Below are positions 1 to 46,069 of a stretch of DNA of 46,069 nt, piece by piece. The DNA is from Phycisphaera mikurensis. Its GTDB lineage: Bacteria; Planctomycetota; B15-G4; JADJEK01. The DNA is taken from NCBI GenBank assembly GCA_020723465.1, contig DYIW01000007.1, positions 1-46,069 of the forward strand. Reading direction: 5' to 3'. The notes beneath the pieces are model-generated. The model did no database searches. It was not told the DNA's origin and saw only the letters and a program-made list of their open reading frames with translations. The first letter of the stretch is position 1; each line of letters starts with the position of its first letter. The translations under genes and the position numbers were made by a program.

Positions 1-344
1 CGGAGGGCTCCGCCCATGCGGATTTCGGGGGGGCACACGCTTGTTCCGGGGCTAGCTCGCCCAGGGGCAAGTATGTTCACGTCATCCGGCGCTGCGGCGT
101 TTGTGATTACAGCCTCATCGAGCCTGTCGAGAGGACGTGAGCGCAGTCATGGTGTTTCGAGGCATTCCCTACCTGCCGCGGTGAATCGAGCCGCACGTCG
201 TGTGAATGGGTCCTTGCGGGGCCCACCCGGGAAGTGGCATGCATTACGGGGGCCGGCTTCACGGACCACCCGCCGGAGAGCTTCGCGGCCCGCAGGTCAA
301 CGTGGAGGGTGGAGGGACCCGATCGGGTACGAGGACGGTTGCAG

Positions 345-773
345 GTGAGACGGCGCATTGTATTTGAGGTTGCCGGGGAGCTTCCACCGAAGAAGGACGG
401 AGCGAAGTCGATGTGGGCCAAGCCGGAGGAGGTGCCGCGGTTGATCGCGCTCCGTCGAGCGGCGCTGGAGGCGCTGGCGGGGCAAGCGGCGTTTCGCGCG
501 AGCATCGGCGTAGAGCTTGAGCTTCACTGTCCGCTGAGAGCGGCACGCGGGGTGGGTGACCTGGACAACTTCATCACGGGCGTGTGTGATGGGCTGATGG
601 CGGCAGGCCCGCGGAGCCGAATGGATCCTCGGTGGGATGCGGCGGACGTGGGGGACATACATCCGTCCAAGACCGTGGCCATGGAGGATGATTCGGCCGT
701 AGTGTCGATCACAGCCAGGAACATCGCGGACGCCCCGACACCGTGGTATCGGGTGTCTCTGGAAGGGGAGTAG
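345..773 (+). CDS. RusA-like Holliday-junction resolvase fold protein. The start is placed at in-frame GTG 345; the track ORF begins at 234.
   Basis: GDLDNFITGVCDGLM followed by MEDDSAVVSITARN fits the RusA pattern DxDN..K...DaL ... DD..v. The size, about 140 aa, also fits. The region upstream of 345 translates to Arg-rich junk. Confidence 0.45.
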   Translation: MRRRIVFEVAGELPPKKDGAKSMWAKPEEVPRLIALRRAALEALAGQAAFRASIGVELELHCPLRAARGVGDLDNFITGVCDGLMAAGPRSRMDPRWDAADVGDIHPSKTVAMEDDSAVVSITARNIADAPTPWYRVSLEGE

Positions 774-925
774 CTTGGGCGGTCCGGGAAAGGAGCGGAT
801 GGGGCGTGCGGCGCCGCGCGCGGCCGCTGGACGCGCGGGTGGGTTTCCAGCGGGCGGTGGTGCCGCGGCACGGTCGGAGAGGCCAGTGTGATGGTTGAGT
901 CGCAGGTTGCGGGTGGTGGCGGAGG

Positions 926-3900
926 GTGACGGTGCCTAAGCCACTCCGCCGCGGACAGTTGCTCGTCGGCGCGCTCTTCAGGGAGGCGATGCGCGTCGAG
1001 ACCGTCGAGGCGAGCGGCCCGGAGAGCTGGACGGTCGGGCTGGTGGGCTCGCGGTCGGAGCGGTACCGCAAGGTCACGCTGACGGCGGCCGATCTGGCGC
1101 AGCTCAGCATCCTGGACACGGAGCGCTCGTTCGACGGGGACGGCCGCCTGGTGCGGCTGGGCCTGCAGGCGTACGCGCTCGGCATCGCGTTCGAGTTCGA
1201 CCCGTACTTCGGCCTGTCGATCTCGCGCGTGGATCCGCTGCCCCACCAGCTCGAAGCGGTCTACGACTACCTGCTGAAGCTCGCGCGCGTGCGCTTCCTG
1301 CTCGCGGACGACGCCGGCGCCGGCAAGACGATCATGGCGGGCCTGCTGATCCGCGAGCTGGAACTGCGCGGGCTCGCCGAGCGCATCCTGATCGTCTGCC
1401 CGGCGAACCTGGCCTTCCAGTGGCAGCGCGAGCTGAAGGAGAAGTTCGACACCAAGTTCCTGGTGATGAAGGGCCAGGACCTGCGCGAGCAGTTCGGCGT
1501 GAACCAGTGGCTGGAGCGCAACCGGGTCATCACGTCGCTCGACCTGGCGAAGCGCGCGGAGATCCTGCCGGGCTTGCGGCAGGTTCACTGGGACCTGGTC
1601 ATCGTGGACGAGGCGCACCGCATGTCGGCCGCGGACGAGTCGCACAAGAGCCTGCGCTACCGGCTGGGCGAGCTCCTGCGCGACAGCGCGGATCACATGC
1701 TGCTGCTCACCGCCACTCCGCACAAGGGCGACCCGCAGAACTTCAGCCTGTTCCTGCAGTTGCTCGACGCCGACGCCTACGCGGACGTCAAGTCGATCCG
1801 CGAGGCCATGAGCCGCCGCCGCGCGCCCTTCTACCTGCGGCGCACCAAGGAGGCGATGGTCCACTTCCCCGAGCGGCGCGGCGACGGCTCGTGGGCGGCG
1901 GAGCCCATCTTCACCAAGCGCATCCCGCACACCGTCGACTTCCAGATCGACGGCGCCGAGTTCGACCTCTACCGCGACGTGACGCGCTTCGTGAAGCGCG
2001 AGAGCGCCCGCGCCGCCGCCGCGGGCGAGGATCCGCGCGCCCGCGCCATCGGCTTCCTCATGTCCCTCTACCAGCGCCGCCTCGCGTCCAGCACCTTCGC
2101 CATGCGCCGCTCGCTGGAGAACCGCACGCGCCGCCTGGAAGAGGGCCTGAAGCGCGCGCAGGACCTGGTCCGCCAGGCGCCCCCCGACCTCCCGGACCCG
2201 GAGGAGCTCGAGGAAATGGAGGAAGGCGAGCGCGAGCGGCTCGAGCAGATGCTCGAGGCGATCACGCTTTCCGGCAGCGCGGAGCAGGTGCGCCAGGAAG
2301 CTCTGGAGCTGCGGCGCCTCGCGGACCAGGCGCGCGCCGTCGAGGAAGCGGGCGCCGAGGCCAAGCTCTCCCAGCTCAGGGCGCTCTTGCACGAGGAGGG
2401 CTTCTTCGACCGTCCGACGCAGCGCCTGCTGCTCTTCACCGAGTTCAAGGACACGCTCGACTACCTGGTCGATCGCCTGCGGCTCTGGGGCTTCCGCGTG
2501 GGCTTCATCCACGGCGGCATGAAGATCGGCTCGCGCGACGACCCGGGCACGCGCCTGCATGCGGAGCAGCAGTTCAAGGAGGGCGAGATCCAGGTGCTCG
2601 CGGCCACCGAGGCGGCCGGCGAAGGCATCAACCTGCAGGTGTGCAACATCCTCTTCAACTACGACATCCCCTGGAACCCCAACCGGCTCGAGCAGCGCAT
2701 GGGCCGCATCCACCGCTACGGCCAGCGCAAGGACTGCCTGATCTTCAACTTCGTGGCCACAAACACCATCGAGGGCAAGGTGCTGCAGCGCCTGCTCTTG
2801 AAGCTGCAGGAGATCCGCGACGCCCTGGAGGACGACGCGGTCTTCAACGTCGTGGGCGAGGTGCTGCCCGCGGCGCACGTCGAGCGCGTGCTGCGCGACT
2901 ACTACGCCGGCCGCCTCGGCGACGCCGACCTCGAGGAGCGCCTGCTCTGCAACGTGGACGAGCGCCAGTTCCGCGCCATCTGCCAGAACGCGCTCGAGGG
3001 GCTGGCGAGCAAGAAGCTCAACCTCGAGATGCTGATCGAGCGGCGCGCCCGCGCCCAGGAGCGCCGCGTCGTGCCCGAGACCATCGCGCGCTTCCTGCGC
3101 GAGGCGGCCGAGTACGTGCCGCTCGCGCTCAAGCCCGTGCCGTCGCTGCCGCACGCCTTCGAGCCGGCGCGCACGCCGCCCGCGCTGCGCCGCTTCGAGA
3201 AGGAGGCGGACTGGAAGCTGCCCGCGCTGGCCGACCGCTATCCGCGCTGCTCCACCGACCGCGAGACCGCCGAGACCGAGAAGCTCGAGTGGGTCACGCC
3301 CGGCCATCCCCTGTTCGAGGCCATGCGCCGGCATACCCACCAGCGCGCGCTGGACGACCTGCGCCGGGGCGCCGCTTTCCACTCGCTGCAGCACGAGGCG
3401 CCGGCGCGCCTCGACTTCTACCGCGCGCGCATCGTCGACGGCCTCGGGCAGGTCGTGCACGAGCGGTTGTTCGCGCTCGAGATCGCCGAGCAGGGCGAGC
3501 CGCGGCTCCAGGAACCGAGCCTGCTCGGCAACTTCGCGCCGGCCGAGGCGCCGGTCGCCCTGCCCGCGGCGGCGCTCCTCCCCGAGGCCACGGCCTGGCT
3601 CCACGAGCACGCGCTGCTGCCGTTCCTCGAGGAGACGCGCGCCGAGCGCCTGGCGGAGGTCGATCGCGTCGGCGCGCACGTGGAGCTGTCGCTCACCGAG
3701 CTCCTGCAGCGCGCGGACGAGGAGATCGGCCGCGCCGCCGCCGACGCCGAGCAGAAGCTCCCCGGCGCCGAGGGGCGGCTCGCGCTGGCCGAGGCGCGCC
3801 ACGGCGAGCTGCTCGCCCGCCGGGAGCGGCGCCGCGCGGATCTCGAGCAGCAGCGCGCGCTCACTCTGCAGTCCGTGGAGCGCCTGGCCAGCGTGCTGGT

Positions 3901-4360
3901 GCTGCCGCACCCCGAGCGCGACGCGCCGGAGGTGCGTCGCCTGCGGCCCAACTTCGAGACCGAGGCCGTCGCCATGCGCGTGGTCATGGAGCACGAGCGC
4001 GGCCGGGGCCGGCAGGTCTACGATGTCTCGGACCGCAACCTGGGCTACGACGTGACCAGCCTCGACCTCGCCTCGGGCGAGCTGCGGCTGATCGAGGTCA
4101 AGGGGCTCGGCGCAGCCACCGGCACCGTGCTGCTCACGCCCAACGAGCGGCGCGTCGCCGAGGACCGGCGCGACTGCTTCTGGCTCTACGTCGTGACCAA
4201 CTGCGACTCGACCCCCGTGCTCCAGGAGCCGATCCGCGATCCCGCGCGGCTCGACTGGAACGAGGTCACGAAGGTCGCGCACTACTACCTGTCGGTGGAC
4301 GCGATGACCAAGCCCATGCAGGTCCGCGAGGAGTCCCCGCCCTACGGCACCAGGAGCTGA
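926..4360 (+). CDS. SNF2/DEAH-family helicase with a C-terminal PD-(D/E)xK nuclease-like (DUF3883-like) domain.
   Basis: Motif I is LLADDAGAGKTIMAG, motif II is VIVDEAHRM and motif VI is QRMGRIHRYGQ. The C-terminus reads YDVSDRNLGYDVTSLD...LRLIEVKG...FWLYVV, a D...ExK nuclease core. GTG start at 926 is preceded by GGCGGAGG. Confidence 0.9.
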   Translation: MTVPKPLRRGQLLVGALFREAMRVETVEASGPESWTVGLVGSRSERYRKVTLTAADLAQLSILDTERSFDGDGRLVRLGLQAYALGIAFEFDPYFGLSISRVDPLPHQLEAVYDYLLKLARVRFLLADDAGAGKTIMAGLLIRELELRGLAERILIVCPANLAFQWQRELKEKFDTKFLVMKGQDLREQFGVNQWLERNRVITSLDLAKRAEILPGLRQVHWDLVIVDEAHRMSAADESHKSLRYRLGELLRDSADHMLLLTATPHKGDPQNFSLFLQLLDADAYADVKSIREAMSRRRAPFYLRRTKEAMVHFPERRGDGSWAAEPIFTKRIPHTVDFQIDGAEFDLYRDVTRFVKRESARAAAAGEDPRARAIGFLMSLYQRRLASSTFAMRRSLENRTRRLEEGLKRAQDLVRQAPPDLPDPEELEEMEEGERERLEQMLEAITLSGSAEQVRQEALELRRLADQARAVEEAGAEAKLSQLRALLHEEGFFDRPTQRLLLFTEFKDTLDYLVDRLRLWGFRVGFIHGGMKIGSRDDPGTRLHAEQQFKEGEIQVLAATEAAGEGINLQVCNILFNYDIPWNPNRLEQRMGRIHRYGQRKDCLIFNFVATNTIEGKVLQRLLLKLQEIRDALEDDAVFNVVGEVLPAAHVERVLRDYYAGRLGDADLEERLLCNVDERQFRAICQNALEGLASKKLNLEMLIERRARAQERRVVPETIARFLREAAEYVPLALKPVPSLPHAFEPARTPPALRRFEKEADWKLPALADRYPRCSTDRETAETEKLEWVTPGHPLFEAMRRHTHQRALDDLRRGAAFHSLQHEAPARLDFYRARIVDGLGQVVHERLFALEIAEQGEPRLQEPSLLGNFAPAEAPVALPAAALLPEATAWLHEHALLPFLEETRAERLAEVDRVGAHVELSLTELLQRADEEIGRAAADAEQKLPGAEGRLALAEARHGELLARRERRRADLEQQRALTLQSVERLASVLVLPHPERDAPEVRRLRPNFETEAVAMRVVMEHERGRGRQVYDVSDRNLGYDVTSLDLASGELRLIEVKGLGAATGTVLLTPNERRVAEDRRDCFWLYVVTNCDSTPVLQEPIRDPARLDWNEVTKVAHYYLSVDAMTKPMQVREESPPYGTRS

Positions 4361-4364
4361 ACCG

Positions 4365-6137
4365 ATGTCTGCAATGCGACTGACCGAAAGGGACCTTGGC
4401 CGCGAGCTCGACGAGTTCAAGGAACGCTACCCGAAGCTCTCCGACGACGAACTGTTCGTGCTCTGGTTTCTGCGCGCCTTCGTGGCCGAGGACGAGGGCT
4501 CGGCGGCATCTGCACTCTGTGGTGGCCCGCGCGACAAGGGTATCGATGCCGTCTTGATCGACGACGCTGCCCGAATCGTGTTCATGGTTCAGGGCAAGTA
4601 CCGCCACAAGGTGGCTGCGAAGGCGGAGCGTCGCGAGGACGTCACGGGGTTCGCCCAACTCGCCGCAGACCTCTGCGGAGACGGGCCCGCGTTCGTGAGC
4701 CTTTGCAAGGACCTTTCGCCGGAAGTCTCACGCCGCCTGGATGAGGCACGCACTCGCATCAGGAAGCGCGGTTATGGGTTGCATCACTACTACGTGACGC
4801 TCGGCAAGTGCAGCGGCGCGCTTCGCGACGAAGCCACACGGATCGTCCGCGCTGCCGATGCTGCAACCGTGTTCGAGATCTTTGAGGGCAAGAGGATCAT
4901 GCTGCTGCTCGCCGACTACCTCGACGGCGTCGCGCCACCCGTGCCTTCCCTGGACATCGCGATCGAATCTGGCGGCGGCGTGCGCACTGGTGGAGTCTTC
5001 AACCGGTACGACAGCAAGACCGAGATCGAGTCCTGGGCCTTCTCCATGACCAGTGCCGCGGTCGCGGACATGTACGAGCGCGCAGGCAGCCGGCTGTTCG
5101 CGCGCAACGTCCGAGGATTCCTCGGCAGCACGGAGATCAACCGGGGCATGGAAGCCACGCTGCAAAGGGAACCGGAGTACTTCTGGTACTACAACAACGG
5201 CATCACGATCATCTGCGATGACGCCAAGCAGGAGTCGAGCCGCGGCCAGCAGATCCTGCGCGTTACCAACCCGCAGGTCATCAACGGCCAGCAGACCACG
5301 AGAACGCTAGCGCGCACTGGGAGCGACGGCCAGAAGGCAAGTGTACTGGTGCGGGTCATCCGTGTGCCCCGTTCATCGCAGCGCGCGGACAACGGCTTCG
5401 AGACGCTGGTCTCGCGCATCGTATCCGCGACGAACTGGCAGAATGCGATCCGGCCGTCGGACCTGATGTCGAACGACCGGCGCCAGATCGAGATCGAGCG
5501 GCAGCTCCGAAAGCTCCACTACCTCTACTTGCGCAAGCGGATGACCAAGGGTGAGGCGCGCCGCGCGGCAGGCGCCCGACACCTTCGCCTGATCAAGAAG
5601 GAGGAACTCGCGCAGGCCGTAGCGGCTTGTGACCTGGATCCATTGGTCGTGCGCGAAGGCAAGGAGGGGCTGTTCGAGGAGCGCTGGTATGGACAGGTGT
5701 TTCCGACCGCCGATCCGAACTACTACCTCTCGCGCTACTGGCTGATGCGGGAGGTGAGCTACACCGCCCGTGGGTACCCAGAGCGAGCTTACGCCAAGTG
5801 GCTTGTCCTGAACTTCGTATGGCAGTCCCTTGATCCGTTGTGCCGCAGGCGGGCAGCGGCGACCGCGTTTCGCGAGGCGTGCGAGCGCGACACCGCGGAG
5901 CTCGTGAGTCCTTTGCTCAGAGCAATCGACGCCGCCTTCGGCGCCTCTCTGCGCTTCTACCGCGCGAACCGCGGCAGCGGTCCGACCGCGATCGACGTCT
6001 CGACCTTCTTCAAGCGCCGCAACCTCGACAAAGAGTTCGCACGCTTCTGGCGGGGTTCGCGCAACGCGTCGCGCGGGCGGTACAACCGATCTTGGGCGCG
6101 ATTCCGCAAGGTGCTCGAGGGGGAGATGAGCGCGTGA
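4365..6137 (+). CDS. AIPR-family abortive-infection protein.
   Basis: YFWYYNNGITIICDD is the AIPR hallmark. The N-terminal DKGIDAVLIDD...VFMVQGKY looks like a restriction-endonuclease-type core. The start lies 4 nt after the helicase stop. Confidence 0.8.
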   Translation: MSAMRLTERDLGRELDEFKERYPKLSDDELFVLWFLRAFVAEDEGSAASALCGGPRDKGIDAVLIDDAARIVFMVQGKYRHKVAAKAERREDVTGFAQLAADLCGDGPAFVSLCKDLSPEVSRRLDEARTRIRKRGYGLHHYYVTLGKCSGALRDEATRIVRAADAATVFEIFEGKRIMLLLADYLDGVAPPVPSLDIAIESGGGVRTGGVFNRYDSKTEIESWAFSMTSAAVADMYERAGSRLFARNVRGFLGSTEINRGMEATLQREPEYFWYYNNGITIICDDAKQESSRGQQILRVTNPQVINGQQTTRTLARTGSDGQKASVLVRVIRVPRSSQRADNGFETLVSRIVSATNWQNAIRPSDLMSNDRRQIEIERQLRKLHYLYLRKRMTKGEARRAAGARHLRLIKKEELAQAVAACDLDPLVVREGKEGLFEERWYGQVFPTADPNYYLSRYWLMREVSYTARGYPERAYAKWLVLNFVWQSLDPLCRRRAAATAFREACERDTAELVSPLLRAIDAAFGASLRFYRANRGSGPTAIDVSTFFKRRNLDKEFARFWRGSRNASRGRYNRSWARFRKVLEGEMSA

Positions 6138-6166
6138 TCGCGAAGGACTGCAAGCGTCTCGCCGAG
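6134..6166 (+). repeat. Diverged copy of the methylase 5' end. The native copy is 6523..6555.
   Basis: gtgatcgcgaaggactgcaagcgtctcgccgag versus atgatccccaaggagtgcaagcgcctggcggaa. Both are in frame and encode the same I-x-K-[DE]-C-K-R-L-A-E peptide. Confidence 0.55.
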
Positions 6167-6526
6167 TCCGTCAAGCGTCAGGCGCGCCTGCCGCAGCCGG
6201 ACCGGCGGCGGATTCGGGAGGACCTGAGCGAGGTGGAGCAGGCGCTCTTGAAGCACGTGGCGGCGGAGGGCCGGGTGACCCGCGCCCAGCTCGTGGCGGC
6301 CTACGATCTCAGCGCGGATCAGGCCAAGCGGCTGCTCGCCGGGCTGGTGGAGCGCGGCCTGCTCGAACGTCGGGGCGAGGGGCGAGGCGCCCACTACGAG
6401 ACCGCCCGAAAAAAACGGGCGGTCGCCCGATCTATTGGGCGAGCGCCCATTTCAGGCGCCAAACCGCCCAATCCCGGTAGGAAAGCCCGGGGACCGAGTC
6501 GGAAGGGCAAGAAGGGGGCCCGATGA
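6134..6526 (+). CDS. Small winged-helix DNA-binding protein with a basic tail. Its first ~11 codons duplicate the methylase N-terminus.
   Basis: GTG 6134 overlaps the AIPR stop (GTGA) and the stop overlaps the methylase ATG (ATGA). RVTRAQLVAAYDLSADQAKRLLAGLVERGLLERRGEGRGAHYE is a typical wHTH. VIAKDCKRLAE compares with methylase MIPKECKRLAE. Confidence 0.55.
   Translation: MIAKDCKRLAESVKRQARLPQPDRRRIREDLSEVEQALLKHVAAEGRVTRAQLVAAYDLSADQAKRLLAGLVERGLLERRGEGRGAHYETARKKRAVARSIGRAPISGAKPPNPGRKARGPSRKGKKGAR
6401..6472. repeat. Nested inverted repeats around an A7 tract inside the 3' end of the wHTH ORF, 50-120 nt upstream of the methylase ATG.
   Basis: ACCGCCCG(6401-08)-AAAAAAA-CGGGCGGT(6416-23). 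There is an alternative CGGGCG(6416-21)/CGCCCG(6424-29) pairing. ATTGGGCG(6434-41) pairs with CGCCCAAT(6465-72), enclosing GCGCC(6443-47)/GGCGC(6455-59). The repeats are directly visible; their function is unknown. Confidence 0.5.
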
Positions 6527-9500
6527 TCCCCAAGGAGTGCAAGCGCCTGGCGGAAGTGGACTTTCCGATCGCCGAGGTGAGCCGGCACGCGGCGCGGGAG
6601 AAGTCGATCCGGCACGGGCATCCGAGCACGCTGCACCTCTGGTGGGCGCGGCGGCCGCTGGCATCGTGCCGTGCGGTGCTGCTGGCGCTCTTGTGGCCGG
6701 ACCCGTGCGATCCGCTCTGCCCGGCGGAGTTCAAGAGAGAGGCGCGGAAGCGCCTGCGCGAGGTCGGCGGCTGCAACCCGGGCAGCACGGACCAGGACCT
6801 GCGCCGCGCGCTGCTGCGCTTCATCGCGGACTTCGCGAACTGGGACAACGCGGCGCAGCCGACCTATCTCGAGGTGAGCCGGGCGCTGGTCAAGGCGGCG
6901 CACGCGCCCGCGGACGGCGGCCCGTACGAGCCGCCGCTGGTGGTGGATCCCTTCGCGGGCGGCGGCTCGATCCCGCTCGAAGCGCTGCGCGTCGGCTGCG
7001 AGGCGTTCGCGAGCGACCTGAACCCGGTCGCGTGCCTGATCCTCAAGGTGATGCTCGAGGACATCCCGCGCCACGGGCCGAAGCTCGCCGAGGACCTGCG
7101 CCGCGCCGGCGCGGAGATCAAGGCGCAGGCCGAGAAGGAGCTCGCCGACCTCTACCCCAGGGACCCGGACGGCGCCACGCCGATCGCCTACCTGTGGGCG
7201 CGCACCGTGCGCTGCGAGGCGCCGAACTGCGGCGCCGAGATCCCGCTGGCGCGCTCCTTCTGGCTGTGCAAGAAGAGCAACCGCCGCCGGGCGCTCCGCA
7301 CGCGCGTCGAACGGCCCGAGGAAGGGCCGCCGCGCGTGGAGTTCGAGGTCTTCGTGCCGAAGAGCGAGAAGGAGGTCCAGGGCGGCACCGTGGCGCGCGC
7401 CAAGGCGAGCTGCCTGGCTTGCGGCGCGGTGCTGCCGCCGGACCGCGTGCGCGCGCAGCTCGCCGCTGAGCGCGGCGGCGCGGACGTGGTGTTCGACGAG
7501 AAGGGCCGGCGAACCGGCGGGGCGCGGCTGCTGGCGGTGGTGACGCTCCGGCCCGGCGAGACCGGGCGGCACTACCGGCTCCCGGTCGATCGCGACGACC
7601 AGGCGGTGCGCCGGGCGCAGGCGCGGCTGGCGAAGCTGCTGGGCGACTGGGAGCGCGGCGGGAAGCAGGGGCTCTGCCCGGTGCCGGATGAGCCGACGCC
7701 GCCGATCGGGACGCTGGGTTTCCGAGTGCAGCGCTACGGCATGCTGCAGTGGGGCGACCTGTTCACGGCGAGGCAGAAGGTGGCGCTCCGAACCATCGCG
7801 GCTGCGGCGCGTGATCGACCGCAGTCGGGAGACGATGCGATTCGAACGACGATGGCAATGGTAGTTGGCCGGTGCGCGGACTACTCAAGCTCGATCGTCA
7901 GCTGGGCCCAGTCCGGAGAGTTCGTGCGGAGCACGTTCGGCCGCCAAGCGTTGCCGATCGTGTGGGATTTCGCGGAAGCGGTTCCGTGGTCGGACTCGTC
8001 TGGGAACCTGGACGGCGCCATCGACTGGACGTCCCGGGTCATCGAGCAGTGGCCGGGTTCAAAGGCCGGGCAGATCCAACCTGCTGACGCCACGGAGCAC
8101 CCTTTGCCGGACGACACGGCGCATCTCTGGTTCACCGACCCGCCGTACTACGACGCGGTCCCATACGCCGATCTCTCTGACTACTTCCTCGTCTGGCTCA
8201 AGCGCGCACTGCCGGGCCACCCGTTGCTCTGCGACCCCTTCGATCCGTCGGACCCTCTCGCGCCCAAGGCCCGCGAGGCGGTGCAGGACGAGACCAAGCA
8301 GCACGACGGTCGGTCCAAGGACCGTTCGTGGTTCGAGGAGACGATGGCCAAAACCTTCGCCGAGGGACGCCGCGTGCTGCACGAGGACGGAGTCGGCTCC
8401 GTGGTCTTCGCGCACAAGACCACGGAAGGTTGGGAAGCGCTCCTATCCGGGATGATCCGTGGCGGCTGGACGATCACCGGCTCGTGGCCGATCGCCACGG
8501 AGCGCCCCGGTCGTCTGCGCTCGCAGGATTCCGCCGCCCTCGCCACCAGCGTCCACCTCATCTGCCGCCCGCGGCCCGACGACGCCGGCGTGGGCGATTG
8601 GGCGGACGTGCTGCGCGAGCTGCCGGCGCGCGTCAGCGGGTGGATGGAGCGCCTGCAGGGGGAGGGCGTGCGCGGCGCGGACCTCGTGTTCGCCTGCATC
8701 GGTCCGGCGCTCGAGATCTTCAGCCGCTACGCCAGGGTCGAGACCGCCGAGGGGCGCGAGGTCAAGCTCGACGAGTATCTCGCCAAGGTCTGGGAGGTGG
8801 TCGGCCGGAGCGCTCTCGCGCAGGTGCTCGGCACGGCCGAGGCCGGGGTTCGGAACGGCGCGGGCGGCGCGGTCGAGGAAGACGCCCGGCTTACCGCGCT
8901 CTTCCTGTGGACGCTCCAGGCCACGGGCAACGGGACGGGGGCCGACAGGAGCGGCGACGAGGAAGGCGGCGAGGAGGCCGAAGAGGAAGAGGACGAGGAA
9001 GGCACGTCGCGCGGCAAGGCCAGGGGCTACGCGCTCGTGTTCGACGTGGTGCGGCGCTTCGCCCAGCCGCTCGGCATCGATCTGCCGAAGTGGGAGGCCC
9101 GAGTGATCGAGACCAAGAAGGGCGTGGTGCGCCTGCTCTCCGTGGCGGAGCGCGCGAGGCAGCTCTTCGGCGAGGAGGGAGCGGGCGCCGTGGCCGCGCG
9201 CCTGGAGCAGGCGGCGCCGGCCGGCCCGAACCCGCTGCAGGGCCTGCTCTTCCCCGAGGTGGAGGCCGCGCCGAGGGTCCGCGGCCGCGGCGCGCGCGGC
9301 CGCGGCGGGCGTCTCGCGGGCGGCGAGGTCTCGGACGAGGCCCTGGCCGCCGCGGGCGAGGCCACCACCCTCGACCGGGTCCACGCCGCCATGCTGCTCC
9401 AGGCCGGCGGCCGCACCAACGCCCTGCGCGCGCTGCTCAGGGCCGAGCAGGACCGCGGCCCGGACTTCCTGCGCCTCGCCAACGCTCTCTCCGCGCTCTA

Positions 9501-9561
9501 CCCTAAGGACAGCGAGGAGAAGCGCCTGCTCGACGCGATGCTCCTGGGGGTGCCGAGATGA
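6523..9561 (+). CDS. DUF1156-type (COG1743-like) N6-adenine/N4-cytosine DNA methyltransferase.
   Basis: The N-terminus [45 protein letters not shown] is the DUF1156 signature. The SAM motif is [15 protein letters not shown] and the catalytic motif is FTDPPYYD. There is an acidic linker and a helical C-terminal module. Confidence 0.9.
   Translation: [1012 protein letters not shown]
9358..9561 (+). repeat. Methylase 3'-end repeat, copy A. This is the native copy and forms the last 67 codons plus stop of the methylase.
   Basis: It aligns without gaps to 13248..13451. My hand count gives roughly 23 mismatches over 204 nt. Its last ~64 nt also align to 11898..11961. Confidence 0.85.
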
Positions 9562-10763
9562 TCAGCATGGACCCGATGATCCGCAGTCTCGTGTTGAAGC
9601 GATTCCGTAGTGTTCCCACGGCGCGCATCGAGTTCGACAATCCCACGATCTTCGTCGGCCGCAATGGTTCGGGGAAGAGTAACCTGGTTAGCGCGTTTTC
9701 ATTCCTCGCGGAAGCGATGGCCTCGCCGCTCCAGGCGGTCTTCGACCGAGCCGGCGGCATCTCCGCCGTTCGCAATCGATCTTCGGGTCGGAGCTATCCC
9801 CCGCATCTCGGCATGCGCGTCGACTTCGCGCACCTGAACGGAGAGGCGCGCCACGGCTTCTACGCCTTCGAGGTCAAGGCCCTCAAGAACTACGGGTTCT
9901 CCGTGGTGCGCGAGCAGTGCTCCATCGGAGAGCAATCGTCGCGCGCCTGGTTCGATCGCGTCGAGAACCGATTCAGCTCGAACATCGCGGGGCTGAAGCC
10001 GGCCCTCGACGCGGCCGCGCTCGGCCTGCCGGTGATCGGAGGGGAAGAGAGGTTCGCGCCGGTGCTGCGTGCGCTGGCCGGTCTGCGCGTTTATTCCATC
10101 GAACCGGGCAAGCTCCGCGACATGCAGGAGCCCGACAGTGGCGTCGCGCTGAAGCCAGATGGCGCCAACGTCACGAGCGTCCTCAAGGAGATCGAGCGGC
10201 AGTCCGCCGACGACTTCACCCGCATCTCCGAGATCCTCGCCACCATCGTCCCGAACACGAAGGGCGTGCGGGTACAGAAGCACGGCAAGAACCTCGCGCT
10301 CCAGTTCACCCAGGAATGGGGTGACCGGAAGCCGAAGCGCCTCAACTTCGAGGGGTTCAGCATGTCCGATGGCACGCTGCGCGCCATCGGGCTCCTGGCG
10401 GCCGTGTTCCAGAGACCGCGGCCGTGTCTGATCGCGGTCGAGGAACCTGAAGCGACTATCCATCCGGGGGCGCTCGAATCCGTCCTCGACCTGCTCCTCT
10501 ACGCGAGCAGGCACATGCAGGTCGTGGTGACGACGCACAGCCCGGACTTGCTCGATGCAAAGTGGATCACGGATCGGCATCTCCGGCTCGTGGAGTGGAG
10601 GGAGGGCGCGTCACACGTCGCGGCTGTATCGGACGCGAACCGGGAGGCCCTGCAGCGGCACCTCATGGGTGCGGGGGAGCTGCTCCGCGCGAACGCGCTG
10701 GAGCCCGGACCTCTCTTCGATGAGAGGATCGACACGGACCTTCTCTTCGAGGATCTGCGATGA
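9558..10763 (+). CDS. ABC/SMC-like AAA ATPase (AAA_15/AAA_21 type), the ATPase of cassette 1.
   Basis: Walker A is FVGRNGSGKSN, the signature-like motif is MSDGTLRAIGLL, Walker B is IAVEEPEATIHP and the H-loop is VVVTTHSPDLLD. ATG 9558 overlaps the methylase stop (ATGA). Alternative ATGs lie at 9567 and 9576. Confidence 0.85.
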   Translation: MISMDPMIRSLVLKRFRSVPTARIEFDNPTIFVGRNGSGKSNLVSAFSFLAEAMASPLQAVFDRAGGISAVRNRSSGRSYPPHLGMRVDFAHLNGEARHGFYAFEVKALKNYGFSVVREQCSIGEQSSRAWFDRVENRFSSNIAGLKPALDAAALGLPVIGGEERFAPVLRALAGLRVYSIEPGKLRDMQEPDSGVALKPDGANVTSVLKEIERQSADDFTRISEILATIVPNTKGVRVQKHGKNLALQFTQEWGDRKPKRLNFEGFSMSDGTLRAIGLLAAVFQRPRPCLIAVEEPEATIHPGALESVLDLLLYASRHMQVVVTTHSPDLLDAKWITDRHLRLVEWREGASHVAAVSDANREALQRHLMGAGELLRANALEPGPLFDERIDTDLLFEDLR

Positions 10764-11383
10764 TCGTGCAGCCGATCGTCGAAGGTCAGGGCGACGTGGC
10801 GGCTGCTCCGGTCCTCCTGCGGCGTCTGGCCGAGGAGGCGCAGGCGTGGAATGTCCGGGTCGCGCGGCCGCATCGGCGCAGGCGGACGCAGCTCGTGCGC
10901 AGGGACGGCCTGCAGGACGCCGTGCGCGTGGCGCGGTTGACGCCAGGCTGCAGCGCCATCCTGATTCTTTTCGACGCGGACGACGACTGCCCGAAGCGGC
11001 TGGCTCCCACGCTCGCGGCCTGGGCGCAGGAAGCAGCGGACCCGATTCCGAGCGCCATCGTCATGGCCAACCGCGAGTACGAGGCCTGGCTGCTCGGCGC
11101 GGTCGAATCGCTTCGGGGCAGCGCCGGCATTCGTACCGACGCGGAGGCGCATGCCGACCCGGAAGCTGCGCGCGACGCCAAGGGGGAGTTGGAGCGCCGG
11201 TTGCTTCCTGGCGCCAACTATCTGCCGACAGCGGATCAGGCCCGGTTGACGGCCCAGATCGATTTGGCGACGGCGTACCGCTCCTGCCGGAGCTTCCGCA
11301 AACTGGTGGGGGCGTTCGGCGCCTTCCTGTCCACCGGCGGCGTGAGGCCACCGGAGTGGCCGCCGGCAACGTGGGGGCAGTGA
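10760..11383 (+). CDS. DUF4276-family protein (TOPRIM-like putative nuclease), partner of the cassette 1 ATPase.
   Basis: MIVQPIVEGQGD, ILILFDADDDCP and NREYEAWLLG match the three conserved blocks I associate with DUF4276. The ATGA overlap with the ATPase stop indicates coupling. Confidence 0.7.
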   Translation: MIVQPIVEGQGDVAAAPVLLRRLAEEAQAWNVRVARPHRRRRTQLVRRDGLQDAVRVARLTPGCSAILILFDADDDCPKRLAPTLAAWAQEAADPIPSAIVMANREYEAWLLGAVESLRGSAGIRTDAEAHADPEAARDAKGELERRLLPGANYLPTADQARLTAQIDLATAYRSCRSFRKLVGAFGAFLSTGGVRPPEWPPATWGQ

Positions 11384-11384
11384 T

Positions 11385-11795
11385 ATGACGGGCGTGGTCT
11401 GGCAGATCTCCGGAGGGCCGGCCTCGCGGTCCTACGCCGAGGTGTTCCTGAAGCACGGGGTCGCCTTGATCGGCCCGGGAGACGCCGGCCCGTGGACGCC
11501 CGAGCGGGACGACACCGCGTTCGACGGCAGCTTCGTCCGGCGCTTCGCCAGCGAGGTCCTGGCCGGGGACCTGGTCCTGCTGCGCTCTGGGCTCGCCACG
11601 GTCGCCGCCGTAGGTCTCGTGGGTGGCGGCTACCAGTACCTGAACGCGTTCGACGACGTGAACGGCTGGGACCTCCACCACGCCCGGCGAGTGCGCTGGT
11701 GCCGGCTCGACCAGCCGCATGCCTTCGCCGGGTCGGTCTTCGGCGCCAACCCGCAGCCGGCCGCCGGCCTGTTTGCGCGCGTGCGGAGACCGTAG
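11385..11795 (+). CDS. Hypothetical 136-aa protein, third gene of cassette 1. It may have a PUA/EVE-like fold.
   Basis: ATG lies 1 nt after the DUF4276 stop. Composition is non-shadow. The pattern GVALIGPGD...GDLVLL....VAAVGLV.GGYQY...........HHARRVRW resembles small PUA/EVE-type reader domains, but this is only a weak by-eye resemblance. Confidence 0.5.
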   Translation: MTGVVWQISGGPASRSYAEVFLKHGVALIGPGDAGPWTPERDDTAFDGSFVRRFASEVLAGDLVLLRSGLATVAAVGLVGGGYQYLNAFDDVNGWDLHHARRVRWCRLDQPHAFAGSVFGANPQPAAGLFARVRRP

Positions 11796-11805
11796 GAGGA
11801 TCGCG

Positions 11806-11961
11806 ATGGAACCCTGGTACAAGGTCGCCGAGCCCCGCAAGGAGGTCCGCGAGGGCCGCTCGTTCAACCCGGGCGAGTTCGCCATGCCGGCAGCACTTCT
11901 CCGTAGGGACAGCGCGGAGAAGAGCCTGCTCGACGCGATGCTCCTGGCGGTGCCGCGGTGA
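11806..11961 (+). pseudogene. Recombination scar. A 51-codon chimeric ORF joins the DUF499 RBS and first ~26 codons to the last ~20 codons of the methylase.
   Basis: MEPWYKVAEPRKEVREGRSFNPGEFA compares with DUF499 MEPWYKVATPRKEVREGRSFNPDEFA. ...[14 protein letters not shown] compares with methylase ...[14 protein letters not shown]. The RBS GGAGGA is retained upstream. Confidence 0.75.
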
Positions 11962-11971
11962 GGAGAGTCCG

Positions 11972-13207
11972 ATGCTGAAGAAGCTGACCACCCAGGGATT
12001 CAAGTACCTCGCGGACGTGAGTGTCGAGTTCCCGCGCATGGCCGTGCTGTTCGGTCCGAATGCGGCCGGCAAGAGCAACCTGCTGGACGCGATCCAGGCG
12101 CTCTCGCGGATCGGCACCGAGCGCACGCTGGCTGACGCGCTCGCCGATCCGATCCGGGGACGTCAGATCGAGGCCTTCCTCTTCCCCGCCGACGGGCTTC
12201 CGGCGCTGCTGGCCGCGCCGTCGGCCAAGTTCTCGCTCGAAGCGGACGTGACGCGGGCAAGTGTTTGCTACCGGTACCGCGTCGAAGTGGCGATCTCGCC
12301 CGCTTCCGGCGCCTTGTCCGTGGCCGACGAGTACCTGGCGGCGCTGGCAAGGGATGGCACGCCCAAGCCACCGGCCGCGATCGAGAAGGTCGAGGGTAGT
12401 CTCCGGCTGCGACGGAAGGGGGATTCCGGCAGACCGCACTACGAGCCTCTGGGCTTGAACTACGCGCACCTCTCCGACGCTCGGCTGGCGGGGCCGCTGT
12501 ATCGAGCGATCGAGGCCGTCCGGTCCGAGCTCTCCGACTGGCGCACCTACTACCTGGACCCGCGCGTCGCCATGCGGTCGGCGCAGCCGCCTTCCGACGT
12601 GCGAGACATCGGCGTGCTCGGCAGCGACATCGCGCCCTTCCTCTATCGACTCCAGGCGGAGCACCCGAAGCTCTTCGCCGCCGTGTCCCGCACCCTGCGC
12701 TCGATCGTGCCGAGCGTCCAGGAGCTGACGGTCGATCTGGACAAGCGGCGCGGCACGCTCGACATCCTCATCCGCCAGGCCGGCGTCGACTGCTCCTCCC
12801 GCATCGTCTCGGAGGGGACGCTGCGCGTGCTGGCGCTCTGCGCCATCGCCGTGAATCCCTGGGGAGGCTCGCTGCTCGCCTTCGAGGAGCCCGAGAACGG
12901 GGTGCACCCGCGCCGGCTCGAGTTGATCGCCCAGCTCCTGCTCTCGCTGGCGCTGGACCAGGGACGCCAGGTCGTCGTCACCACGCACTCGCCGCTTTTC
13001 TGCGACGCGGTGCTGAAGGGCTCGCGGGCGCGAACCGAGGACGTCGGGCTGTTCAACGTGCGGCGCGATGGCGCCGCCACGATCGTCAGCGCTTTCGACG
13101 TGTGCGGGCCGCTGTTCAAGGACCAGGAGATCACACGGGCACTGACCGCCGGCACCGAGGATGGCCTGTTCGAGAGCCTGCTCTTGCGGGGGCTGCTCGA
13201 TGAGTGA
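11972..13207 (+). CDS. ABC/SMC-like AAA ATPase, a paralog of the cassette 1 ATPase. This is the orphan ATPase of cassette 2.
   Basis: MLKKLTTQGFKYL...LFGPNAAGKSN is Walker A, SEGTLRVLALCA the signature-like motif, LAFEEPENGVHP Walker B and VVVTTHSPLFCD the H-loop. ATG 11972 is preceded by GGAGAG, 10 nt after the scar stop. The track ORF start at 11492 is a shadow extension. Confidence 0.85.
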   Translation: MLKKLTTQGFKYLADVSVEFPRMAVLFGPNAAGKSNLLDAIQALSRIGTERTLADALADPIRGRQIEAFLFPADGLPALLAAPSAKFSLEADVTRASVCYRYRVEVAISPASGALSVADEYLAALARDGTPKPPAAIEKVEGSLRLRRKGDSGRPHYEPLGLNYAHLSDARLAGPLYRAIEAVRSELSDWRTYYLDPRVAMRSAQPPSDVRDIGVLGSDIAPFLYRLQAEHPKLFAAVSRTLRSIVPSVQELTVDLDKRRGTLDILIRQAGVDCSSRIVSEGTLRVLALCAIAVNPWGGSLLAFEEPENGVHPRRLELIAQLLLSLALDQGRQVVVTTHSPLFCDAVLKGSRARTEDVGLFNVRRDGAATIVSAFDVCGPLFKDQEITRALTAGTEDGLFESLLLRGLLDE

Positions 13208-13451
13208 CGCCTTCGCCGTCGATCTCTTCGTCGAGGACCGCGCGCACGAGGCCACCACCCTCGACCGGGTCCACGCCGCTATGCTGCTCCAGGCGGGCGG
13301 CCGCACCAGCGCGCTCAGGGCGCTCGTCAGGGCCGAGCAGGAGCGCGGCCCGGACTTCCTGCGCCTCGCCAACGCCCTGTCGGCCCTCTACCCCCGGGGC
13401 AGCGAGGAGAAGCGCCTGCTGGACGCGATGCTCCTGGCGATGCCGAGGTGA
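13200..13451 (+). pseudogene. Chimeric 83-codon ORF. Its 16 N-terminal codons resemble a TOPRIM/DUF4276-like gene start and are fused to a copy of the last 67 methylase codons.
   Basis: ATG 13200 overlaps the ATPase-2 stop (ATGAGTGA). MSDAFAVDLFVEDRAH is followed by [67 protein letters not shown]. The stop overlaps the next start (GTGA). Confidence 0.65.
13248..13451 (+). repeat. Methylase 3'-end repeat, copy C.
   Basis: Gap-free alignment to 9358..9561. Most differences are synonymous, for example CGC to AGG for Arg and CTG to CTC for Leu. Confidence 0.85.
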
Positions 13452-15133
13452 CGATGATCCGACGCGTAGTGATCAAGAACTTCAAGCGCTTCACGGAGCA
13501 GACGTTCGACCTGGCGGACTCGATCGTCCTCGCGGGTCCGAACAACGCCGGGAAGTCGACTCTCTTGCAGGCGATCGCGACCTGGAAGCTCGGCCTCGAG
13601 CGATGGATCGCACAACGCCAGGGGAGCAAGGCCGTGAAGCGCTCCGGCGTCGCCATCACCCGAGCAGACTTCACCGCGGTGCCGCTGCGGGAGATGAACC
13701 TCCTTTGGGAGGATCGGCGTGTCTCTGGAGACGGCGAGAGGCCGGGGACGCCGCGCTTGATCGAGATCGTGCTGCAGGGCGAAACCGGCGGAACGTCGTG
13801 GACCTGCGGCCTCGAGCTCCAGTATCAGGGCCCCGAGCAGGTCTACGTCCGCCCGCAGGGCGCGAAGACCCTCGACCAGGACGCGATCCGCGCGTTCCCT
13901 GCCGAGGCAGCCAGAAGCCTCGAGATCGTGCACGTTCCGCCGCTCTCCGGGATCGAGCGTGACGAGCCGCGGCGCGACCGCGGCATGCAGGACCTGCTCG
14001 TCGGCCAGGGACGCCCCGGCGAAATCCTCCGCAACCTGCTGTGGGAGATCGCGCAGAACCTCAAGGAAGACTGGCAGGCCATGGCCGGGCACCTCCGCGA
14101 GCTATTCCGGATCAAGGTGCTCGAACCCTCCTACTCGCGCACCCAACCATTCATCGTTTGCGAGTACCGGGAGCCAGGCCACGAACGGCCGCTCGATCTG
14201 TCCAACGCGGGGAGCGGCACGCTCCAGGTGCTCCTGCTGCTCGCGTTCCTCTACGCCCGGCCGGCGAGCGTCATCCTGCTCGACGAGCCCGACGCGCACC
14301 AGCACGTCATTCTGCAGAAGCAGGTATACGAGCTGATCCGCAAGGTCGCGCGCGAGCGCGGCGGCCAGGTGATCATGGCGACTCATTCGGAGGTCGTCCT
14401 GGATGCGACGGAGCCGAGCCGCGTGCTCGGCTTCTTCGGTGCGGCTCCGCGCGCGCTCGGCAGCGAGACCGAGCGCGATCGGCTGCGAGAAGCGCTGAAG
14501 CGCGTCACGACCACCGACCTCCTGCTGGGGCAGGACGTCGGCGCCGTGCTCTACGTCGAGGGCGAAAGCGACGAGAAGATCCTGCGCGAGTGGGCCCGCA
14601 TCCTCGAACACCGGGCGAGGCGGTTTCTCGACCGGCCGTTCGTCCACTGGCTGGGTGGCAGGAGCCTGCGCGAGGCGAAGGCGCACTTCTTCGCCATTCG
14701 GGCGGCCTTTCCGGCGATCCGCGGTCTCTGTCTGCTCGACGGCGACAATCGGGACGAACCGGACGAGGAAACGGCACACGCCGGCCTGATCGTCCTGCGC
14801 TGGCGGCGCTACGAGATCGAGAACTACCTGCTGCAGCCTGCGGCCATCAAGCGCTTCGTCTTCCCTGACTTCCCGCTGCTCGAGCCGCGCGTGGACGAGG
14901 AGTTCTGGAAGCAGGTGCCGCGAGGAGCTGACCTCTTGGGCGAGCACGTCTCGTTGGTTCGCATCAAGGGGAGCGACGAGTTCCTCGTGCCCTTGTTCGA
15001 GGCTCTGGAGCGGCCCACGCCCAAGAAGGACCTCTATCTGCTGGCGGCGAGGATGGAACGAAGCGAGATCCATCCGGAGGTCAGGGAGAAGCTCGACCGC
15101 ATCGCCGAAGTCCTGTGTCCGGATGAGCACTGA
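13448..15133 (+). CDS. Fused ABC ATPase and DUF4435/TOPRIM protein, an OLD-family / single-polypeptide PARIS (AriA-AriB)-like defence protein.
   Basis: Walker A is LAGPNNAGKST, Walker B is ILLDEPDAHQH and the H-loop is VIMATHSEVVLD. The C-terminal blocks LYVEGESDEKIL, WLGGRS, CLLDGDNRDEPD and RYEIENYLL are DUF4435/TOPRIM blocks. The start is GTG 13448 or ATG 13454. Confidence 0.8.
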   Translation: MTMIRRVVIKNFKRFTEQTFDLADSIVLAGPNNAGKSTLLQAIATWKLGLERWIAQRQGSKAVKRSGVAITRADFTAVPLREMNLLWEDRRVSGDGERPGTPRLIEIVLQGETGGTSWTCGLELQYQGPEQVYVRPQGAKTLDQDAIRAFPAEAARSLEIVHVPPLSGIERDEPRRDRGMQDLLVGQGRPGEILRNLLWEIAQNLKEDWQAMAGHLRELFRIKVLEPSYSRTQPFIVCEYREPGHERPLDLSNAGSGTLQVLLLLAFLYARPASVILLDEPDAHQHVILQKQVYELIRKVARERGGQVIMATHSEVVLDATEPSRVLGFFGAAPRALGSETERDRLREALKRVTTTDLLLGQDVGAVLYVEGESDEKILREWARILEHRARRFLDRPFVHWLGGRSLREAKAHFFAIRAAFPAIRGLCLLDGDNRDEPDEETAHAGLIVLRWRRYEIENYLLQPAAIKRFVFPDFPLLEPRVDEEFWKQVPRGADLLGEHVSLVRIKGSDEFLVPLFEALERPTPKKDLYLLAARMERSEIHPEVREKLDRIAEVLCPDEH

Positions 15134-15141
15134 GGAGGCGA

Positions 15142-17898
15142 ATGGAACCCTGGTACAAGGTGGCGACGCCGCGCAAGGAGGTCCGCGAGGGCCGCTCCTT
15201 CAACCCGGACGAGTTTGCCATCGCCCTCGAGCAAGTGAAGGCGGGAACGGCGCCCGAGGACTACCGCGAGCCCAAGCAGTTCTTCGCCAGGACCTGCTTC
15301 ACGCGGGCGCTCCGCGAGCACGCGGGCATGGTGCTGCGCAGGCTCAGCGGCCGGACCGAGAACACCGCGCCGGTGCTGACCCTCATCACGCAGTTCGGCG
15401 GCGGCAAGACGCACACCTTGACGGCGCTCTACCACCTGGCGAATCAGGGCGACGCGGTCTCCGGCGACCCCGGGGTGGCTGCGCTCTTGCGCGAGGCCGA
15501 CCTGGCAACCGTCCCGAAGGCGAAGGTGGCGGTGTTCGTGGGCAACGCCTGGGATCCGCGCGACGGCCGCGAGACGCCCTGGATCGACGTCGCGCGCCAG
15601 CTCGCCGAAGACAAGGGCGTGGATGCACTGGGGCCTTCGGCGAAGACCACGCCTCCGGGCACCGAGGCGATCGCGCGCGTCTTCCAGGCGGCCGATGCGC
15701 CCGTCCTGCTGCTTTTCGACGAGGTGCTGAACTACCTCAACCGGCACCGCAAGAGCGCTGATTCGTTCCACGCCTTCATCCAGAACCTGACGGTCGCCAC
15801 CACCGGCACGACCCACGGCGCGTGCGTGGTCAGCCTGCCGCGCAGCCAGGTGGAGATGACCGAGTGGGACCAGGAGTGGCAGGACCGGATCTCCAAGGTG
15901 GTGCGGCGCGTGGCCAAGGACCTGATCGCCAACGACGAGACTGAAATCAGCGAGGTGGTGCGGCGGCGGCTGTTCCAGGACCTGGGCAGCGAGAAGGTCC
16001 GCCGCAACGTGGCGCGGCAATTCGGCGACTGGTGCTTCGAGCGGCGCGCGCAGCTTCCGCCGGAGTGGACCGCGGTGGACTCGGCGGCGACCGAGGCCAA
16101 GGCGCGCGAGTTCCTGCAGCGCCGCTTCGAGGCCTGCTACCCGTTCCATCCGGCGACGCTGTCGGTCTTCCAGCGCAAGTGGCAGTCGCTGCCGCAGTAC
16201 CAGCAGACGCGCGGGACGCTGGCGATGCTGGCGCAGTGGGTCTCGCTGGCCGCGCAGGACGCGTTCACGAAGGCGCGCACCGAGCCGCTGATCACGCTCG
16301 GCTCGGCGCCGCTCGGCGAGCCGGGCTTTCGCAGCGTGGTGCTCGGGCAGCTCGGCGAGTCGCGGCTCATCGCGGCGATCGACACGGACATCGCCGGCGA
16401 ACAGGCCCACGCTCGCGCGCTCGACGCCGACAGCAAGGGGCCGCTCCGCGACATCCACCGGCGGGTCGGCAGCACGATCCTGTTCGAGTCGTCCGGCGGC
16501 CAGACGGCGAAGGTGGCGCACCTGCCGGAGCTGCGCTTCGCGCTGGGCGAGCCCGAGATGGACACGACTTCGATCGACAGCGCTGCGCTCGCCCTCGAGG
16601 AACGCTCCTACTTCGTGCGCAAGGCGGGAACCGACGGCTTCCGCATCGGCTACCAGCCGACGATGAAGAAGGTGGTGAGCGACCGGCGGGCGTCGCTCGA
16701 CGACGAGACGGAGATCAAGCCGGCGCTGCGCAAGCTGGTGGAGGACGAGTTTCGCCGGGGCGCGAGCATCCCGGTGGTGCCTTTCCCCAGCGAGGGCGCC
16801 GAGATCCCGGATACGCCGAGGCTCACGCTGGTGGTGGCCGATCCGGAGCGGGAGTGGTCCGGCGCGGGCCCGCTGCGCCAGGAGATTGCCGGCTGGACGA
16901 GGAGCCGCGGGAGGTCGCCACGGCTCTATCCCGGCGCGCTCGTGTGGTGCCTGAAGAAGCCGGGCCGGGACCTGCGCGAGAAGGTCGAGCTCGCGCTCGC
17001 CTGGAGGCGGGTCTCGCGCGAGGTGGCGGACGGCACGCTTGGCGGCGAGTTCGACCGGAACGACCGGGCAGAGCTGCAGGCGAAGCTCAAGGACGCCGAG
17101 CAGGGCGCCAAGGACGAGGTCTGGGGCGACTACCGCTTCGCGCTGCTCGCGGACGCCCAGGAGCCGGATGGCCTGAAGGTCATCGACCTGGGCGCGGGGC
17201 ACTCCTCCAGCGGCGAGACCCTGTGCGGGCGCGTCATCGCGGCGCTCAAGTCCGAGGCGCTGCTCAACGAGTCCGCCGGCGCCGGGTACCTCGAGCGCAA
17301 CTGGCCGCCGGCGCTGAAGGAGTCGGGCGCCTGGCCGCTCGCGAGCCTGCGGCAGAGCTTCCTCAACGGAGCCCTGACGCGGCTTGTCGATCCCGATGCC
17401 ACTCTCAAGTCCAAGATCGTGGAGTTCGTCACGCGTGGCGAGTTCGGCCTGGCTTCGGGCAAGAAGGCGGACGGCAGCTACGAGCGCACGTGGTTCCAGG
17501 AACTTGTTGCTACTGACGAGGTCGCCTTCGAGTCGGACGTCTTCTTGCTCAGGAAGTCGAAGGCGGAGGCCCTGAAGGCAGAGAAGCCGGCGAAGCCCGC
17601 GCCGCCTCTACCGCCTGGGGCCGTTCCCACGCCGCCGGTCGGGCCGGGTCCCACGCCTGTGATCCAGCCAAAGCCGGTGGCGGCGACGCGGACGCTGCGC
17701 CTCTCGGGCAGCGTCCCGCCTGAGATCTGGAACCGCCTCGGCACCAAGATCCTGCCCAAGCTGCGCTCGGGCACGGATCTCAGGATCGGGGTGGAGCTCG
17801 TGGTCACCGTGCCCGAAGGCTCCGCCAGCGGGCTCGCAGACGAGCTTCGGCAGATTCTGCAGGAGCTTGGCCTCGGCCAGGCCGTGTCGATCCAGTGA
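15142..17898 (+). CDS. DUF499-type (COG1483-like) P-loop ATPase.
   Basis: The characteristic N-terminus is MEPWYKVATPRKEVREGRSFNPDEFAIALEQV. Walker A is TQFGGGKTHTL and Walker B is VLLLFDEV. RBS GGAGG lies 6 nt upstream. Confidence 0.9.
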   Translation: MEPWYKVATPRKEVREGRSFNPDEFAIALEQVKAGTAPEDYREPKQFFARTCFTRALREHAGMVLRRLSGRTENTAPVLTLITQFGGGKTHTLTALYHLANQGDAVSGDPGVAALLREADLATVPKAKVAVFVGNAWDPRDGRETPWIDVARQLAEDKGVDALGPSAKTTPPGTEAIARVFQAADAPVLLLFDEVLNYLNRHRKSADSFHAFIQNLTVATTGTTHGACVVSLPRSQVEMTEWDQEWQDRISKVVRRVAKDLIANDETEISEVVRRRLFQDLGSEKVRRNVARQFGDWCFERRAQLPPEWTAVDSAATEAKAREFLQRRFEACYPFHPATLSVFQRKWQSLPQYQQTRGTLAMLAQWVSLAAQDAFTKARTEPLITLGSAPLGEPGFRSVVLGQLGESRLIAAIDTDIAGEQAHARALDADSKGPLRDIHRRVGSTILFESSGGQTAKVAHLPELRFALGEPEMDTTSIDSAALALEERSYFVRKAGTDGFRIGYQPTMKKVVSDRRASLDDETEIKPALRKLVEDEFRRGASIPVVPFPSEGAEIPDTPRLTLVVADPEREWSGAGPLRQEIAGWTRSRGRSPRLYPGALVWCLKKPGRDLREKVELALAWRRVSREVADGTLGGEFDRNDRAELQAKLKDAEQGAKDEVWGDYRFALLADAQEPDGLKVIDLGAGHSSSGETLCGRVIAALKSEALLNESAGAGYLERNWPPALKESGAWPLASLRQSFLNGALTRLVDPDATLKSKIVEFVTRGEFGLASGKKADGSYERTWFQELVATDEVAFESDVFLLRKSKAEALKAEKPAKPAPPLPPGAVPTPPVGPGPTPVIQPKPVAATRTLRLSGSVPPEIWNRLGTKILPKLRSGTDLRIGVELVVTVPEGSASGLADELRQILQELGLGQAVSIQ

Positions 17899-17985
17899 GG
17901 CGGCCAGCGCGGCACGCTTCCGCTGGCGCGGTGCCTGCGGCGAAGGGGTGTTCCACGGTCTCGGAGAAGACGGTAGAATGAGGAC

Positions 17986-18174
17986 ATGATTGAGAAGGTC
18001 ATCGAGAGGCACGAGTTGGGTGATTCTGCCGCCACGCGGCGAGATCTGGCGTATTGGCTGGGCCGATCGGCCGCCGAGCGCCTGGCCGCGGTCGAGGCGC
18101 TGAGGAGATTGGTGCGTGGAAGTTCAGCCAGACTTCAGAGAACTGCTCGCGTTGTTCAACAAGCACGGGGTTGA
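17986..18174 (+). CDS. Small hypothetical ORF of 62 aa overlapping the next gene by 59 nt. It may be an antitoxin-like partner or the frameshifted N-terminal part of that gene.
   Basis: ATG start and non-shadow composition (MIEKVIERHELGDSAATRRDLAYWLGRSAAERLAAVEALRR). Coding status is uncertain. Confidence 0.35.
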   Translation: MIEKVIERHELGDSAATRRDLAYWLGRSAAERLAAVEALRRLVRGSSARLQRTARVVQQARG

Positions 18175-18562
18175 GTATCTGATTGTCGGAGGCTATGCCC
18201 TCGCCTTTCACGGAGCCCCGCGGTTCACGGGAGACATTGACCTTTTCGTGCGCCCGGACGTCCAGAATGCATCCCGCGTGGTCGGTGCGCTGAGCGAGTT
18301 CGGGTTCGGCTCTCTCGGCCTCACGACCAGCGACTTCACGGCAGCGGAGAAGATCATACAATTGGGTAGGCCGCCGGTCCGGGTCGACCTTCTCACGTCT
18401 CTGACGGGCGTCTCGTGGGAGCAGGCGGCCGCCTCAAGGGTGCACGGAAGCTATGGGGACATCTCGGTACACTTCATCGGCAGAAATCAGTTCATCGCGA
18501 ACAAGCGCGCGACGGGACGGCGGAAAGACCTCGCAGACATCGAGGCTCTCGGGGAGGAGTAG
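18116..18562 (+). CDS. Minimal nucleotidyltransferase-fold protein (MNT / DUF6036-like, toxin-antitoxin-associated family).
   Basis: VEYLIVGGYALAFHGAPRFTGDIDLFV matches the GG-x(n)-DxD pol-beta NTase motif. GTG start is preceded by GAGGAG. Confidence 0.7.
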   Translation: MEVQPDFRELLALFNKHGVEYLIVGGYALAFHGAPRFTGDIDLFVRPDVQNASRVVGALSEFGFGSLGLTTSDFTAAEKIIQLGRPPVRVDLLTSLTGVSWEQAAASRVHGSYGDISVHFIGRNQFIANKRATGRRKDLADIEALGEE

Positions 18563-18566
18563 TGCT

Positions 18567-18586
18567 GCGCCGCCGCGAGGCGGCGC
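18567..18586 (+). terminator. GC-rich hairpin just after the NTase stop. It is a possible terminator but has no U-tract.
   Basis: GCGCCGCC-GCGA-GGCGGCGC is a perfect 8-bp stem with a tetraloop, 5 nt after TAG 18560-62. Confidence 0.3.
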
Positions 18587-18671
18587 CGTGGCAGACGGCG
18601 TCGCGCTGTGGGCGCGGGGCGGCGCGCCAGATCCAGGGAGCGGCGGCTACGATGGCGGCGGAGGTGAAGCC

Positions 18672-19772
18672 ATGAAGCACAGGGCGGTGCTGTTGCTCGC
18701 TCTCGGGGCCTGCTCGCTGGGGAGGCAGAGCGGCAGCGGGGAGGCGCCGTGGGTCGGCGAGGGCGGGCAGCAAGGGTACGTGTGCCGCCGCGCGGCGAGT
18801 GCGCCGCGGATCGACGGCAGGCTGGACGACGCCTGCTGGCAGGCCGCGGCCTTCACGCGGGACTTCGCCGACATCCAGGGCGAGGACCTCCCCGCTCCGT
18901 ACCTCGCCACGCGCGCCAAGCTGCTCTGGGACGACCGCTGCTTGTACGTGGGCGCGGACCTCGAGGAGCCGCACGTGTGGGCGACGCTGACCGAGCGCGA
19001 CGCGGTCATCTTCCACGACAACGACTTCGAGGTGTTCATCGATCCGGACGGCGACACGCACCGCTACGTCGAGCTGGAACTGAACGCGCTCGGCACCGAG
19101 TGGGACCTGCTGCTCGCGAAGCCGTACCGCGACGGCGGCCCGGCCATCGACTCGTTCGACCTCGCTGGGCTCGAGTCCGCGGTCTTCGTGGACGGCACGC
19201 TGAACGACCCGCAGGACACGGACCGCGGCTGGAGCGTGGAGATCGCCATCCCCTGGCAGGCGCTCGCGGACGTCGCGGGCCGCCCAGCGCCGCCCGCGCC
19301 CGGCGACACCTGGTGGGTGGACTTCTCGCGCGTGGAGTGGCGCGTCCGCATCGAGGACGGCCGCTACGTCAAGGAGACCGACCCCGCGACGGACAAGCCG
19401 CTCCCCGAGGACAACTGGGTCTGGTCCGCGCCCGGCGTGGTGGACATGCACCGTCCCGAATCCTGGGGCCTGGTGCGCTTCTCGGCGCTCAGCGCGGGAG
19501 AGGGCGAAGAGGAGTTCGTTCCGCCGGACGACCTCGCGGCGCGCGCCCTGCTGCGGCGCATCTACGACGCGCAGCGGCTCTCCTACGAGAAGAGCGGTTT
19601 CTACGCGCTCAGCGTGGCCGCGCTCGGCATCGATGACCCGGGCCTCGCGGGATGGCGCTGGCCGCCGGGCATGTGGCGCACGCCGTCCCTGTTCGAGGCG
19701 GTGTTCGTGAACGAAGGGGGCGGCCGCCTGCACATCACCCAGGACGGGCGCCTCTGGCAGGTCGCGGAGTGA
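18672..19772 (+). CDS. Lipoprotein with a carbohydrate-binding family 9 (CBM9/DOMON-like) domain.
   Basis: MKHRAVLLLALGAC is a lipobox. IDGRLDDACWQAA...LWDDRCLYVGADLEEPHVWATLTERDAVIFHDNDFEVFIDPDGD...YVELELNALGTEWDLLL is the CBM9-like pattern. Confidence 0.7.
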   Translation: MKHRAVLLLALGACSLGRQSGSGEAPWVGEGGQQGYVCRRAASAPRIDGRLDDACWQAAAFTRDFADIQGEDLPAPYLATRAKLLWDDRCLYVGADLEEPHVWATLTERDAVIFHDNDFEVFIDPDGDTHRYVELELNALGTEWDLLLAKPYRDGGPAIDSFDLAGLESAVFVDGTLNDPQDTDRGWSVEIAIPWQALADVAGRPAPPAPGDTWWVDFSRVEWRVRIEDGRYVKETDPATDKPLPEDNWVWSAPGVVDMHRPESWGLVRFSALSAGEGEEEFVPPDDLAARALLRRIYDAQRLSYEKSGFYALSVAALGIDDPGLAGWRWPPGMWRTPSLFEAVFVNEGGGRLHITQDGRLWQVAE

Positions 19773-19776
19773 CGCG

Positions 19777-20745
19777 GTGCTCGAGCGCTTCATCGGCAAC
19801 CCCATCCTCACGCGCGCAGACATCCCGGCCATGCCGCCGCGCCTCGTCGATCCGACCTCGGTCTTCAATCCGGGCGCGATCCACTTCCGCGGCCGCTACC
19901 GACTGTTGCTGCGCGTGCAGGCGCGCTCGCGCGAGACCTTCCTCGTCCCGGCCGAGAGCGAGGACGGCGTGCGCTTCACGGTCGCGCCGCGCTGTGTGGA
20001 GCTGCCCGGGCTGGAGCGGGCCGGCCGGCCCGTCTACCACGTCTACGACCCGCGCCTCACGCGCCACGGGGACGAGTGCTACGTGCTCTTCGCCGCGGAC
20101 ACGGACGGCGCCTGCCTCACGGGCGTGGCGCGCACGCGTGACTTCGAGGAGTTCGAGCTGGTCGGCATCGACGTTGCGAGCGACACGCGCAACGCCGTGC
20201 TCTTTCCCGAGCAGGTCAACGGCCACTTCCTGCGCCTCGAGCGCCCGAATCGGCCGCAGGGGCCGGGCGAGCCGCCGTCCGGCGACGAGATCGTCCTGGC
20301 CGAATCTGACGACCTGCTCCGCTGGACGCCCCGCGGCGCGGTGCTCCGCGGCCGGCCGCACTACTGGGACGAGCGCATCGGCTCCGGCCCGCCGCCGGTG
20401 AAGACGCGCGCCGGCTGGCTCCTCCTCTATCACGGCGTCGCCACGCACTTCCAGAGCGTGAGCATCTACCAGGCGGGCGCGGCGCTGCTCGACCTCGCCG
20501 ATCCGCGCCGCGTGCTGGCGCGCACCTGGAACAACATCCTGGAGCCGCGCGAGAGCTACGAGCTGATGGGCCAGGTGCCGAACGTGGTCTTCCCGAGCGG
20601 CATGATCGTAGAGGGCTACGACGCCGAGGGCTTCGCCCTGCCGGACGCGCGCGTGCTCGTCTACTACGGCGCCGCGGACACCTGCGTGGGCCTGGCCACG
20701 AGCACGGTGGAGCGGCTCGTCTCCGCCTGCCGGGAGGGCGCGTAG
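19777..20745 (+). CDS. GH130-family glycoside phosphorylase/hydrolase (beta-mannoside phosphorylase-like).
   Basis: NPILTRADIP....VFNPGAI...YRLLLRVQ, DPRLT, WDERIGSGPPPVKTRAGWLLLYHGV and VVFPSG...YYGAADTCVGLA are typical GH130/DUF377 blocks. The start is GTG. Confidence 0.85.
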   Translation: MLERFIGNPILTRADIPAMPPRLVDPTSVFNPGAIHFRGRYRLLLRVQARSRETFLVPAESEDGVRFTVAPRCVELPGLERAGRPVYHVYDPRLTRHGDECYVLFAADTDGACLTGVARTRDFEEFELVGIDVASDTRNAVLFPEQVNGHFLRLERPNRPQGPGEPPSGDEIVLAESDDLLRWTPRGAVLRGRPHYWDERIGSGPPPVKTRAGWLLLYHGVATHFQSVSIYQAGAALLDLADPRRVLARTWNNILEPRESYELMGQVPNVVFPSGMIVEGYDAEGFALPDARVLVYYGAADTCVGLATSTVERLVSACREGA

Positions 20746-20763
20746 CGAAGAGGCGCGGCGCTG

Positions 20764-21306
20764 CTATTCCGCCGCCGGCGCGCCCTCGTCCACGTCGTCG
20801 GGAACGTCGTCCAGTCCCTCCAGGCCTTCCAGGCCCACGCCCATCAGGTAGCCGCGGGCGCGCTCGGTAAGGGGGTAGCGGTTGACGAGCTGCCAGAAGG
20901 CCGGGCCGTGGCCAGAAACGCGCAGGTGCGCCAGTTCGTGCAGGACGACGTACTCCAGCACGAACGCGGGCATGGAGACCACGCGGTGCGAGATGCGGAT
21001 CGTGCCGCGGCCCGGCGTGCAGCTCCCGTAGCGCCGCACCTGCTGCGTGGTCCACGCGATCGACGCCCAGCGCAGCTCGCCGCCGAAGTAGCTGGCGTTC
21101 AGCCGCGCCGCCAGGTCCTCGAGCAGCCGATCGTCGAGCCGCGCGCGCTCCCGCCGCAGGCCGATGCGCTGCTCGAGACGGGCGATGATGGGCGTGAGCT
21201 CGGCGTCGCTCATGTGCGAGGGCGCGGAGACCTCCAGCACGCCGTTCACCACGCGCGCGCACACGCTCTTCGTGCGTCTCGTGCTGCGCGTGACGCGCAC
21301 TTCCAT
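20764..21306 (-). CDS. YgjP/DUF45-like M48-family zinc metallopeptidase.
   Basis: Has HELAHL (HExxH) and WTTQQVRRYGSCTPGRGTIRISHRV. The start is placed at MEVRVTR. The longer track ORF to 22065 is a shadow. Confidence 0.8.
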   Translation of the reverse strand: MEVRVTRSTRRTKSVCARVVNGVLEVSAPSHMSDAELTPIIARLEQRIGLRRERARLDDRLLEDLAARLNASYFGGELRWASIAWTTQQVRRYGSCTPGRGTIRISHRVVSMPAFVLEYVVLHELAHLRVSGHGPAFWQLVNRYPLTERARGYLMGVGLEGLEGLDDVPDDVDEGAPAAE

Positions 21307-21411
21307 GAGCTGCTCCCGCGCGCCGCCCCCCGCGGCCGGCGCGGCATGGTAGCATCCCCGCCCGGTCCGTGCGCGTTTCCCCGTGATCCCCGTACCTCTG
21401 GATGAGCGACC

Positions 21412-22518
21412 GTGAAGAAGGCAACAGCGGCCGACGCGGCAGCCGCGGTGCGGTGCTTCGAGATCGACGGCGAGCTGGTGCAGGTCGCGCCCTACGAGCG
21501 CGGCCACATCCACCACACCTTCATCTCGGTGTGGCGGCAGCCGTACGGCGTGCGCCGCTACCTGCACCAGCGCATGAACGACACGGTGTTCCGGGACGTC
21601 GCCGGGCTGATGACGAACATCGAGCGCGTCACCGAGCACGTGCGCAAGAAGATCGCGGCCGAGGGCAGCACCTGGTTCCGCACCCTGCGCTTGGTGCCGG
21701 CGCGCGGCGGCGGCACCTCCTTCGCGCACTCGAGCGGCCCGTGGCGCACCTACCGCTTCATCGAGAACACCGAGAGCTTCGACCAGTGCCGGGACGAGGA
21801 GCAGGCGCACGAGACCGCGCTCGCCTTCGGCCGCTTCCAGCGCTGGCTCGCCGATCTCGACGTGGGGCATCTCGGCGAGACCATCCCGCTCTTCTTCAGC
21901 ACGCCGCACCGCCTGCGTCAATTCGAAGAGGCGCTGGCGCGGGACGCCGCCGGCCGCGCGAGCGCCGCCCGCGCCGAGATCGAGTTTGCGCGCGCGCGCG
22001 CCGCCATGGCCGGCGTGATCGAGGAGCACCTGGCCGCGGGCCGCTTCCCGCGGCGCGTGGTGCACGGCGACACCAAGCTCAACAACGTCCTCTTCGACCG
22101 CGACTCGGGCCGGGCCGTGGCCATCGTCGACCTCGACACGTGCATGCCGGCCTACTCGCTCTACGACTTCGGCGACCTGGTGCGCTTCACCGCGGCCACC
22201 TCGGCCGAGGACGAGACCGACTTGGAGCGCGCCGGCATGGACCTCGGCCTCTACCGTGCGCTGGTCGAGGGCTACCTGGAGGGAGCGGGGGACTTCCTTA
22301 CTGCGCAGGAGGTCGAGCTCATGCCCTTCAGCGCGCGGCTCGTGACCTTCACCATCGGCCTGCGCTTCCTCGCCGACTTCCTCGCCGGCGACGTCTACTT
22401 CAACACCACGCGGCCCGGGCAGAACCTGGACCGCGCGCGCGTGCAGTTCCGCATGGTGCGCGAGATGGAAGAGCGGGAGCCGGAGATGGCCGCGCTCAGC
22501 GCTCGGCGCCGGAGCTGA
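21412..22518 (+). CDS. nahK: N-acetylhexosamine 1-kinase-like (NahK family, APH-fold) sugar kinase.
   Basis: Collinear with my recollection of Bifidobacterium NahK: GHIHHTF, WRTYRFIE, VVHGDTKLNNVLFD, AIVDLDTCMP, DFGDLVRF, MPFSARLVTFTIGLRFLADFLAGDVYF. Confidence 0.8.
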   Translation: MKKATAADAAAAVRCFEIDGELVQVAPYERGHIHHTFISVWRQPYGVRRYLHQRMNDTVFRDVAGLMTNIERVTEHVRKKIAAEGSTWFRTLRLVPARGGGTSFAHSSGPWRTYRFIENTESFDQCRDEEQAHETALAFGRFQRWLADLDVGHLGETIPLFFSTPHRLRQFEEALARDAAGRASAARAEIEFARARAAMAGVIEEHLAAGRFPRRVVHGDTKLNNVLFDRDSGRAVAIVDLDTCMPAYSLYDFGDLVRFTAATSAEDETDLERAGMDLGLYRALVEGYLEGAGDFLTAQEVELMPFSARLVTFTIGLRFLADFLAGDVYFNTTRPGQNLDRARVQFRMVREMEEREPEMAALSARRRS

Positions 22519-23383
22519 GGTCGATCGCCCGCGAGGTCATGGTGCCGAAGCGGCCCGTGACCTCGGCCACGAGATGGATCGCGCCCGGCCCGGTGGTGTA
22601 GAGGCGCCACACGCCGTCCTCGCGGCGCTCGACGTAGCCCTGCCCCGGCCCGCCCACGATCCACTCCACCGCGCAGGGCCCGCCTCCCGGGTCCTCTGTG
22701 ACGAGGTCGAGGGGGATGATCTCGCCAGCGCGGCACTCGAGCCGCTCGGCCGCGAGGCGCACCTCTGGCCGCGGCAGCGCCGCGTCCGGTTCGAGCGGCG
22801 CCTGCAGGACGATCTTCTCGTCGAGCGTGCGCGCCACGAGCGCCAGGTCAGGACGGGGCGTCTGGCGCGGATCGTCGGCCAGGACGCGCACCGCCACGTT
22901 GGCGCGCGCGAAGGCGATCCAGGACACGGCACCCTCGCCGGCCGCGGACAGTCCGACGTAGCCCGCGTCCCCGACCGGCACGCCCAGGTCGAGCGCGCGC
23001 GGCGCAGGATCGACGGAGGTCAGCCCCGCGAGCCAGGTCAGAAGCAGGCGCTGCGCCTCCGCGACGCTCTCGCACACCACGGCCTCGACCGCGAAGGGCG
23101 GCAGCTCCTCCTCCCCGCCCGCGTAGCGCCGCTCGATGCTGCCGCCGGCCGCGCGCAGCGGCCCGCCGCGATAGCCCGGGAAGTCGATCTCGCCGAGGGG
23201 CAGCCCGGCGCGCCGGGCGCTTTGCGGCCATTCCGCGGGCGCGTACAGCTCGGCCGCGCGCGCGAGCTGCGCGTCGAGGCCGGCCTCCTGCGCCGGCTCC
23301 TGGGCGGGGGCGAACGCCGCGCAGAAGGTCCAGAGAGCGGCCGAGACAAGGATCCCGCTCCAGGTGATTCGGGTGCGCTTCAT
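22496..23383 (-). CDS. Secreted hypothetical protein.
   Basis: The signal peptide is MKRTRITWSGILVSAALWTFCAAFAPAQE. It lies immediately downstream of and co-oriented with 23401..25101. Confidence 0.55.
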   Translation of the reverse strand: MKRTRITWSGILVSAALWTFCAAFAPAQEPAQEAGLDAQLARAAELYAPAEWPQSARRAGLPLGEIDFPGYRGGPLRAAGGSIERRYAGGEEELPPFAVEAVVCESVAEAQRLLLTWLAGLTSVDPAPRALDLGVPVGDAGYVGLSAAGEGAVSWIAFARANVAVRVLADDPRQTPRPDLALVARTLDEKIVLQAPLEPDAALPRPEVRLAAERLECRAGEIIPLDLVTEDPGGGPCAVEWIVGGPGQGYVERREDGVWRLYTTGPGAIHLVAEVTGRFGTMTSRAIDLSSGAER

Positions 23384-23400
23384 GGTCTCGTCCTCGCTTC

Positions 23401-25101
23401 TCACTTCAGCTTCGGCAGCACTTCGACCGTCTTGGTGACGTTGTTGCTGGCCGCCAGGTACATGTAGCCGCTGGTGCCCGTCCAGAGGCGGTCGTGGTTG
23501 TAGCCCGGCGTGCCCGGCAGGGTCGTGGGGCTGCCGTCCTCATCCACCCACATGCACGCGTCCGACACGTGCGTGGCGTTGTCGCGCGTGATGATGTGGT
23601 GGTAGCTGAACGCGTGCGAGCCGCCCCACAGGTTCAGGGTGTAGCCCGGGCAGCCGATGCCCCAGATGGCCTTGAGGTTCATGTAGCCGAGCATGACCAT
23701 CTTCACGTTCACCACGCCGAGCATGGCGATCATGCTCGAGCTCAGGCCGGCGCAGTCCGAGCAGTTGACGTACTTGCCCTTGGCGTGGGCGTTGAGCAGC
23801 GCCGACAGATCCATGGTGACCGTGCCGAACGAGTAGTAGTGCGTGGCGCCGCCGTCCCCGCCCACGATCGGGCAGTCGTACATCACACCCTCGATGGCCG
23901 TGGGCAGCCCGCCCTGCTGGCCGAAGATGCCGAGGACCATCACCTGGTTGGTCGTGGCCTGGTCCACGGCGCGTTTGACCAGTCCGATCCTCCAGGAGTT
24001 CAGGTACTCCGCGACCTCGACCCAGGGCCCGCTGTACTGCGTGCCGCTCGCGCCGCTGGCGAACTGCGGGGCGTTGACGATGGTGTAGAAGCGGTGCGCG
24101 GTGGTGAACGAGCCCGAGACGTCCAGCCACTCGGCCGCTCCGGTCGCGCGGTACTGCCAGCGCCAGGTCACGCCCACGTCGGTGCGCATGGCCTCGCTTG
24201 GCAGGGCCGGACCGGTCAACAGGGCCGTGCCGCCGGGCGTGATCGAGGTCGTGGTGCCGGTCCACGCGCCTTCCGAGTCCTCGCCCTGGACGCGGATCTC
24301 GTAGCCGGACACCGGGTAGCCCGCCGGCACCGGCGCGGCTGTCAGGGCCGACGTGCCCTCCGCGCCGAACGTCAGCTCCAGGACCGGCTGGGTGTTGACC
24401 AGGTAGCAGAGCGGGTAGTTGTACTCGTCGTCGTCGTAGTTCGCGCCTTCCATGACCGGCTCGTGGGTCGCGGTGTGCACCGGCACGGCCGGCCGCGGCG
24501 AACCGTCGTTCAGGTCGAGGTCCGAGACCTCGCCCGTGTCCTTGACCGACAGGTACTCGTGGATGGCCGGCGTGGCGTAGAAGGCGTAGGTCGTGCTCTT
24601 GCGGAAGTAGACCATCTGCCACTCGTTGGTGCCGCCGTTGGGCCGCGCCTCGATCTCCGTGATGCCGAGGCGCACGATGTTCACCGGGTAGAGGAGCGGC
24701 GCGCTGCCGCTCTCCGGCGCGCGGATGCGGATCGTGTAGTCCCCGGGATCGACGAAAGCGCCGCCGCCGTTCTTGCCGTCCCAGAAGAGCTTGATGGCGC
24801 TCGCCGAGCCGTGCACCACGGAGTCGCTGAGGGTGCGGATCACCGCGGCGCCCTGCAGCACCTCGGCGATCACGCGCCAGCGCCCGGTGGCCGGCTTCAG
24901 GAAGTAGCGCACGTGCACGCCGCCGTGCGCGAGCTTGGGATCGGCGATGCGCGTGTAGGCCCCGGGAATGAGCCTGCCCGTCACCTTCTTCGGCAGCGCC
25001 CGGCCCGGAGCGGCCGGGGCGAGGAGCAGCAGGAGAGCTGCCGCGCCCAGCAGGGCCCGGCATGAGGCGGTCGCAACGAACCTCGAGGACGTTTCTCTCA
25101 C
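23401..25101 (-). CDS. Secreted protein with an N-terminal FlgD-Ig-like domain and a C-terminal transglutaminase/papain-like Cys-His-Asp core.
   Basis: It has a signal peptide. KLFWDGKNGGGAFVDPGDYTIRI is an FlgD-Ig-type motif. NCSDCAGLSSSMIAMLG, FSYHHIITRD and HVSDACMWVD occur in the order and spacing of a transglutaminase-like triad. Confidence 0.55.
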   Translation of the reverse strand: MRETSSRFVATASCRALLGAAALLLLLAPAAPGRALPKKVTGRLIPGAYTRIADPKLAHGGVHVRYFLKPATGRWRVIAEVLQGAAVIRTLSDSVVHGSASAIKLFWDGKNGGGAFVDPGDYTIRIRAPESGSAPLLYPVNIVRLGITEIEARPNGGTNEWQMVYFRKSTTYAFYATPAIHEYLSVKDTGEVSDLDLNDGSPRPAVPVHTATHEPVMEGANYDDDEYNYPLCYLVNTQPVLELTFGAEGTSALTAAPVPAGYPVSGYEIRVQGEDSEGAWTGTTTSITPGGTALLTGPALPSEAMRTDVGVTWRWQYRATGAAEWLDVSGSFTTAHRFYTIVNAPQFASGASGTQYSGPWVEVAEYLNSWRIGLVKRAVDQATTNQVMVLGIFGQQGGLPTAIEGVMYDCPIVGGDGGATHYYSFGTVTMDLSALLNAHAKGKYVNCSDCAGLSSSMIAMLGVVNVKMVMLGYMNLKAIWGIGCPGYTLNLWGGSHAFSYHHIITRDNATHVSDACMWVDEDGSPTTLPGTPGYNHDRLWTGTSGYMYLAASNNVTKTVEVLPKLK

Positions 25102-25285
25102 GACAGCCTCCTTTTGCAGGCGGCGCGATCGGCGGCTCTGTCTGGTAGCGGCTTCGGGCCGGGCGGCAACAGGGCGGAGGGGCCCGGACCGTGAAGTCCC
25201 CGAAATGGTAACACGGGAACGGACCGCCGCGAAGGCCGGATTCCGCGCCGCGCCGCCGTCAAGCCGCCCGCTTCTCGGGCACGTT

Positions 25286-26164
25286 TCAGGCGAGCGAATC
25301 GAGGACCTTGACGATCTCCTGGCGGCGCGCGAGGAGCCTCTCCATCTCCTGCGGGAGGACGATCGGGGGATCGTTCCCCGGATGCGCGCGCAGGTCGTTC
25401 TCGCAGAGACTCGCCGTGCCCAGCGCGAGATGCGCGAGGTCGTCGGCGATGCGCACCAGCGCCGCGTTCTGCGGCCGCTCCGGCGCCGCCTTGGGGTGGT
25501 GATGGAAGCGCACGGCCTCGGCGAGGTGCTGCGGAAGCTGCCAGCTCCGCAGGAGGCTGGCGCCCACGTCGCAGTGGAACTCGGTGGCGAGCGCTTCGAT
25601 GTCTTCCCGAGGAACCACGAGCACCTTACGCGCCTTGACGCCCATCCTGGCCTTGAGATCGACGATGGCCTGCAGCAGCACGGGCTTGCCGACGTCGTGC
25701 AGCAGGCCGCAGAGGAACGCCTCGTCGGCGTTCCACCGGCGCAGCCGCGCGATCTCCTGCCCGAAGGCGGCCGCGGCCACCGAGTGGTGCAGCAGCTCGC
25801 GCACCTGCCCGTCGAAGCCGGCGACCTTGAACACCCTGCTTTCGCAGGAGACGAGCAGCGCGATCTCGCGGATGCGCGCGAGCCCGAGCCGGCTCAAGGC
25901 CTGCTGCACCGAGTCGATGGGGGTCGCCGCGCAGTAGAGCGCGGAGTTGGCGAGGCGCAGGACGTGGCCCGTCATGAACGGGTCGCGGCCGATGATCCGG
26001 GCGAGGCGCGCGAGGTCGCAGTCCTCGTCGAAGCTGGCGGAGATCACCTGGTTCGCCGCGTCGGGAAGCACGGGCAGCTCGAGCCTGCCGGCGCGGATCA
26101 GGTCGGCCAGGTTGTCGCGCAGCGCGCCGAGAAGGAGGTCAGACGAGCATTCCGGTATTCCCAA
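25286..26164 (-). CDS. HDOD-domain signalling protein.
   Basis: LPVLPDAANQVI, IIGRDPFMTGHVLRLANSALY, SVQQALSRLGL, HHSVAAAAF and CGLLHDVGKPVLL are the HDOD blocks. Confidence 0.85.
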   Translation of the reverse strand: MGIPECSSDLLLGALRDNLADLIRAGRLELPVLPDAANQVISASFDEDCDLARLARIIGRDPFMTGHVLRLANSALYCAATPIDSVQQALSRLGLARIREIALLVSCESRVFKVAGFDGQVRELLHHSVAAAAFGQEIARLRRWNADEAFLCGLLHDVGKPVLLQAIVDLKARMGVKARKVLVVPREDIEALATEFHCDVGASLLRSWQLPQHLAEAVRFHHHPKAAPERPQNAALVRIADDLAHLALGTASLCENDLRAHPGNDPPIVLPQEMERLLARRQEIVKVLDSLA

Positions 26165-26479
26165 GGGAGACGCCTCCGTCTAGGATCGACCGAGCATCCG
26201 GGGCGGGTGGTTCGACTCCGCTGGAGGCGAGCCGTGGTCGCATGCAGATGCTTCCAGCCCCTCCCCTATCGGCGATCGCCGGCCCTCGCTTTGAGGCGAG
26301 CCGCGCCTGGCGACAGAAAGGGGAGCGGCGGAACCTCGGCCTTGGGCCGAGGGAGGGGGCGATTTCGTTGCGGCGTGGGGAAATACGCGCATGAGCGTTC
26401 TCGCGGCACCTGCGTCACCGGCGCCGCGTTCTTCGTGTTGCGTCTCTGCTCTTCAGGATTCTTCTGCGGAGGATTCACC

Positions 26480-27712
26480 ATGCGCTGTCGTTTGCTGTTC
26501 TCTTGTCTGGCCGGAGCACTGCTGCTCCTGGCCATGGTTCCCCAGGCGGGCGGCCAGAGCCTTTGGGGCGTGCACGGCCCGACCGCTACCGTCACGCAGA
26601 TGACCGGGCCGCCGGCTGGGCCGTGCGGCTACCCGACCGGCCCGATCATCGGCGGCTTCTTCTACGCCTTGCCGTGGATCTGCCCCACGGCCGGGTTCTT
26701 TCCTCCGATGCTCCCCGTCGGCGACGTGACCGTGGACATGCTCACGGACCACGTGTGGGTCTCCGACGGCCCGTTCGTGACGGAATACACCAAGGCGGGT
26801 GCGGTGGTCAGTTCCTTCACCAATCCGCTCTTGGCGCCGCTGACCGGGCTGGGCTGGGGCCTGTCGCCGGTTGGAGTCGCATCCGGCGTTCTCTGGCTGA
26901 CAGACGGAACCTGGGCGGCAGCCGTCACTCCGCCCCCGCCTCCGGGGTGCGCTCCGCCGGTGTTCGTCGTCCCGCCCTTCCTGCTGATCGCGACGCCGCT
27001 CCCGGCGACCGACATCGACTACGATCCGGGCACGGGCACCCTCTTCCTGACCTCGGCCGCCGGCCTCATCGCCAACGAGGTCATCGGCGGCGGGCCCGGG
27101 CCCTTCGGCGTGTTCCCGCCGCCGTGCATTGGCGGCTTCCTCGACGGCATCGCGGTGGACAAGTCCGCGGGCAAGCGCCTCTACGCCACGGACGGCGTCA
27201 CGGTCGCCTACATGTTCTTCGGCGGGGCGCCGGCCGGCGCGACCTTCTACACCACGATGCCGCCCTGCTACCCGTGGGCCGGGGCCGTTCCCGTCTCCGG
27301 GCTGGCCTTCGACGCCGCGCCCATCAGCTACGGGGCCGGGGCCAACCCGGGAGGGATGGCGGCTCCGCCGGTGGCCGGCGCGCTCGGCGAGGCGGTCTCG
27401 CCCAACGCGAGCTTCGCCCTGACGCTCGCGGGCGCCACGCCGGGCGGCCTGGCCTACCTCTTCATCGGCACGGGCGCTCCCTGCCCGGCGCCGCTGTTCT
27501 GGGGCTGCCCGATCCTGGTGGCGCCGATCCCGGTGATCATCGGGCCGATCCCGGTGCCCGCGGGCGGGGGCTTCACGATCATGTCGGCCATTCCCGGCGG
27601 TTGGGGCGGCATGGGAGTGTCCGCCTACCTGCAGTGGATCGTGGCGCGGCCCATGCCCCTCGGCGGCTACCAGACCACGCAGGCGCTCGAGCTGACGCTG
27701 GCGGCGCCGTGA
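26480..27712 (+). CDS. Secreted Pro/Gly/Ala-rich protein, paralog 1 (410 aa). It has propeller-like blades plus a C-terminal beta-sandwich-like module.
   Basis: The signal peptide is MRCRLLFSCLAGALLLLAMVPQAGGQ. It is collinear and equal in length to 27840..29072, with many synonymous third-position differences, which validates this frame. Confidence 0.7.
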   Translation: MRCRLLFSCLAGALLLLAMVPQAGGQSLWGVHGPTATVTQMTGPPAGPCGYPTGPIIGGFFYALPWICPTAGFFPPMLPVGDVTVDMLTDHVWVSDGPFVTEYTKAGAVVSSFTNPLLAPLTGLGWGLSPVGVASGVLWLTDGTWAAAVTPPPPPGCAPPVFVVPPFLLIATPLPATDIDYDPGTGTLFLTSAAGLIANEVIGGGPGPFGVFPPPCIGGFLDGIAVDKSAGKRLYATDGVTVAYMFFGGAPAGATFYTTMPPCYPWAGAVPVSGLAFDAAPISYGAGANPGGMAAPPVAGALGEAVSPNASFALTLAGATPGGLAYLFIGTGAPCPAPLFWGCPILVAPIPVIIGPIPVPAGGGFTIMSAIPGGWGGMGVSAYLQWIVARPMPLGGYQTTQALELTLAAP

Positions 27713-27839
27713 GGCGACGCGGGCGCGCACGGAGGCGCCTCTCGATACGTGAAGGGTCCCCTCGCCCGCTTCCCCTGGGCGAGGGGCGCCGGTGGTGCTA
27801 TCGGTGCGCACGTCAGGTCTTCTCCGAGGAGGATTCGCC

Positions 27840-29072
27840 ATGCGCACTCGTCTGTTGCTTCTGCTTGTCGCCGGGGCAGTCCTTGCCCTGGCTGTCGTTC
27901 CCCAGGCCGGCGGACAGAGCCTCTGGGGCGTGAACGGCCCTACCGCGACCGTAGCCCAGTTGACCGGGCCGCCCTTCGGGGCCTGCGCCTATCCCACGGG
28001 CCCCGGCATCGGCGGCTTCTTCTACGCCCTGCCGTGGGCCTGCCCCAGCGCGGGCCCCTTCCCGCCTGGAGGCATGATGGGCGACGTGGCCGTGGACATG
28101 TTCATGGACACCGTCTGGGTCACGGATGGGTTCAGCGTCACGGAGTACACCAAGGCGGGCGCCGTGGTGAACTCCTTCGCCAACCCGCTGCCCCTTCCTC
28201 TCACCGGGCTGGGCTGGAGCGCCCTGCCGGGCGCGGTCGCGGCCGGTGTGCTCTGGCTGACCGACGGATTTCTCGCCGCGGCGGTCATCCCGCCGCCCGC
28301 GCCCGGATGCGTCGCGCCGGCGTTCTTCGTCCCGCCGTTTCCGCTGATCGCCACGCCACCGCCCGCGACCGACATCGACTACGATGCGGGCTCAGGCACG
28401 CTCTTCCTGACGTCGGCCGTGGGACTGATCGCCAACGAGCTCGTGGGAGGCGGAGTCGGACCGTTCGGCGTGTTCCCGCCGCCCTGCTTCGCCGGCGTCT
28501 TTCTCGACGGGATCGCGGTGGACAAGTCCGCGGGCATGACGCTCTACGCAACCGATGGAGTCACGATCGCCCGCATGCTCTTCGGCGGGGCGCCGGCCGC
28601 TCCGACCTTCTACACCACGGTTCCGTGCTTCCCGTGGGCCGGGATCGTTCCGTTGTCCGGTCTGGCCTTCGATGCGACACCCATCAGCTATGGAGCGGGC
28701 GCCAACCCGGGCGCGGTGCCGCCGCCGCCGGTCGCTGGAACCGTGGGCCAGGCCACCTCGCCCAATCCCACGTTCGCCCTGACTCTGGCGGGCGCCATGC
28801 CAGGCGGCCTGGCCTACCTGTTCGTCGGCACCGGCGCACCCTGCCCGGCGCCGCTGTTCTTCGCTTGCCCGATCCTGGTGGCGCCGATTCCGCTGATCGT
28901 CGGGCCGATCCCGGTTCCCGTGGCCGGCGGCTTCACCATCCCGGCGGCCATTCCCGCGGGCTTCGGCGGCTTCGGGCTGTCCGCCTACCTGCAGTGGATC
29001 GTGGCCAGACCCCTGCCGCTCGGCGGCTACCAGACCACGCAAGCGCTCGAAATGACCCTCGCGGCGCCGTGA
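27840..29072 (+). CDS. Secreted Pro/Gly/Ala-rich protein, paralog 2 (410 aa).
   Basis: The signal peptide is MRTRLLLLLVAGAVLALAVVPQAGGQ. The RBS context GAGGATTCGCCATG compares with GAGGATTCACCATG in paralog 1. Confidence 0.7.
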   Translation: MRTRLLLLLVAGAVLALAVVPQAGGQSLWGVNGPTATVAQLTGPPFGACAYPTGPGIGGFFYALPWACPSAGPFPPGGMMGDVAVDMFMDTVWVTDGFSVTEYTKAGAVVNSFANPLPLPLTGLGWSALPGAVAAGVLWLTDGFLAAAVIPPPAPGCVAPAFFVPPFPLIATPPPATDIDYDAGSGTLFLTSAVGLIANELVGGGVGPFGVFPPPCFAGVFLDGIAVDKSAGMTLYATDGVTIARMLFGGAPAAPTFYTTVPCFPWAGIVPLSGLAFDATPISYGAGANPGAVPPPPVAGTVGQATSPNPTFALTLAGAMPGGLAYLFVGTGAPCPAPLFFACPILVAPIPLIVGPIPVPVAGGFTIPAAIPAGFGGFGLSAYLQWIVARPLPLGGYQTTQALEMTLAAP

Positions 29073-29090
29073 GGTCGCCTCCGCGGCGTA

Positions 29091-30287
29091 TCAGTTCAGG
29101 CGCTTCTTGGTCTTGATCGTGCCCTCGAGCACGGCGCCGCTGTTCGACAAGTGAATGGTCCCCTTCGCCCTTTTCAGGTCGAAGAAGGAGCCCTTCTTCC
29201 TCTTCTCCTTCCAGGTGAGGGCGAGGTGCGCGCGCGGCTCGCCCGTGGCCACGCGCGGCCGCTGGTGCCCCGTGAAGAGCCGCAGCGCCTTCTTGGGGTT
29301 GTGCTGCTCGTAGCCGTGGAAGACCACCGCGCCGCCCTGGAACGCTCCCGGACCGTTGTCGAGGGCGAGGTAAGCGACGACGTCTCCGGGGAAGTAGGAG
29401 AGGACTCCGGTCCTCTCGACCTTGCCCGGGGCGCCCGAGAGGCTGCCCTTGACCTCGACGCGGAAGCGCCACGGAGCGCAGGCCAGGCCGATCGGGCCCG
29501 AGCCCGCTTCCTCGAACAGAATCGCCTGCGGGTAGATGACGACCCGGCCGTTCTGGTAGGAGGCAGCGAACAGCTCGAGGTCCGGCCCGACCGCCAGGTC
29601 CATCGGGTAGGCGACGAGCGAGTTCGACAGGGCGCCGCCTGGCCCGACGACCTTGTTCGCCCCGCCGCAGGCCATGAAGAGCTGGTTCAGGGCCCAGCCC
29701 AGGAACTCCGGCCCGGACTGGGTCGATGTCTGGCTGACCGGGTGTCCTTCGAGCGAGTACTCGACCAGGACGTTGGAGAAGTACCCGGCCGCAAGCAGCC
29801 GGCCGTCTGGAGAGAGCGTGACGCCGCTGGTGCCGTCCAGGTTGGCGAACCAGGGATTGTCCAGGTACTGCTTGCCGGAGGTCACGTCCACGACCGAGTC
29901 GAGGTGCGTGGAGGCCACGAACAGGTTGCCGCCGGGGCCAAAGACCAGGCCCTGCGGGCCGTCGACGCCGCTGGCCGGGAGATACTGGGTCTCCGCGTAG
30001 CCGGCGAGATCGCTCTGGAAGGAAGCGATGCGATCGTCGTCGCGGGACGACGCGTAGAGGCGCCCGTCCGGGCCGAAGCACAGGTCCCACAGGCCGTTGA
30101 ACGCCTTGTCCTGGCCGAAGGAGCGCACCGGGTTGCCGTTCCGGTCGAGCTCCAGGATGCGGCCCTGGTTCTTGAGCGCCACGAAGAGGTGCCCGGCGGC
30201 GAACTCGGCCGAGCCCGCTCCCAGGAGCGCTGGAGAAGCGGCAAGGAGCAGGCCGGCGGCCAGGAGGGAGAGGCGAAGAGCGCGCAT
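29091..30287 (-). CDS. Secreted NHL-repeat-like beta-propeller protein with an uncharacterised C-terminal domain.
   Basis: The signal peptide is MRALRLSLLAAGLLLAASPALLGAG. Blades include LWDLCFGPDGRLYASS, PQGLVFGPGGNLFVAS and GVTLSPDGRLLAAG. Only the C-terminal 398 codons of the 1133-aa track ORF are credible. Confidence 0.7.
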   Translation of the reverse strand: MRALRLSLLAAGLLLAASPALLGAGSAEFAAGHLFVALKNQGRILELDRNGNPVRSFGQDKAFNGLWDLCFGPDGRLYASSRDDDRIASFQSDLAGYAETQYLPASGVDGPQGLVFGPGGNLFVASTHLDSVVDVTSGKQYLDNPWFANLDGTSGVTLSPDGRLLAAGYFSNVLVEYSLEGHPVSQTSTQSGPEFLGWALNQLFMACGGANKVVGPGGALSNSLVAYPMDLAVGPDLELFAASYQNGRVVIYPQAILFEEAGSGPIGLACAPWRFRVEVKGSLSGAPGKVERTGVLSYFPGDVVAYLALDNGPGAFQGGAVVFHGYEQHNPKKALRLFTGHQRPRVATGEPRAHLALTWKEKRKKGSFFDLKRAKGTIHLSNSGAVLEGTIKTKKRLN

Positions 30288-30304
30288 GGGCTGGGTCTCC
30301 GGAG

Positions 30305-31579
30305 TCAGTTGAGCGCCTTCACGGTCTTCACCGTGCCGTGGAAGAGGTTGTTCTGGTTCGCCGCGTGGAAGCTGCCCGAGGCCTTCTCCACGTCCTGGAT
30401 GCGGCCGGCGGCGCTGCGTTTCACGTCGATCTCGAGGCCGATCGAGGCGAAGCCGAAGTTCGGGAAGGCGTTCGAGTAGGCCGGCCGCTGCGTGCCGTGG
30501 AAGCGGACCGGGCCGGTGCCCCAGTCCGGGTCCTGGTAGCCCTGCAGCACGAAGGCGTCCCCAAGCCGCGAGGCGATCTCCCCCGAGTACTTGAACAGGA
30601 GCATGGCCTGCGGCGTGTGGGGGAGGATCGAAAGGACCGCATTCTCGTCCACCTTGATGCGCACGCTCGACTCGAGGAGCGTCCCGCGCACGCGCACCTG
30701 CAGGCGCTTGGGCACCACGACCAGGCCGCGCGGCGACTGCAGGGGCGAGGCGGCAGTGAAGGTCTCGCCGTCCGCGCCGGCCTGCGAGGGATCGGGGAAG
30801 CGCGCGACCGAGTGCTGGGTGTAGCTGCTCGCCAGCAGGGCGCCGTCCAGGGCGAAGGCGATCCCGCTCGCGTTCCGGAGGACCGCGGCGTTCGCGATCT
30901 TCGCGCTGGCCAGCTCGATGTAGTCGGGGCCAAAGACGTGCACGCTCCAGTCGTCCCAGTCCGCCACCAGGTAGCGGCCGTCCGCGGACGGGAGGATCGC
31001 CGTGGCGCGGAAGTAGCCGTTCACGGTCTTCTCGACGATTCCCGCCTCGTCGAAGGCGTGGAACGTCTGCGTCGCGCCCTGTTGCGCGAACACGAGCACG
31101 TGGCCGTCGGCGCTCTGCGCTCCCTGCCGCGGCGCGAGCAGGGCCGGGTCGTTGACCGCGTACCCGAGCGCCGTGCCCGTGCGGCCGAAGATGTACACGA
31201 CGTCGTCCGCGGGCGAGGTGACCCAGAGCGTGCCGCCCGGCCCCATCCAGAGGTCGCCCGGTTCGTAGGCGAGCGGGATGTCGCGGACCTGGACCCACGA
31301 CGAGTCGTAGGCGACCAGGCCGGGTTCGCCGGGCAGCGAGCCGCCGCGGATCATCCAGAGGAGGCCTTCCGGGTCGAAGGCCGGAGTGTGGGGCGGGCCG
31401 ACGTAGATGCCGCCGGCAGTCCCCACGTACTCGCCCTTCCGGTCGAACTCGAGGAGCTCCTGGGAGCCCTCCGACACGACGAGGACGTGTCCGGCCTGGT
31501 ACCCGCCGGCGAGCGCCCGGGAGGGCGCGGAAGCGGCGAGGGCCAGGGCGAAGAGAAGAAGAAGTGGGCGGCGAGACAT
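30305..31579 (-). CDS. Secreted NHL/propeller-like protein, a distant paralog of 29091..30287.
   Basis: The signal peptide is MSRRPLLLLFALALAASAPSRALAGG, and RBS GGAGGAGGA lies upstream. Blade-like motifs are present. The C-terminal end GSFHAANQNNLFHGTVKTVKALN compares with GTIHLSNSGAVLEGTIKTKKRLN. Confidence 0.65.
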   Translation of the reverse strand: MSRRPLLLLFALALAASAPSRALAGGYQAGHVLVVSEGSQELLEFDRKGEYVGTAGGIYVGPPHTPAFDPEGLLWMIRGGSLPGEPGLVAYDSSWVQVRDIPLAYEPGDLWMGPGGTLWVTSPADDVVYIFGRTGTALGYAVNDPALLAPRQGAQSADGHVLVFAQQGATQTFHAFDEAGIVEKTVNGYFRATAILPSADGRYLVADWDDWSVHVFGPDYIELASAKIANAAVLRNASGIAFALDGALLASSYTQHSVARFPDPSQAGADGETFTAASPLQSPRGLVVVPKRLQVRVRGTLLESSVRIKVDENAVLSILPHTPQAMLLFKYSGEIASRLGDAFVLQGYQDPDWGTGPVRFHGTQRPAYSNAFPNFGFASIGLEIDVKRSAAGRIQDVEKASGSFHAANQNNLFHGTVKTVKALN

Positions 31580-31700
31580 GGCTCCTCCTCCGGCTGCTGT
31601 GTTGAGATAGCACCGCCGTCGACGTCCGGGTCCGGAATCGTGGGCGCAGGCCTGCGCCGCGCGGCATCCAGGTCCGGGCGGAACGTGGCGGAGGCGGAAG

Positions 31701-32363
31701 CTGGCGCTGCAACGCATCATCGACATCACGCGGCCGCTGGAGCCGGAGACGGCCGTATGGCCCGGCGACCGGCCGTTCTCGCTTTTCTGGGAGGCGCGTA
31801 TCTCGTCCGGGTCCCGGGCGAACGTGTCCACGATGGCGGGGAGCCCGCACGCGGGCACGCACGCGGACGCGCCGCTGCACGTCCTGTATGGGTGCGCGGG
31901 GATCGGCGAGCTTCCGCTCGAGCCCTTCCTCGGCCCTGCGCGGGTCGTGGCCGTCCGGCCCGGAGCCGGCGGCCTCATCCCGGCCGAAGCCCTGCGCGGG
32001 CTCGACCTTGCCGACCCGCCGCGCATCCTGCTCAAGACCTCGACCCACCCGGACAGCCGGCGCCTGCCCGAGGCGTTCGCCGCGCCCTCGCCGGAGGCCG
32101 CGCTCGTTCTGGCGCAGGGCGGCGCCGTCCTGGTGGGCATCGACACGCCGAGCGTGGATCCGGCCTCCGCGCGCGACCTGCCGGTGCACCGCCTCCTGGC
32201 GCGGGCCGGCGTGCGCTGGCTCGAGAACCTCGACCTGTCGCGGGCCGAGGCCGGCCTCTACGAGTTGATCGCCCTGCCGCTCCGCATCCCGGGCGCGGAC
32301 GCGAGCCCGGTGCGCGCCGTGCTCGTCGAGTACCTGCCGGATTCGGGAGAGCCGCATGCGTGA
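31701..32363 (+). CDS. Cyclase-family protein / kynurenine formamidase-like (KynB-type). The putative start is CTG.
   Basis: IIDITRPLEPETAVWPGDRPF ... HAGTHADAPLH ... GIDTPSVD are the cyclase/arylformamidase blocks. The conserved N-terminus lies upstream of the first ATG at 31824. GGAGG (31690-94) lies 6 nt before CTG 31701. Confidence 0.7.
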   Translation: MALQRIIDITRPLEPETAVWPGDRPFSLFWEARISSGSRANVSTMAGSPHAGTHADAPLHVLYGCAGIGELPLEPFLGPARVVAVRPGAGGLIPAEALRGLDLADPPRILLKTSTHPDSRRLPEAFAAPSPEAALVLAQGGAVLVGIDTPSVDPASARDLPVHRLLARAGVRWLENLDLSRAEAGLYELIALPLRIPGADASPVRAVLVEYLPDSGEPHA

Positions 32364-33771
32364 CCGCCTGGCGCGTCTCATCGTTATCGCGGCCGGCGCG
32401 CTCTGCTGCGGGCTCGCGCCAGGGGAGGAGGTTGCGGCGGCGCGCCCGCCGCGGGTCTGCGCCGAGTGGGAGCCCGCGCTCGGGACCCTCATCGCCTGGC
32501 CGCTCGCGCTGCCACGGGATCTGGTCGTCGAGCTGGCGCGCGAGCATCGGCTCTACGTGCTGGTCCAGGGCGGCGCCGCGGAGGAAGACGCGCTCGACCA
32601 GTTCGAGGAGTGGGGGATCGACCTGACGCACGTCGAAATCATCCCTTCCACAGTGCAGACCTGCTGGACCAGGGACTACGGCATGCACCTCGTCTTCGGT
32701 GAGGACGGCCTGCTGCGCGGCGTGGACCCGATCTACATCGACACCCCGATGTTCCGGGCGCCCGACGGCTGCGGCAAGTGCCAGTACCTGAGCCGCTATC
32801 CCGGCGACGATCGGGCGAACGAGGCGGCCGCGGCGCACCTGGGCCTTCCTCTGGTCAAGATGGACGCGTATCTCACCGGCGGGAACTTCCTCGTAGACGG
32901 CAACGGCACGGCGTTCTCCACCTGCGCCGTGGTGGGCGAGAACCTGCCGCTGATGACCGAGGGGAGCCTGCTGGAGCTGGTGCGGCACGTGCTCGGCGTG
33001 GAGCGCTACCACCTGCTGGGCTGGACCGAGGAGTACGGCATCCAGCACATTGACTGCTGGTTCAAGCTCCTCGACCCGGAGACGATCCTGTTGAAGCGCG
33101 CGCCGGCGGACCATCCCGAGCACGCGCGCGTCGAAGCCAACCTCGCGGTCCTGGAGGGAGTGAAGAGCTGCTTCGGCCGGCCGTATCGCATCGTGCGCAT
33201 CGACTGCCCGCGCTTCCGCGGCGACGCGATCGCGGCGTACACGAACTCGTACATCCTCAACGACACGGTGCATGTGCCGCTCTTCGGCGTGGAGGGCGAC
33301 GAGGAAGCGCTGGCGGTCTACCGGCGGAACATGCCCGGCTACCGCGTGTTCGGCTATCCCTGGAAGGGGTGGAGGGAGTTTGACGCGCTGCACTGCCGCA
33401 CGCGCGCGGTTTTCGACCCGCACATGATTTGCATCCGCCATGCGCCACTCCGCGCGCCGCCGCCCGCGCCCGAGGCGTGCGAGGTCACGGCGCTGATCGA
33501 CGACCGCAGCGAGGCCGGGCTCGTGCGGGAGGGGCTCTTCGTCGACTGGCGGCGCTCCGGGGAAGCGGACTGGACGCGGGCGCCCCTGCTGGAGGGCGAC
33601 GCTCCTGATCTCTATCGTGCGGTCATCCCCGGCCAGGCGGACGGTGCTGCCGTCGAGTACTACATCAATGCCCAGGACGAGAGCGGCCGCGTCGCGAAGA
33701 TGCCTCCGTCCGCTCCCGCGGGCTTCCATACCATTCCAGCCGCGGGCGACCCCGCGCACGAGAAAGGGTGA
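32356..33771 (+). CDS. Secreted agmatine deiminase / Porphyromonas-type peptidyl-arginine deiminase (PAD_porph) family enzyme with a C-terminal extension.
   Basis: AEWEP, CWTRDYG, YLTGGNFLVDGNGTAFST, IQHIDCWFKLL, YTNSYILNDTVHVPLFG and DALHCRTRAV, which includes the catalytic Cys context. It has an N-terminal signal or lipobox-like sequence. The ATG overlaps the cyclase stop. Confidence 0.85.
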   Translation: MRDRLARLIVIAAGALCCGLAPGEEVAAARPPRVCAEWEPALGTLIAWPLALPRDLVVELAREHRLYVLVQGGAAEEDALDQFEEWGIDLTHVEIIPSTVQTCWTRDYGMHLVFGEDGLLRGVDPIYIDTPMFRAPDGCGKCQYLSRYPGDDRANEAAAAHLGLPLVKMDAYLTGGNFLVDGNGTAFSTCAVVGENLPLMTEGSLLELVRHVLGVERYHLLGWTEEYGIQHIDCWFKLLDPETILLKRAPADHPEHARVEANLAVLEGVKSCFGRPYRIVRIDCPRFRGDAIAAYTNSYILNDTVHVPLFGVEGDEEALAVYRRNMPGYRVFGYPWKGWREFDALHCRTRAVFDPHMICIRHAPLRAPPPAPEACEVTALIDDRSEAGLVREGLFVDWRRSGEADWTRAPLLEGDAPDLYRAVIPGQADGAAVEYYINAQDESGRVAKMPPSAPAGFHTIPAAGDPAHEKG

Positions 33772-33774
33772 ACG

Positions 33775-34926
33775 ATGAAGACGAGAACATGGATCACGGC
33801 GGCGTTCCTGCTGGCGGCCCTGTGCGCGGTCGCCGGGTGCATCGTGCTTTCCGGCCAGCGCATCACCATCTTCCACGACCAGGCCGCCGACCGCCTGACG
33901 TTTCTGATCGAGTACGACGGCGTGTTCGACTCGATGGAGGCCGCGGAGGAGGACTCCGAGGAGAAACTGCGCGCCTTCCTGACCAACGGCGACGTGATGC
34001 TCTTCGACTGGTTCGGCTACATCGAGCGCGAGAAGCTGGAGAAGGAACTGGGCAACCCCAAGATCCCGCCGCTGCTGCGCGCGTTCCTCACCGTCGTGCT
34101 CGAGAACGCGTCCGTGAAGACGCTCGGGCGCTATCGCGATCCGGAAGGCCGGGTGGGCGTGGCGCAGGAAGTGGTGTTCGAACAGGTCAGTCGCGTGATT
34201 GCGGCCGCCAACGCCGCGATCAACGAGGCGATCCTGCTCGACGAGTCCGCGCCCGCGAAGGACTGGCGCCGCACCCAAGAACGCTGGCGCGTGGCGGCGC
34301 AGGAGGACCGGCAGTGGCTGCGGTTCGAGGGCCACGCGCCCGTGTTCTCGTTTCCCGTCCACCCGGCCGAGTGGGCGCGGGGCGCGCGCGAGGGTCTGCA
34401 CGAGATATTCGAGGAGTGGGCCGAGTCGGTCGCCGAGGAGGAGCCCGACGCCAAGGCGCTGGATCCCGACTGGTTCCTGCGGCTGATCTCCTCCGGCCCA
34501 GTGTCCATCGTCCAGGTCATGGACGAGGTGACGATCCGCGCCGGCGATCCGGACGAGCCGGTCACCTTCCGCGTCCACCTGCGCGAGGGCTACCGGCCGA
34601 ACCTCGAACCGCAGGTCGCGGCGCTGGTGGAGGCCGACCTCGACCGGGCGCAGGCGCAGGTCCTCTTGGCGCAGGGTTCCGAGAACGAGCCGCCGGTCGC
34701 GGTCCTGCCGAGTTGGGCTCCGCCCGAGGACGCGGTGCGTGCGCTTCTCGCCGAGTTCCTCGGCGCGGAAGGGGAGCGGCGCGAGGCGGCTGCGGCCTGG
34801 CTCGCGGGATTCGCGTCCTCCTGGAACGGCGCGGACGGCTGCTCGGCGGCGCCCGAGCGGGGCGCGGACGACGCGGCCTGGACCGCGGCCTGGGCCGCGT
34901 GGTATCGGGACGTGTCTGGGCGGTAG
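33775..34926 (+). CDS. Hypothetical lipoprotein.
   Basis: MKTRTWITAAFLLAALCAVAGC is a lipobox. The start lies 3 nt after the PAD stop. Composition is acidic and non-shadow. Confidence 0.6.
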   Translation: MKTRTWITAAFLLAALCAVAGCIVLSGQRITIFHDQAADRLTFLIEYDGVFDSMEAAEEDSEEKLRAFLTNGDVMLFDWFGYIEREKLEKELGNPKIPPLLRAFLTVVLENASVKTLGRYRDPEGRVGVAQEVVFEQVSRVIAAANAAINEAILLDESAPAKDWRRTQERWRVAAQEDRQWLRFEGHAPVFSFPVHPAEWARGAREGLHEIFEEWAESVAEEEPDAKALDPDWFLRLISSGPVSIVQVMDEVTIRAGDPDEPVTFRVHLREGYRPNLEPQVAALVEADLDRAQAQVLLAQGSENEPPVAVLPSWAPPEDAVRALLAEFLGAEGERREAAAAWLAGFASSWNGADGCSAAPERGADDAAWTAAWAAWYRDVSGR

Positions 34927-35114
34927 GGCGCGACATCACGCGCAGCGCGGCGCTCGCGGCCTCGCTGTGGACGTGTGCCGCCACGGAAGAGGCCGAGCGC
35001 TGCGGGATGGCGACCAGCACTTGGTTGCGGCGCCGCCGCGCTATGATCGGGCGGCGGCCGGGTGCGGATTCCGACCGATTCAGCGGTTTCGACGCGGAAG
35101 GAGGTTCTTCGATC

Positions 35115-35729
35115 ATGAAGTCGTGGACAAGTGCGATCGGTGCGGTGGCGTGCGTGGTGCTCGCTGGTGGCTTGACGGCGTGCCGGACGGAAGGGCTGGG
35201 CAGCGTCCCGCCGAAGCTGGTTGACCTGTTCGACCAGGGCGCGCCGGCGGGCGTGCTGGAGCTGGAGATCAGCCGCGCGGGATGCATCACCGAGATGGAG
35301 GTGGACATCCCGGTCGAGGCCCTGCCCGAGGCGGTGAAGAAGGCGGCGGAAACGCGTGCGCCGGGCGCGGTCTTCACGGGCGCGGAGCGCGAGATCCAGG
35401 TGACGGGCGACGCCTGGGAGGTCAAGCTGCGTCATGAGGATCGCGACTGGGAGTTCGTCATCGACGCGAGCGGCGCGATCCGCGAGACCGAGAAGGAGCT
35501 GCGGCGCGAGGAGGCGCCCGAAGCCGTGCTGGCCGCGGCCGCGGCGGCGGTGCCGGGCGCGGTGTTCAAGAGCGTGGAGCTGATCGAGCACGGCGCGGAC
35601 CAGGAGTACCACGTCAAGCAGACGAAAGACGGCGCCAGCTACAAGGTCGTCCTGGCGGCGGACGGCAAGGTGAAGCGGGCGGTGCGCGAGGCGCGCGCCG
35701 AGATCGAGATCCCGCTGAAGCAGGGCTAA
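35115..35729 (+). CDS. PepSY-like (beta-lactamase-inhibitor-like) tandem-domain lipoprotein.
   Basis: The lipobox is VVLAGGLTAC. The unit LPEAV...APGAV....E.E......WEV.L...D.DWEFVID..G occurs twice. RBS GGAAGGAGG is present. Confidence 0.55.
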   Translation: MKSWTSAIGAVACVVLAGGLTACRTEGLGSVPPKLVDLFDQGAPAGVLELEISRAGCITEMEVDIPVEALPEAVKKAAETRAPGAVFTGAEREIQVTGDAWEVKLRHEDRDWEFVIDASGAIRETEKELRREEAPEAVLAAAAAAVPGAVFKSVELIEHGADQEYHVKQTKDGASYKVVLAADGKVKRAVREARAEIEIPLKQG

Positions 35730-35885
35730 CGGGACCTGCCGAATCAGGCGTCACCGCGCCGCGGCGAGCCCGGCCGGCCGCGCGCGGCAAGGGAAGAAGT
35801 GCGTGCACGGAGCGCCCCGGACGCGCTAAGATGACGGCTTCCGTTATTGGTCCCGTTTTCATGATCTTGCGACAGGAATATCGCG

Positions 35886-37217
35886 ATGCACAAGGTTCTC
35901 GTTCTCGGCGCCGGTCTCGTGACGCGGCCGCTCGTTCGTTATCTGCTCGACAAGGGTGTTCAAGTTACGGTCGCCAGCCGCACGGTCTCCAAGGCGCGTG
36001 AGCTGATCGGCGGCCACGCCAACGGCAGGGCTCTGCAGGTCCTCGCCGATGACAAGAAGGAGCTGGAGAAGCTCGTGCGCGAGCACGACCTCTCGGTGAG
36101 CCTCCTGCCCGCTCCGCTGCATCCCGTGGTCGCCGAGATGTGCATCAAGCACAAGAAGCACATGGTGACCACCTCGTACGTGAGCGACGTGATGCGCGGC
36201 ATGGACAAGGCGGCGCACGCGGCCGGCGTCATGATCCTGAACGAGATCGGCGTGGATCCGGGCATCGACCACATGTCGGCCATGCGCATCATCGACGCGG
36301 TGAAGAAGCGCGGCGGCGAGGTCGTCAGCTTCAAGTCGTACTGCGGCGGGCTGCCGGCTCCGGACGCGAACGACAACCCATGGGGCTACAAGTTTTCCTG
36401 GAGCCCGCGGGCGGTGTGCACCGCCGGCAAGAACTCGGCGCGCTGGCGCGAGAACGGCAAGGAGGTCAAGGTCCCCGGCCCCGAGCTGTTCCTGAACCAC
36501 CACAAGGTTGATGTTGCGGGGCTCGGCGCGCTCGAGGCCTATCCGAACCGCGACAGCCTGGGCTACCTCGACGTCTACTGCCTGAAGGACATCCAGACGC
36601 TGTTCCGCGGCACCTTCCGCTACGAGGGCTGGTGCAACTGTCTGAAGAAGGTGGTCGACCTCGGCCTGCTCTCCGAAGAGCCCGTGACCTACCCCAAGGG
36701 CACGACCCTCGCGCAGTGGACCGCGACCTTCCTCAAGGGCAAGAAGAGCGGCGACCTGCGCGCCGACCTGGCGCGGGAGCTCAAGCTGGAGCCGTCCTCG
36801 AACGTGCTGGAGCGCTTCGCCTGGCTCGGCCTGATGAGCAACGAGCCCGTGCCGCTTGCCGGCGAGCGCACCACGCCGCTCGACGTGCTGGCCGCGCGCA
36901 TGCTGGCCAAGATGTCCTACCGCGAGGGCGAGCGCGACATGATCGTCCTCTGCCACTACTTCGTGGCGCGCTTCAAGGGCGGCAAGGAGGAGGAGATCAC
37001 GTCGACCCTCATCGACTTCGGCCAGCCGCACGGTGACTCCTCCATGTCGCGTACGGTCAGCCTGCCCGCGGCCATCGGCGCCAAAATGATCCTGGACCGG
37101 GCGATCGACGCGACCGGAGTGCACATCCCGGTCATCCCGGCGATCTACAACCCGGTGCTCGACGAGCTGGAGCGCCTGGATATCAAGTGCGTGGAGCGCA
37201 GCAAGGCCCGCGCCTGA
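35886..37217 (+). CDS. Saccharopine dehydrogenase (LYS9-like, NADP/L-glutamate-forming family).
   Basis: The Rossmann motif is KVLVLGAGLVTRP. TTSYVS, LNEIGVDPGIDHM, FKSYCGGLPAP, NPWGYKFSWSPRAV and YPNRDS are collinear with the family. Confidence 0.9.
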   Translation: MHKVLVLGAGLVTRPLVRYLLDKGVQVTVASRTVSKARELIGGHANGRALQVLADDKKELEKLVREHDLSVSLLPAPLHPVVAEMCIKHKKHMVTTSYVSDVMRGMDKAAHAAGVMILNEIGVDPGIDHMSAMRIIDAVKKRGGEVVSFKSYCGGLPAPDANDNPWGYKFSWSPRAVCTAGKNSARWRENGKEVKVPGPELFLNHHKVDVAGLGALEAYPNRDSLGYLDVYCLKDIQTLFRGTFRYEGWCNCLKKVVDLGLLSEEPVTYPKGTTLAQWTATFLKGKKSGDLRADLARELKLEPSSNVLERFAWLGLMSNEPVPLAGERTTPLDVLAARMLAKMSYREGERDMIVLCHYFVARFKGGKEEEITSTLIDFGQPHGDSSMSRTVSLPAAIGAKMILDRAIDATGVHIPVIPAIYNPVLDELERLDIKCVERSKARA

Positions 37218-37335
37218 TCTCGCCCTCGAGGCGCCGCGCCGCGGCGCACGCAGGCGGCTGCGAGCCCGGGGCCGGGCTCGCGGCCGCTTTCCTTTGCCAC
37301 GCCAGTCGCGCCGCGGCGGTCGCTACGATCTGGGC

Positions 37336-37698
37336 ATGCGCATGAGCGTGAAGCTCGACGGCGAGCGGCTCGGGCCCGCGATGGCGCCGCTCACGCCGAT
37401 CGCCCTGACCGCGGGGGTGTACGTCCTCGCGCTCATGATCGTCTTCCTCTATCTCGCCTGCACCATGCGCTTCCGCATCGACGGCCGGCCCGCGGATCCG
37501 AGCTGGGAGCCGCTGTGCCGCTGGCTCACGGTCGCGAACGTGCTGTGGCTGCTGCTCCTCGCCTGCGACCTGGTGCGCCTGCTCACCGCCAGGCGGCGGC
37601 GCGTTTGGGTGCAAGTGGTGACCAGCTCCCTCGCGCTCGTGCTCATCGCCGGCGTGCAGTGGCTGGTGTACTACGTGCTGCAGGCCACGGCACGTTGA
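37336..37698 (+). CDS. Small hypothetical membrane protein with about 4 predicted TM helices.
   Basis: Hydrophobic segments include IALTAGVYVLALMIVFLYLA, VANVLWLLLLACDLV and LALVLIAGVQWLVYYV. The start is uncertain and may be 37294. Confidence 0.4.
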   Translation: MRMSVKLDGERLGPAMAPLTPIALTAGVYVLALMIVFLYLACTMRFRIDGRPADPSWEPLCRWLTVANVLWLLLLACDLVRLLTARRRRVWVQVVTSSLALVLIAGVQWLVYYVLQATAR

Positions 37699-37718
37699 CG
37701 CCGCGCCGGCCGGGCAAG

Positions 37719-38267
37719 TCAGCGCCCGCCGGCTGCCGGGCGGCTGCGCTTGATCTGCATCATCACCTCGAGCGGCGCACCGTCTTTCAGCTTGGCGAAG
37801 CGCACCGGCGGTCCGGGCAGGGACTTGGCGAAGTGGAACTCGCGCATGGCGCCGGTCTCGGGATCGGTGATGCGGTAGAGCCAGCAGTCGAGCGCGCCCA
37901 GCGGTGTTTCCAGCGTTTCCTCGCTGAGCGCCGTGCGCTCGGCCGGGAAGGTCGCGTGGTTCCTGAGCTCGACCCAGGTGCTGGCCGTGCTGGTCGGCGG
38001 GCCCGCGGGCGCGCCGCTCTGGTCGAGCGGGCACGATTCGATGACCACGGACTCGGCGTCGGCCTCGAGCACGCGCCACAGTTCGAAGCGGTCGCCCGCG
38101 CCGGCCGTCTGCCGCAGAATCTGCACGGTGAAGCCTGGCACCATCTCGTCGCGCATCTCCTGCGCGGTGAAGGGCCGGCGCAGGATCGTGGGATCATCCG
38201 GATCGAGCGGCGGCGCGGAACAGCAGGCGAGGGCGAGAACGCAGAGCAACAAGGCGGAGCGAGTCAT
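37719..38267 (-). CDS. Hypothetical lipoprotein.
   Basis: MTRSALLLCVLALACC is a lipobox. Composition is non-shadow. Confidence 0.55.
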   Translation of the reverse strand: MTRSALLLCVLALACCSAPPLDPDDPTILRRPFTAQEMRDEMVPGFTVQILRQTAGAGDRFELWRVLEADAESVVIESCPLDQSGAPAGPPTSTASTWVELRNHATFPAERTALSEETLETPLGALDCWLYRITDPETGAMREFHFAKSLPGPPVRFAKLKDGAPLEVMMQIKRSRPAAGGR

Positions 38268-38334
38268 CGGGCATGTCCTCCGCGGGAGGCGTCTCGGCCT
38301 CCGCTGTGGCCCATACTATCCGCCGGGGACGAGG

Positions 38335-39171
38335 TCATCCGGCGCTGGTCTGGCCAGCGGGCGCGAGCAAGTCGAGGAGCCCTTCCGGATCGTCCGTATG
38401 CAGCCAGTGGCCGGCGCGCTCGAGCAGCGACAGGCGGATGCGGCCGCGTTCGGCCAGCGCGTGGACGCCCGCGAGGTCTCGCTCGCTCCAGCGGTCGCTC
38501 CTCCCGCCCCGCACCACGCGGATGTCGATGCTTGGAGAGAGCGTTGCGATCACGGCGAATCCGTCCAGCCTCCAGTAGTCCGCGAGCAGGTCGCGCGCCC
38601 CGGCCAGGTCGAAGCGCCAGGAATGACCGCCGCCGCGTTCGGGCAGCAGGTTGGTGGCCATCCACAAGGAGATGTCCCGCGGGACTCCGGCCAGCATGAG
38701 GGCGCGCGTGGCGGCGGAGCGCGGCTTGACCGGCAGGGGGATGGCGCTCGCGGCCTCGAGCACGCGGCCAGCGTCCGTGGGCCGGAGGCGGATCGCGGCC
38801 TCGGTCGGGCCGGGCGGGGAATCCAGGCTCCAGATCTCCTCGAGGCCCTCAGGGAAGTCGCGCGCGTAGGCGAGCGCGATCTTGCCGCCGAGGGAATGGC
38901 CGCAGACGACCGCGGGCGGCCTGCCCAGGCGCTCGGCCAGGGCGCGCAGGTCCGCGGCGCAGGCCGCGAGATGGTGCGGCGGCGGCGCGTCCCGCGAGGC
39001 GCCGTGGCAGCGCAGGTCGATGAGCAGGACGCGTAGGTCGGGCCGCCGCTCTGCCAGCAGGCCGGCGAAGGAGCGCCAGTTGCGCCCGCTGCCGAAGATG
39101 CCATGCAGGAGGTAGAGGTCGCGCCGCGGGCGGGCGCCCGCGACTTCCTGGTATGCGGGCACGAAGGGCAT
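38335..39171 (-). CDS. Alpha/beta-fold hydrolase.
   Basis: LLHGIFGSGRNW is the oxyanion region, GHSLGG the nucleophile elbow, and a C-terminal AGHWLH provides the His. Confidence 0.8.
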   Translation of the reverse strand: MPFVPAYQEVAGARPRRDLYLLHGIFGSGRNWRSFAGLLAERRPDLRVLLIDLRCHGASRDAPPPHHLAACAADLRALAERLGRPPAVVCGHSLGGKIALAYARDFPEGLEEIWSLDSPPGPTEAAIRLRPTDAGRVLEAASAIPLPVKPRSAATRALMLAGVPRDISLWMATNLLPERGGGHSWRFDLAGARDLLADYWRLDGFAVIATLSPSIDIRVVRGGRSDRWSERDLAGVHALAERGRIRLSLLERAGHWLHTDDPEGLLDLLAPAGQTSAG

Positions 39172-39237
39172 GGCCGGATCATAGCGGCAGGTGCGCCCCT
39201 GGCCGGCGCGCGCCGCGCGGCGTATGGTGGCGGCGCC

Positions 39238-40584
39238 ATGAACGGGCTGGCGCTCGCGCTCTTGCTCCTACCGGGGACGCTCTTCCAGGACGGCGTGCCG
39301 GCGCGGCCGGCTCCCGCGGCCGCGGACGTCTATCTCGCGGCCGCGAAGGAGGCGGCCCGCTGGATCCGCTCCACGGGGGTGCGCACCGACATCGGCCTGG
39401 TCTGGCCGGCCGATCCGGAGGACACACGCAGCGCTCCCTCGAACCTCTACTCCGGTTCGGCCGGAGTGGTGCTCTTCCTCCTGGAGCTGCAGCGCGCGAC
39501 CGGCGATGCCGCGCTTCTCGAGGAGGCGCGGGACGGGGCGCGCTTTCTGGCGCGTTCCCTGCCGGCCGAGCCCCTCGGCGAGGAGGGAAGCGCCTTCTAC
39601 ACGGGCGTGGCGGGGATCGGCTTCGTGCTGGCCGAGGCGCACCGGGTCGGGGGCGATGAGGAGTTCCGCACAGGTGCGCACCGCTGCGTGGAGCGGTTGC
39701 GCGCAGCCGTGCGTGAGGCCGAAGGCGGCGTGGAGTGGAACGACACGACCGACATCATCCGCGGCGGCGCGGGCACGGGCTTGTTCCTGCTGTACGCGGC
39801 GCGCGCGCTGGAGCTGCCGGAGGCGCGCGACCTGGCCGTGCGTGCCGGGACGCGCCTGCTCGCCCTGGCGCGCGAGGCGCCGGGCGGGCTCTCCTGGCCC
39901 ATGACGCCGGAGTACCCGCGCGTCATGCCGAACTTCTCGCATGGCACGGCAGGCGTCGCCTTCTTCCTGGCGCGGCTGTACGAGGAGACGGGCGAGCAGC
40001 GCTTCCTGGAGGCCGCGGTCGCCGGCGCGCGCTCTCTCGGGGCGCTGGCGCAGGGTGGGGAGCACGCCGGCTTGGTACATCACCACGAGCCCGGGGGCGA
40101 GGACCTCTTCTACCTCGGCTGGTGCCACGGCCCGCCGGGCACGGCGCGCCTCTTCCACCAGCTCGCGCGCGTCACCGGCGACGAGGCCTGGTCGCAATGG
40201 CTCTGGACCTCGGCCGCGACTCTCATGCGAAGCGGCGTTCCCGCGGAGCGCACGCCCGGCCTCTGGAACAACGCCGGCCAGTGCTGCGGCGACGCGGGGG
40301 TGGCCGAGTTCTTCCTCGAGCTGCATCGCCTCTCGGGGAAGGACGAGTACCTGGACTTCGCGCGCGAGCTGGCGGACGCCGTGCTCGCGCGCGCCACGCG
40401 CGACGAGCGCGGCCTCTCCTGGGCGCACGCCGAGCACCGCGTGCGGCCCGACCAGCTCGTGGCGCAGACCGGCTACATGCAGGGCGCGGCCGGGATCGGC
40501 ATGATGCTCCTGCATCTGCACCACGCATTGCAGGGCGGCGGCGACTGGCTGCGCCTGCCCGACAGTCCCTTTGCCGGCCCGTGA
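39238..40584 (+). CDS. LanC-like (lanthionine synthetase C family) protein. It is stand-alone and has a hydrophobic N-terminus.
   Basis: SGSAGVVLFLLEL, TGVAGIGFVL, GGAGTGLFLL, NFSHGTAGVAFFL, LGWCHGPPGTARLF, QCCGDAGVAEFF and MQGAAGIGMMLL are the seven alpha/alpha-barrel GxxG repeats with the Zn-ligand positions. Confidence 0.8.
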   Translation: MNGLALALLLLPGTLFQDGVPARPAPAAADVYLAAAKEAARWIRSTGVRTDIGLVWPADPEDTRSAPSNLYSGSAGVVLFLLELQRATGDAALLEEARDGARFLARSLPAEPLGEEGSAFYTGVAGIGFVLAEAHRVGGDEEFRTGAHRCVERLRAAVREAEGGVEWNDTTDIIRGGAGTGLFLLYAARALELPEARDLAVRAGTRLLALAREAPGGLSWPMTPEYPRVMPNFSHGTAGVAFFLARLYEETGEQRFLEAAVAGARSLGALAQGGEHAGLVHHHEPGGEDLFYLGWCHGPPGTARLFHQLARVTGDEAWSQWLWTSAATLMRSGVPAERTPGLWNNAGQCCGDAGVAEFFLELHRLSGKDEYLDFARELADAVLARATRDERGLSWAHAEHRVRPDQLVAQTGYMQGAAGIGMMLLHLHHALQGGGDWLRLPDSPFAGP

Positions 40585-40596
40585 GTGCGCGGCGGC

Positions 40597-43500
40597 CTAT
40601 TCCACGTGCCTGAGCTCGGGCAGATTCCAGGCCTGCTGGCCGTCAATCGCCAGCGTGTAGCCTTCCAGCGCTTCCGCGTAGACACGCGTGCCGTCGGGGC
40701 GGTCCCAGGTGATGTCCAGGTTCTTGCCGTGATAGCGGATGTTGGTGAAGCGGAAGTACTCGAGATGCTTCACCAGCGGCCAGAGCTCGACGCGGCCGTC
40801 CATGTGGGGGACGAGCCCGCCCACGAAGCGGATGAGGAGGTCGTTGTAGGACGACTGGAAGGCATCCGCGCAGCCCTCGCACCGGCCGGTGTCGCCGTCA
40901 TGGCACTCGCGCAGCAGCGGCCGCTCCGCCGCGCCTTCCTCGAAGTGCAGGCGCGTGAAGCTGTCGAGGAAGCGCCGTAGCGCCTCCTCGGTGACTGCCG
41001 AGGGGCCGTAGCAGCGCAGCGCGTTTGCCAGCGCCTCGGCGATCATGCTGTTGGCGAGGGGCCAGGTGCTGCCGTTCCAGGCGAAGACGCCCTCGTCGCT
41101 GCCGGGGATCTGGCGCTTCTCGACGCGTGGCGAAGCGCCCGGGATGCGGCGCGCCACGGTGGCGAACGGATGATCGCTCCAGTACTCGCCGGGGGCGACC
41201 AGCGCATCGAGGGCGGCGCGGAACTCGGGCTCGTCCGGAGCGAGGCGGAAGCAGAAGGGATAAAGGCACGACAGGTCCGCGGGCCGAGCGCGGGCCCCGT
41301 CCTTCTCGCGGAGCGAGAAGAAGGAGCGTGCCTGCGTGTCCCACATGCGCGCAAGCACCGCCTGCCGCACGCGCTCGGCCGTGCCGTTCCAGCGCGCCTC
41401 TTCGCCCGCGTCGCCGAGCACGGCGTAGCCCTCGGCCAGGGCGCAGGCCGAGGCGAACACGAAGGAGGCGTAGGCGACCGTCTCGAGGCGCGCGCCCGCG
41501 ATGCGGTCCTCGCCATCGAACGAGAAGAACGCGGGCGCGAAGGGCGTGCCCGACTGCAGGTGGCCGGGAGGCGCGGGCAGGCCGTTCTGGTCGGCGTCGA
41601 ACAAGGCGAGCACGGCGTCCACGTTCTGCGCCAGCAGGCCGAGGATCTCCTTGAGGTACTGCTCGGAACCGTTGACCGCGAAGCCGCCGAGCGCCGCGGC
41701 CGGGACCCAGTCGGCGTGGCAGCCGCCGCGCGTCTCGGCGTCGACGCACGGCAGGAGCCCCTCGGGGTACTGCTGCATGAGCAGGGCGCGGATCTGTCCC
41801 TGGGCGAACTCCTGATTCCTGAGCCAGCGCACCTCCGAGAGAATGAGCGGCGTGGTCGAGGTGCTGAGCGAGGCGCGCAGGCCCTCGCGCCCTTCGAAGA
41901 AGACCGGCAGGGAGAAGTTGGGCAGGTCGAGGCGAGCCATGGCGTGACGCGCCAGGAACCAGCGGTAATGCCAGGCCTGCTCCATGAGCGGGTCGCTGCA
42001 GGAGAAGCGCGGCGCGTTCTCGTCGAACCAATCCATGCATTCCTGCACGTGGCGCCGCACGAGATCCTCGCCGTGATTCGCGAACTCCTGCGCCAACAGG
42101 ATGGTCATGAAGCTCTGCCGCCCGGTCGCGAGCACCAGGTTCGCCGACTCGGTCGCGCCGGGCGCGAGCACGAAGTGGCGCAGAAGCGCGCGCTCGCCGC
42201 TCGGAGCGCGGGTCACGACGAAGTCGGGAGCGGCGAGGGCGAGATGCACCGGCGCGCCGTGGAAGTCGGCCTCGCCGAGCAGCGCCTGCATGCGCCCCGT
42301 CTCGGGCGGCACCTCGATCGTGGCCGCGATGAGCAGCGGGATTTCGACGCCGCCGTCCTTGGCGAAGCGCACGCGCTCGATGAAGCGGCCGGGCGGTGGG
42401 ACGTACGCCAGGCGCACCGCCTGCTCTTTCAGGTGCGGCAGGGTCAAGAGGAGCCACTCGCTGCGCTCGGCGAGGTCCTCGCGCGCGCCGGCCGGCGGCG
42501 CCGCGGCTTGCGGCGCGCGCGCTGGCCAGGTCAATACCTCGGAGGTGCCGTCGTCGAACAGGAACTCGTAGCGCGCTGGCGGCGCGCCCGCCGCGTCCGA
42601 GCCGCGCGGCGCGCGCACCATGCCGAGCAGGTGCACCTCTGAGCGGGCGGGCCGGACCGGCTCGAGCGGGAACTCCACGGCGGCCGGGAAGGAGTGCGCC
42701 GGGTCGCCCTCGAAGCCGCCCTGGAGGGCCACCAGCGTGGGCGCGTTCTCCGGTCCGGGATCGCGGATGAGGAAGGTCACCGAGTCGTAGCGCGAACCGC
42801 CCGGGAAGAGCGGGATCTGCTCCGGCACGTCGAAGAGGAAGGACTGGCCCGGGGCGAGATCCGGCAGCGGGACACCTTCTTCCGTGAAGAAGAAGCCGTC
42901 CAGGGCCGCGGTGCAGACCGGAGTCGGCGGGGCGGCGAGGGACAGGGTGTGCCGGCCGGGACCGAGGTTGGCCACCGGGATATCGAGGAAGCGCCAGTGC
43001 CGGGGCTCCTCGCCCCAGCCGCCGGTGGAGAGGATCTCGAGCGGCCGCAGGTCCGTGCTGTCCACGCGCACGCGCAGCATTGCGGTTCCGGAGGCGCCAC
43101 GGGCGTACCTCAGGCGCAGCACGGGGCGTTCGAGCGGCGGGATGATCACCTGATAGAGGACCTCGCTGCCGAACTCCGAGCCGAAGCCACCGGCCAGGCA
43201 GAAGCCCGCCGACGCGCTCACGCGCGCCTCTTCGCCGCCCGGCCCGGCGACATAGATGGGCTGTTCGCACTCCACCCAGGCCATGGAGGGCGCCGGCCCG
43301 GCCGTGAACAGGCGCCGGCCGCTCGTGGGCGCGACGTTCGCGACCGCCGTGAAATCGACCGGGATCTGGCGCGAGTGGAAGCGCTCCAGCAGGGGCGTCA
43401 TGCCGCCATGCACAAAAAGGCGCACGTCCAGTTCACGATCCGGCGACGTGTTGGTGAGGACGACATGGTCGACCAGCATGTCGCTGAAGGTGATGAACTT

Positions 43501-43881
43501 CTTCTCCGCCAGCCGGAAACCATCTCCGTTCCAGGCGGCGGCGAGGTGCGAAGGCTGCCAGACTGCCTGCTCCGGTTCGAGCCGCAGCGGGCCATCCTCG
43601 CCATACAGCTCGACGACGATCGGGTCCTCCCAGCGCGCGCGCCCGCTGCCGTAGCGGAACAGCCCGCGCAGCCCGGGCGCAGCGCTGACCTGCTCGGCGT
43701 AGAGCCTCTGGCCGGTCGGGCCGAAGGTGCCGTGGCGCTCGCCGGCGCGGCGCAGGCGCGTGTCGTAGGTGGAGGCCGCCTCCTGCGCGCGGGCTGGAGC
43801 GGCGGCCGCGGCGCACGCGCACAACAGGAGGGTGGAAAGGGCGCGCCGCCGCGTCCCGGTCCGGAGCCGAAGCGTCTTCAT
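40597..43881 (-). CDS. Large secreted protein with a C-terminal (alpha/alpha)6-barrel glycoside hydrolase domain (GH63/MGH1/trehalase-like).
   Basis: The signal sequence is MKTLRLRTGTRRRALSTLLLCACAAAAAPARAQ. The pattern ...RMWDTQARSFFSL...YPF...GEYWSDHPF...AWNGSTWPLANSMIAEAL resembles GH63/GH37-clan catalytic domains. The N-terminal ~600 aa are uncharacterised. Confidence 0.55.
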   Translation of the reverse strand: MKTLRLRTGTRRRALSTLLLCACAAAAAPARAQEAASTYDTRLRRAGERHGTFGPTGQRLYAEQVSAAPGLRGLFRYGSGRARWEDPIVVELYGEDGPLRLEPEQAVWQPSHLAAAWNGDGFRLAEKKFITFSDMLVDHVVLTNTSPDRELDVRLFVHGGMTPLLERFHSRQIPVDFTAVANVAPTSGRRLFTAGPAPSMAWVECEQPIYVAGPGGEEARVSASAGFCLAGGFGSEFGSEVLYQVIIPPLERPVLRLRYARGASGTAMLRVRVDSTDLRPLEILSTGGWGEEPRHWRFLDIPVANLGPGRHTLSLAAPPTPVCTAALDGFFFTEEGVPLPDLAPGQSFLFDVPEQIPLFPGGSRYDSVTFLIRDPGPENAPTLVALQGGFEGDPAHSFPAAVEFPLEPVRPARSEVHLLGMVRAPRGSDAAGAPPARYEFLFDDGTSEVLTWPARAPQAAAPPAGAREDLAERSEWLLLTLPHLKEQAVRLAYVPPPGRFIERVRFAKDGGVEIPLLIAATIEVPPETGRMQALLGEADFHGAPVHLALAAPDFVVTRAPSGERALLRHFVLAPGATESANLVLATGRQSFMTILLAQEFANHGEDLVRRHVQECMDWFDENAPRFSCSDPLMEQAWHYRWFLARHAMARLDLPNFSLPVFFEGREGLRASLSTSTTPLILSEVRWLRNQEFAQGQIRALLMQQYPEGLLPCVDAETRGGCHADWVPAAALGGFAVNGSEQYLKEILGLLAQNVDAVLALFDADQNGLPAPPGHLQSGTPFAPAFFSFDGEDRIAGARLETVAYASFVFASACALAEGYAVLGDAGEEARWNGTAERVRQAVLARMWDTQARSFFSLREKDGARARPADLSCLYPFCFRLAPDEPEFRAALDALVAPGEYWSDHPFATVARRIPGASPRVEKRQIPGSDEGVFAWNGSTWPLANSMIAEALANALRCYGPSAVTEEALRRFLDSFTRLHFEEGAAERPLLRECHDGDTGRCEGCADAFQSSYNDLLIRFVGGLVPHMDGRVELWPLVKHLEYFRFTNIRYHGKNLDITWDRPDGTRVYAEALEGYTLAIDGQQAWNLPELRHVE

Positions 43882-43922
43882 GGGGATGTGGAGTCCTGCT
43901 CCCGCGCCGTCTCCAGCAGCGG

Positions 43923-46069
43923 TCAGCCGATGTGAACCGTCACGCGATCGCGGTTGGTCAAGTAGAGCTGACCGCTGATCACGTCCTGGAGCCAGGCCTG
44001 GAAGTAGCCCTCCATGCCGTCGAGGCTCGGCAGCGCCGGTACGGAGAACTCGGCGTGGAACTCGCCGTTGCCGTCCAGCGCGGCGATGATCGGCGGCAGC
44101 ATGGTGAAAGTGTCGATGAGCATCAGTCCCTGTGGCAGGGAACGGTAGCCGGGGCCGAGCGCCACGCACAGGCCGAGGCTCGCATTGGCGTCCCCCTTCA
44201 CGTCCACCGCGAGCTTCGTGGGATCGTTGTTGGCGACGTGCGCCACGAGGTCGATGGGGAAGCCGAGGTGTTCGAGCAGACGCGCGGCCAGGAGCTTGCC
44301 GTGGCTGGGGTGCGCGGCGTCGACCAGGTCAGCGATCTGGAGCGACAGAGCCGCGGTGCGATAGGTGCCCGTCGAATAGGTGACCGCCTTCGCGTCGCTG
44401 CCGTTGTGCAGCACGGCCACGGCCGAGGCCGTGGGAGTCAGGTGGTCGCTGGAGTCGCTCTCGCCGTAGTAGCCGAAGGTCATGCCCGCGGTGAGGGTGC
44501 CCGCCACTCCCGTGACGCTGCCGCTCACGGTGCTGCCGGCCGAGGCCGAGGCGATGCCGAAGTGGGCGCGGTAGATCGAGCTGCTCGAGTCCTGGGCGAA
44601 GCCGTTGCCGCCTTCCAGGTAGGCCTCGCCGCCGGCGTTCAGGAAGGAGACCAGGCTGTTGGCCTGCGTGCTGGTGAGCGCCTTGTTGAGCGGGTTCATG
44701 CCGAGACAGATGAGCGCGGCCTGGTAGGCGCCGAGGGACGCGGGCCAGGCGGTCAGGTAGCGCACGTTCAGGCCGAGGTCGTCGCAGGCCTCGGCCAGGA
44801 GCGGGCCGGAATCGGGCGACCCCTCCAGGTCGATCACGGCGATGGGCTTGCTGGAGGTGATCCTGAAGTAGTTCCAGGCGTCCGTGGGCGCGCGTCGGAT
44901 GTTGGGCGGCGAGGCCCCGTCCTGCGCCACGATGCGATACGAGATCAGGTCATTGAGCGCCACGGCTCCGGTCATGAGCGCGCTGAAGCGGAAGGTGCCC
45001 GTGTCCTTGATCAGCGCCACCGTGGGCTGCGGCACGCCCTTGATGGCGTACTCGAGCGTGACGGCGGGAATGCCGGTGTCGTCCGTGGCGACGCACTCGA
45101 TGGTGAGGGGCCACTCCGCGGGCGTCGCGCCGTGGATGGCGAGGTGTTCCAGGTCCGGAGGCTCCGTGTCGCTCTCGACCTGGATGTGGAACATGCCGCT
45201 CGGCGCCACCAGCGGCTCGTTCTTCTGGTTGCCGGCCAGGTCCTCGGCGTGGACGTAGTAGTCGATGCGCGTGCCCAGGGGCTGTGCCGGGATCGCTCCA
45301 GCGTACTCGTGCGGGTTGCCCGTGGGCGCCATCGCCGCCGTCTGGAAGGGCGCCGCGCCGCTGCGCGTCCAGAGGATCTCCGGGTTCTTGGACAAGGCCG
45401 TGGCGCTGTCGGGGATGACGCGTGCCGTCACCGCATAGGGATTGAGCACGTCGTCGGTCGATTCCCAGTGCGGCTGGGCGTAGATACGGATGGCGTCGCC
45501 GCGCACGAAGTTGCGCGAGCGGCAGTGGATGGAGTCGCCCCACGTCGTGCCGCCGTTGTCGACGTTGATGACGCGGTAGCCGGGGGCGGCTTCCTGGTAG
45601 ATCTGCTTGGCGATGGCGTCGCTCGGCAGGTTGTACTTGCAGATCAGCAGCTTGTCCTGAGTCTGGAGGCTGTTGATGTAGGCGGTCCACGAGGACCAGA
45701 CGTCCCACAGGGGCATGCGCCGGATCTGGTAGGGCCAGCCGTAGGGGGACTGCAAGGTCCGGAAGTACTCGAGCGCGGCCTCGCAGTAGTACCAGGGCGT
45801 GCTGTTCACGGGGAACTCGCCCCAGATCATGCTGTCGGGCGTGAGGATCTTGCCGAATGTGTCGAAGTGCTCGATCGTGTAGCTGATCTCGGGCGTGACG
45901 TAGCGCTGGATGCCAAGGTAGTCGGCCATGATCTGGTCGACCTCGGTCTCGCTCTTGGAGGGATTCTCCTGGTAGACCAGGCGCGTCGACCAGGCGTTGC
46001 CATAGCCGTCGGTGTAGTAGTTGCCGCCGGTGTGGATCAGGTCCATGCCGTAGTAGGGGATGCCGTAGG
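43923..46069 (-). CDS. PAD_porph / agmatine deiminase-family enzyme with a long C-terminal extension. It is 5'-truncated by the window end.
   Basis: HTGGNYYTDGYGNAWST, IEHFDTFGKIL, YINSL and GDSIHCRSRN carry the catalytic Cys context. The frame stays open upstream of the first Met to position 46069 (..YGIPYYGMDL..). Confidence 0.75.
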   Translation of the reverse strand, partial: YGIPYYGMDLIHTGGNYYTDGYGNAWSTRLVYQENPSKSETEVDQIMADYLGIQRYVTPEISYTIEHFDTFGKILTPDSMIWGEFPVNSTPWYYCEAALEYFRTLQSPYGWPYQIRRMPLWDVWSSWTAYINSLQTQDKLLICKYNLPSDAIAKQIYQEAAPGYRVINVDNGGTTWGDSIHCRSRNFVRGDAIRIYAQPHWESTDDVLNPYAVTARVIPDSATALSKNPEILWTRSGAAPFQTAAMAPTGNPHEYAGAIPAQPLGTRIDYYVHAEDLAGNQKNEPLVAPSGMFHIQVESDTEPPDLEHLAIHGATPAEWPLTIECVATDDTGIPAVTLEYAIKGVPQPTVALIKDTGTFRFSALMTGAVALNDLISYRIVAQDGASPPNIRRAPTDAWNYFRITSSKPIAVIDLEGSPDSGPLLAEACDDLGLNVRYLTAWPASLGAYQAALICLGMNPLNKALTSTQANSLVSFLNAGGEAYLEGGNGFAQDSSSSIYRAHFGIASASAGSTVSGSVTGVAGTLTAGMTFGYYGESDSSDHLTPTASAVAVLHNGSDAKAVTYSTGTYRTAALSLQIADLVDAAHPSHGKLLAARLLEHLGFPIDLVAHVANNDPTKLAVDVKGDANASLGLCVALGPGYRSLPQGLMLIDTFTMLPPIIAALDGNGEFHAEFSVPALPSLDGMEGYFQAWLQDVISGQLYLTNRDRVTVHIG

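Follow-up and report, generated by a model that had tools for sequence, protein, structure and literature searches.

The window analysed here, a single metagenomic contig of 46,069 bases, carries on its plus strand a run of twelve tightly coupled open reading frames (ORFs) between positions 926 and 17898, as read from the ORF calls and the window sequence. The third-position GC is strongest in the called frame for every ORF. The run and the ORF directly upstream of it comprise the following features:

345..773, plus strand: upstream ORF, called RusA-like by the first-pass annotation; system membership doubtful
926..4360, plus strand: hmaA, SNF2/Swi2 helicase with a C-terminal PD-(D/E)xK (NOV_C) nuclease (PADLOC, Pfam, motifs)
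4365..6137, plus strand: cassette 1, AIPR/AbiU-like predicted abortive-infection protein, intact (Pfam, PADLOC)
6134..6526, plus strand: g3, about 11 hmaB 5' codons continued in the same frame by the winged-helix tail (C-terminal) of a Schlafen AlbA_2/HATPase_c_4 protein
6523..9561, plus strand: hmaB, DUF1156 N6-adenine DNA methyltransferase (PADLOC, Pfam, motifs)
9558..10763, plus strand: cassette 2 gene A, HEC-01A ABC-type ATPase, intact (PADLOC, Pfam)
10760..11383, plus strand: cassette 2 gene B, HEC-01B, DUF4276 (TOPRIM-like) partner, intact (PADLOC, Pfam)
11385..11795, plus strand: g7, predicted EVE/YTH-like (PUA-fold) reader domain, in-frame deletion derivative (homologues, AlphaFold, Foldseek)
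11806..11961, plus strand: scar 1, hmaC codons 1-26 fused in frame to the last ~24 hmaB codons
11972..13207, plus strand: cassette 3 (ABC2), HEC-01A-like ABC ATPase, intact, partner lost (PADLOC, homologues)
13200..13451, plus strand: scar 2, first 17 codons of a lost gene W fused in frame to the last ~66-69 hmaB codons
13448..15133, plus strand: cassette 4 (ABC3), intact ABC ATPase extended by a putative C-terminal TOPRIM/DUF4435-like domain (OLD/PARIS-like)
15142..17898, plus strand: hmaC, DUF499 ORC/Cdc6-type AAA+ ATPase (PADLOC, Pfam, Walker motifs)

The tight coupling is readily apparent from the junctions. A gap of 4 nt separates the stop of hmaA from the start of the AIPR gene, which in turn overlaps g3 by GTGA. 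ATGA overlaps are found at g3/hmaB, hmaB/HEC-01A and HEC-01A/HEC-01B, followed by a 1-nt gap between HEC-01B and g7. The scar 1 ORF lies 10 nt from both g7 and ABC2, the ABC2 and scar 2 ORFs overlap by 8 nt, the scar 2 ORF is joined to ABC3 by a second GTGA overlap, and ABC3 ends 8 nt before hmaC. These overlaps and gaps of 1-10 nt, read off the sequence, agree with the twelve-ORF run and the coupled junctions described in the first-pass annotation. Simple scans of the plus strand between 926 and 17898 reveal no terminator-like or sigma-70-like sites, which is weak evidence at 70% GC in a non-model organism. The embedded cassettes are probably co-transcribed with the core genes. The setting of the array is chromosomal, in a probable member of the Planctomycetota (Phycisphaerae-like), and no tRNA genes occur in the window. 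For the upstream ORF at 345..773, the earlier RusA identity is not sustained: the Pfam match is sub-threshold (E 0.021, 15.9 bits vs a cut-off of 22.8), no PADLOC match is obtained and GC3 is low (0.75).

The core trio is intact according to PADLOC, Pfam and sequence motifs. HmaA matches the PADLOC HmaA model over residues 8-1091 (E 1.4e-172), contains the Pfam domains SNF2-rel_dom, Helicase_C and NOV_C, and carries the motifs GAGKT (aa 131), DEAH (aa 228), QRMGRIHRYGQ (aa 590) and D..EVK (aa 1042-1059); its homologues in 80 genomes share 63-87% identity. HmaB is recovered by the PADLOC HmaB model (E 1.6e-121) and by Pfam DUF1156 (E 3e-22), with FAGGGS at aa 144 and DPPY at aa 539, and its homologues (74-84% identity) are spread over many phyla. 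HmaC matches its PADLOC model over residues 1-817 (E 1.2e-92) and Pfam DUF499 (E 3e-13), with Walker A GGGKT at aa 86 and Walker B LLLFDE at aa 189; the identity to homologues in related loci is 57-89%. No PDB sequence relatives of HmaB or HmaC were found at E <=0.01. The order hmaA-hmaB-hmaC on a single strand is common to 80 related genome loci. The motifs and family calls quoted for the trio are located as described, and the HMM search that had been proposed finds SNF2-rel_dom, Helicase_C, NOV_C, DUF1156, DUF499 and AIPR.

[quoted passage not shown] The R-M/BREX-like nature proposed by the first-pass annotation is therefore correct, but its description of the system as uncharacterised is superseded by the matches to HmaA, HmaB and HmaC (E 1e-172, 1e-121 and 1e-92). 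The association of COG1743, DUF499 and SNF2 proteins, attributed there to surveys, had indeed been flagged in comparative studies (Anantharaman 2013 and Bell 2020, as cited in later work). The statement that no mechanistic study was known no longer holds either: HmaA by itself protects E. coli from T4, acting through a C-terminal nickase, and over-expression of HmaB gave no detectable protection of T4 (Liu 2024), and the mechanism of a sister system, MANTIS, has been published. A match of the trio to a named system of known mechanism had been put forward as the outcome that would overturn the original reading; this is largely what is observed, Hma being named and its mechanism partly described. 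The finding as first stated is not new, since the system is named, a partial mechanism is available and the embedding of defence genes is published.

The locus shares with published Hma systems the three core proteins with near full-length HMM matches, the gene order and strand, the helicase with a C-terminal PD-(D/E)xK (NOV_C) nuclease, an HmaC of the non-HEPN form, and embedded defence genes that include the published candidate HEC-01. It differs in the seven ORFs that sit between hmaB and hmaC and in its duplicated hmaB and hmaC fragments. The published survey limited the spacing between hma genes to three genes, an operational rule and not a biological criterion, and kept only loci with each hma gene once and no pseudogenes (Payne 2024). 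Because seven ORFs exceed this spacing, standard tools might not call the locus as one system; loci with duplicated hma fragments may likewise have been missed under the single-copy, no-pseudogene rule.

Two further modification-based families were compared. MANTIS (Gao_RL, Type-2 BR) has been studied in detail; methylase loading is there the task of the ATPase, and restriction that of the helicase-nuclease (bioRxiv preprint, September 2026). It has a homologous DUF499 AAA+ ATPase, N6-adenine methylase and SF2 helicase-nuclease, and is the best experimental model for methylase loading and restriction of unmodified DNA. In contrast to its N-terminal PLD/HKD nuclease, the nuclease here is a C-terminal PD-(D/E)xK domain. 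The PADLOC PLD_Helicase match (1.4e-28) has its best stretch at helicase residues 501-630, and the nuclease domain found is NOV_C at 1013-1099; Pfam and PADLOC detect no helicase of the MANTIS type, with a PLD/HKD nuclease instead of a TUDOR domain and C-terminal REase, and no DUF3780 (MtsB) gene among the ORFs of 926-17898. Furthermore, the Gao_RL models score well below the Hma models for both the methylase (7e-38 vs 1e-121) and the ATPase (1e-17 vs 1e-92). Type-3 BREX (BrxC, PglXI, BrxHII, PglZ) also has a homologous ATPase, methylase and SNF2 helicase, and HmaA matches the PADLOC BrxHI/BrxHII models at 1e-104. Unlike Type-3 BREX, the methylase here has a DUF1156 N-terminus and the ATPase matches DUF499, not DUF6079/BrxC. 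Pfam and PADLOC find no PglZ, BrxA, BrxB or BrxF among the locus ORFs, and the pairing of PglZ with a BrxC/PglY ATPase that defines BREX types 1-6 is absent from the locus.

By homology, HmaC would use its DUF499 ORC/Cdc6-like AAA+ domain to load the methylase HmaB onto DNA, and methylation by HmaB would label the recognition sites of the host as its own. Incoming DNA would license HmaA through sites that lack the modification, whose SNF2 motor may move along the DNA while its C-terminal PD-(D/E)xK domain nicks or cuts. HmaA is the predicted restriction effector, HmaB the predicted self-marking enzyme and HmaC the putative loader and scaffold for both methylation and restriction. As the published Hma experiments are thin, with activity supported only for HmaA against T4 and in another species, this R-M-like division of labour leans mainly on MANTIS and on domain logic.

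Regarding the inserted genes, the first-pass annotation counted five additional immunity-type modules. Three intact modules stand; the remainder is an over-count, consisting of a single orphan ATPase and of four leftovers, namely three chimeric ORFs and a deletion derivative. In the same way, all twelve reading frames are present, but 11806..11961 and 13200..13451 are chimeras of gene fragments, 6134..6526 is also chimeric and 11385..11795 is a deletion derivative. The first intact module, at 4365..6137, is a predicted abortive-infection protein (Pfam AIPR, E 1.5e-42; PADLOC AbiU, E 6.7e-41). The second is HEC-01 (Hma-embedded candidate 01), defined by an ABC-type ATPase followed by a DUF4276/TOPRIM-like protein. 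This arrangement is found at 9558-10763 and 10760-11383: the former matches HEC-01A over almost its full length (PADLOC, E 1.3e-106; Pfam AAA_21/AAA_15) and the latter HEC-01B (PADLOC, E 9.2e-64; Pfam DUF4276). HEC-01 gave no defence in the published screen (Payne 2024). The third, at 13448..15133, matches AAA_21/AAA_15, found by Pfam in three inserted genes, together with PADLOC NsnB, AriA and AriAB (1e-21 to 1e-25); matches of its C-terminal domain to DUF4435 and OLD-TOPRIM are sub-threshold only (E 0.1-0.25). A full-length homologue with 75% identity adjoins hmaC in the related locus L052.

The orphan ATPase, ABC2, matches PADLOC HEC-01A (E 6.8e-53) and aligns full length with 80 metagenomic homologues at 65-83% identity. 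Among the 64 loci whose sequence extends far enough downstream, 58 have an intact partner gene W of ~205 aa directly 3' of the ABC2 homologue; in the window, only 17 codons of it remain. Metagenomes commonly contain the parental order in intact form, hmaB-ABC2-W-(EVE-nuclease)-hmaC. The small ORF g7 has lost a larger part of its gene. It shares 66-70% identity with proteins of 321-324 aa along their initial ~123 and final ~9 residues. The C-terminal half of these proteins resembles a PD-(D/E)xK nuclease, and their genes immediately precede hmaC in L024 and a remnant of the hmaC 5' end in L022. Its AlphaFold model (pLDDT 83) retrieves with Foldseek, as best PDB folds, the EVE-type restriction enzyme VcaM4I, YTH m6A readers (YTHDF2) and the EVE protein PH1033, at E 1e-4 to 5e-3 and TM-scores of only 0.45-0.55. 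Given that EVE proteins standing alone have been reported as recurrent partners of the Hma-type operon, g7 may be a working reader-only protein rather than a simple degraded gene.

The tight translational coupling throughout the array, the single orientation and the lack of internal plus-strand terminator-like sites in the scans would also suit one integrated super-system, in which the ABC ATPases, the AIPR protein and the small ORFs are obligate partners of HmaABC; backup-effector and co-regulation ideas have been published for embedded systems, and the reported EVE partnership points in the same direction. Such an obligate partnership is nevertheless very unlikely. The cassettes also occur without Hma, no hmaB being present upstream in 28 of 75 ABC2 loci, and the HEC candidates were chosen as present in >100 genomes and were expected to be common outside Hma loci (Payne 2024). 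Moreover, cassette content varies in almost every related locus, and here one cassette is without its partner gene and another without its nuclease half. The embedded genes are best interpreted as independent second-line defence cassettes placed between the core genes. The "landing pad" idea of the first-pass annotation is correct, with defence-gene embedding inside Hma already published (Payne 2024; Liu 2024) and embedded defence genes present in 62.7% of the published Hma loci. The arrangement resembles type I R-M with PrrC and BREX with BrxU, in which a second-line system is nested in the same orientation within a modification-based system and is plausibly triggered once the host system is inhibited. 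It differs from them in that several passengers stand in series and their borders carry fragments of the host-system genes.

These border fragments are found in the three chimeric mini-ORFs. The start of g3, VIAKDCKRLAE, matches the hmaB start MIPKECKRLAE, and its residues 9-130 share 66% identity with the C-terminus of a 600-aa protein encoded between hmaA and hmaB in L045, which contains SLFN_AlbA_2 and HATPase_c_4 domains and represents the intact parent of g3. The two parts meet at a Leu-Ala-Glu codon triplet that they have in common, CTsGCsGAr. In scar 1, 80 nt are 90% identical to 15142-15221 at the 5' end of hmaC, and the 3' end matches that of hmaB. In scar 2, the N-terminus MSDAFAVDLFVEDRAHE matches the W N-terminus MSSPVTVDIFVEDRAHEAFL, and 211 nt are 89% identical to 9351-9561 at the 3' end of hmaB. 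A best-match comparison failed to separate a foreign from an in-situ origin of scar 2, with 88% identity to both another locus and the resident hmaB; as it was uninformative, a dN/dS test was used. The values obtained against the resident copies, 0.25 for scar 2 and 0.13 for scar 1 (against the hmaC 5' end), indicate that the copies still belonged to working genes, each in a lineage of its own, while they diverged.

The same observations bear on whether the mini-ORFs encode functional small proteins, for instance the C-terminal helical module of HmaB in free form, which would serve the ATPase encoded downstream as an adaptor or regulator. They are in frame, have proper start codons, high GC3 (0.885 and 0.95 for the chimeric mini-ORFs) and low dN/dS against the resident copies, and an hmaB 3' remnant directly precedes an ABC2-type ATPase gene in ~8 further loci. 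However, low dN/dS is equally expected if the divergence is older than the fusion, the breakpoints vary from locus to locus, and several remnants elsewhere are frameshifted or contain stops (L024, L052, L140, L158). All three core genes and the cassette genes alike yield remnants, and a dedicated function of these ORFs is very improbable.

The presence of near-duplicate gene ends on a single metagenomic contig could also reflect an assembly artefact, with strain variants carrying different cassettes concatenated; such strain mixtures are plausible. The joined sequences, though, share no long identical k-mer (e.g. hmaC codon 26 / hmaB codon -24), so graph assemblers would have no path between them, the copies are only 89-90% identical, and chromosome-level MAG records, L024 (OZ253547.1) among them, contain equivalent remnants. 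This explanation is extremely improbable.

It is very probable that the locus is an Hma (Type-1 BREX-related) defence operon with embedded cassettes, the array of which was built by recombination between Hma loci. From the arrangement of the fragments, segments of the form [upstream core gene end - cassette - downstream gene start] appear to have been joined head-to-tail, and they seem to derive from at least four different Hma lineages. The joining would have proceeded by illegitimate recombination, apparently helped by microhomology, and would have left the three in-frame chimeric mini-ORFs (6134-6526, 11806-11961, 13200-13451) with translational coupling unbroken. This model is a reconstruction, in which the microhomologies are deduced from diverged relatives and not from the true parents. 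The base composition was counted towards a mosaic origin: GC3 is 0.92-0.97 in the three core genes and 0.81-0.89 in most inserted genes, with lower values in the inserted genes as exemplified by the AIPR/AbiU gene (0.82 vs 0.97 for hmaA).

Other routes of assembly were considered. Integron-like or IS-like borders were rejected, with no inverted repeats at the cassette borders and no integrase or transposase domain among the scanned ORFs. Both ends of HmaB and the N-terminus of HmaC show conservation at the protein level and might have served as anchors for homologous recombination. In codon alignments of 39-57 loci, synonymous-codon identity at these ends is 0.33-0.48, no higher than in the gene interiors, and there is therefore no sign of frequent homologous exchange at the flanks.

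Remnants of the same kinds, including head-to-tail chimeras, are present in ~35 of 160 related loci (e.g. L022, L052, L087, L129, L148, L158), and in a hand-picked sample 8 of 10 junctions are in frame. A comparable organisation is known from rhs/cdiA orphan toxin-immunity arrays, in which serial cassettes each follow a fragment of a conserved upstream coding sequence; these arrays probably arise by recombination and permit later swapping. In the rhs/cdiA case it is the gene with the exchangeable tip that supplies the fragment, whereas here whole independent genes lie between intact core genes and the fragments come from both neighbours.

The number of fragments raises a further reading, namely that several Hma systems have decayed here into a relic without function that is kept by chance. 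Four of the twelve ORFs are fragments or deletion derivatives, one ATPase is orphaned, and the g7 homologues in databases show many different truncations. Against this, hmaA, hmaB and hmaC are full length with all catalytic motifs present, and three cassettes are full length against models or homologues. Furthermore, the reading frame and the start/stop coupling are kept in all four rearrangements of the window, which argues for continued selection on downstream gene expression. A chance-kept relic is, on these grounds, highly improbable.

For an Hma operon assembled by recombination, a more general proposal is that Hma operons are growing cassette arrays, extended by microhomology-mediated head-to-tail joining of segments from different Hma lineages, filtered by selection for in-frame mini-ORFs that preserve the translational coupling of the downstream core genes, and endowed with repeats that enable later loss or reshuffling; the chances that this generalisation holds are about even. 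If it is true, the 211-nt hmaB 3' repeat (89%) would provide a route to later cassette loss or reshuffling, and stacking would offer a concrete mechanism for the "embedding" left open by published work. In the published Hma papers checked for remnant-related terms, no description of chimeric core-gene remnants or cassette stacking was found.

The Planctomycetota-like host lineage and the particular combination of cassettes are new for Hma. The locus represents an extreme multi-cassette Hma operon, of a kind that the published survey may have missed, and catalogues of Hma-embedded defence genes may accordingly under-sample the richest loci. The junction chimeras, which recur in about one-fifth of related loci, record the stacking of cassettes inside another defence operon. 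The question of how and why systems are embedded thereby becomes testable by comparative genomics combined with recombination assays.

The first-pass annotation had read 926-17898 as a coupled run of twelve plus-strand ORFs, and this is confirmed within a window of about 70% GC. Every ORF lies in the frame of highest third-position GC, neighbouring ORFs meet in ATGA or GTGA overlaps or across gaps of 1-10 nt, and simple scans of the plus strand detected no terminator-like or sigma-70-like sites within the run. The family calls made for the core trio (SNF2 helicase-nuclease, DUF1156 methylase and DUF499 ATPase) were also right, with PADLOC and Pfam in agreement, and every motif quoted from the sequence is present.

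ORFs of the operon
926-4360, plus strand: HmaA; PADLOC E 1.4e-172, residues 8-1091; Pfam SNF2-rel_dom, Helicase_C, NOV_C
4365-6137, plus strand: AIPR/AbiU, abortive-infection protein, intact
6134-6526, plus strand: g3, chimera of hmaB 5' joined to a Schlafen-type gene tail
6523-9561, plus strand: HmaB; PADLOC E 1.6e-121; Pfam DUF1156
9558-11383, plus strand: HEC-01A and HEC-01B (Hma-embedded candidate), ABC ATPase and DUF4276, intact
11385-11795, plus strand: g7, EVE/YTH-like reader, deletion derivative
11806-11961, plus strand: scar 1, chimera of hmaC 5' joined to hmaB 3'
11972-13207, plus strand: ABC2, HEC-01A-like ATPase, intact, partner lost
13200-13451, plus strand: scar 2, chimera of partner gene W 5' joined to hmaB 3'
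13448-15133, plus strand: ABC3, ABC ATPase, C-terminus weakly TOPRIM/DUF4435-like, intact
15142-17898, plus strand: HmaC; PADLOC E 1.2e-92, residues 1-817; Pfam DUF499

The trio is matched by the PADLOC HmaA, HmaB and HmaC models, and the Gao_RL/MANTIS, BREX and DISARM models score far below these on the core genes. Furthermore, Pfam and PADLOC profile scans found no PglZ, DUF3780 or PLD domain at the locus. At the level of sequence, this combination identifies the locus as the Hma system (Payne 2021), that is, the Type-1 DUF499-centred BREX-related system (NAR 2026). The earlier description as uncharacterised is out of date, since the system is named and HmaA alone defends E. coli against T4, a defence that needs the NOV_C domain, a Mn-dependent nickase (Liu 2024). 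In the same study, T4 from HmaB-over-expressing cells showed neither detectable protection from nor sensitisation to HmaA. An R-M-like model has been proposed in which self-marking falls to the methylase, scanning and scaffolding to the DUF499 ATPase, and restriction to the helicase-nuclease (NAR 2026). For MANTIS, the Type-2 system, loading of the methylase by the DUF499 ATPase and a co-factor was shown experimentally and leads to hemimethylation of asymmetric 6-bp sites, and the helicase-nuclease is licensed by the same complex, with inverted unmodified sites preferred (September 2026 preprint). By homology, an R-M-like, MANTIS-type mechanism is most likely for the core of the window: as in the Type-1 model and MANTIS, HmaB would mark self, HmaC would load and scaffold, and HmaA would restrict.

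Homologues of HmaB with 74-84% identity occur in Binatia, Dormibacteraeota, Rokubacteria, Acidobacteria, Planctomycetes and Proteobacteria, and such identity over so many phyla indicates wide horizontal spread. A sequence search of the PDB copy gave no relatives of HmaB or HmaC. HmaB contains a hypervariable block at 7741-8400 (residues ~406-626), with amino-acid identity of 0.20-0.41 over residues 426-525 in 56 loci; a GC3 dip to 0.77-0.87, from ~0.95 elsewhere in the gene, overlaps it. The block probably corresponds to the target-recognition region, and lineages may exchange it. In several of the related loci used for comparison (numbered with the prefix L), a stretch of 270-680 nt without a match interrupts the tblastn alignment to HmaB after residue ~220-290 (L064, 5907-9556; L091, 2472-5987; L137, 2378-5989; also L058, L065 and L070); it may represent an additional inserted domain, an intein-like element or a segment that has been replaced. 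In L021 (13671-19888) the hmaC match falls into three pieces ~1.7 kb apart (13671-14615, 16341-17882 and 19622-19888), which suggests insertions within the core gene itself.

Genes embedded in Hma have been documented: they occur in 62.7% of 1,485 loci, in a survey that allowed at most three per gap and kept only loci with each hma gene once and none a pseudogene, and the HEC candidates were defined from them (Payne 2024). The region is described as an insertion hotspot for defence genes (Liu 2024). In the published screen, no defence activity was found for HEC-01 (Payne 2024). In the window, GC3 is lower in the inserted genes than in the core. A full-length homologue of ABC3 (75% identity) lies immediately 5' of hmaC in L052. 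The pair of ABC2, a HEC-01-type ATPase, and its ~205-aa partner W is very common in metagenomes (ABC2-anchored loci L081-L160), where the usual intact order is hmaB-ABC2-W-(EVE-nuclease gene)-hmaC. This pair is found both directly after hmaB and without upstream hmaB, the latter in 28 of 75 ABC2 loci. Because cassettes are thus found outside Hma and their content differs from locus to locus, it is unlikely that all twelve genes form one integrated system. The "landing pad" idea of the first-pass annotation was right.

Four of the inserted ORFs are leftovers. The start of g3 matches ~11 codons of the hmaB start, and its remainder is the C-terminal winged-helix tail (66% identity) of a 600-aa SLFN_AlbA_2/HATPase_c_4 protein, which L045 carries intact between hmaA and hmaB; the two parts meet at a Leu-Ala-Glu triplet present in both parents. 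Scar 1 carries hmaC codons 1-26 (80 nt, 90% identity to 15142-15221) in frame with the last ~24 codons of hmaB, and scar 2 the first 17 codons of W in frame with the last ~66-69 codons of hmaB (211 nt, 89% identity to 9351-9561). g7 corresponds to ~123 residues from the start and ~9 from the end of a 321-324-aa protein, whose gene lies immediately 5' of hmaC in L024 and, in L022, immediately 5' of an hmaC 5' remnant. It is thus derived by an in-frame internal deletion. The AlphaFold model of g7 (pLDDT 83) is similar to the EVE domain of the restriction enzyme VcaM4I, to YTH m6A readers and to the EVE protein PH1033, and the half that g7 lacks contains a D..EAK-like motif. Database homologues of g7 show truncations of many different kinds, and standalone EVE proteins were reported earlier as partners of the Hma-type operon. 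The full-length family (~321 aa; L022 9961-10935, L024 15115-16080) joins an EVE/YTH-like N-terminal domain to a C-terminal half, gave no match in the Pfam copy or PADLOC, and is often immediately 5' of hmaC; it looks like a candidate modification-dependent (Type IV-like) nuclease.

Similar remnants occur in ~15 of 80 HmaB-anchored genome loci and ~20 of 80 ABC2-anchored metagenome loci. Head-to-tail chimeras have breakpoints that differ by locus: hmaC 1-18 is joined to hmaB 972-1012 in L022, hmaB 5' to hmaA 3' in L052 and L129, and 35 codons of W to the last 9 codons of hmaB in L087. Misassembly is an unlikely source of the repeated gene ends: no k-mers are shared at the junctions, identity between the copies is just 89-90%, and chromosome-level records contain equivalent remnants. 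One junction, near hmaC "DEFA" and hmaB "ANALSA", is common to the window, L148 (7830-7960) and L158 (2340-2480). At this point a 12-nt motif is near-identical (10/12) between hmaC codons ~26-29 (GCC ATC GCC CTC; 15214-15231) and hmaB codons about -28 to -25 (GCC AAC GCT CTC; 9478-9495). The hmaC 5'/hmaB 3' junctions of the three loci lie at or close to this motif, which may mark either a microhomology hotspot that has been used repeatedly or a junction passed on by descent.

In the proposed origin of the array, the left side of a junction would be the start of the gene following a cassette in its source locus, and the right side the end of the gene preceding the next cassette in that cassette's source locus. 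For the hmaB 3' end, remnant and resident copies show 24 differences and a dN/dS of 0.25; for the hmaC 5' end, the dN/dS between them is 0.13. Such low values point to divergence while both were parts of working genes, so that remnants and resident copies would stem from different Hma lineages. Inverted repeats were absent from the cassette borders, and Pfam/PADLOC profiles detected no recombinase domains among the ORFs scanned. In a hand count of a non-systematic sample, 8 of 10 junctions were in frame, which suggests that frame is kept by selection for translational coupling. The chimeric ORFs may act as functional mini-proteins, though with low probability. A dead relic is an unlikely description of the locus: its core genes and three of its cassettes are full length, and none of the rearrangements in the window breaks the frame.

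Upstream, the ORF at 345-773 is present as first described, with its RusA identity not upheld (sub-threshold match only) and a GC3 of 0.75, well under its neighbours. It lies at the contig edge, where a prophage or other mobile element could adjoin the Hma locus. Directly 3' of hmaC, a 62-aa ORF (17986-18174) overlaps a 148-aa DUF2204/AbiEii-like nucleotidyltransferase (18116-18562), which looks like a toxin-antitoxin-type pair beside the defence operon. Elsewhere on the contig the genes are of ordinary chromosomal kinds (GH130, an APH-family kinase, an HDOD protein, agmatine deiminase and saccharopine dehydrogenase), and the window contains no tRNA genes. The saccharopine dehydrogenase has 89% identity to a Planctomycetes MAG protein and ~70% to Phycisphaerae proteins, which makes a member of the Planctomycetota the probable host.

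Core-gene remnants are not mentioned in the published Hma papers searched for remnant-related terms, and wider literature searches were likewise empty. Taken together, the locus is an unusually cargo-rich Hma system, and its junction scars offer a modestly novel and testable hint about the way in which defence cassettes come to be embedded.

Follow-up and report, generated by a model that had tools for sequence, protein, structure and literature searches.

Scars of core-gene ends between stacked cassettes at the HmaB-HmaC junction of an Hma anti-phage locus

How do several defence modules come to lie one behind another between two core genes of the same operon, separated by diverged pieces of those very genes? 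The question is posed by the 46,069-nucleotide stretch of Phycisphaera mikurensis DNA analyzed here (the window), in which the slot between HmaB and HmaC contains the remnants of multiple cassettes. We consider it likely, with a probability of roughly 0.78, that cassettes drawn from three or more different Hma loci were stacked at this junction through recombination that left scars.

The host operon and the contents of its slot

The locus is an Hma anti-phage system, as HmaA, HmaB and HmaC are all present by PADLOC and Pfam; protection and self-methylation are predicted from sequence. The host system has been renamed 'type-1 BREX-related, DUF499-centred' (NAR 2026, PMC12839542). All genes from 926 to 17898 lie on the + strand, HmaC being co-oriented with HmaA and HmaB. 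The genes outside the slot are:

926-4360, + strand: HmaA, SNF2/DEAD helicase with a NOV_C domain, first core gene (PADLOC HmaA 1.4e-172; Pfam SNF2-rel_dom, Helicase_C, NOV_C)
4365-6137, + strand: AIPR/AbiU-like gene (Pfam AIPR 1.5e-42; PADLOC AbiU 6.7e-41)
6140-6526, + strand: small winged-helix protein (weak Pfam matches, HVO_A0261_N 2.9e-5 and MarR_2 2.3e-4)
6523-9561, + strand: HmaB, DUF1156 N6-adenine methyltransferase, left border of the slot (Pfam DUF1156 3.1e-22; PADLOC HmaB 1.6e-121)
15142-17898, + strand: HmaC, DUF499 ATPase, right border of the slot (Pfam DUF499 3e-13; PADLOC HmaC 1.2e-92)

The AIPR/AbiU-like gene, embedded between HmaA and the following Hma gene, constitutes a second filled slot in the same operon. 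The small winged-helix gene sits directly 5' of HmaB, and its start codon is uncertain. HmaB ends in a discrete conserved tail of 69 codons (9352-9558), preceded by a variable linker. Amino-acid identity in the tail is 79-96% across 80 genomes from many phyla; residues 901-930 are conserved at just 38%. On the other side of the slot, HmaC residues 1-30 are conserved at 91% over 71 loci, and the nearest HmaC relative found is 85-86% identical. Between these two genes lie:

9558-11383, + strand: cassette 1, HEC-01 (PADLOC HEC-01A 1.3e-106, HEC-01B 9.2e-64)
11385-11795, + strand: F3 remnant (residues 5-123 align with the N-termini of 320-aa F3 proteins from 12 loci)
11806-11961, + strand: J ORF, 51 codons (HMM matches to HmaC head 1-27, iE 1e-14, and HmaB tail 47-69, iE 2.9e-5)
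11972-13207, + strand: cassette 2, ATPase2 (PADLOC HEC-01A 6.8e-53)
13200-13451, + strand: stub ORF (HmaB tail HMM 2-69, iE 6e-42)
13454-15133, + strand: cassette 3, ABC ATPase (Pfam AAA_21, AAA_15; PADLOC AriAB 2.5e-21, NsnB, GajA, Old)

These features fall into three blocks, each of which seems to have retained parts of the core genes that bordered it at its source. The first runs from HmaB through HEC-01 and an F3 gene with an internal deletion to HmaC codon 27; the second comprises the last ~23 HmaB codons, ATPase2 and 17 codons of an ATPase2 partner gene; and the third begins with the last 69 HmaB codons and continues through an ATPase whose C-terminus is TOPRIM-like into HmaC. Where the original prediction counted three cassettes there are four cassette remnants, two of them degraded, by the deletion within F3 and by the truncation of the ATPase2 partner.

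Cassette 1 is HEC-01: its ABC ATPase gene (9558-10763) and its TOPRIM-like DUF4276 gene (10760-11383; Pfam DUF4276 5.6e-17) are both present, intact and nested between hma genes. At 66-77% amino-acid identity, HEC-01 is the sole intact cassette in loci L021, L024 and L013 and is also found on the short contig L017. The ORF at 11385-11795, previously taken for a small third member of this cassette, is instead the deleted remnant of a separate single-gene cassette, F3 (~320 aa), with codons 1 to ~122 joined in frame to the last ~11 codons. In the single-cassette loci L070 and L011, the 3' end of F3, the spacer and the start of HmaC are colinear with positions 11755-11829. The block of HEC-01 and F3 remnant is shared with L013, whose F3 remnant, in the same position, is deleted differently.

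ATPase2 is a full-length ABC ATPase related to HEC-01A that can be aligned over its whole length (1-411) with homologues in L075, L011, L041, L046, L056 and L094 at 62-78% identity. An intact partner of ~200 aa lies 3' of the homologue in L075, L056, L041 and L094; in the window ATPase2 is now an orphan. The partner family, F5, is weakly DUF4276-like, its match to Pfam DUF4276 (6.5e-6) being below cut-off. A second copy of HEC-01 would consist of an ATPase and a DUF4276-like partner, and cassette 2 is not one, with 17 codons for a partner.

Cassette 3 is a single 559-aa ABC ATPase with a putative C-terminal TOPRIM-like region, OLD/PARIS-like in sequence. Its AriAB match in PADLOC runs to residue 466, and its C-terminus reads YVEGESDE ... 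LDGD, with a faint likeness to Pfam DUF4435 (E 0.12). Comparison with DUF4276 by hhalign gave no significant match, no HEC-04 model was among the best 25 PADLOC matches, OLD was matched at the N-terminus only in a PDB sequence search, and the single-sequence AlphaFold model was unusable (pLDDT 33). In L014 the gene next after HmaB is a homologue (80% identity), and others occur in L046 and L073. The HmaB sequence 5' of this gene varies in length, from 69 codons in the window to ~8 in L073 and the whole of HmaB in L014.

The proposal that the interval between the DUF1156 methylase and the DUF499 ATPase is a cassette site is upheld by the many unrelated gene sets found there in 71 related loci, where the slot measures 8-7034 nt and is empty in 11. 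Its occupants include DUF433+DUF5615, MNT+HEPN, ATPase+PIN, DUF6978+DUF1828/1829, F3 and others, together with RT-like (YVDDF) and TIR-like genes, both recognized from motif reading alone. The cassettes of the window also occur singly in relatives, as anticipated: HEC-01 in L021, L024 and L013, ATPase2 with F5 in L075 and L056, and the ATPase-TOPRIM-like gene in L014, where it comes first behind HmaB.

Repeated gene ends and the joints between blocks

The repeats reported between the slot genes were borne out by a repeat search and by self-BLASTN of the window. Positions 9351-9561 match 13241-13451 (88.6% over 211 nt, no gaps, E 9e-74), 11806-11885 match 15142-15221 (90% over 80 nt, E 2e-24), 9501-9561 match 11901-11961 (88.5% over 61 nt, E 4e-15) and 11906-11975 match 13396-13465 (84% over 70 nt, E 1e-14). 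The earlier hand counts agree well with exact ones: 22 mismatches in the 204-nt repeat of the methylase end (about 23 by hand), 10 in the last-64-nt copy at 11898-11961, and 8 in the 80-nt repeat of the DUF499 start (about 9 by hand). As the 46 kb contain just one further significant repeat, an unrelated pair of tandem paralogues of 1.28 kb (26453-29074), the similarity within the slot is not compositional. Differences between copies had been described as predominantly synonymous, which holds for two of the three. The HmaB tail copy at 13242-13448 differs from the resident tail by 13.5 synonymous and 10.5 nonsynonymous changes (dN/dS 0.25; Fisher p = 9e-4), and the HmaC head fragment gives a dN/dS of 0.18; the short HmaB copy at 11899-11958, with 2 synonymous and 7 nonsynonymous changes (ratio ~1.2), is uninformative.

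Both block borders are marked by fusions of gene fragments. The J ORF, between blocks 1 and 2, consists of HmaC codons 1 to ~27 (11806-11886), the last ~23 codons of HmaB (11890-11958) and a stop; it gives a weak PADLOC HmaC match, and its crossover point is blurred by divergence at 11886-11905. The stub ORF, between blocks 2 and 3, joins the first 17 codons of F5 to the last 69 codons of HmaB (13245-13448). Its segment MSDAFAVDLFVEDRAHE matches F5 N-termini, which go on as EFLK... in L056 and L011, and the joint lies at CGAGG (13246-13250), a sequence common to both parents, with 8 of 10 nt shared.

The core genes themselves contain a patch of mutual likeness. The HmaB segment CTCGCCAACGCTCTC (9475-9489, + strand; L-A-N-A-L) resembles HmaC nt 73-87 (15214-15228; TTTGCCATCGCCCTC, F-A-I-A-L). 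Identity in this A-x-A-L patch is 11/15 in the window, with a mean of 9.6/15 and a maximum of 13/15 over 70 loci. When the HmaC head is compared with the HmaB tail, a median of 16.5 out of 32038 15-mer pairs outscore the patch, which places it in the best 0.05%. Several independent J joints cross over here, and fresh ones resolve inside the patch in L085 (EKFA/NALSALYPK) and L088 (EFAIAL/SALYPK); other joints show microhomology at GCNCTC in L019 and at REH/AAM in L041. Few-base microhomology at a joint adjoining true homology is the pattern of homology-facilitated illegitimate recombination, and it is found here with homologues standing in for the true donors as parents. The original prediction had the conserved ends of the core genes acting as homologous docking sequences. 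The joins are instead illegitimate, at microhomologies of ~5-15 nt and in at least 25 breakpoint geometries, and any homologous exchange would have taken place in the core genes. In nucleotide sequence, the slot borders are matched in conservation by further conserved stretches of HmaB and HmaC; nothing points to evolved docking sites.

Comparable scars recur in many phyla. A six-frame HMM scan of all slots found scars in 7 of the 10 largest, with HmaB-tail and HmaC-head fragments on the coding strand only. J-type joints are present also in L019, L010, L041, L060, L085, L088, L089, L092 and L098, and an HmaB tail lies 5' of kept modules also in L041, L019, L010, L060, L073, L074 and L094. Public data hold ~56 distinct clusters of HmaC-head/HmaB-tail ORFs, and an independent DNA-pattern scan of metagenomes yielded 4 true J sequences, 3 of them distinct. 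Two of three J contexts inspected lie between cassettes in a DUF1156...DUF499 slot, one of them in a genome closed at 5.2 Mb; the third, L095, retains of HmaB just a 44-aa fragment from the N-terminus. Cassette borders without a scar, such as 11383/11385 in the window and others in L046, L036 and L011, indicate that a scar-free route exists too.

This recurrence bears on whether the array is real. A chimeric or mis-joined contig spanning conserved Hma sequences from several metagenome strains could imitate it, as the HmaB and HmaC ends share 85-94% nucleotide identity between organisms and phyla, enough to confuse assemblers, and many public HmaB tail fragments sit at contig ends. Such an artefact is nonetheless hardly credible: the divergence between copies (10-24%) is too high for a collapsed repeat; the fusions occur at new positions (HmaC codon 27/HmaB ~990; F5 codon 17/HmaB 945); G+C is uniform across the array; and the same architecture is seen in independent assemblies labelled in their records as complete chromosomes or Mb-scale contigs (L074 OZ253547.1, L073, L060 and the closed 5.2 Mb genome L094).

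The integrase-free character ascribed to the array also stands. Among the 29 window ORFs scanned, none carries an integrase, recombinase or transposase Pfam domain; tRNA and Rfam matches are lacking within the 46 kb, and the repeat search of the window revealed no inverted repeats at cassette borders. Site-specific or transposon insertion, integron- or IS-like, with target duplications or attachment sites as the source of the repeated gene ends, would accommodate the co-oriented and tightly packed cassettes, as in integrons, and transposase-like ORFs do occur in the slots of L019 (IS256-like, by motif reading alone), L060 and L093. Besides the missing enzymes and inverted repeats, this explanation is contradicted by the nature of the repeats, which are 60-211 nt of diverged coding sequence rather than short identical target duplications, and by the heterogeneity of the breakpoints. 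We regard it as very improbable.

A third possibility is that the fusion ORFs are functional and selected, either as translational couplers that retain ribosomes on the polycistronic mRNA or as free HmaB-tail peptides with a regulatory or docking role at HmaC or the cassette ATPases. All copies in the window are indeed in frame, and every stop overlaps the next start or sits at most 10 nt 5' of it. HmaB and cassette 1 overlap by ATGA at 9558/9561, the stop of the J ORF at 11961 is followed by an ATG at 11972, ATPase2 and the stub ORF overlap by ATGAGTGA at 13200/13207, and the stub stop at 13451 precedes an ATG at 13454. Both fusion ORFs of the window are intact with Shine-Dalgarno sequences, a 72-aa J class recurs in ~10 of the in-frame J clusters, and the conserved HmaB tail is a discrete module across phyla. 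The stop-start arrangement behind the predicted coupling is thus present at every junction in the window; as a general selected feature, preserved coupling fails, with in-frame stops in L019 and L089, frameshifts in L041 (L041b) and L074, and heavy decay in L010 and L060. Across the at least 25 geometries, the products range from 40 to 91 aa with nothing constant beyond the two ends, and at 70% G+C an open frame of 51 or 83 codons is unremarkable. The abundance of J ORFs is an ascertainment effect, because a protein search returns in-frame ORFs only. Selected function is therefore a distinctly unlikely account of these ORFs.

Foreign ends and a possible route of stacking

The scars are of foreign origin. 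Pooled over five genomes, their divergence from the resident genes amounts to pS 0.515 and pN 0.121 (Fisher p = 1.7e-37), and it is this mostly synonymous divergence that marks them as foreign. In L041 the joint is equally distant from its resident genes and from random loci (66% identity, rank 47/70, pS 0.87), its fragments ranking 3rd and 47th of 70 in likeness to their own genes. The two HmaB tail copies in the window are 89% identical, the same as the resident tail against HmaB of other phyla (L005 89.0%, L021 89.6%).

The window scars are closer to their own HmaB and HmaC than to almost all of the 70 other loci (ranks 1, 1 and 3). Related donors, shared codon usage or gene conversion could account for this likeness, and an origin in situ would match it as well. 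In the latter case, unequal crossing-over or replication slippage between the HmaB-tail and HmaC-head patches would have duplicated the slot within one chromosome, giving a J joint built of the genome's own sequence, and ordinary homologous exchange would later have replaced one cassette copy; the high rank of the A-x-A-L patch and the joints that resolve there would suit such a process. In-place decay, on the other hand, should give pN close to pS on the scar's own branch, in contrast to the pooled values, and the L041 joint is no closer to resident genes than to random loci. Moreover, no array among the 71 loci has the same cassette on both sides of a J, and at 13200-13451 it is a cassette gene rather than HmaC that takes part in the joint. 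In-situ duplication is consequently unlikely, and import from other Hma loci is the reading we prefer.

The original prediction had invoked import by recombination in the flanking core genes. Its first element is substantiated by the foreign character of the repeated ends; of the second, homologous exchange within the core genes, we infer that it supplied the anchoring crossover. Cassette-sharing loci are not more alike in adjacent core genes at any distance from the slot, same- and different-cassette loci being 0-4 percentage points apart in every interval with no trend away from the slot. The hitch-hiking signal expected from homologous exchange was therefore not detected, though saturation between phyla may hide it. 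No same-species structural variants were found, and hence no gain or loss event was observed directly.

Stacking of imported cassettes could have proceeded as follows. In this Hma subfamily a cassette occupies precisely the interval from the stop of HmaB to the start of HmaC. Incoming DNA from another Hma locus would offer conserved HmaB and/or HmaC coding sequence as homology for recombination, presumably of the RecA type. A double homologous crossover would swap the cassette and leave no trace. If homology were engaged on one side only, the other DNA end might be joined illegitimately at a few bases of microhomology, that is, by homology-facilitated illegitimate recombination; a circle or an unequal crossover formed at the same microhomology would be an equivalent route, and any of these three could apply here. 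The one-sided event would add the incoming cassette beside the resident one, and the truncated flank brought along would remain as a scar. Two kinds of scar would arise, HmaC-head/HmaB-tail between cassettes (as at 11806-11961) and cassette-gene/HmaB-tail (as at 13200-13451). Blocks could then be inherited or transferred as units, in whatever order they were acquired, with redundant members decaying, as may have happened when F3 was deleted and the ATPase2 partner lost.

More speculatively, the HmaB tail and HmaC head might serve as universal homology arms, forming a recombinase-free platform for the exchange and stacking of defence operons in many phyla, a generalization we offer only tentatively. 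If it were true, each HmaC-head/HmaB-tail joint would be a new pair of arms for insertion, for excision as a joint-carrying circle and for shuffling, acting much like attC sites in integrons, and with A-x-A-L patches repeated in both genes, joints would form again and again and not by accident. Embedding in the operons of BREX, DISARM and type I restriction-modification might be explained along similar lines.

Relation to known defence arrays

That the contents of the slot vary is already known and not new. Variable 'Hma-embedded' cassettes have been published for this slot, without a mechanism, and no family is embedded more often than the ABC-ATPase modules (Payne et al. 2024, bioRxiv 10.1101/2024.01.29.577857). 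The window shares with the HEC systems (Payne et al. 2021, PADLOC; Payne et al. 2024) the host of SNF2 helicase, DUF1156 methylase and DUF499 ATPase, the co-oriented defence genes nested between hma genes and, in cassette 1, HEC-01 itself. The HEC papers catalogue embedded content and leave the origin of embedding as a 'genomic sink' that 'remains to be explored'; the text of the preprint (bioRxiv 10.1101/2024.01.29.577857) nowhere uses the words 'recombination', 'truncation' or 'remnant', and the BREX-related paper mentions neither recombination nor cassettes (PMC12839542). The pipeline of the preprint admits at most 3 genes between hma genes and discards loci with pseudogenes, and would therefore filter out arrays like that of the window. 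No description of core-gene-end scars or J joints was found in the searchable literature. The locus is a known Hma system bearing a probably undescribed footprint of recombinational stacking, namely the scars.

Arrays grown by sequential displacement are a close parallel. Rhs and CdiA loci reportedly contain 'orphan' C-terminal modules (Jackson 2009, Poole 2011, Koskiniemi 2014). In these loci, as in the Vibrio cholerae T6SS arrays with orphan immunity genes, modules enter via recombination in a conserved flank, old modules stay downstream with a fragment of the conserved gene, and growth needs no dedicated recombinase. For the V. cholerae effector-immunity arrays, homologous and homology-facilitated illegitimate recombination have both been proposed, according to the summary in PMC8189183, which cites Kirchberger 2017. 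A conserved-gene fragment precedes the kept modules in the window as well, as the HmaB tails at 11890-11958 and 13245-13448. In sequential-displacement loci, however, the variable module is the conserved gene's own 3' end, encoding its C-terminus, plus an immunity gene, and the scar stems from one gene. The Hma cassettes are autonomous defence operons, separate from and placed between two different conserved genes, and their scars are therefore bipartite (HmaC head/HmaB tail) or pair a cassette gene with an HmaB tail.

Like integrons, the Hma array stacks co-oriented, promoter-less-looking cassettes at one site with a recognizable delimiter between them. Unlike integrons, it has neither IntI nor attC hairpins, and its delimiters are decaying coding fragments with many breakpoints, as left by general and illegitimate rather than site-specific recombination. 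Defence hotspots in mobile elements (NAR 2026, PMC13586616) also swap unrelated systems rapidly between conserved flanking genes. Recombination is suspected there and small unrecognizable remnants have been noted, but the authors report no recognizable remnants of the flanking genes (PMC13586616). The Hma slot, by contrast, lies in a chromosomal defence operon, and the pieces of its flanks can be identified and reveal the chemistry of the junctions.

The Hma locus and its embedded array

The window locus is an Hma anti-phage system, encoding a SNF2 helicase (HmaA), a DUF1156 methylase (HmaB) and a DUF499 ATPase (HmaC). The slot between the stop of HmaB and the start of HmaC is filled with cassettes and with scars, the leftover pieces of an HmaB tail or HmaC head between them. 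HEC denotes an Hma-embedded candidate (Payne et al., bioRxiv 10.1101/2024.01.29.577857), F3 a family of ~320-aa single-gene cassettes, ATPase2 the ATPase of cassette 2 and F5 its ~200-aa partner.

Core genes and array of the window, with search values or basis of assignment
926-4360, + strand: HmaA helicase (PADLOC 1.4e-172)
6523-9561, + strand: HmaB DUF1156 methylase (PADLOC 1.6e-121)
9558-11383: intact HEC-01 pair (HEC-01A 1.3e-106; HEC-01B/DUF4276 9.2e-64)
11385-11795: 136-codon ORF, internally deleted F3 (alignment to F3 proteins)
11806-11961: 51-codon joint ORF, J (HmaC head and HmaB tail)
11972-13207: ATPase2, HEC-01A-like (6.8e-53)
13200-13451: 83-codon ORF, F5 start and HmaB tail (alignment to both parents)
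13454-15133: cassette 3, 559-aa ABC ATPase with OLD/PARIS-like C-terminus (AriAB 2.5e-21; YVEGESDE...LDGD)
15142-17898, + strand: HmaC DUF499 ATPase (PADLOC 1.2e-92)

The repeated gene ends that the original prediction placed between methylase and DUF499 gene are present as claimed, with 22/204, 10/64 and 8/80 mismatches over the proposed copies. A repeat search and self-BLASTN of the whole window align 9351-9561 with 13241-13451 (88.6% identity, 211 nt, ungapped, E 9e-74), and further pair 11806-11885 with 15142-15221 (90% over 80 nt, E 2e-24), 9501-9561 with 11901-11961 (88.5% over 61 nt) and 11906-11975 with 13396-13465 (84% over 70 nt). As predicted, the copies are in frame, each stop overlapping the next start or lying at most 10 nt upstream of it. 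G+C is ~0.70 and flat across the array region. The sole other repeat in the window, tandem paralogous stretches at 26453-27714 and 27813-29074 (78.7% over 1278 nt), comprises ORFs of ~420-470 aa that lack a Pfam match and are apparently unconnected with the Hma locus.

The earlier parsing of the cassettes has to be revised at two places. What was taken for a 'small ORF' at 11385-11795 is an F3 gene with an internal in-frame deletion: residues 5-123 match the N-termini of F3 proteins, and in two related loci (L070 and L011; handles of this form denote loci or contigs from other genomes) the final ~50 nt of F3, the spacer behind it and the beginning of HmaC are gaplessly colinear with window 11755-11829. 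The HmaC head at 11806-11886 is therefore the original right flank of the F3 cassette. Another locus, L013, has the order HEC-01, F3 remnant with a different deletion, HmaC, and the block of HmaB, HEC-01, F3 and HmaC is therefore older than both loci. F5, for its part, is cut to 17 codons: the 83-codon ORF begins with 17 F5-derived codons (MSDAFAVDLFVEDRAHE, matching intact F5, which continues EFLK in L056 and L011) followed by 69 codons from the 3' end of an HmaB gene, and the switch falls at CGAGG, found in both parents (8/10 nt in common). The window thus holds three blocks, each with its native flanks.

Blocks of the window array
Block 1: HmaB, HEC-01, deleted F3, HmaC codons 1 to ~27
Block 2: last ~23 codons of HmaB, ATPase2, F5 codons 1-17
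Block 3: last 69 codons of HmaB, ATPase-TOPRIM-like gene, HmaC

The TOPRIM assignment of cassette 3, drawn solely from motifs and the PADLOC AriAB match, is putative; its hhalign alignments to DUF4276 and F5 are not significant, its Pfam DUF4435 match is faint, and a single-sequence AlphaFold2 model is unusable (pLDDT 33).

Between HmaA and a small winged-helix gene lies an AIPR/AbiU-like abortive-infection gene (4365-6137), which makes this a second occupied junction of the Hma operon; self-BLAST detected no flank-gene fragments there. The sequence 3' of HmaC is ordinary chromosome, with CBM9, GH130, saccharopine dehydrogenase, agmatine deiminase-like and LanC-like genes, and no integrase, transposase, tRNA or Rfam match was found in the window, so that the description of the array as integrase-free stands. 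The last 69 residues of HmaB (944-1012, window 9352-9558) make up a separate module that follows an Arg/Gly-rich linker of low conservation; in its consensus the motif (T/A)-N-A-L-(R/S)-A-L is repeated, at codons 22-28 and 43-49 (window ~9415-9435 and ~9478-9498).

The slot across related loci

Genes are embedded between hma genes in 62.7% of 1485 Hma systems and are co-oriented in 96.7%, with the ABC-ATPase modules HEC-01 to HEC-04 as the commonest family; nested defence genes also occur in most Hma and many BREX, DISARM and type I restriction-modification systems (bioRxiv 10.1101/2024.01.29.577857). A 2026 NAR paper renamed Hma 'type-1 BREX-related' and listed embedded backup effectors (PMC12839542). 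The variable slot is real, and since its variability was reported by Payne et al., this part of the prediction is correct without being new: Hma and its embedded cassettes are already known. The published pipeline allowed no more than three genes in a gap and dropped any locus with pseudogenes (bioRxiv 10.1101/2024.01.29.577857), two filters that would exclude arrays like the window's.

Scanning the 69-residue HmaB tail against one genome per species gave 80 loci, with tails 79-96% identical in amino acids, from many phyla including Gammaproteobacteria, Binatia, Nitrospirota, Planctomycetota, Chloroflexota, Bacillota, Bacteroidota and Spirochaetia. Whole HmaB and HmaC are 65-90% identical across very distant phyla (L004-L083), implying that this Hma subfamily has recently spread widely by horizontal transfer. 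Both anchors are present in 71 loci, whose slots measure 8-7034 nt; 11 are essentially empty, and the window slot (5580 nt) ranks third in size. The occupants belong to unrelated families: DUF433 with DUF5615, MNT with HEPN, ABC ATPase with PIN, DUF6978 with DUF1828/1829 (PDC-M24), F3 and, from motif reading of translations only, RT-like (YVDDF) and TIR-like (DVVISFAGEDR) proteins. The expectation that each window cassette would be found singly in relatives holds, because every one of them also occurs alone. HEC-01 is found, at 66-77% amino-acid identity, in L021, L024, L013 and the short contig L017; ATPase2 with its weakly DUF4276-like F5 partner in L075, L056, L041 and L094, the partner being frameshifted in L011 and L046; the ATPase-TOPRIM-like gene first after HmaB in L014 (80%) and also in L046 and L073; and F3 as sole occupant of six slots of 981-989 nt. 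Cassette type is shown to be uncoupled from core-gene phylogeny.

Several loci carry further genes. In L014 a PRiA4_ORF3-like (plasmid pRiA4b ORF-3) gene missing from the window (8865-9422) lies between the ATPase-TOPRIM-like cassette and HmaC, and L092/L094 encode a 1096-aa HmaB with an extra GIY-YIG nuclease domain (886-4176) and, as in the window, a GH130-like gene 3' of HmaC. Insertion-sequence-like ORFs are present within some slots or core genes: an IS256-like ORF, by motif reading of its translation, inside L019 (10852-12114), a ~1.95 kb insertion splitting ATPase2 at codon ~30-34 in L060 (~11756-13708), and a minus-strand ORF interrupting HmaC in L093 (11720-13204). An exact-sequence look-up of window HmaC for same-species variants returned nothing, the nearest HmaC being 85-86% identical among >5500 homologues (E <= 1e-50), and hence no direct gain or loss event is documented.

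Recurrence and origin of the scars

Profile HMMs of HmaB tail and HmaC head, run on six-frame translations of all slots, detected fragments on the coding strand only, and scars lie in seven of the ten largest slots: the window, L041 (two joints), L019, L010, L073, L074 and L060, the HmaC-head part of the last recognised by eye only. A degenerate DNA pattern (HmaC WYKVA motif, 80-110 nt, HmaB LDAM motif) matched metagenome contigs at four true joints, of which three are distinct, and at four places by chance. From 5.8 billion proteins, a profile built on five joint ORFs recovered ~56 distinct 90%-identity clusters of HmaC-head/HmaB-tail fusion ORFs of 40-91 aa, whose breakpoints map to at least 25 geometries with recurrent classes C29|B47, C30|B28-29 (72-aa, ~10 clusters) and C26|B30. 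Two of three joint contexts inspected lie between cassettes within the DUF1156...DUF499 slot: ATPase and DUF4276, J, ATPase2 and F5 in L092-L094 (including a closed 5.2 Mb genome), and DUF1828/1829, J, two DUF433 and DUF5615 in L098. In the third, L095, HmaB itself is down to an N-terminal 44-aa fragment. L094 has extra debris, with one fragment each of an HmaB tail, an ATPase 3' end and the interior of HmaC. Scar-free borders exist as well, in L046, L036 and L011 and at the DUF4276/F3 border of the window (11383/11385), where a hidden scar was searched for and none found.

In a first protein search HmaB-tail fragments seemed common as separate genes; the short matches were mostly contig-end or frameshifted HmaB pieces (e.g. 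L001), and this idea was dropped, the length bias among the matches being given no weight. A degraded Hma locus (L002 9390-11853, L003 5269-6859) runs from a SNF2 helicase fragment through a 97-aa ORF that ends in the HmaB tail to HmaC, HmaA and HmaB being apparently mostly deleted with the tail and HmaC start retained.

The copies had been said to differ mainly synonymously, which is true of the long HmaB tail copy (dN/dS 0.25, p = 9e-4, with 13.5 synonymous and 10.5 nonsynonymous differences from the resident tail) and the HmaC head fragment (dN/dS 0.18), the short tail copy being uninformative. Had the scars arisen by in-place duplication and decay, pN should be close to pS. Those of the window are admittedly most similar to its resident genes (ranks 1, 1 and 3 of 70), but over ten scars from five genomes pN is 0.121, well below a pS of 0.515 (Fisher p = 1.7e-37). 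In L041 the joint halves share 66-73% identity with the resident genes, ranking 47th and 3rd of 70 in likeness to them, with pS near saturation (0.73-0.87), and the 89% mutual identity of the window's tail copies equals that between the resident tail and HmaB from other phyla (L005, L021). Most divergence therefore arose while both sequences were in working genes. The scars are thus imported, and the core of the prediction, that the cassettes came from other homologous systems instead of being duplicated in situ, was right. Tracing them to a donor lineage by nucleotide identity was uninformative, the window's own genes being nearest and the next-best matches scattered.

Translational coupling, which the original prediction saw preserved at every junction, is probably not under selection. 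Fusion ORFs elsewhere have stops (L019, L089), frameshifts (L041b, L074) or heavy decay (L010, L060) and are not generally maintained; the window's intact frames and tight spacing are best read as recent history and high G+C.

Joint formation and its implications

Breakpoints coincide with short similarities between both parents, and their heterogeneity argues against a site-specific enzyme. HmaC nt 73-87 (F-A-I-A-L) and HmaB nt -84 to -70 (L-A-N-A-L) share 11/15 nt in the window and on average 9.6/15 (maximum 13/15) over 70 loci, where a median of only 16.5 of 32038 15-mer pairs score higher. The fresh joints of L085 (…EKFA|NALSALYPK…) and L088 (…EFAIAL|SALYPK…) resolve at opposite ends of this A-x-A-L patch, those of L019 and L010 at the next GCNCTC, nine bases further, and the long joint of L041 switches at REH|AAM, where HmaB has RVH|AAM. 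Window J lies at the same place as the A-x-A-L joints, its 20 junction-proximal nt being too diverged to fix the base. Joint classes C29|B47, C29|B50 and C30|B28 map to the A-L motifs of the HmaB tail and of the HmaC head (F-A-I-A-L). One patch behind all joints was considered and rejected: it explains several, but there are at least 25 geometries and other 15-mer pairs score equally in many loci.

The joints bear the signature of illegitimate, microhomology-guided joining beside real homology. Cassettes would travel with flanking core-gene ends from other Hma loci and stack by one-sided homologous plus microhomology joins. Incoming linear DNA could undergo homology-facilitated illegitimate recombination, a circle could be closed at microhomology and then integrated, or crossing-over could be unequal; the three routes yield an identical product and are inseparable on these data. 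We infer homologous exchange in the core genes. A linkage-decay test on HmaB 3' and HmaC 5' nucleotides, in which loci with shared and different cassettes differ by 0-4 percentage points in every window at any distance, leaves such exchange neither supported nor refuted and has no tract signature. The idea of conserved gene ends as docking sequences did not survive, the array-building joints being apparently illegitimate. In loci that were chosen by tail similarity, conservation of the HmaB tail and HmaC head is among the highest, but several internal segments reach it as well; the slot borders are not uniquely conserved, and nothing therefore suggests docking-site evolution.

Embedding has served 'guilt-by-embedding' discovery, with its how and why left open beyond a 'genomic sink' idea; in the Payne preprint the terms 'recombination', 'truncat', 'remnant' and 'homologous' have 0 occurrences (bioRxiv 10.1101/2024.01.29.577857), and the 2026 paper mentions neither recombination nor cassettes (PMC12839542). 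We found no description of core-gene fragments between embedded cassettes in the papers searched; the bipartite scars, their wide recurrence and their mechanistic message appear undescribed so far. They would give a first sequence-level answer, for one system, to how embedding happens. HmaC-head/HmaB-tail joints may serve as natural delimiters that cut long messy slots into single cassettes, including slots left out by published pipelines (pseudogenes, more than three genes), and as a template for same-scar searches in other embedded systems. Orphan ATPase2 and the deleted F3 gene are predicted to be dead array members, and testable predictions concern excision between tail copies and a dependence on RecA and on arm length.

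A parallel is offered by Vibrio cholerae T6SS effector-immunity arrays, which contain orphan immunity genes and for which the same pair of mechanisms is invoked (PMC8189183). Polymorphic toxin loci are known to hold sequential-displacement arrays, of which the bipartite scars are a useful variant.
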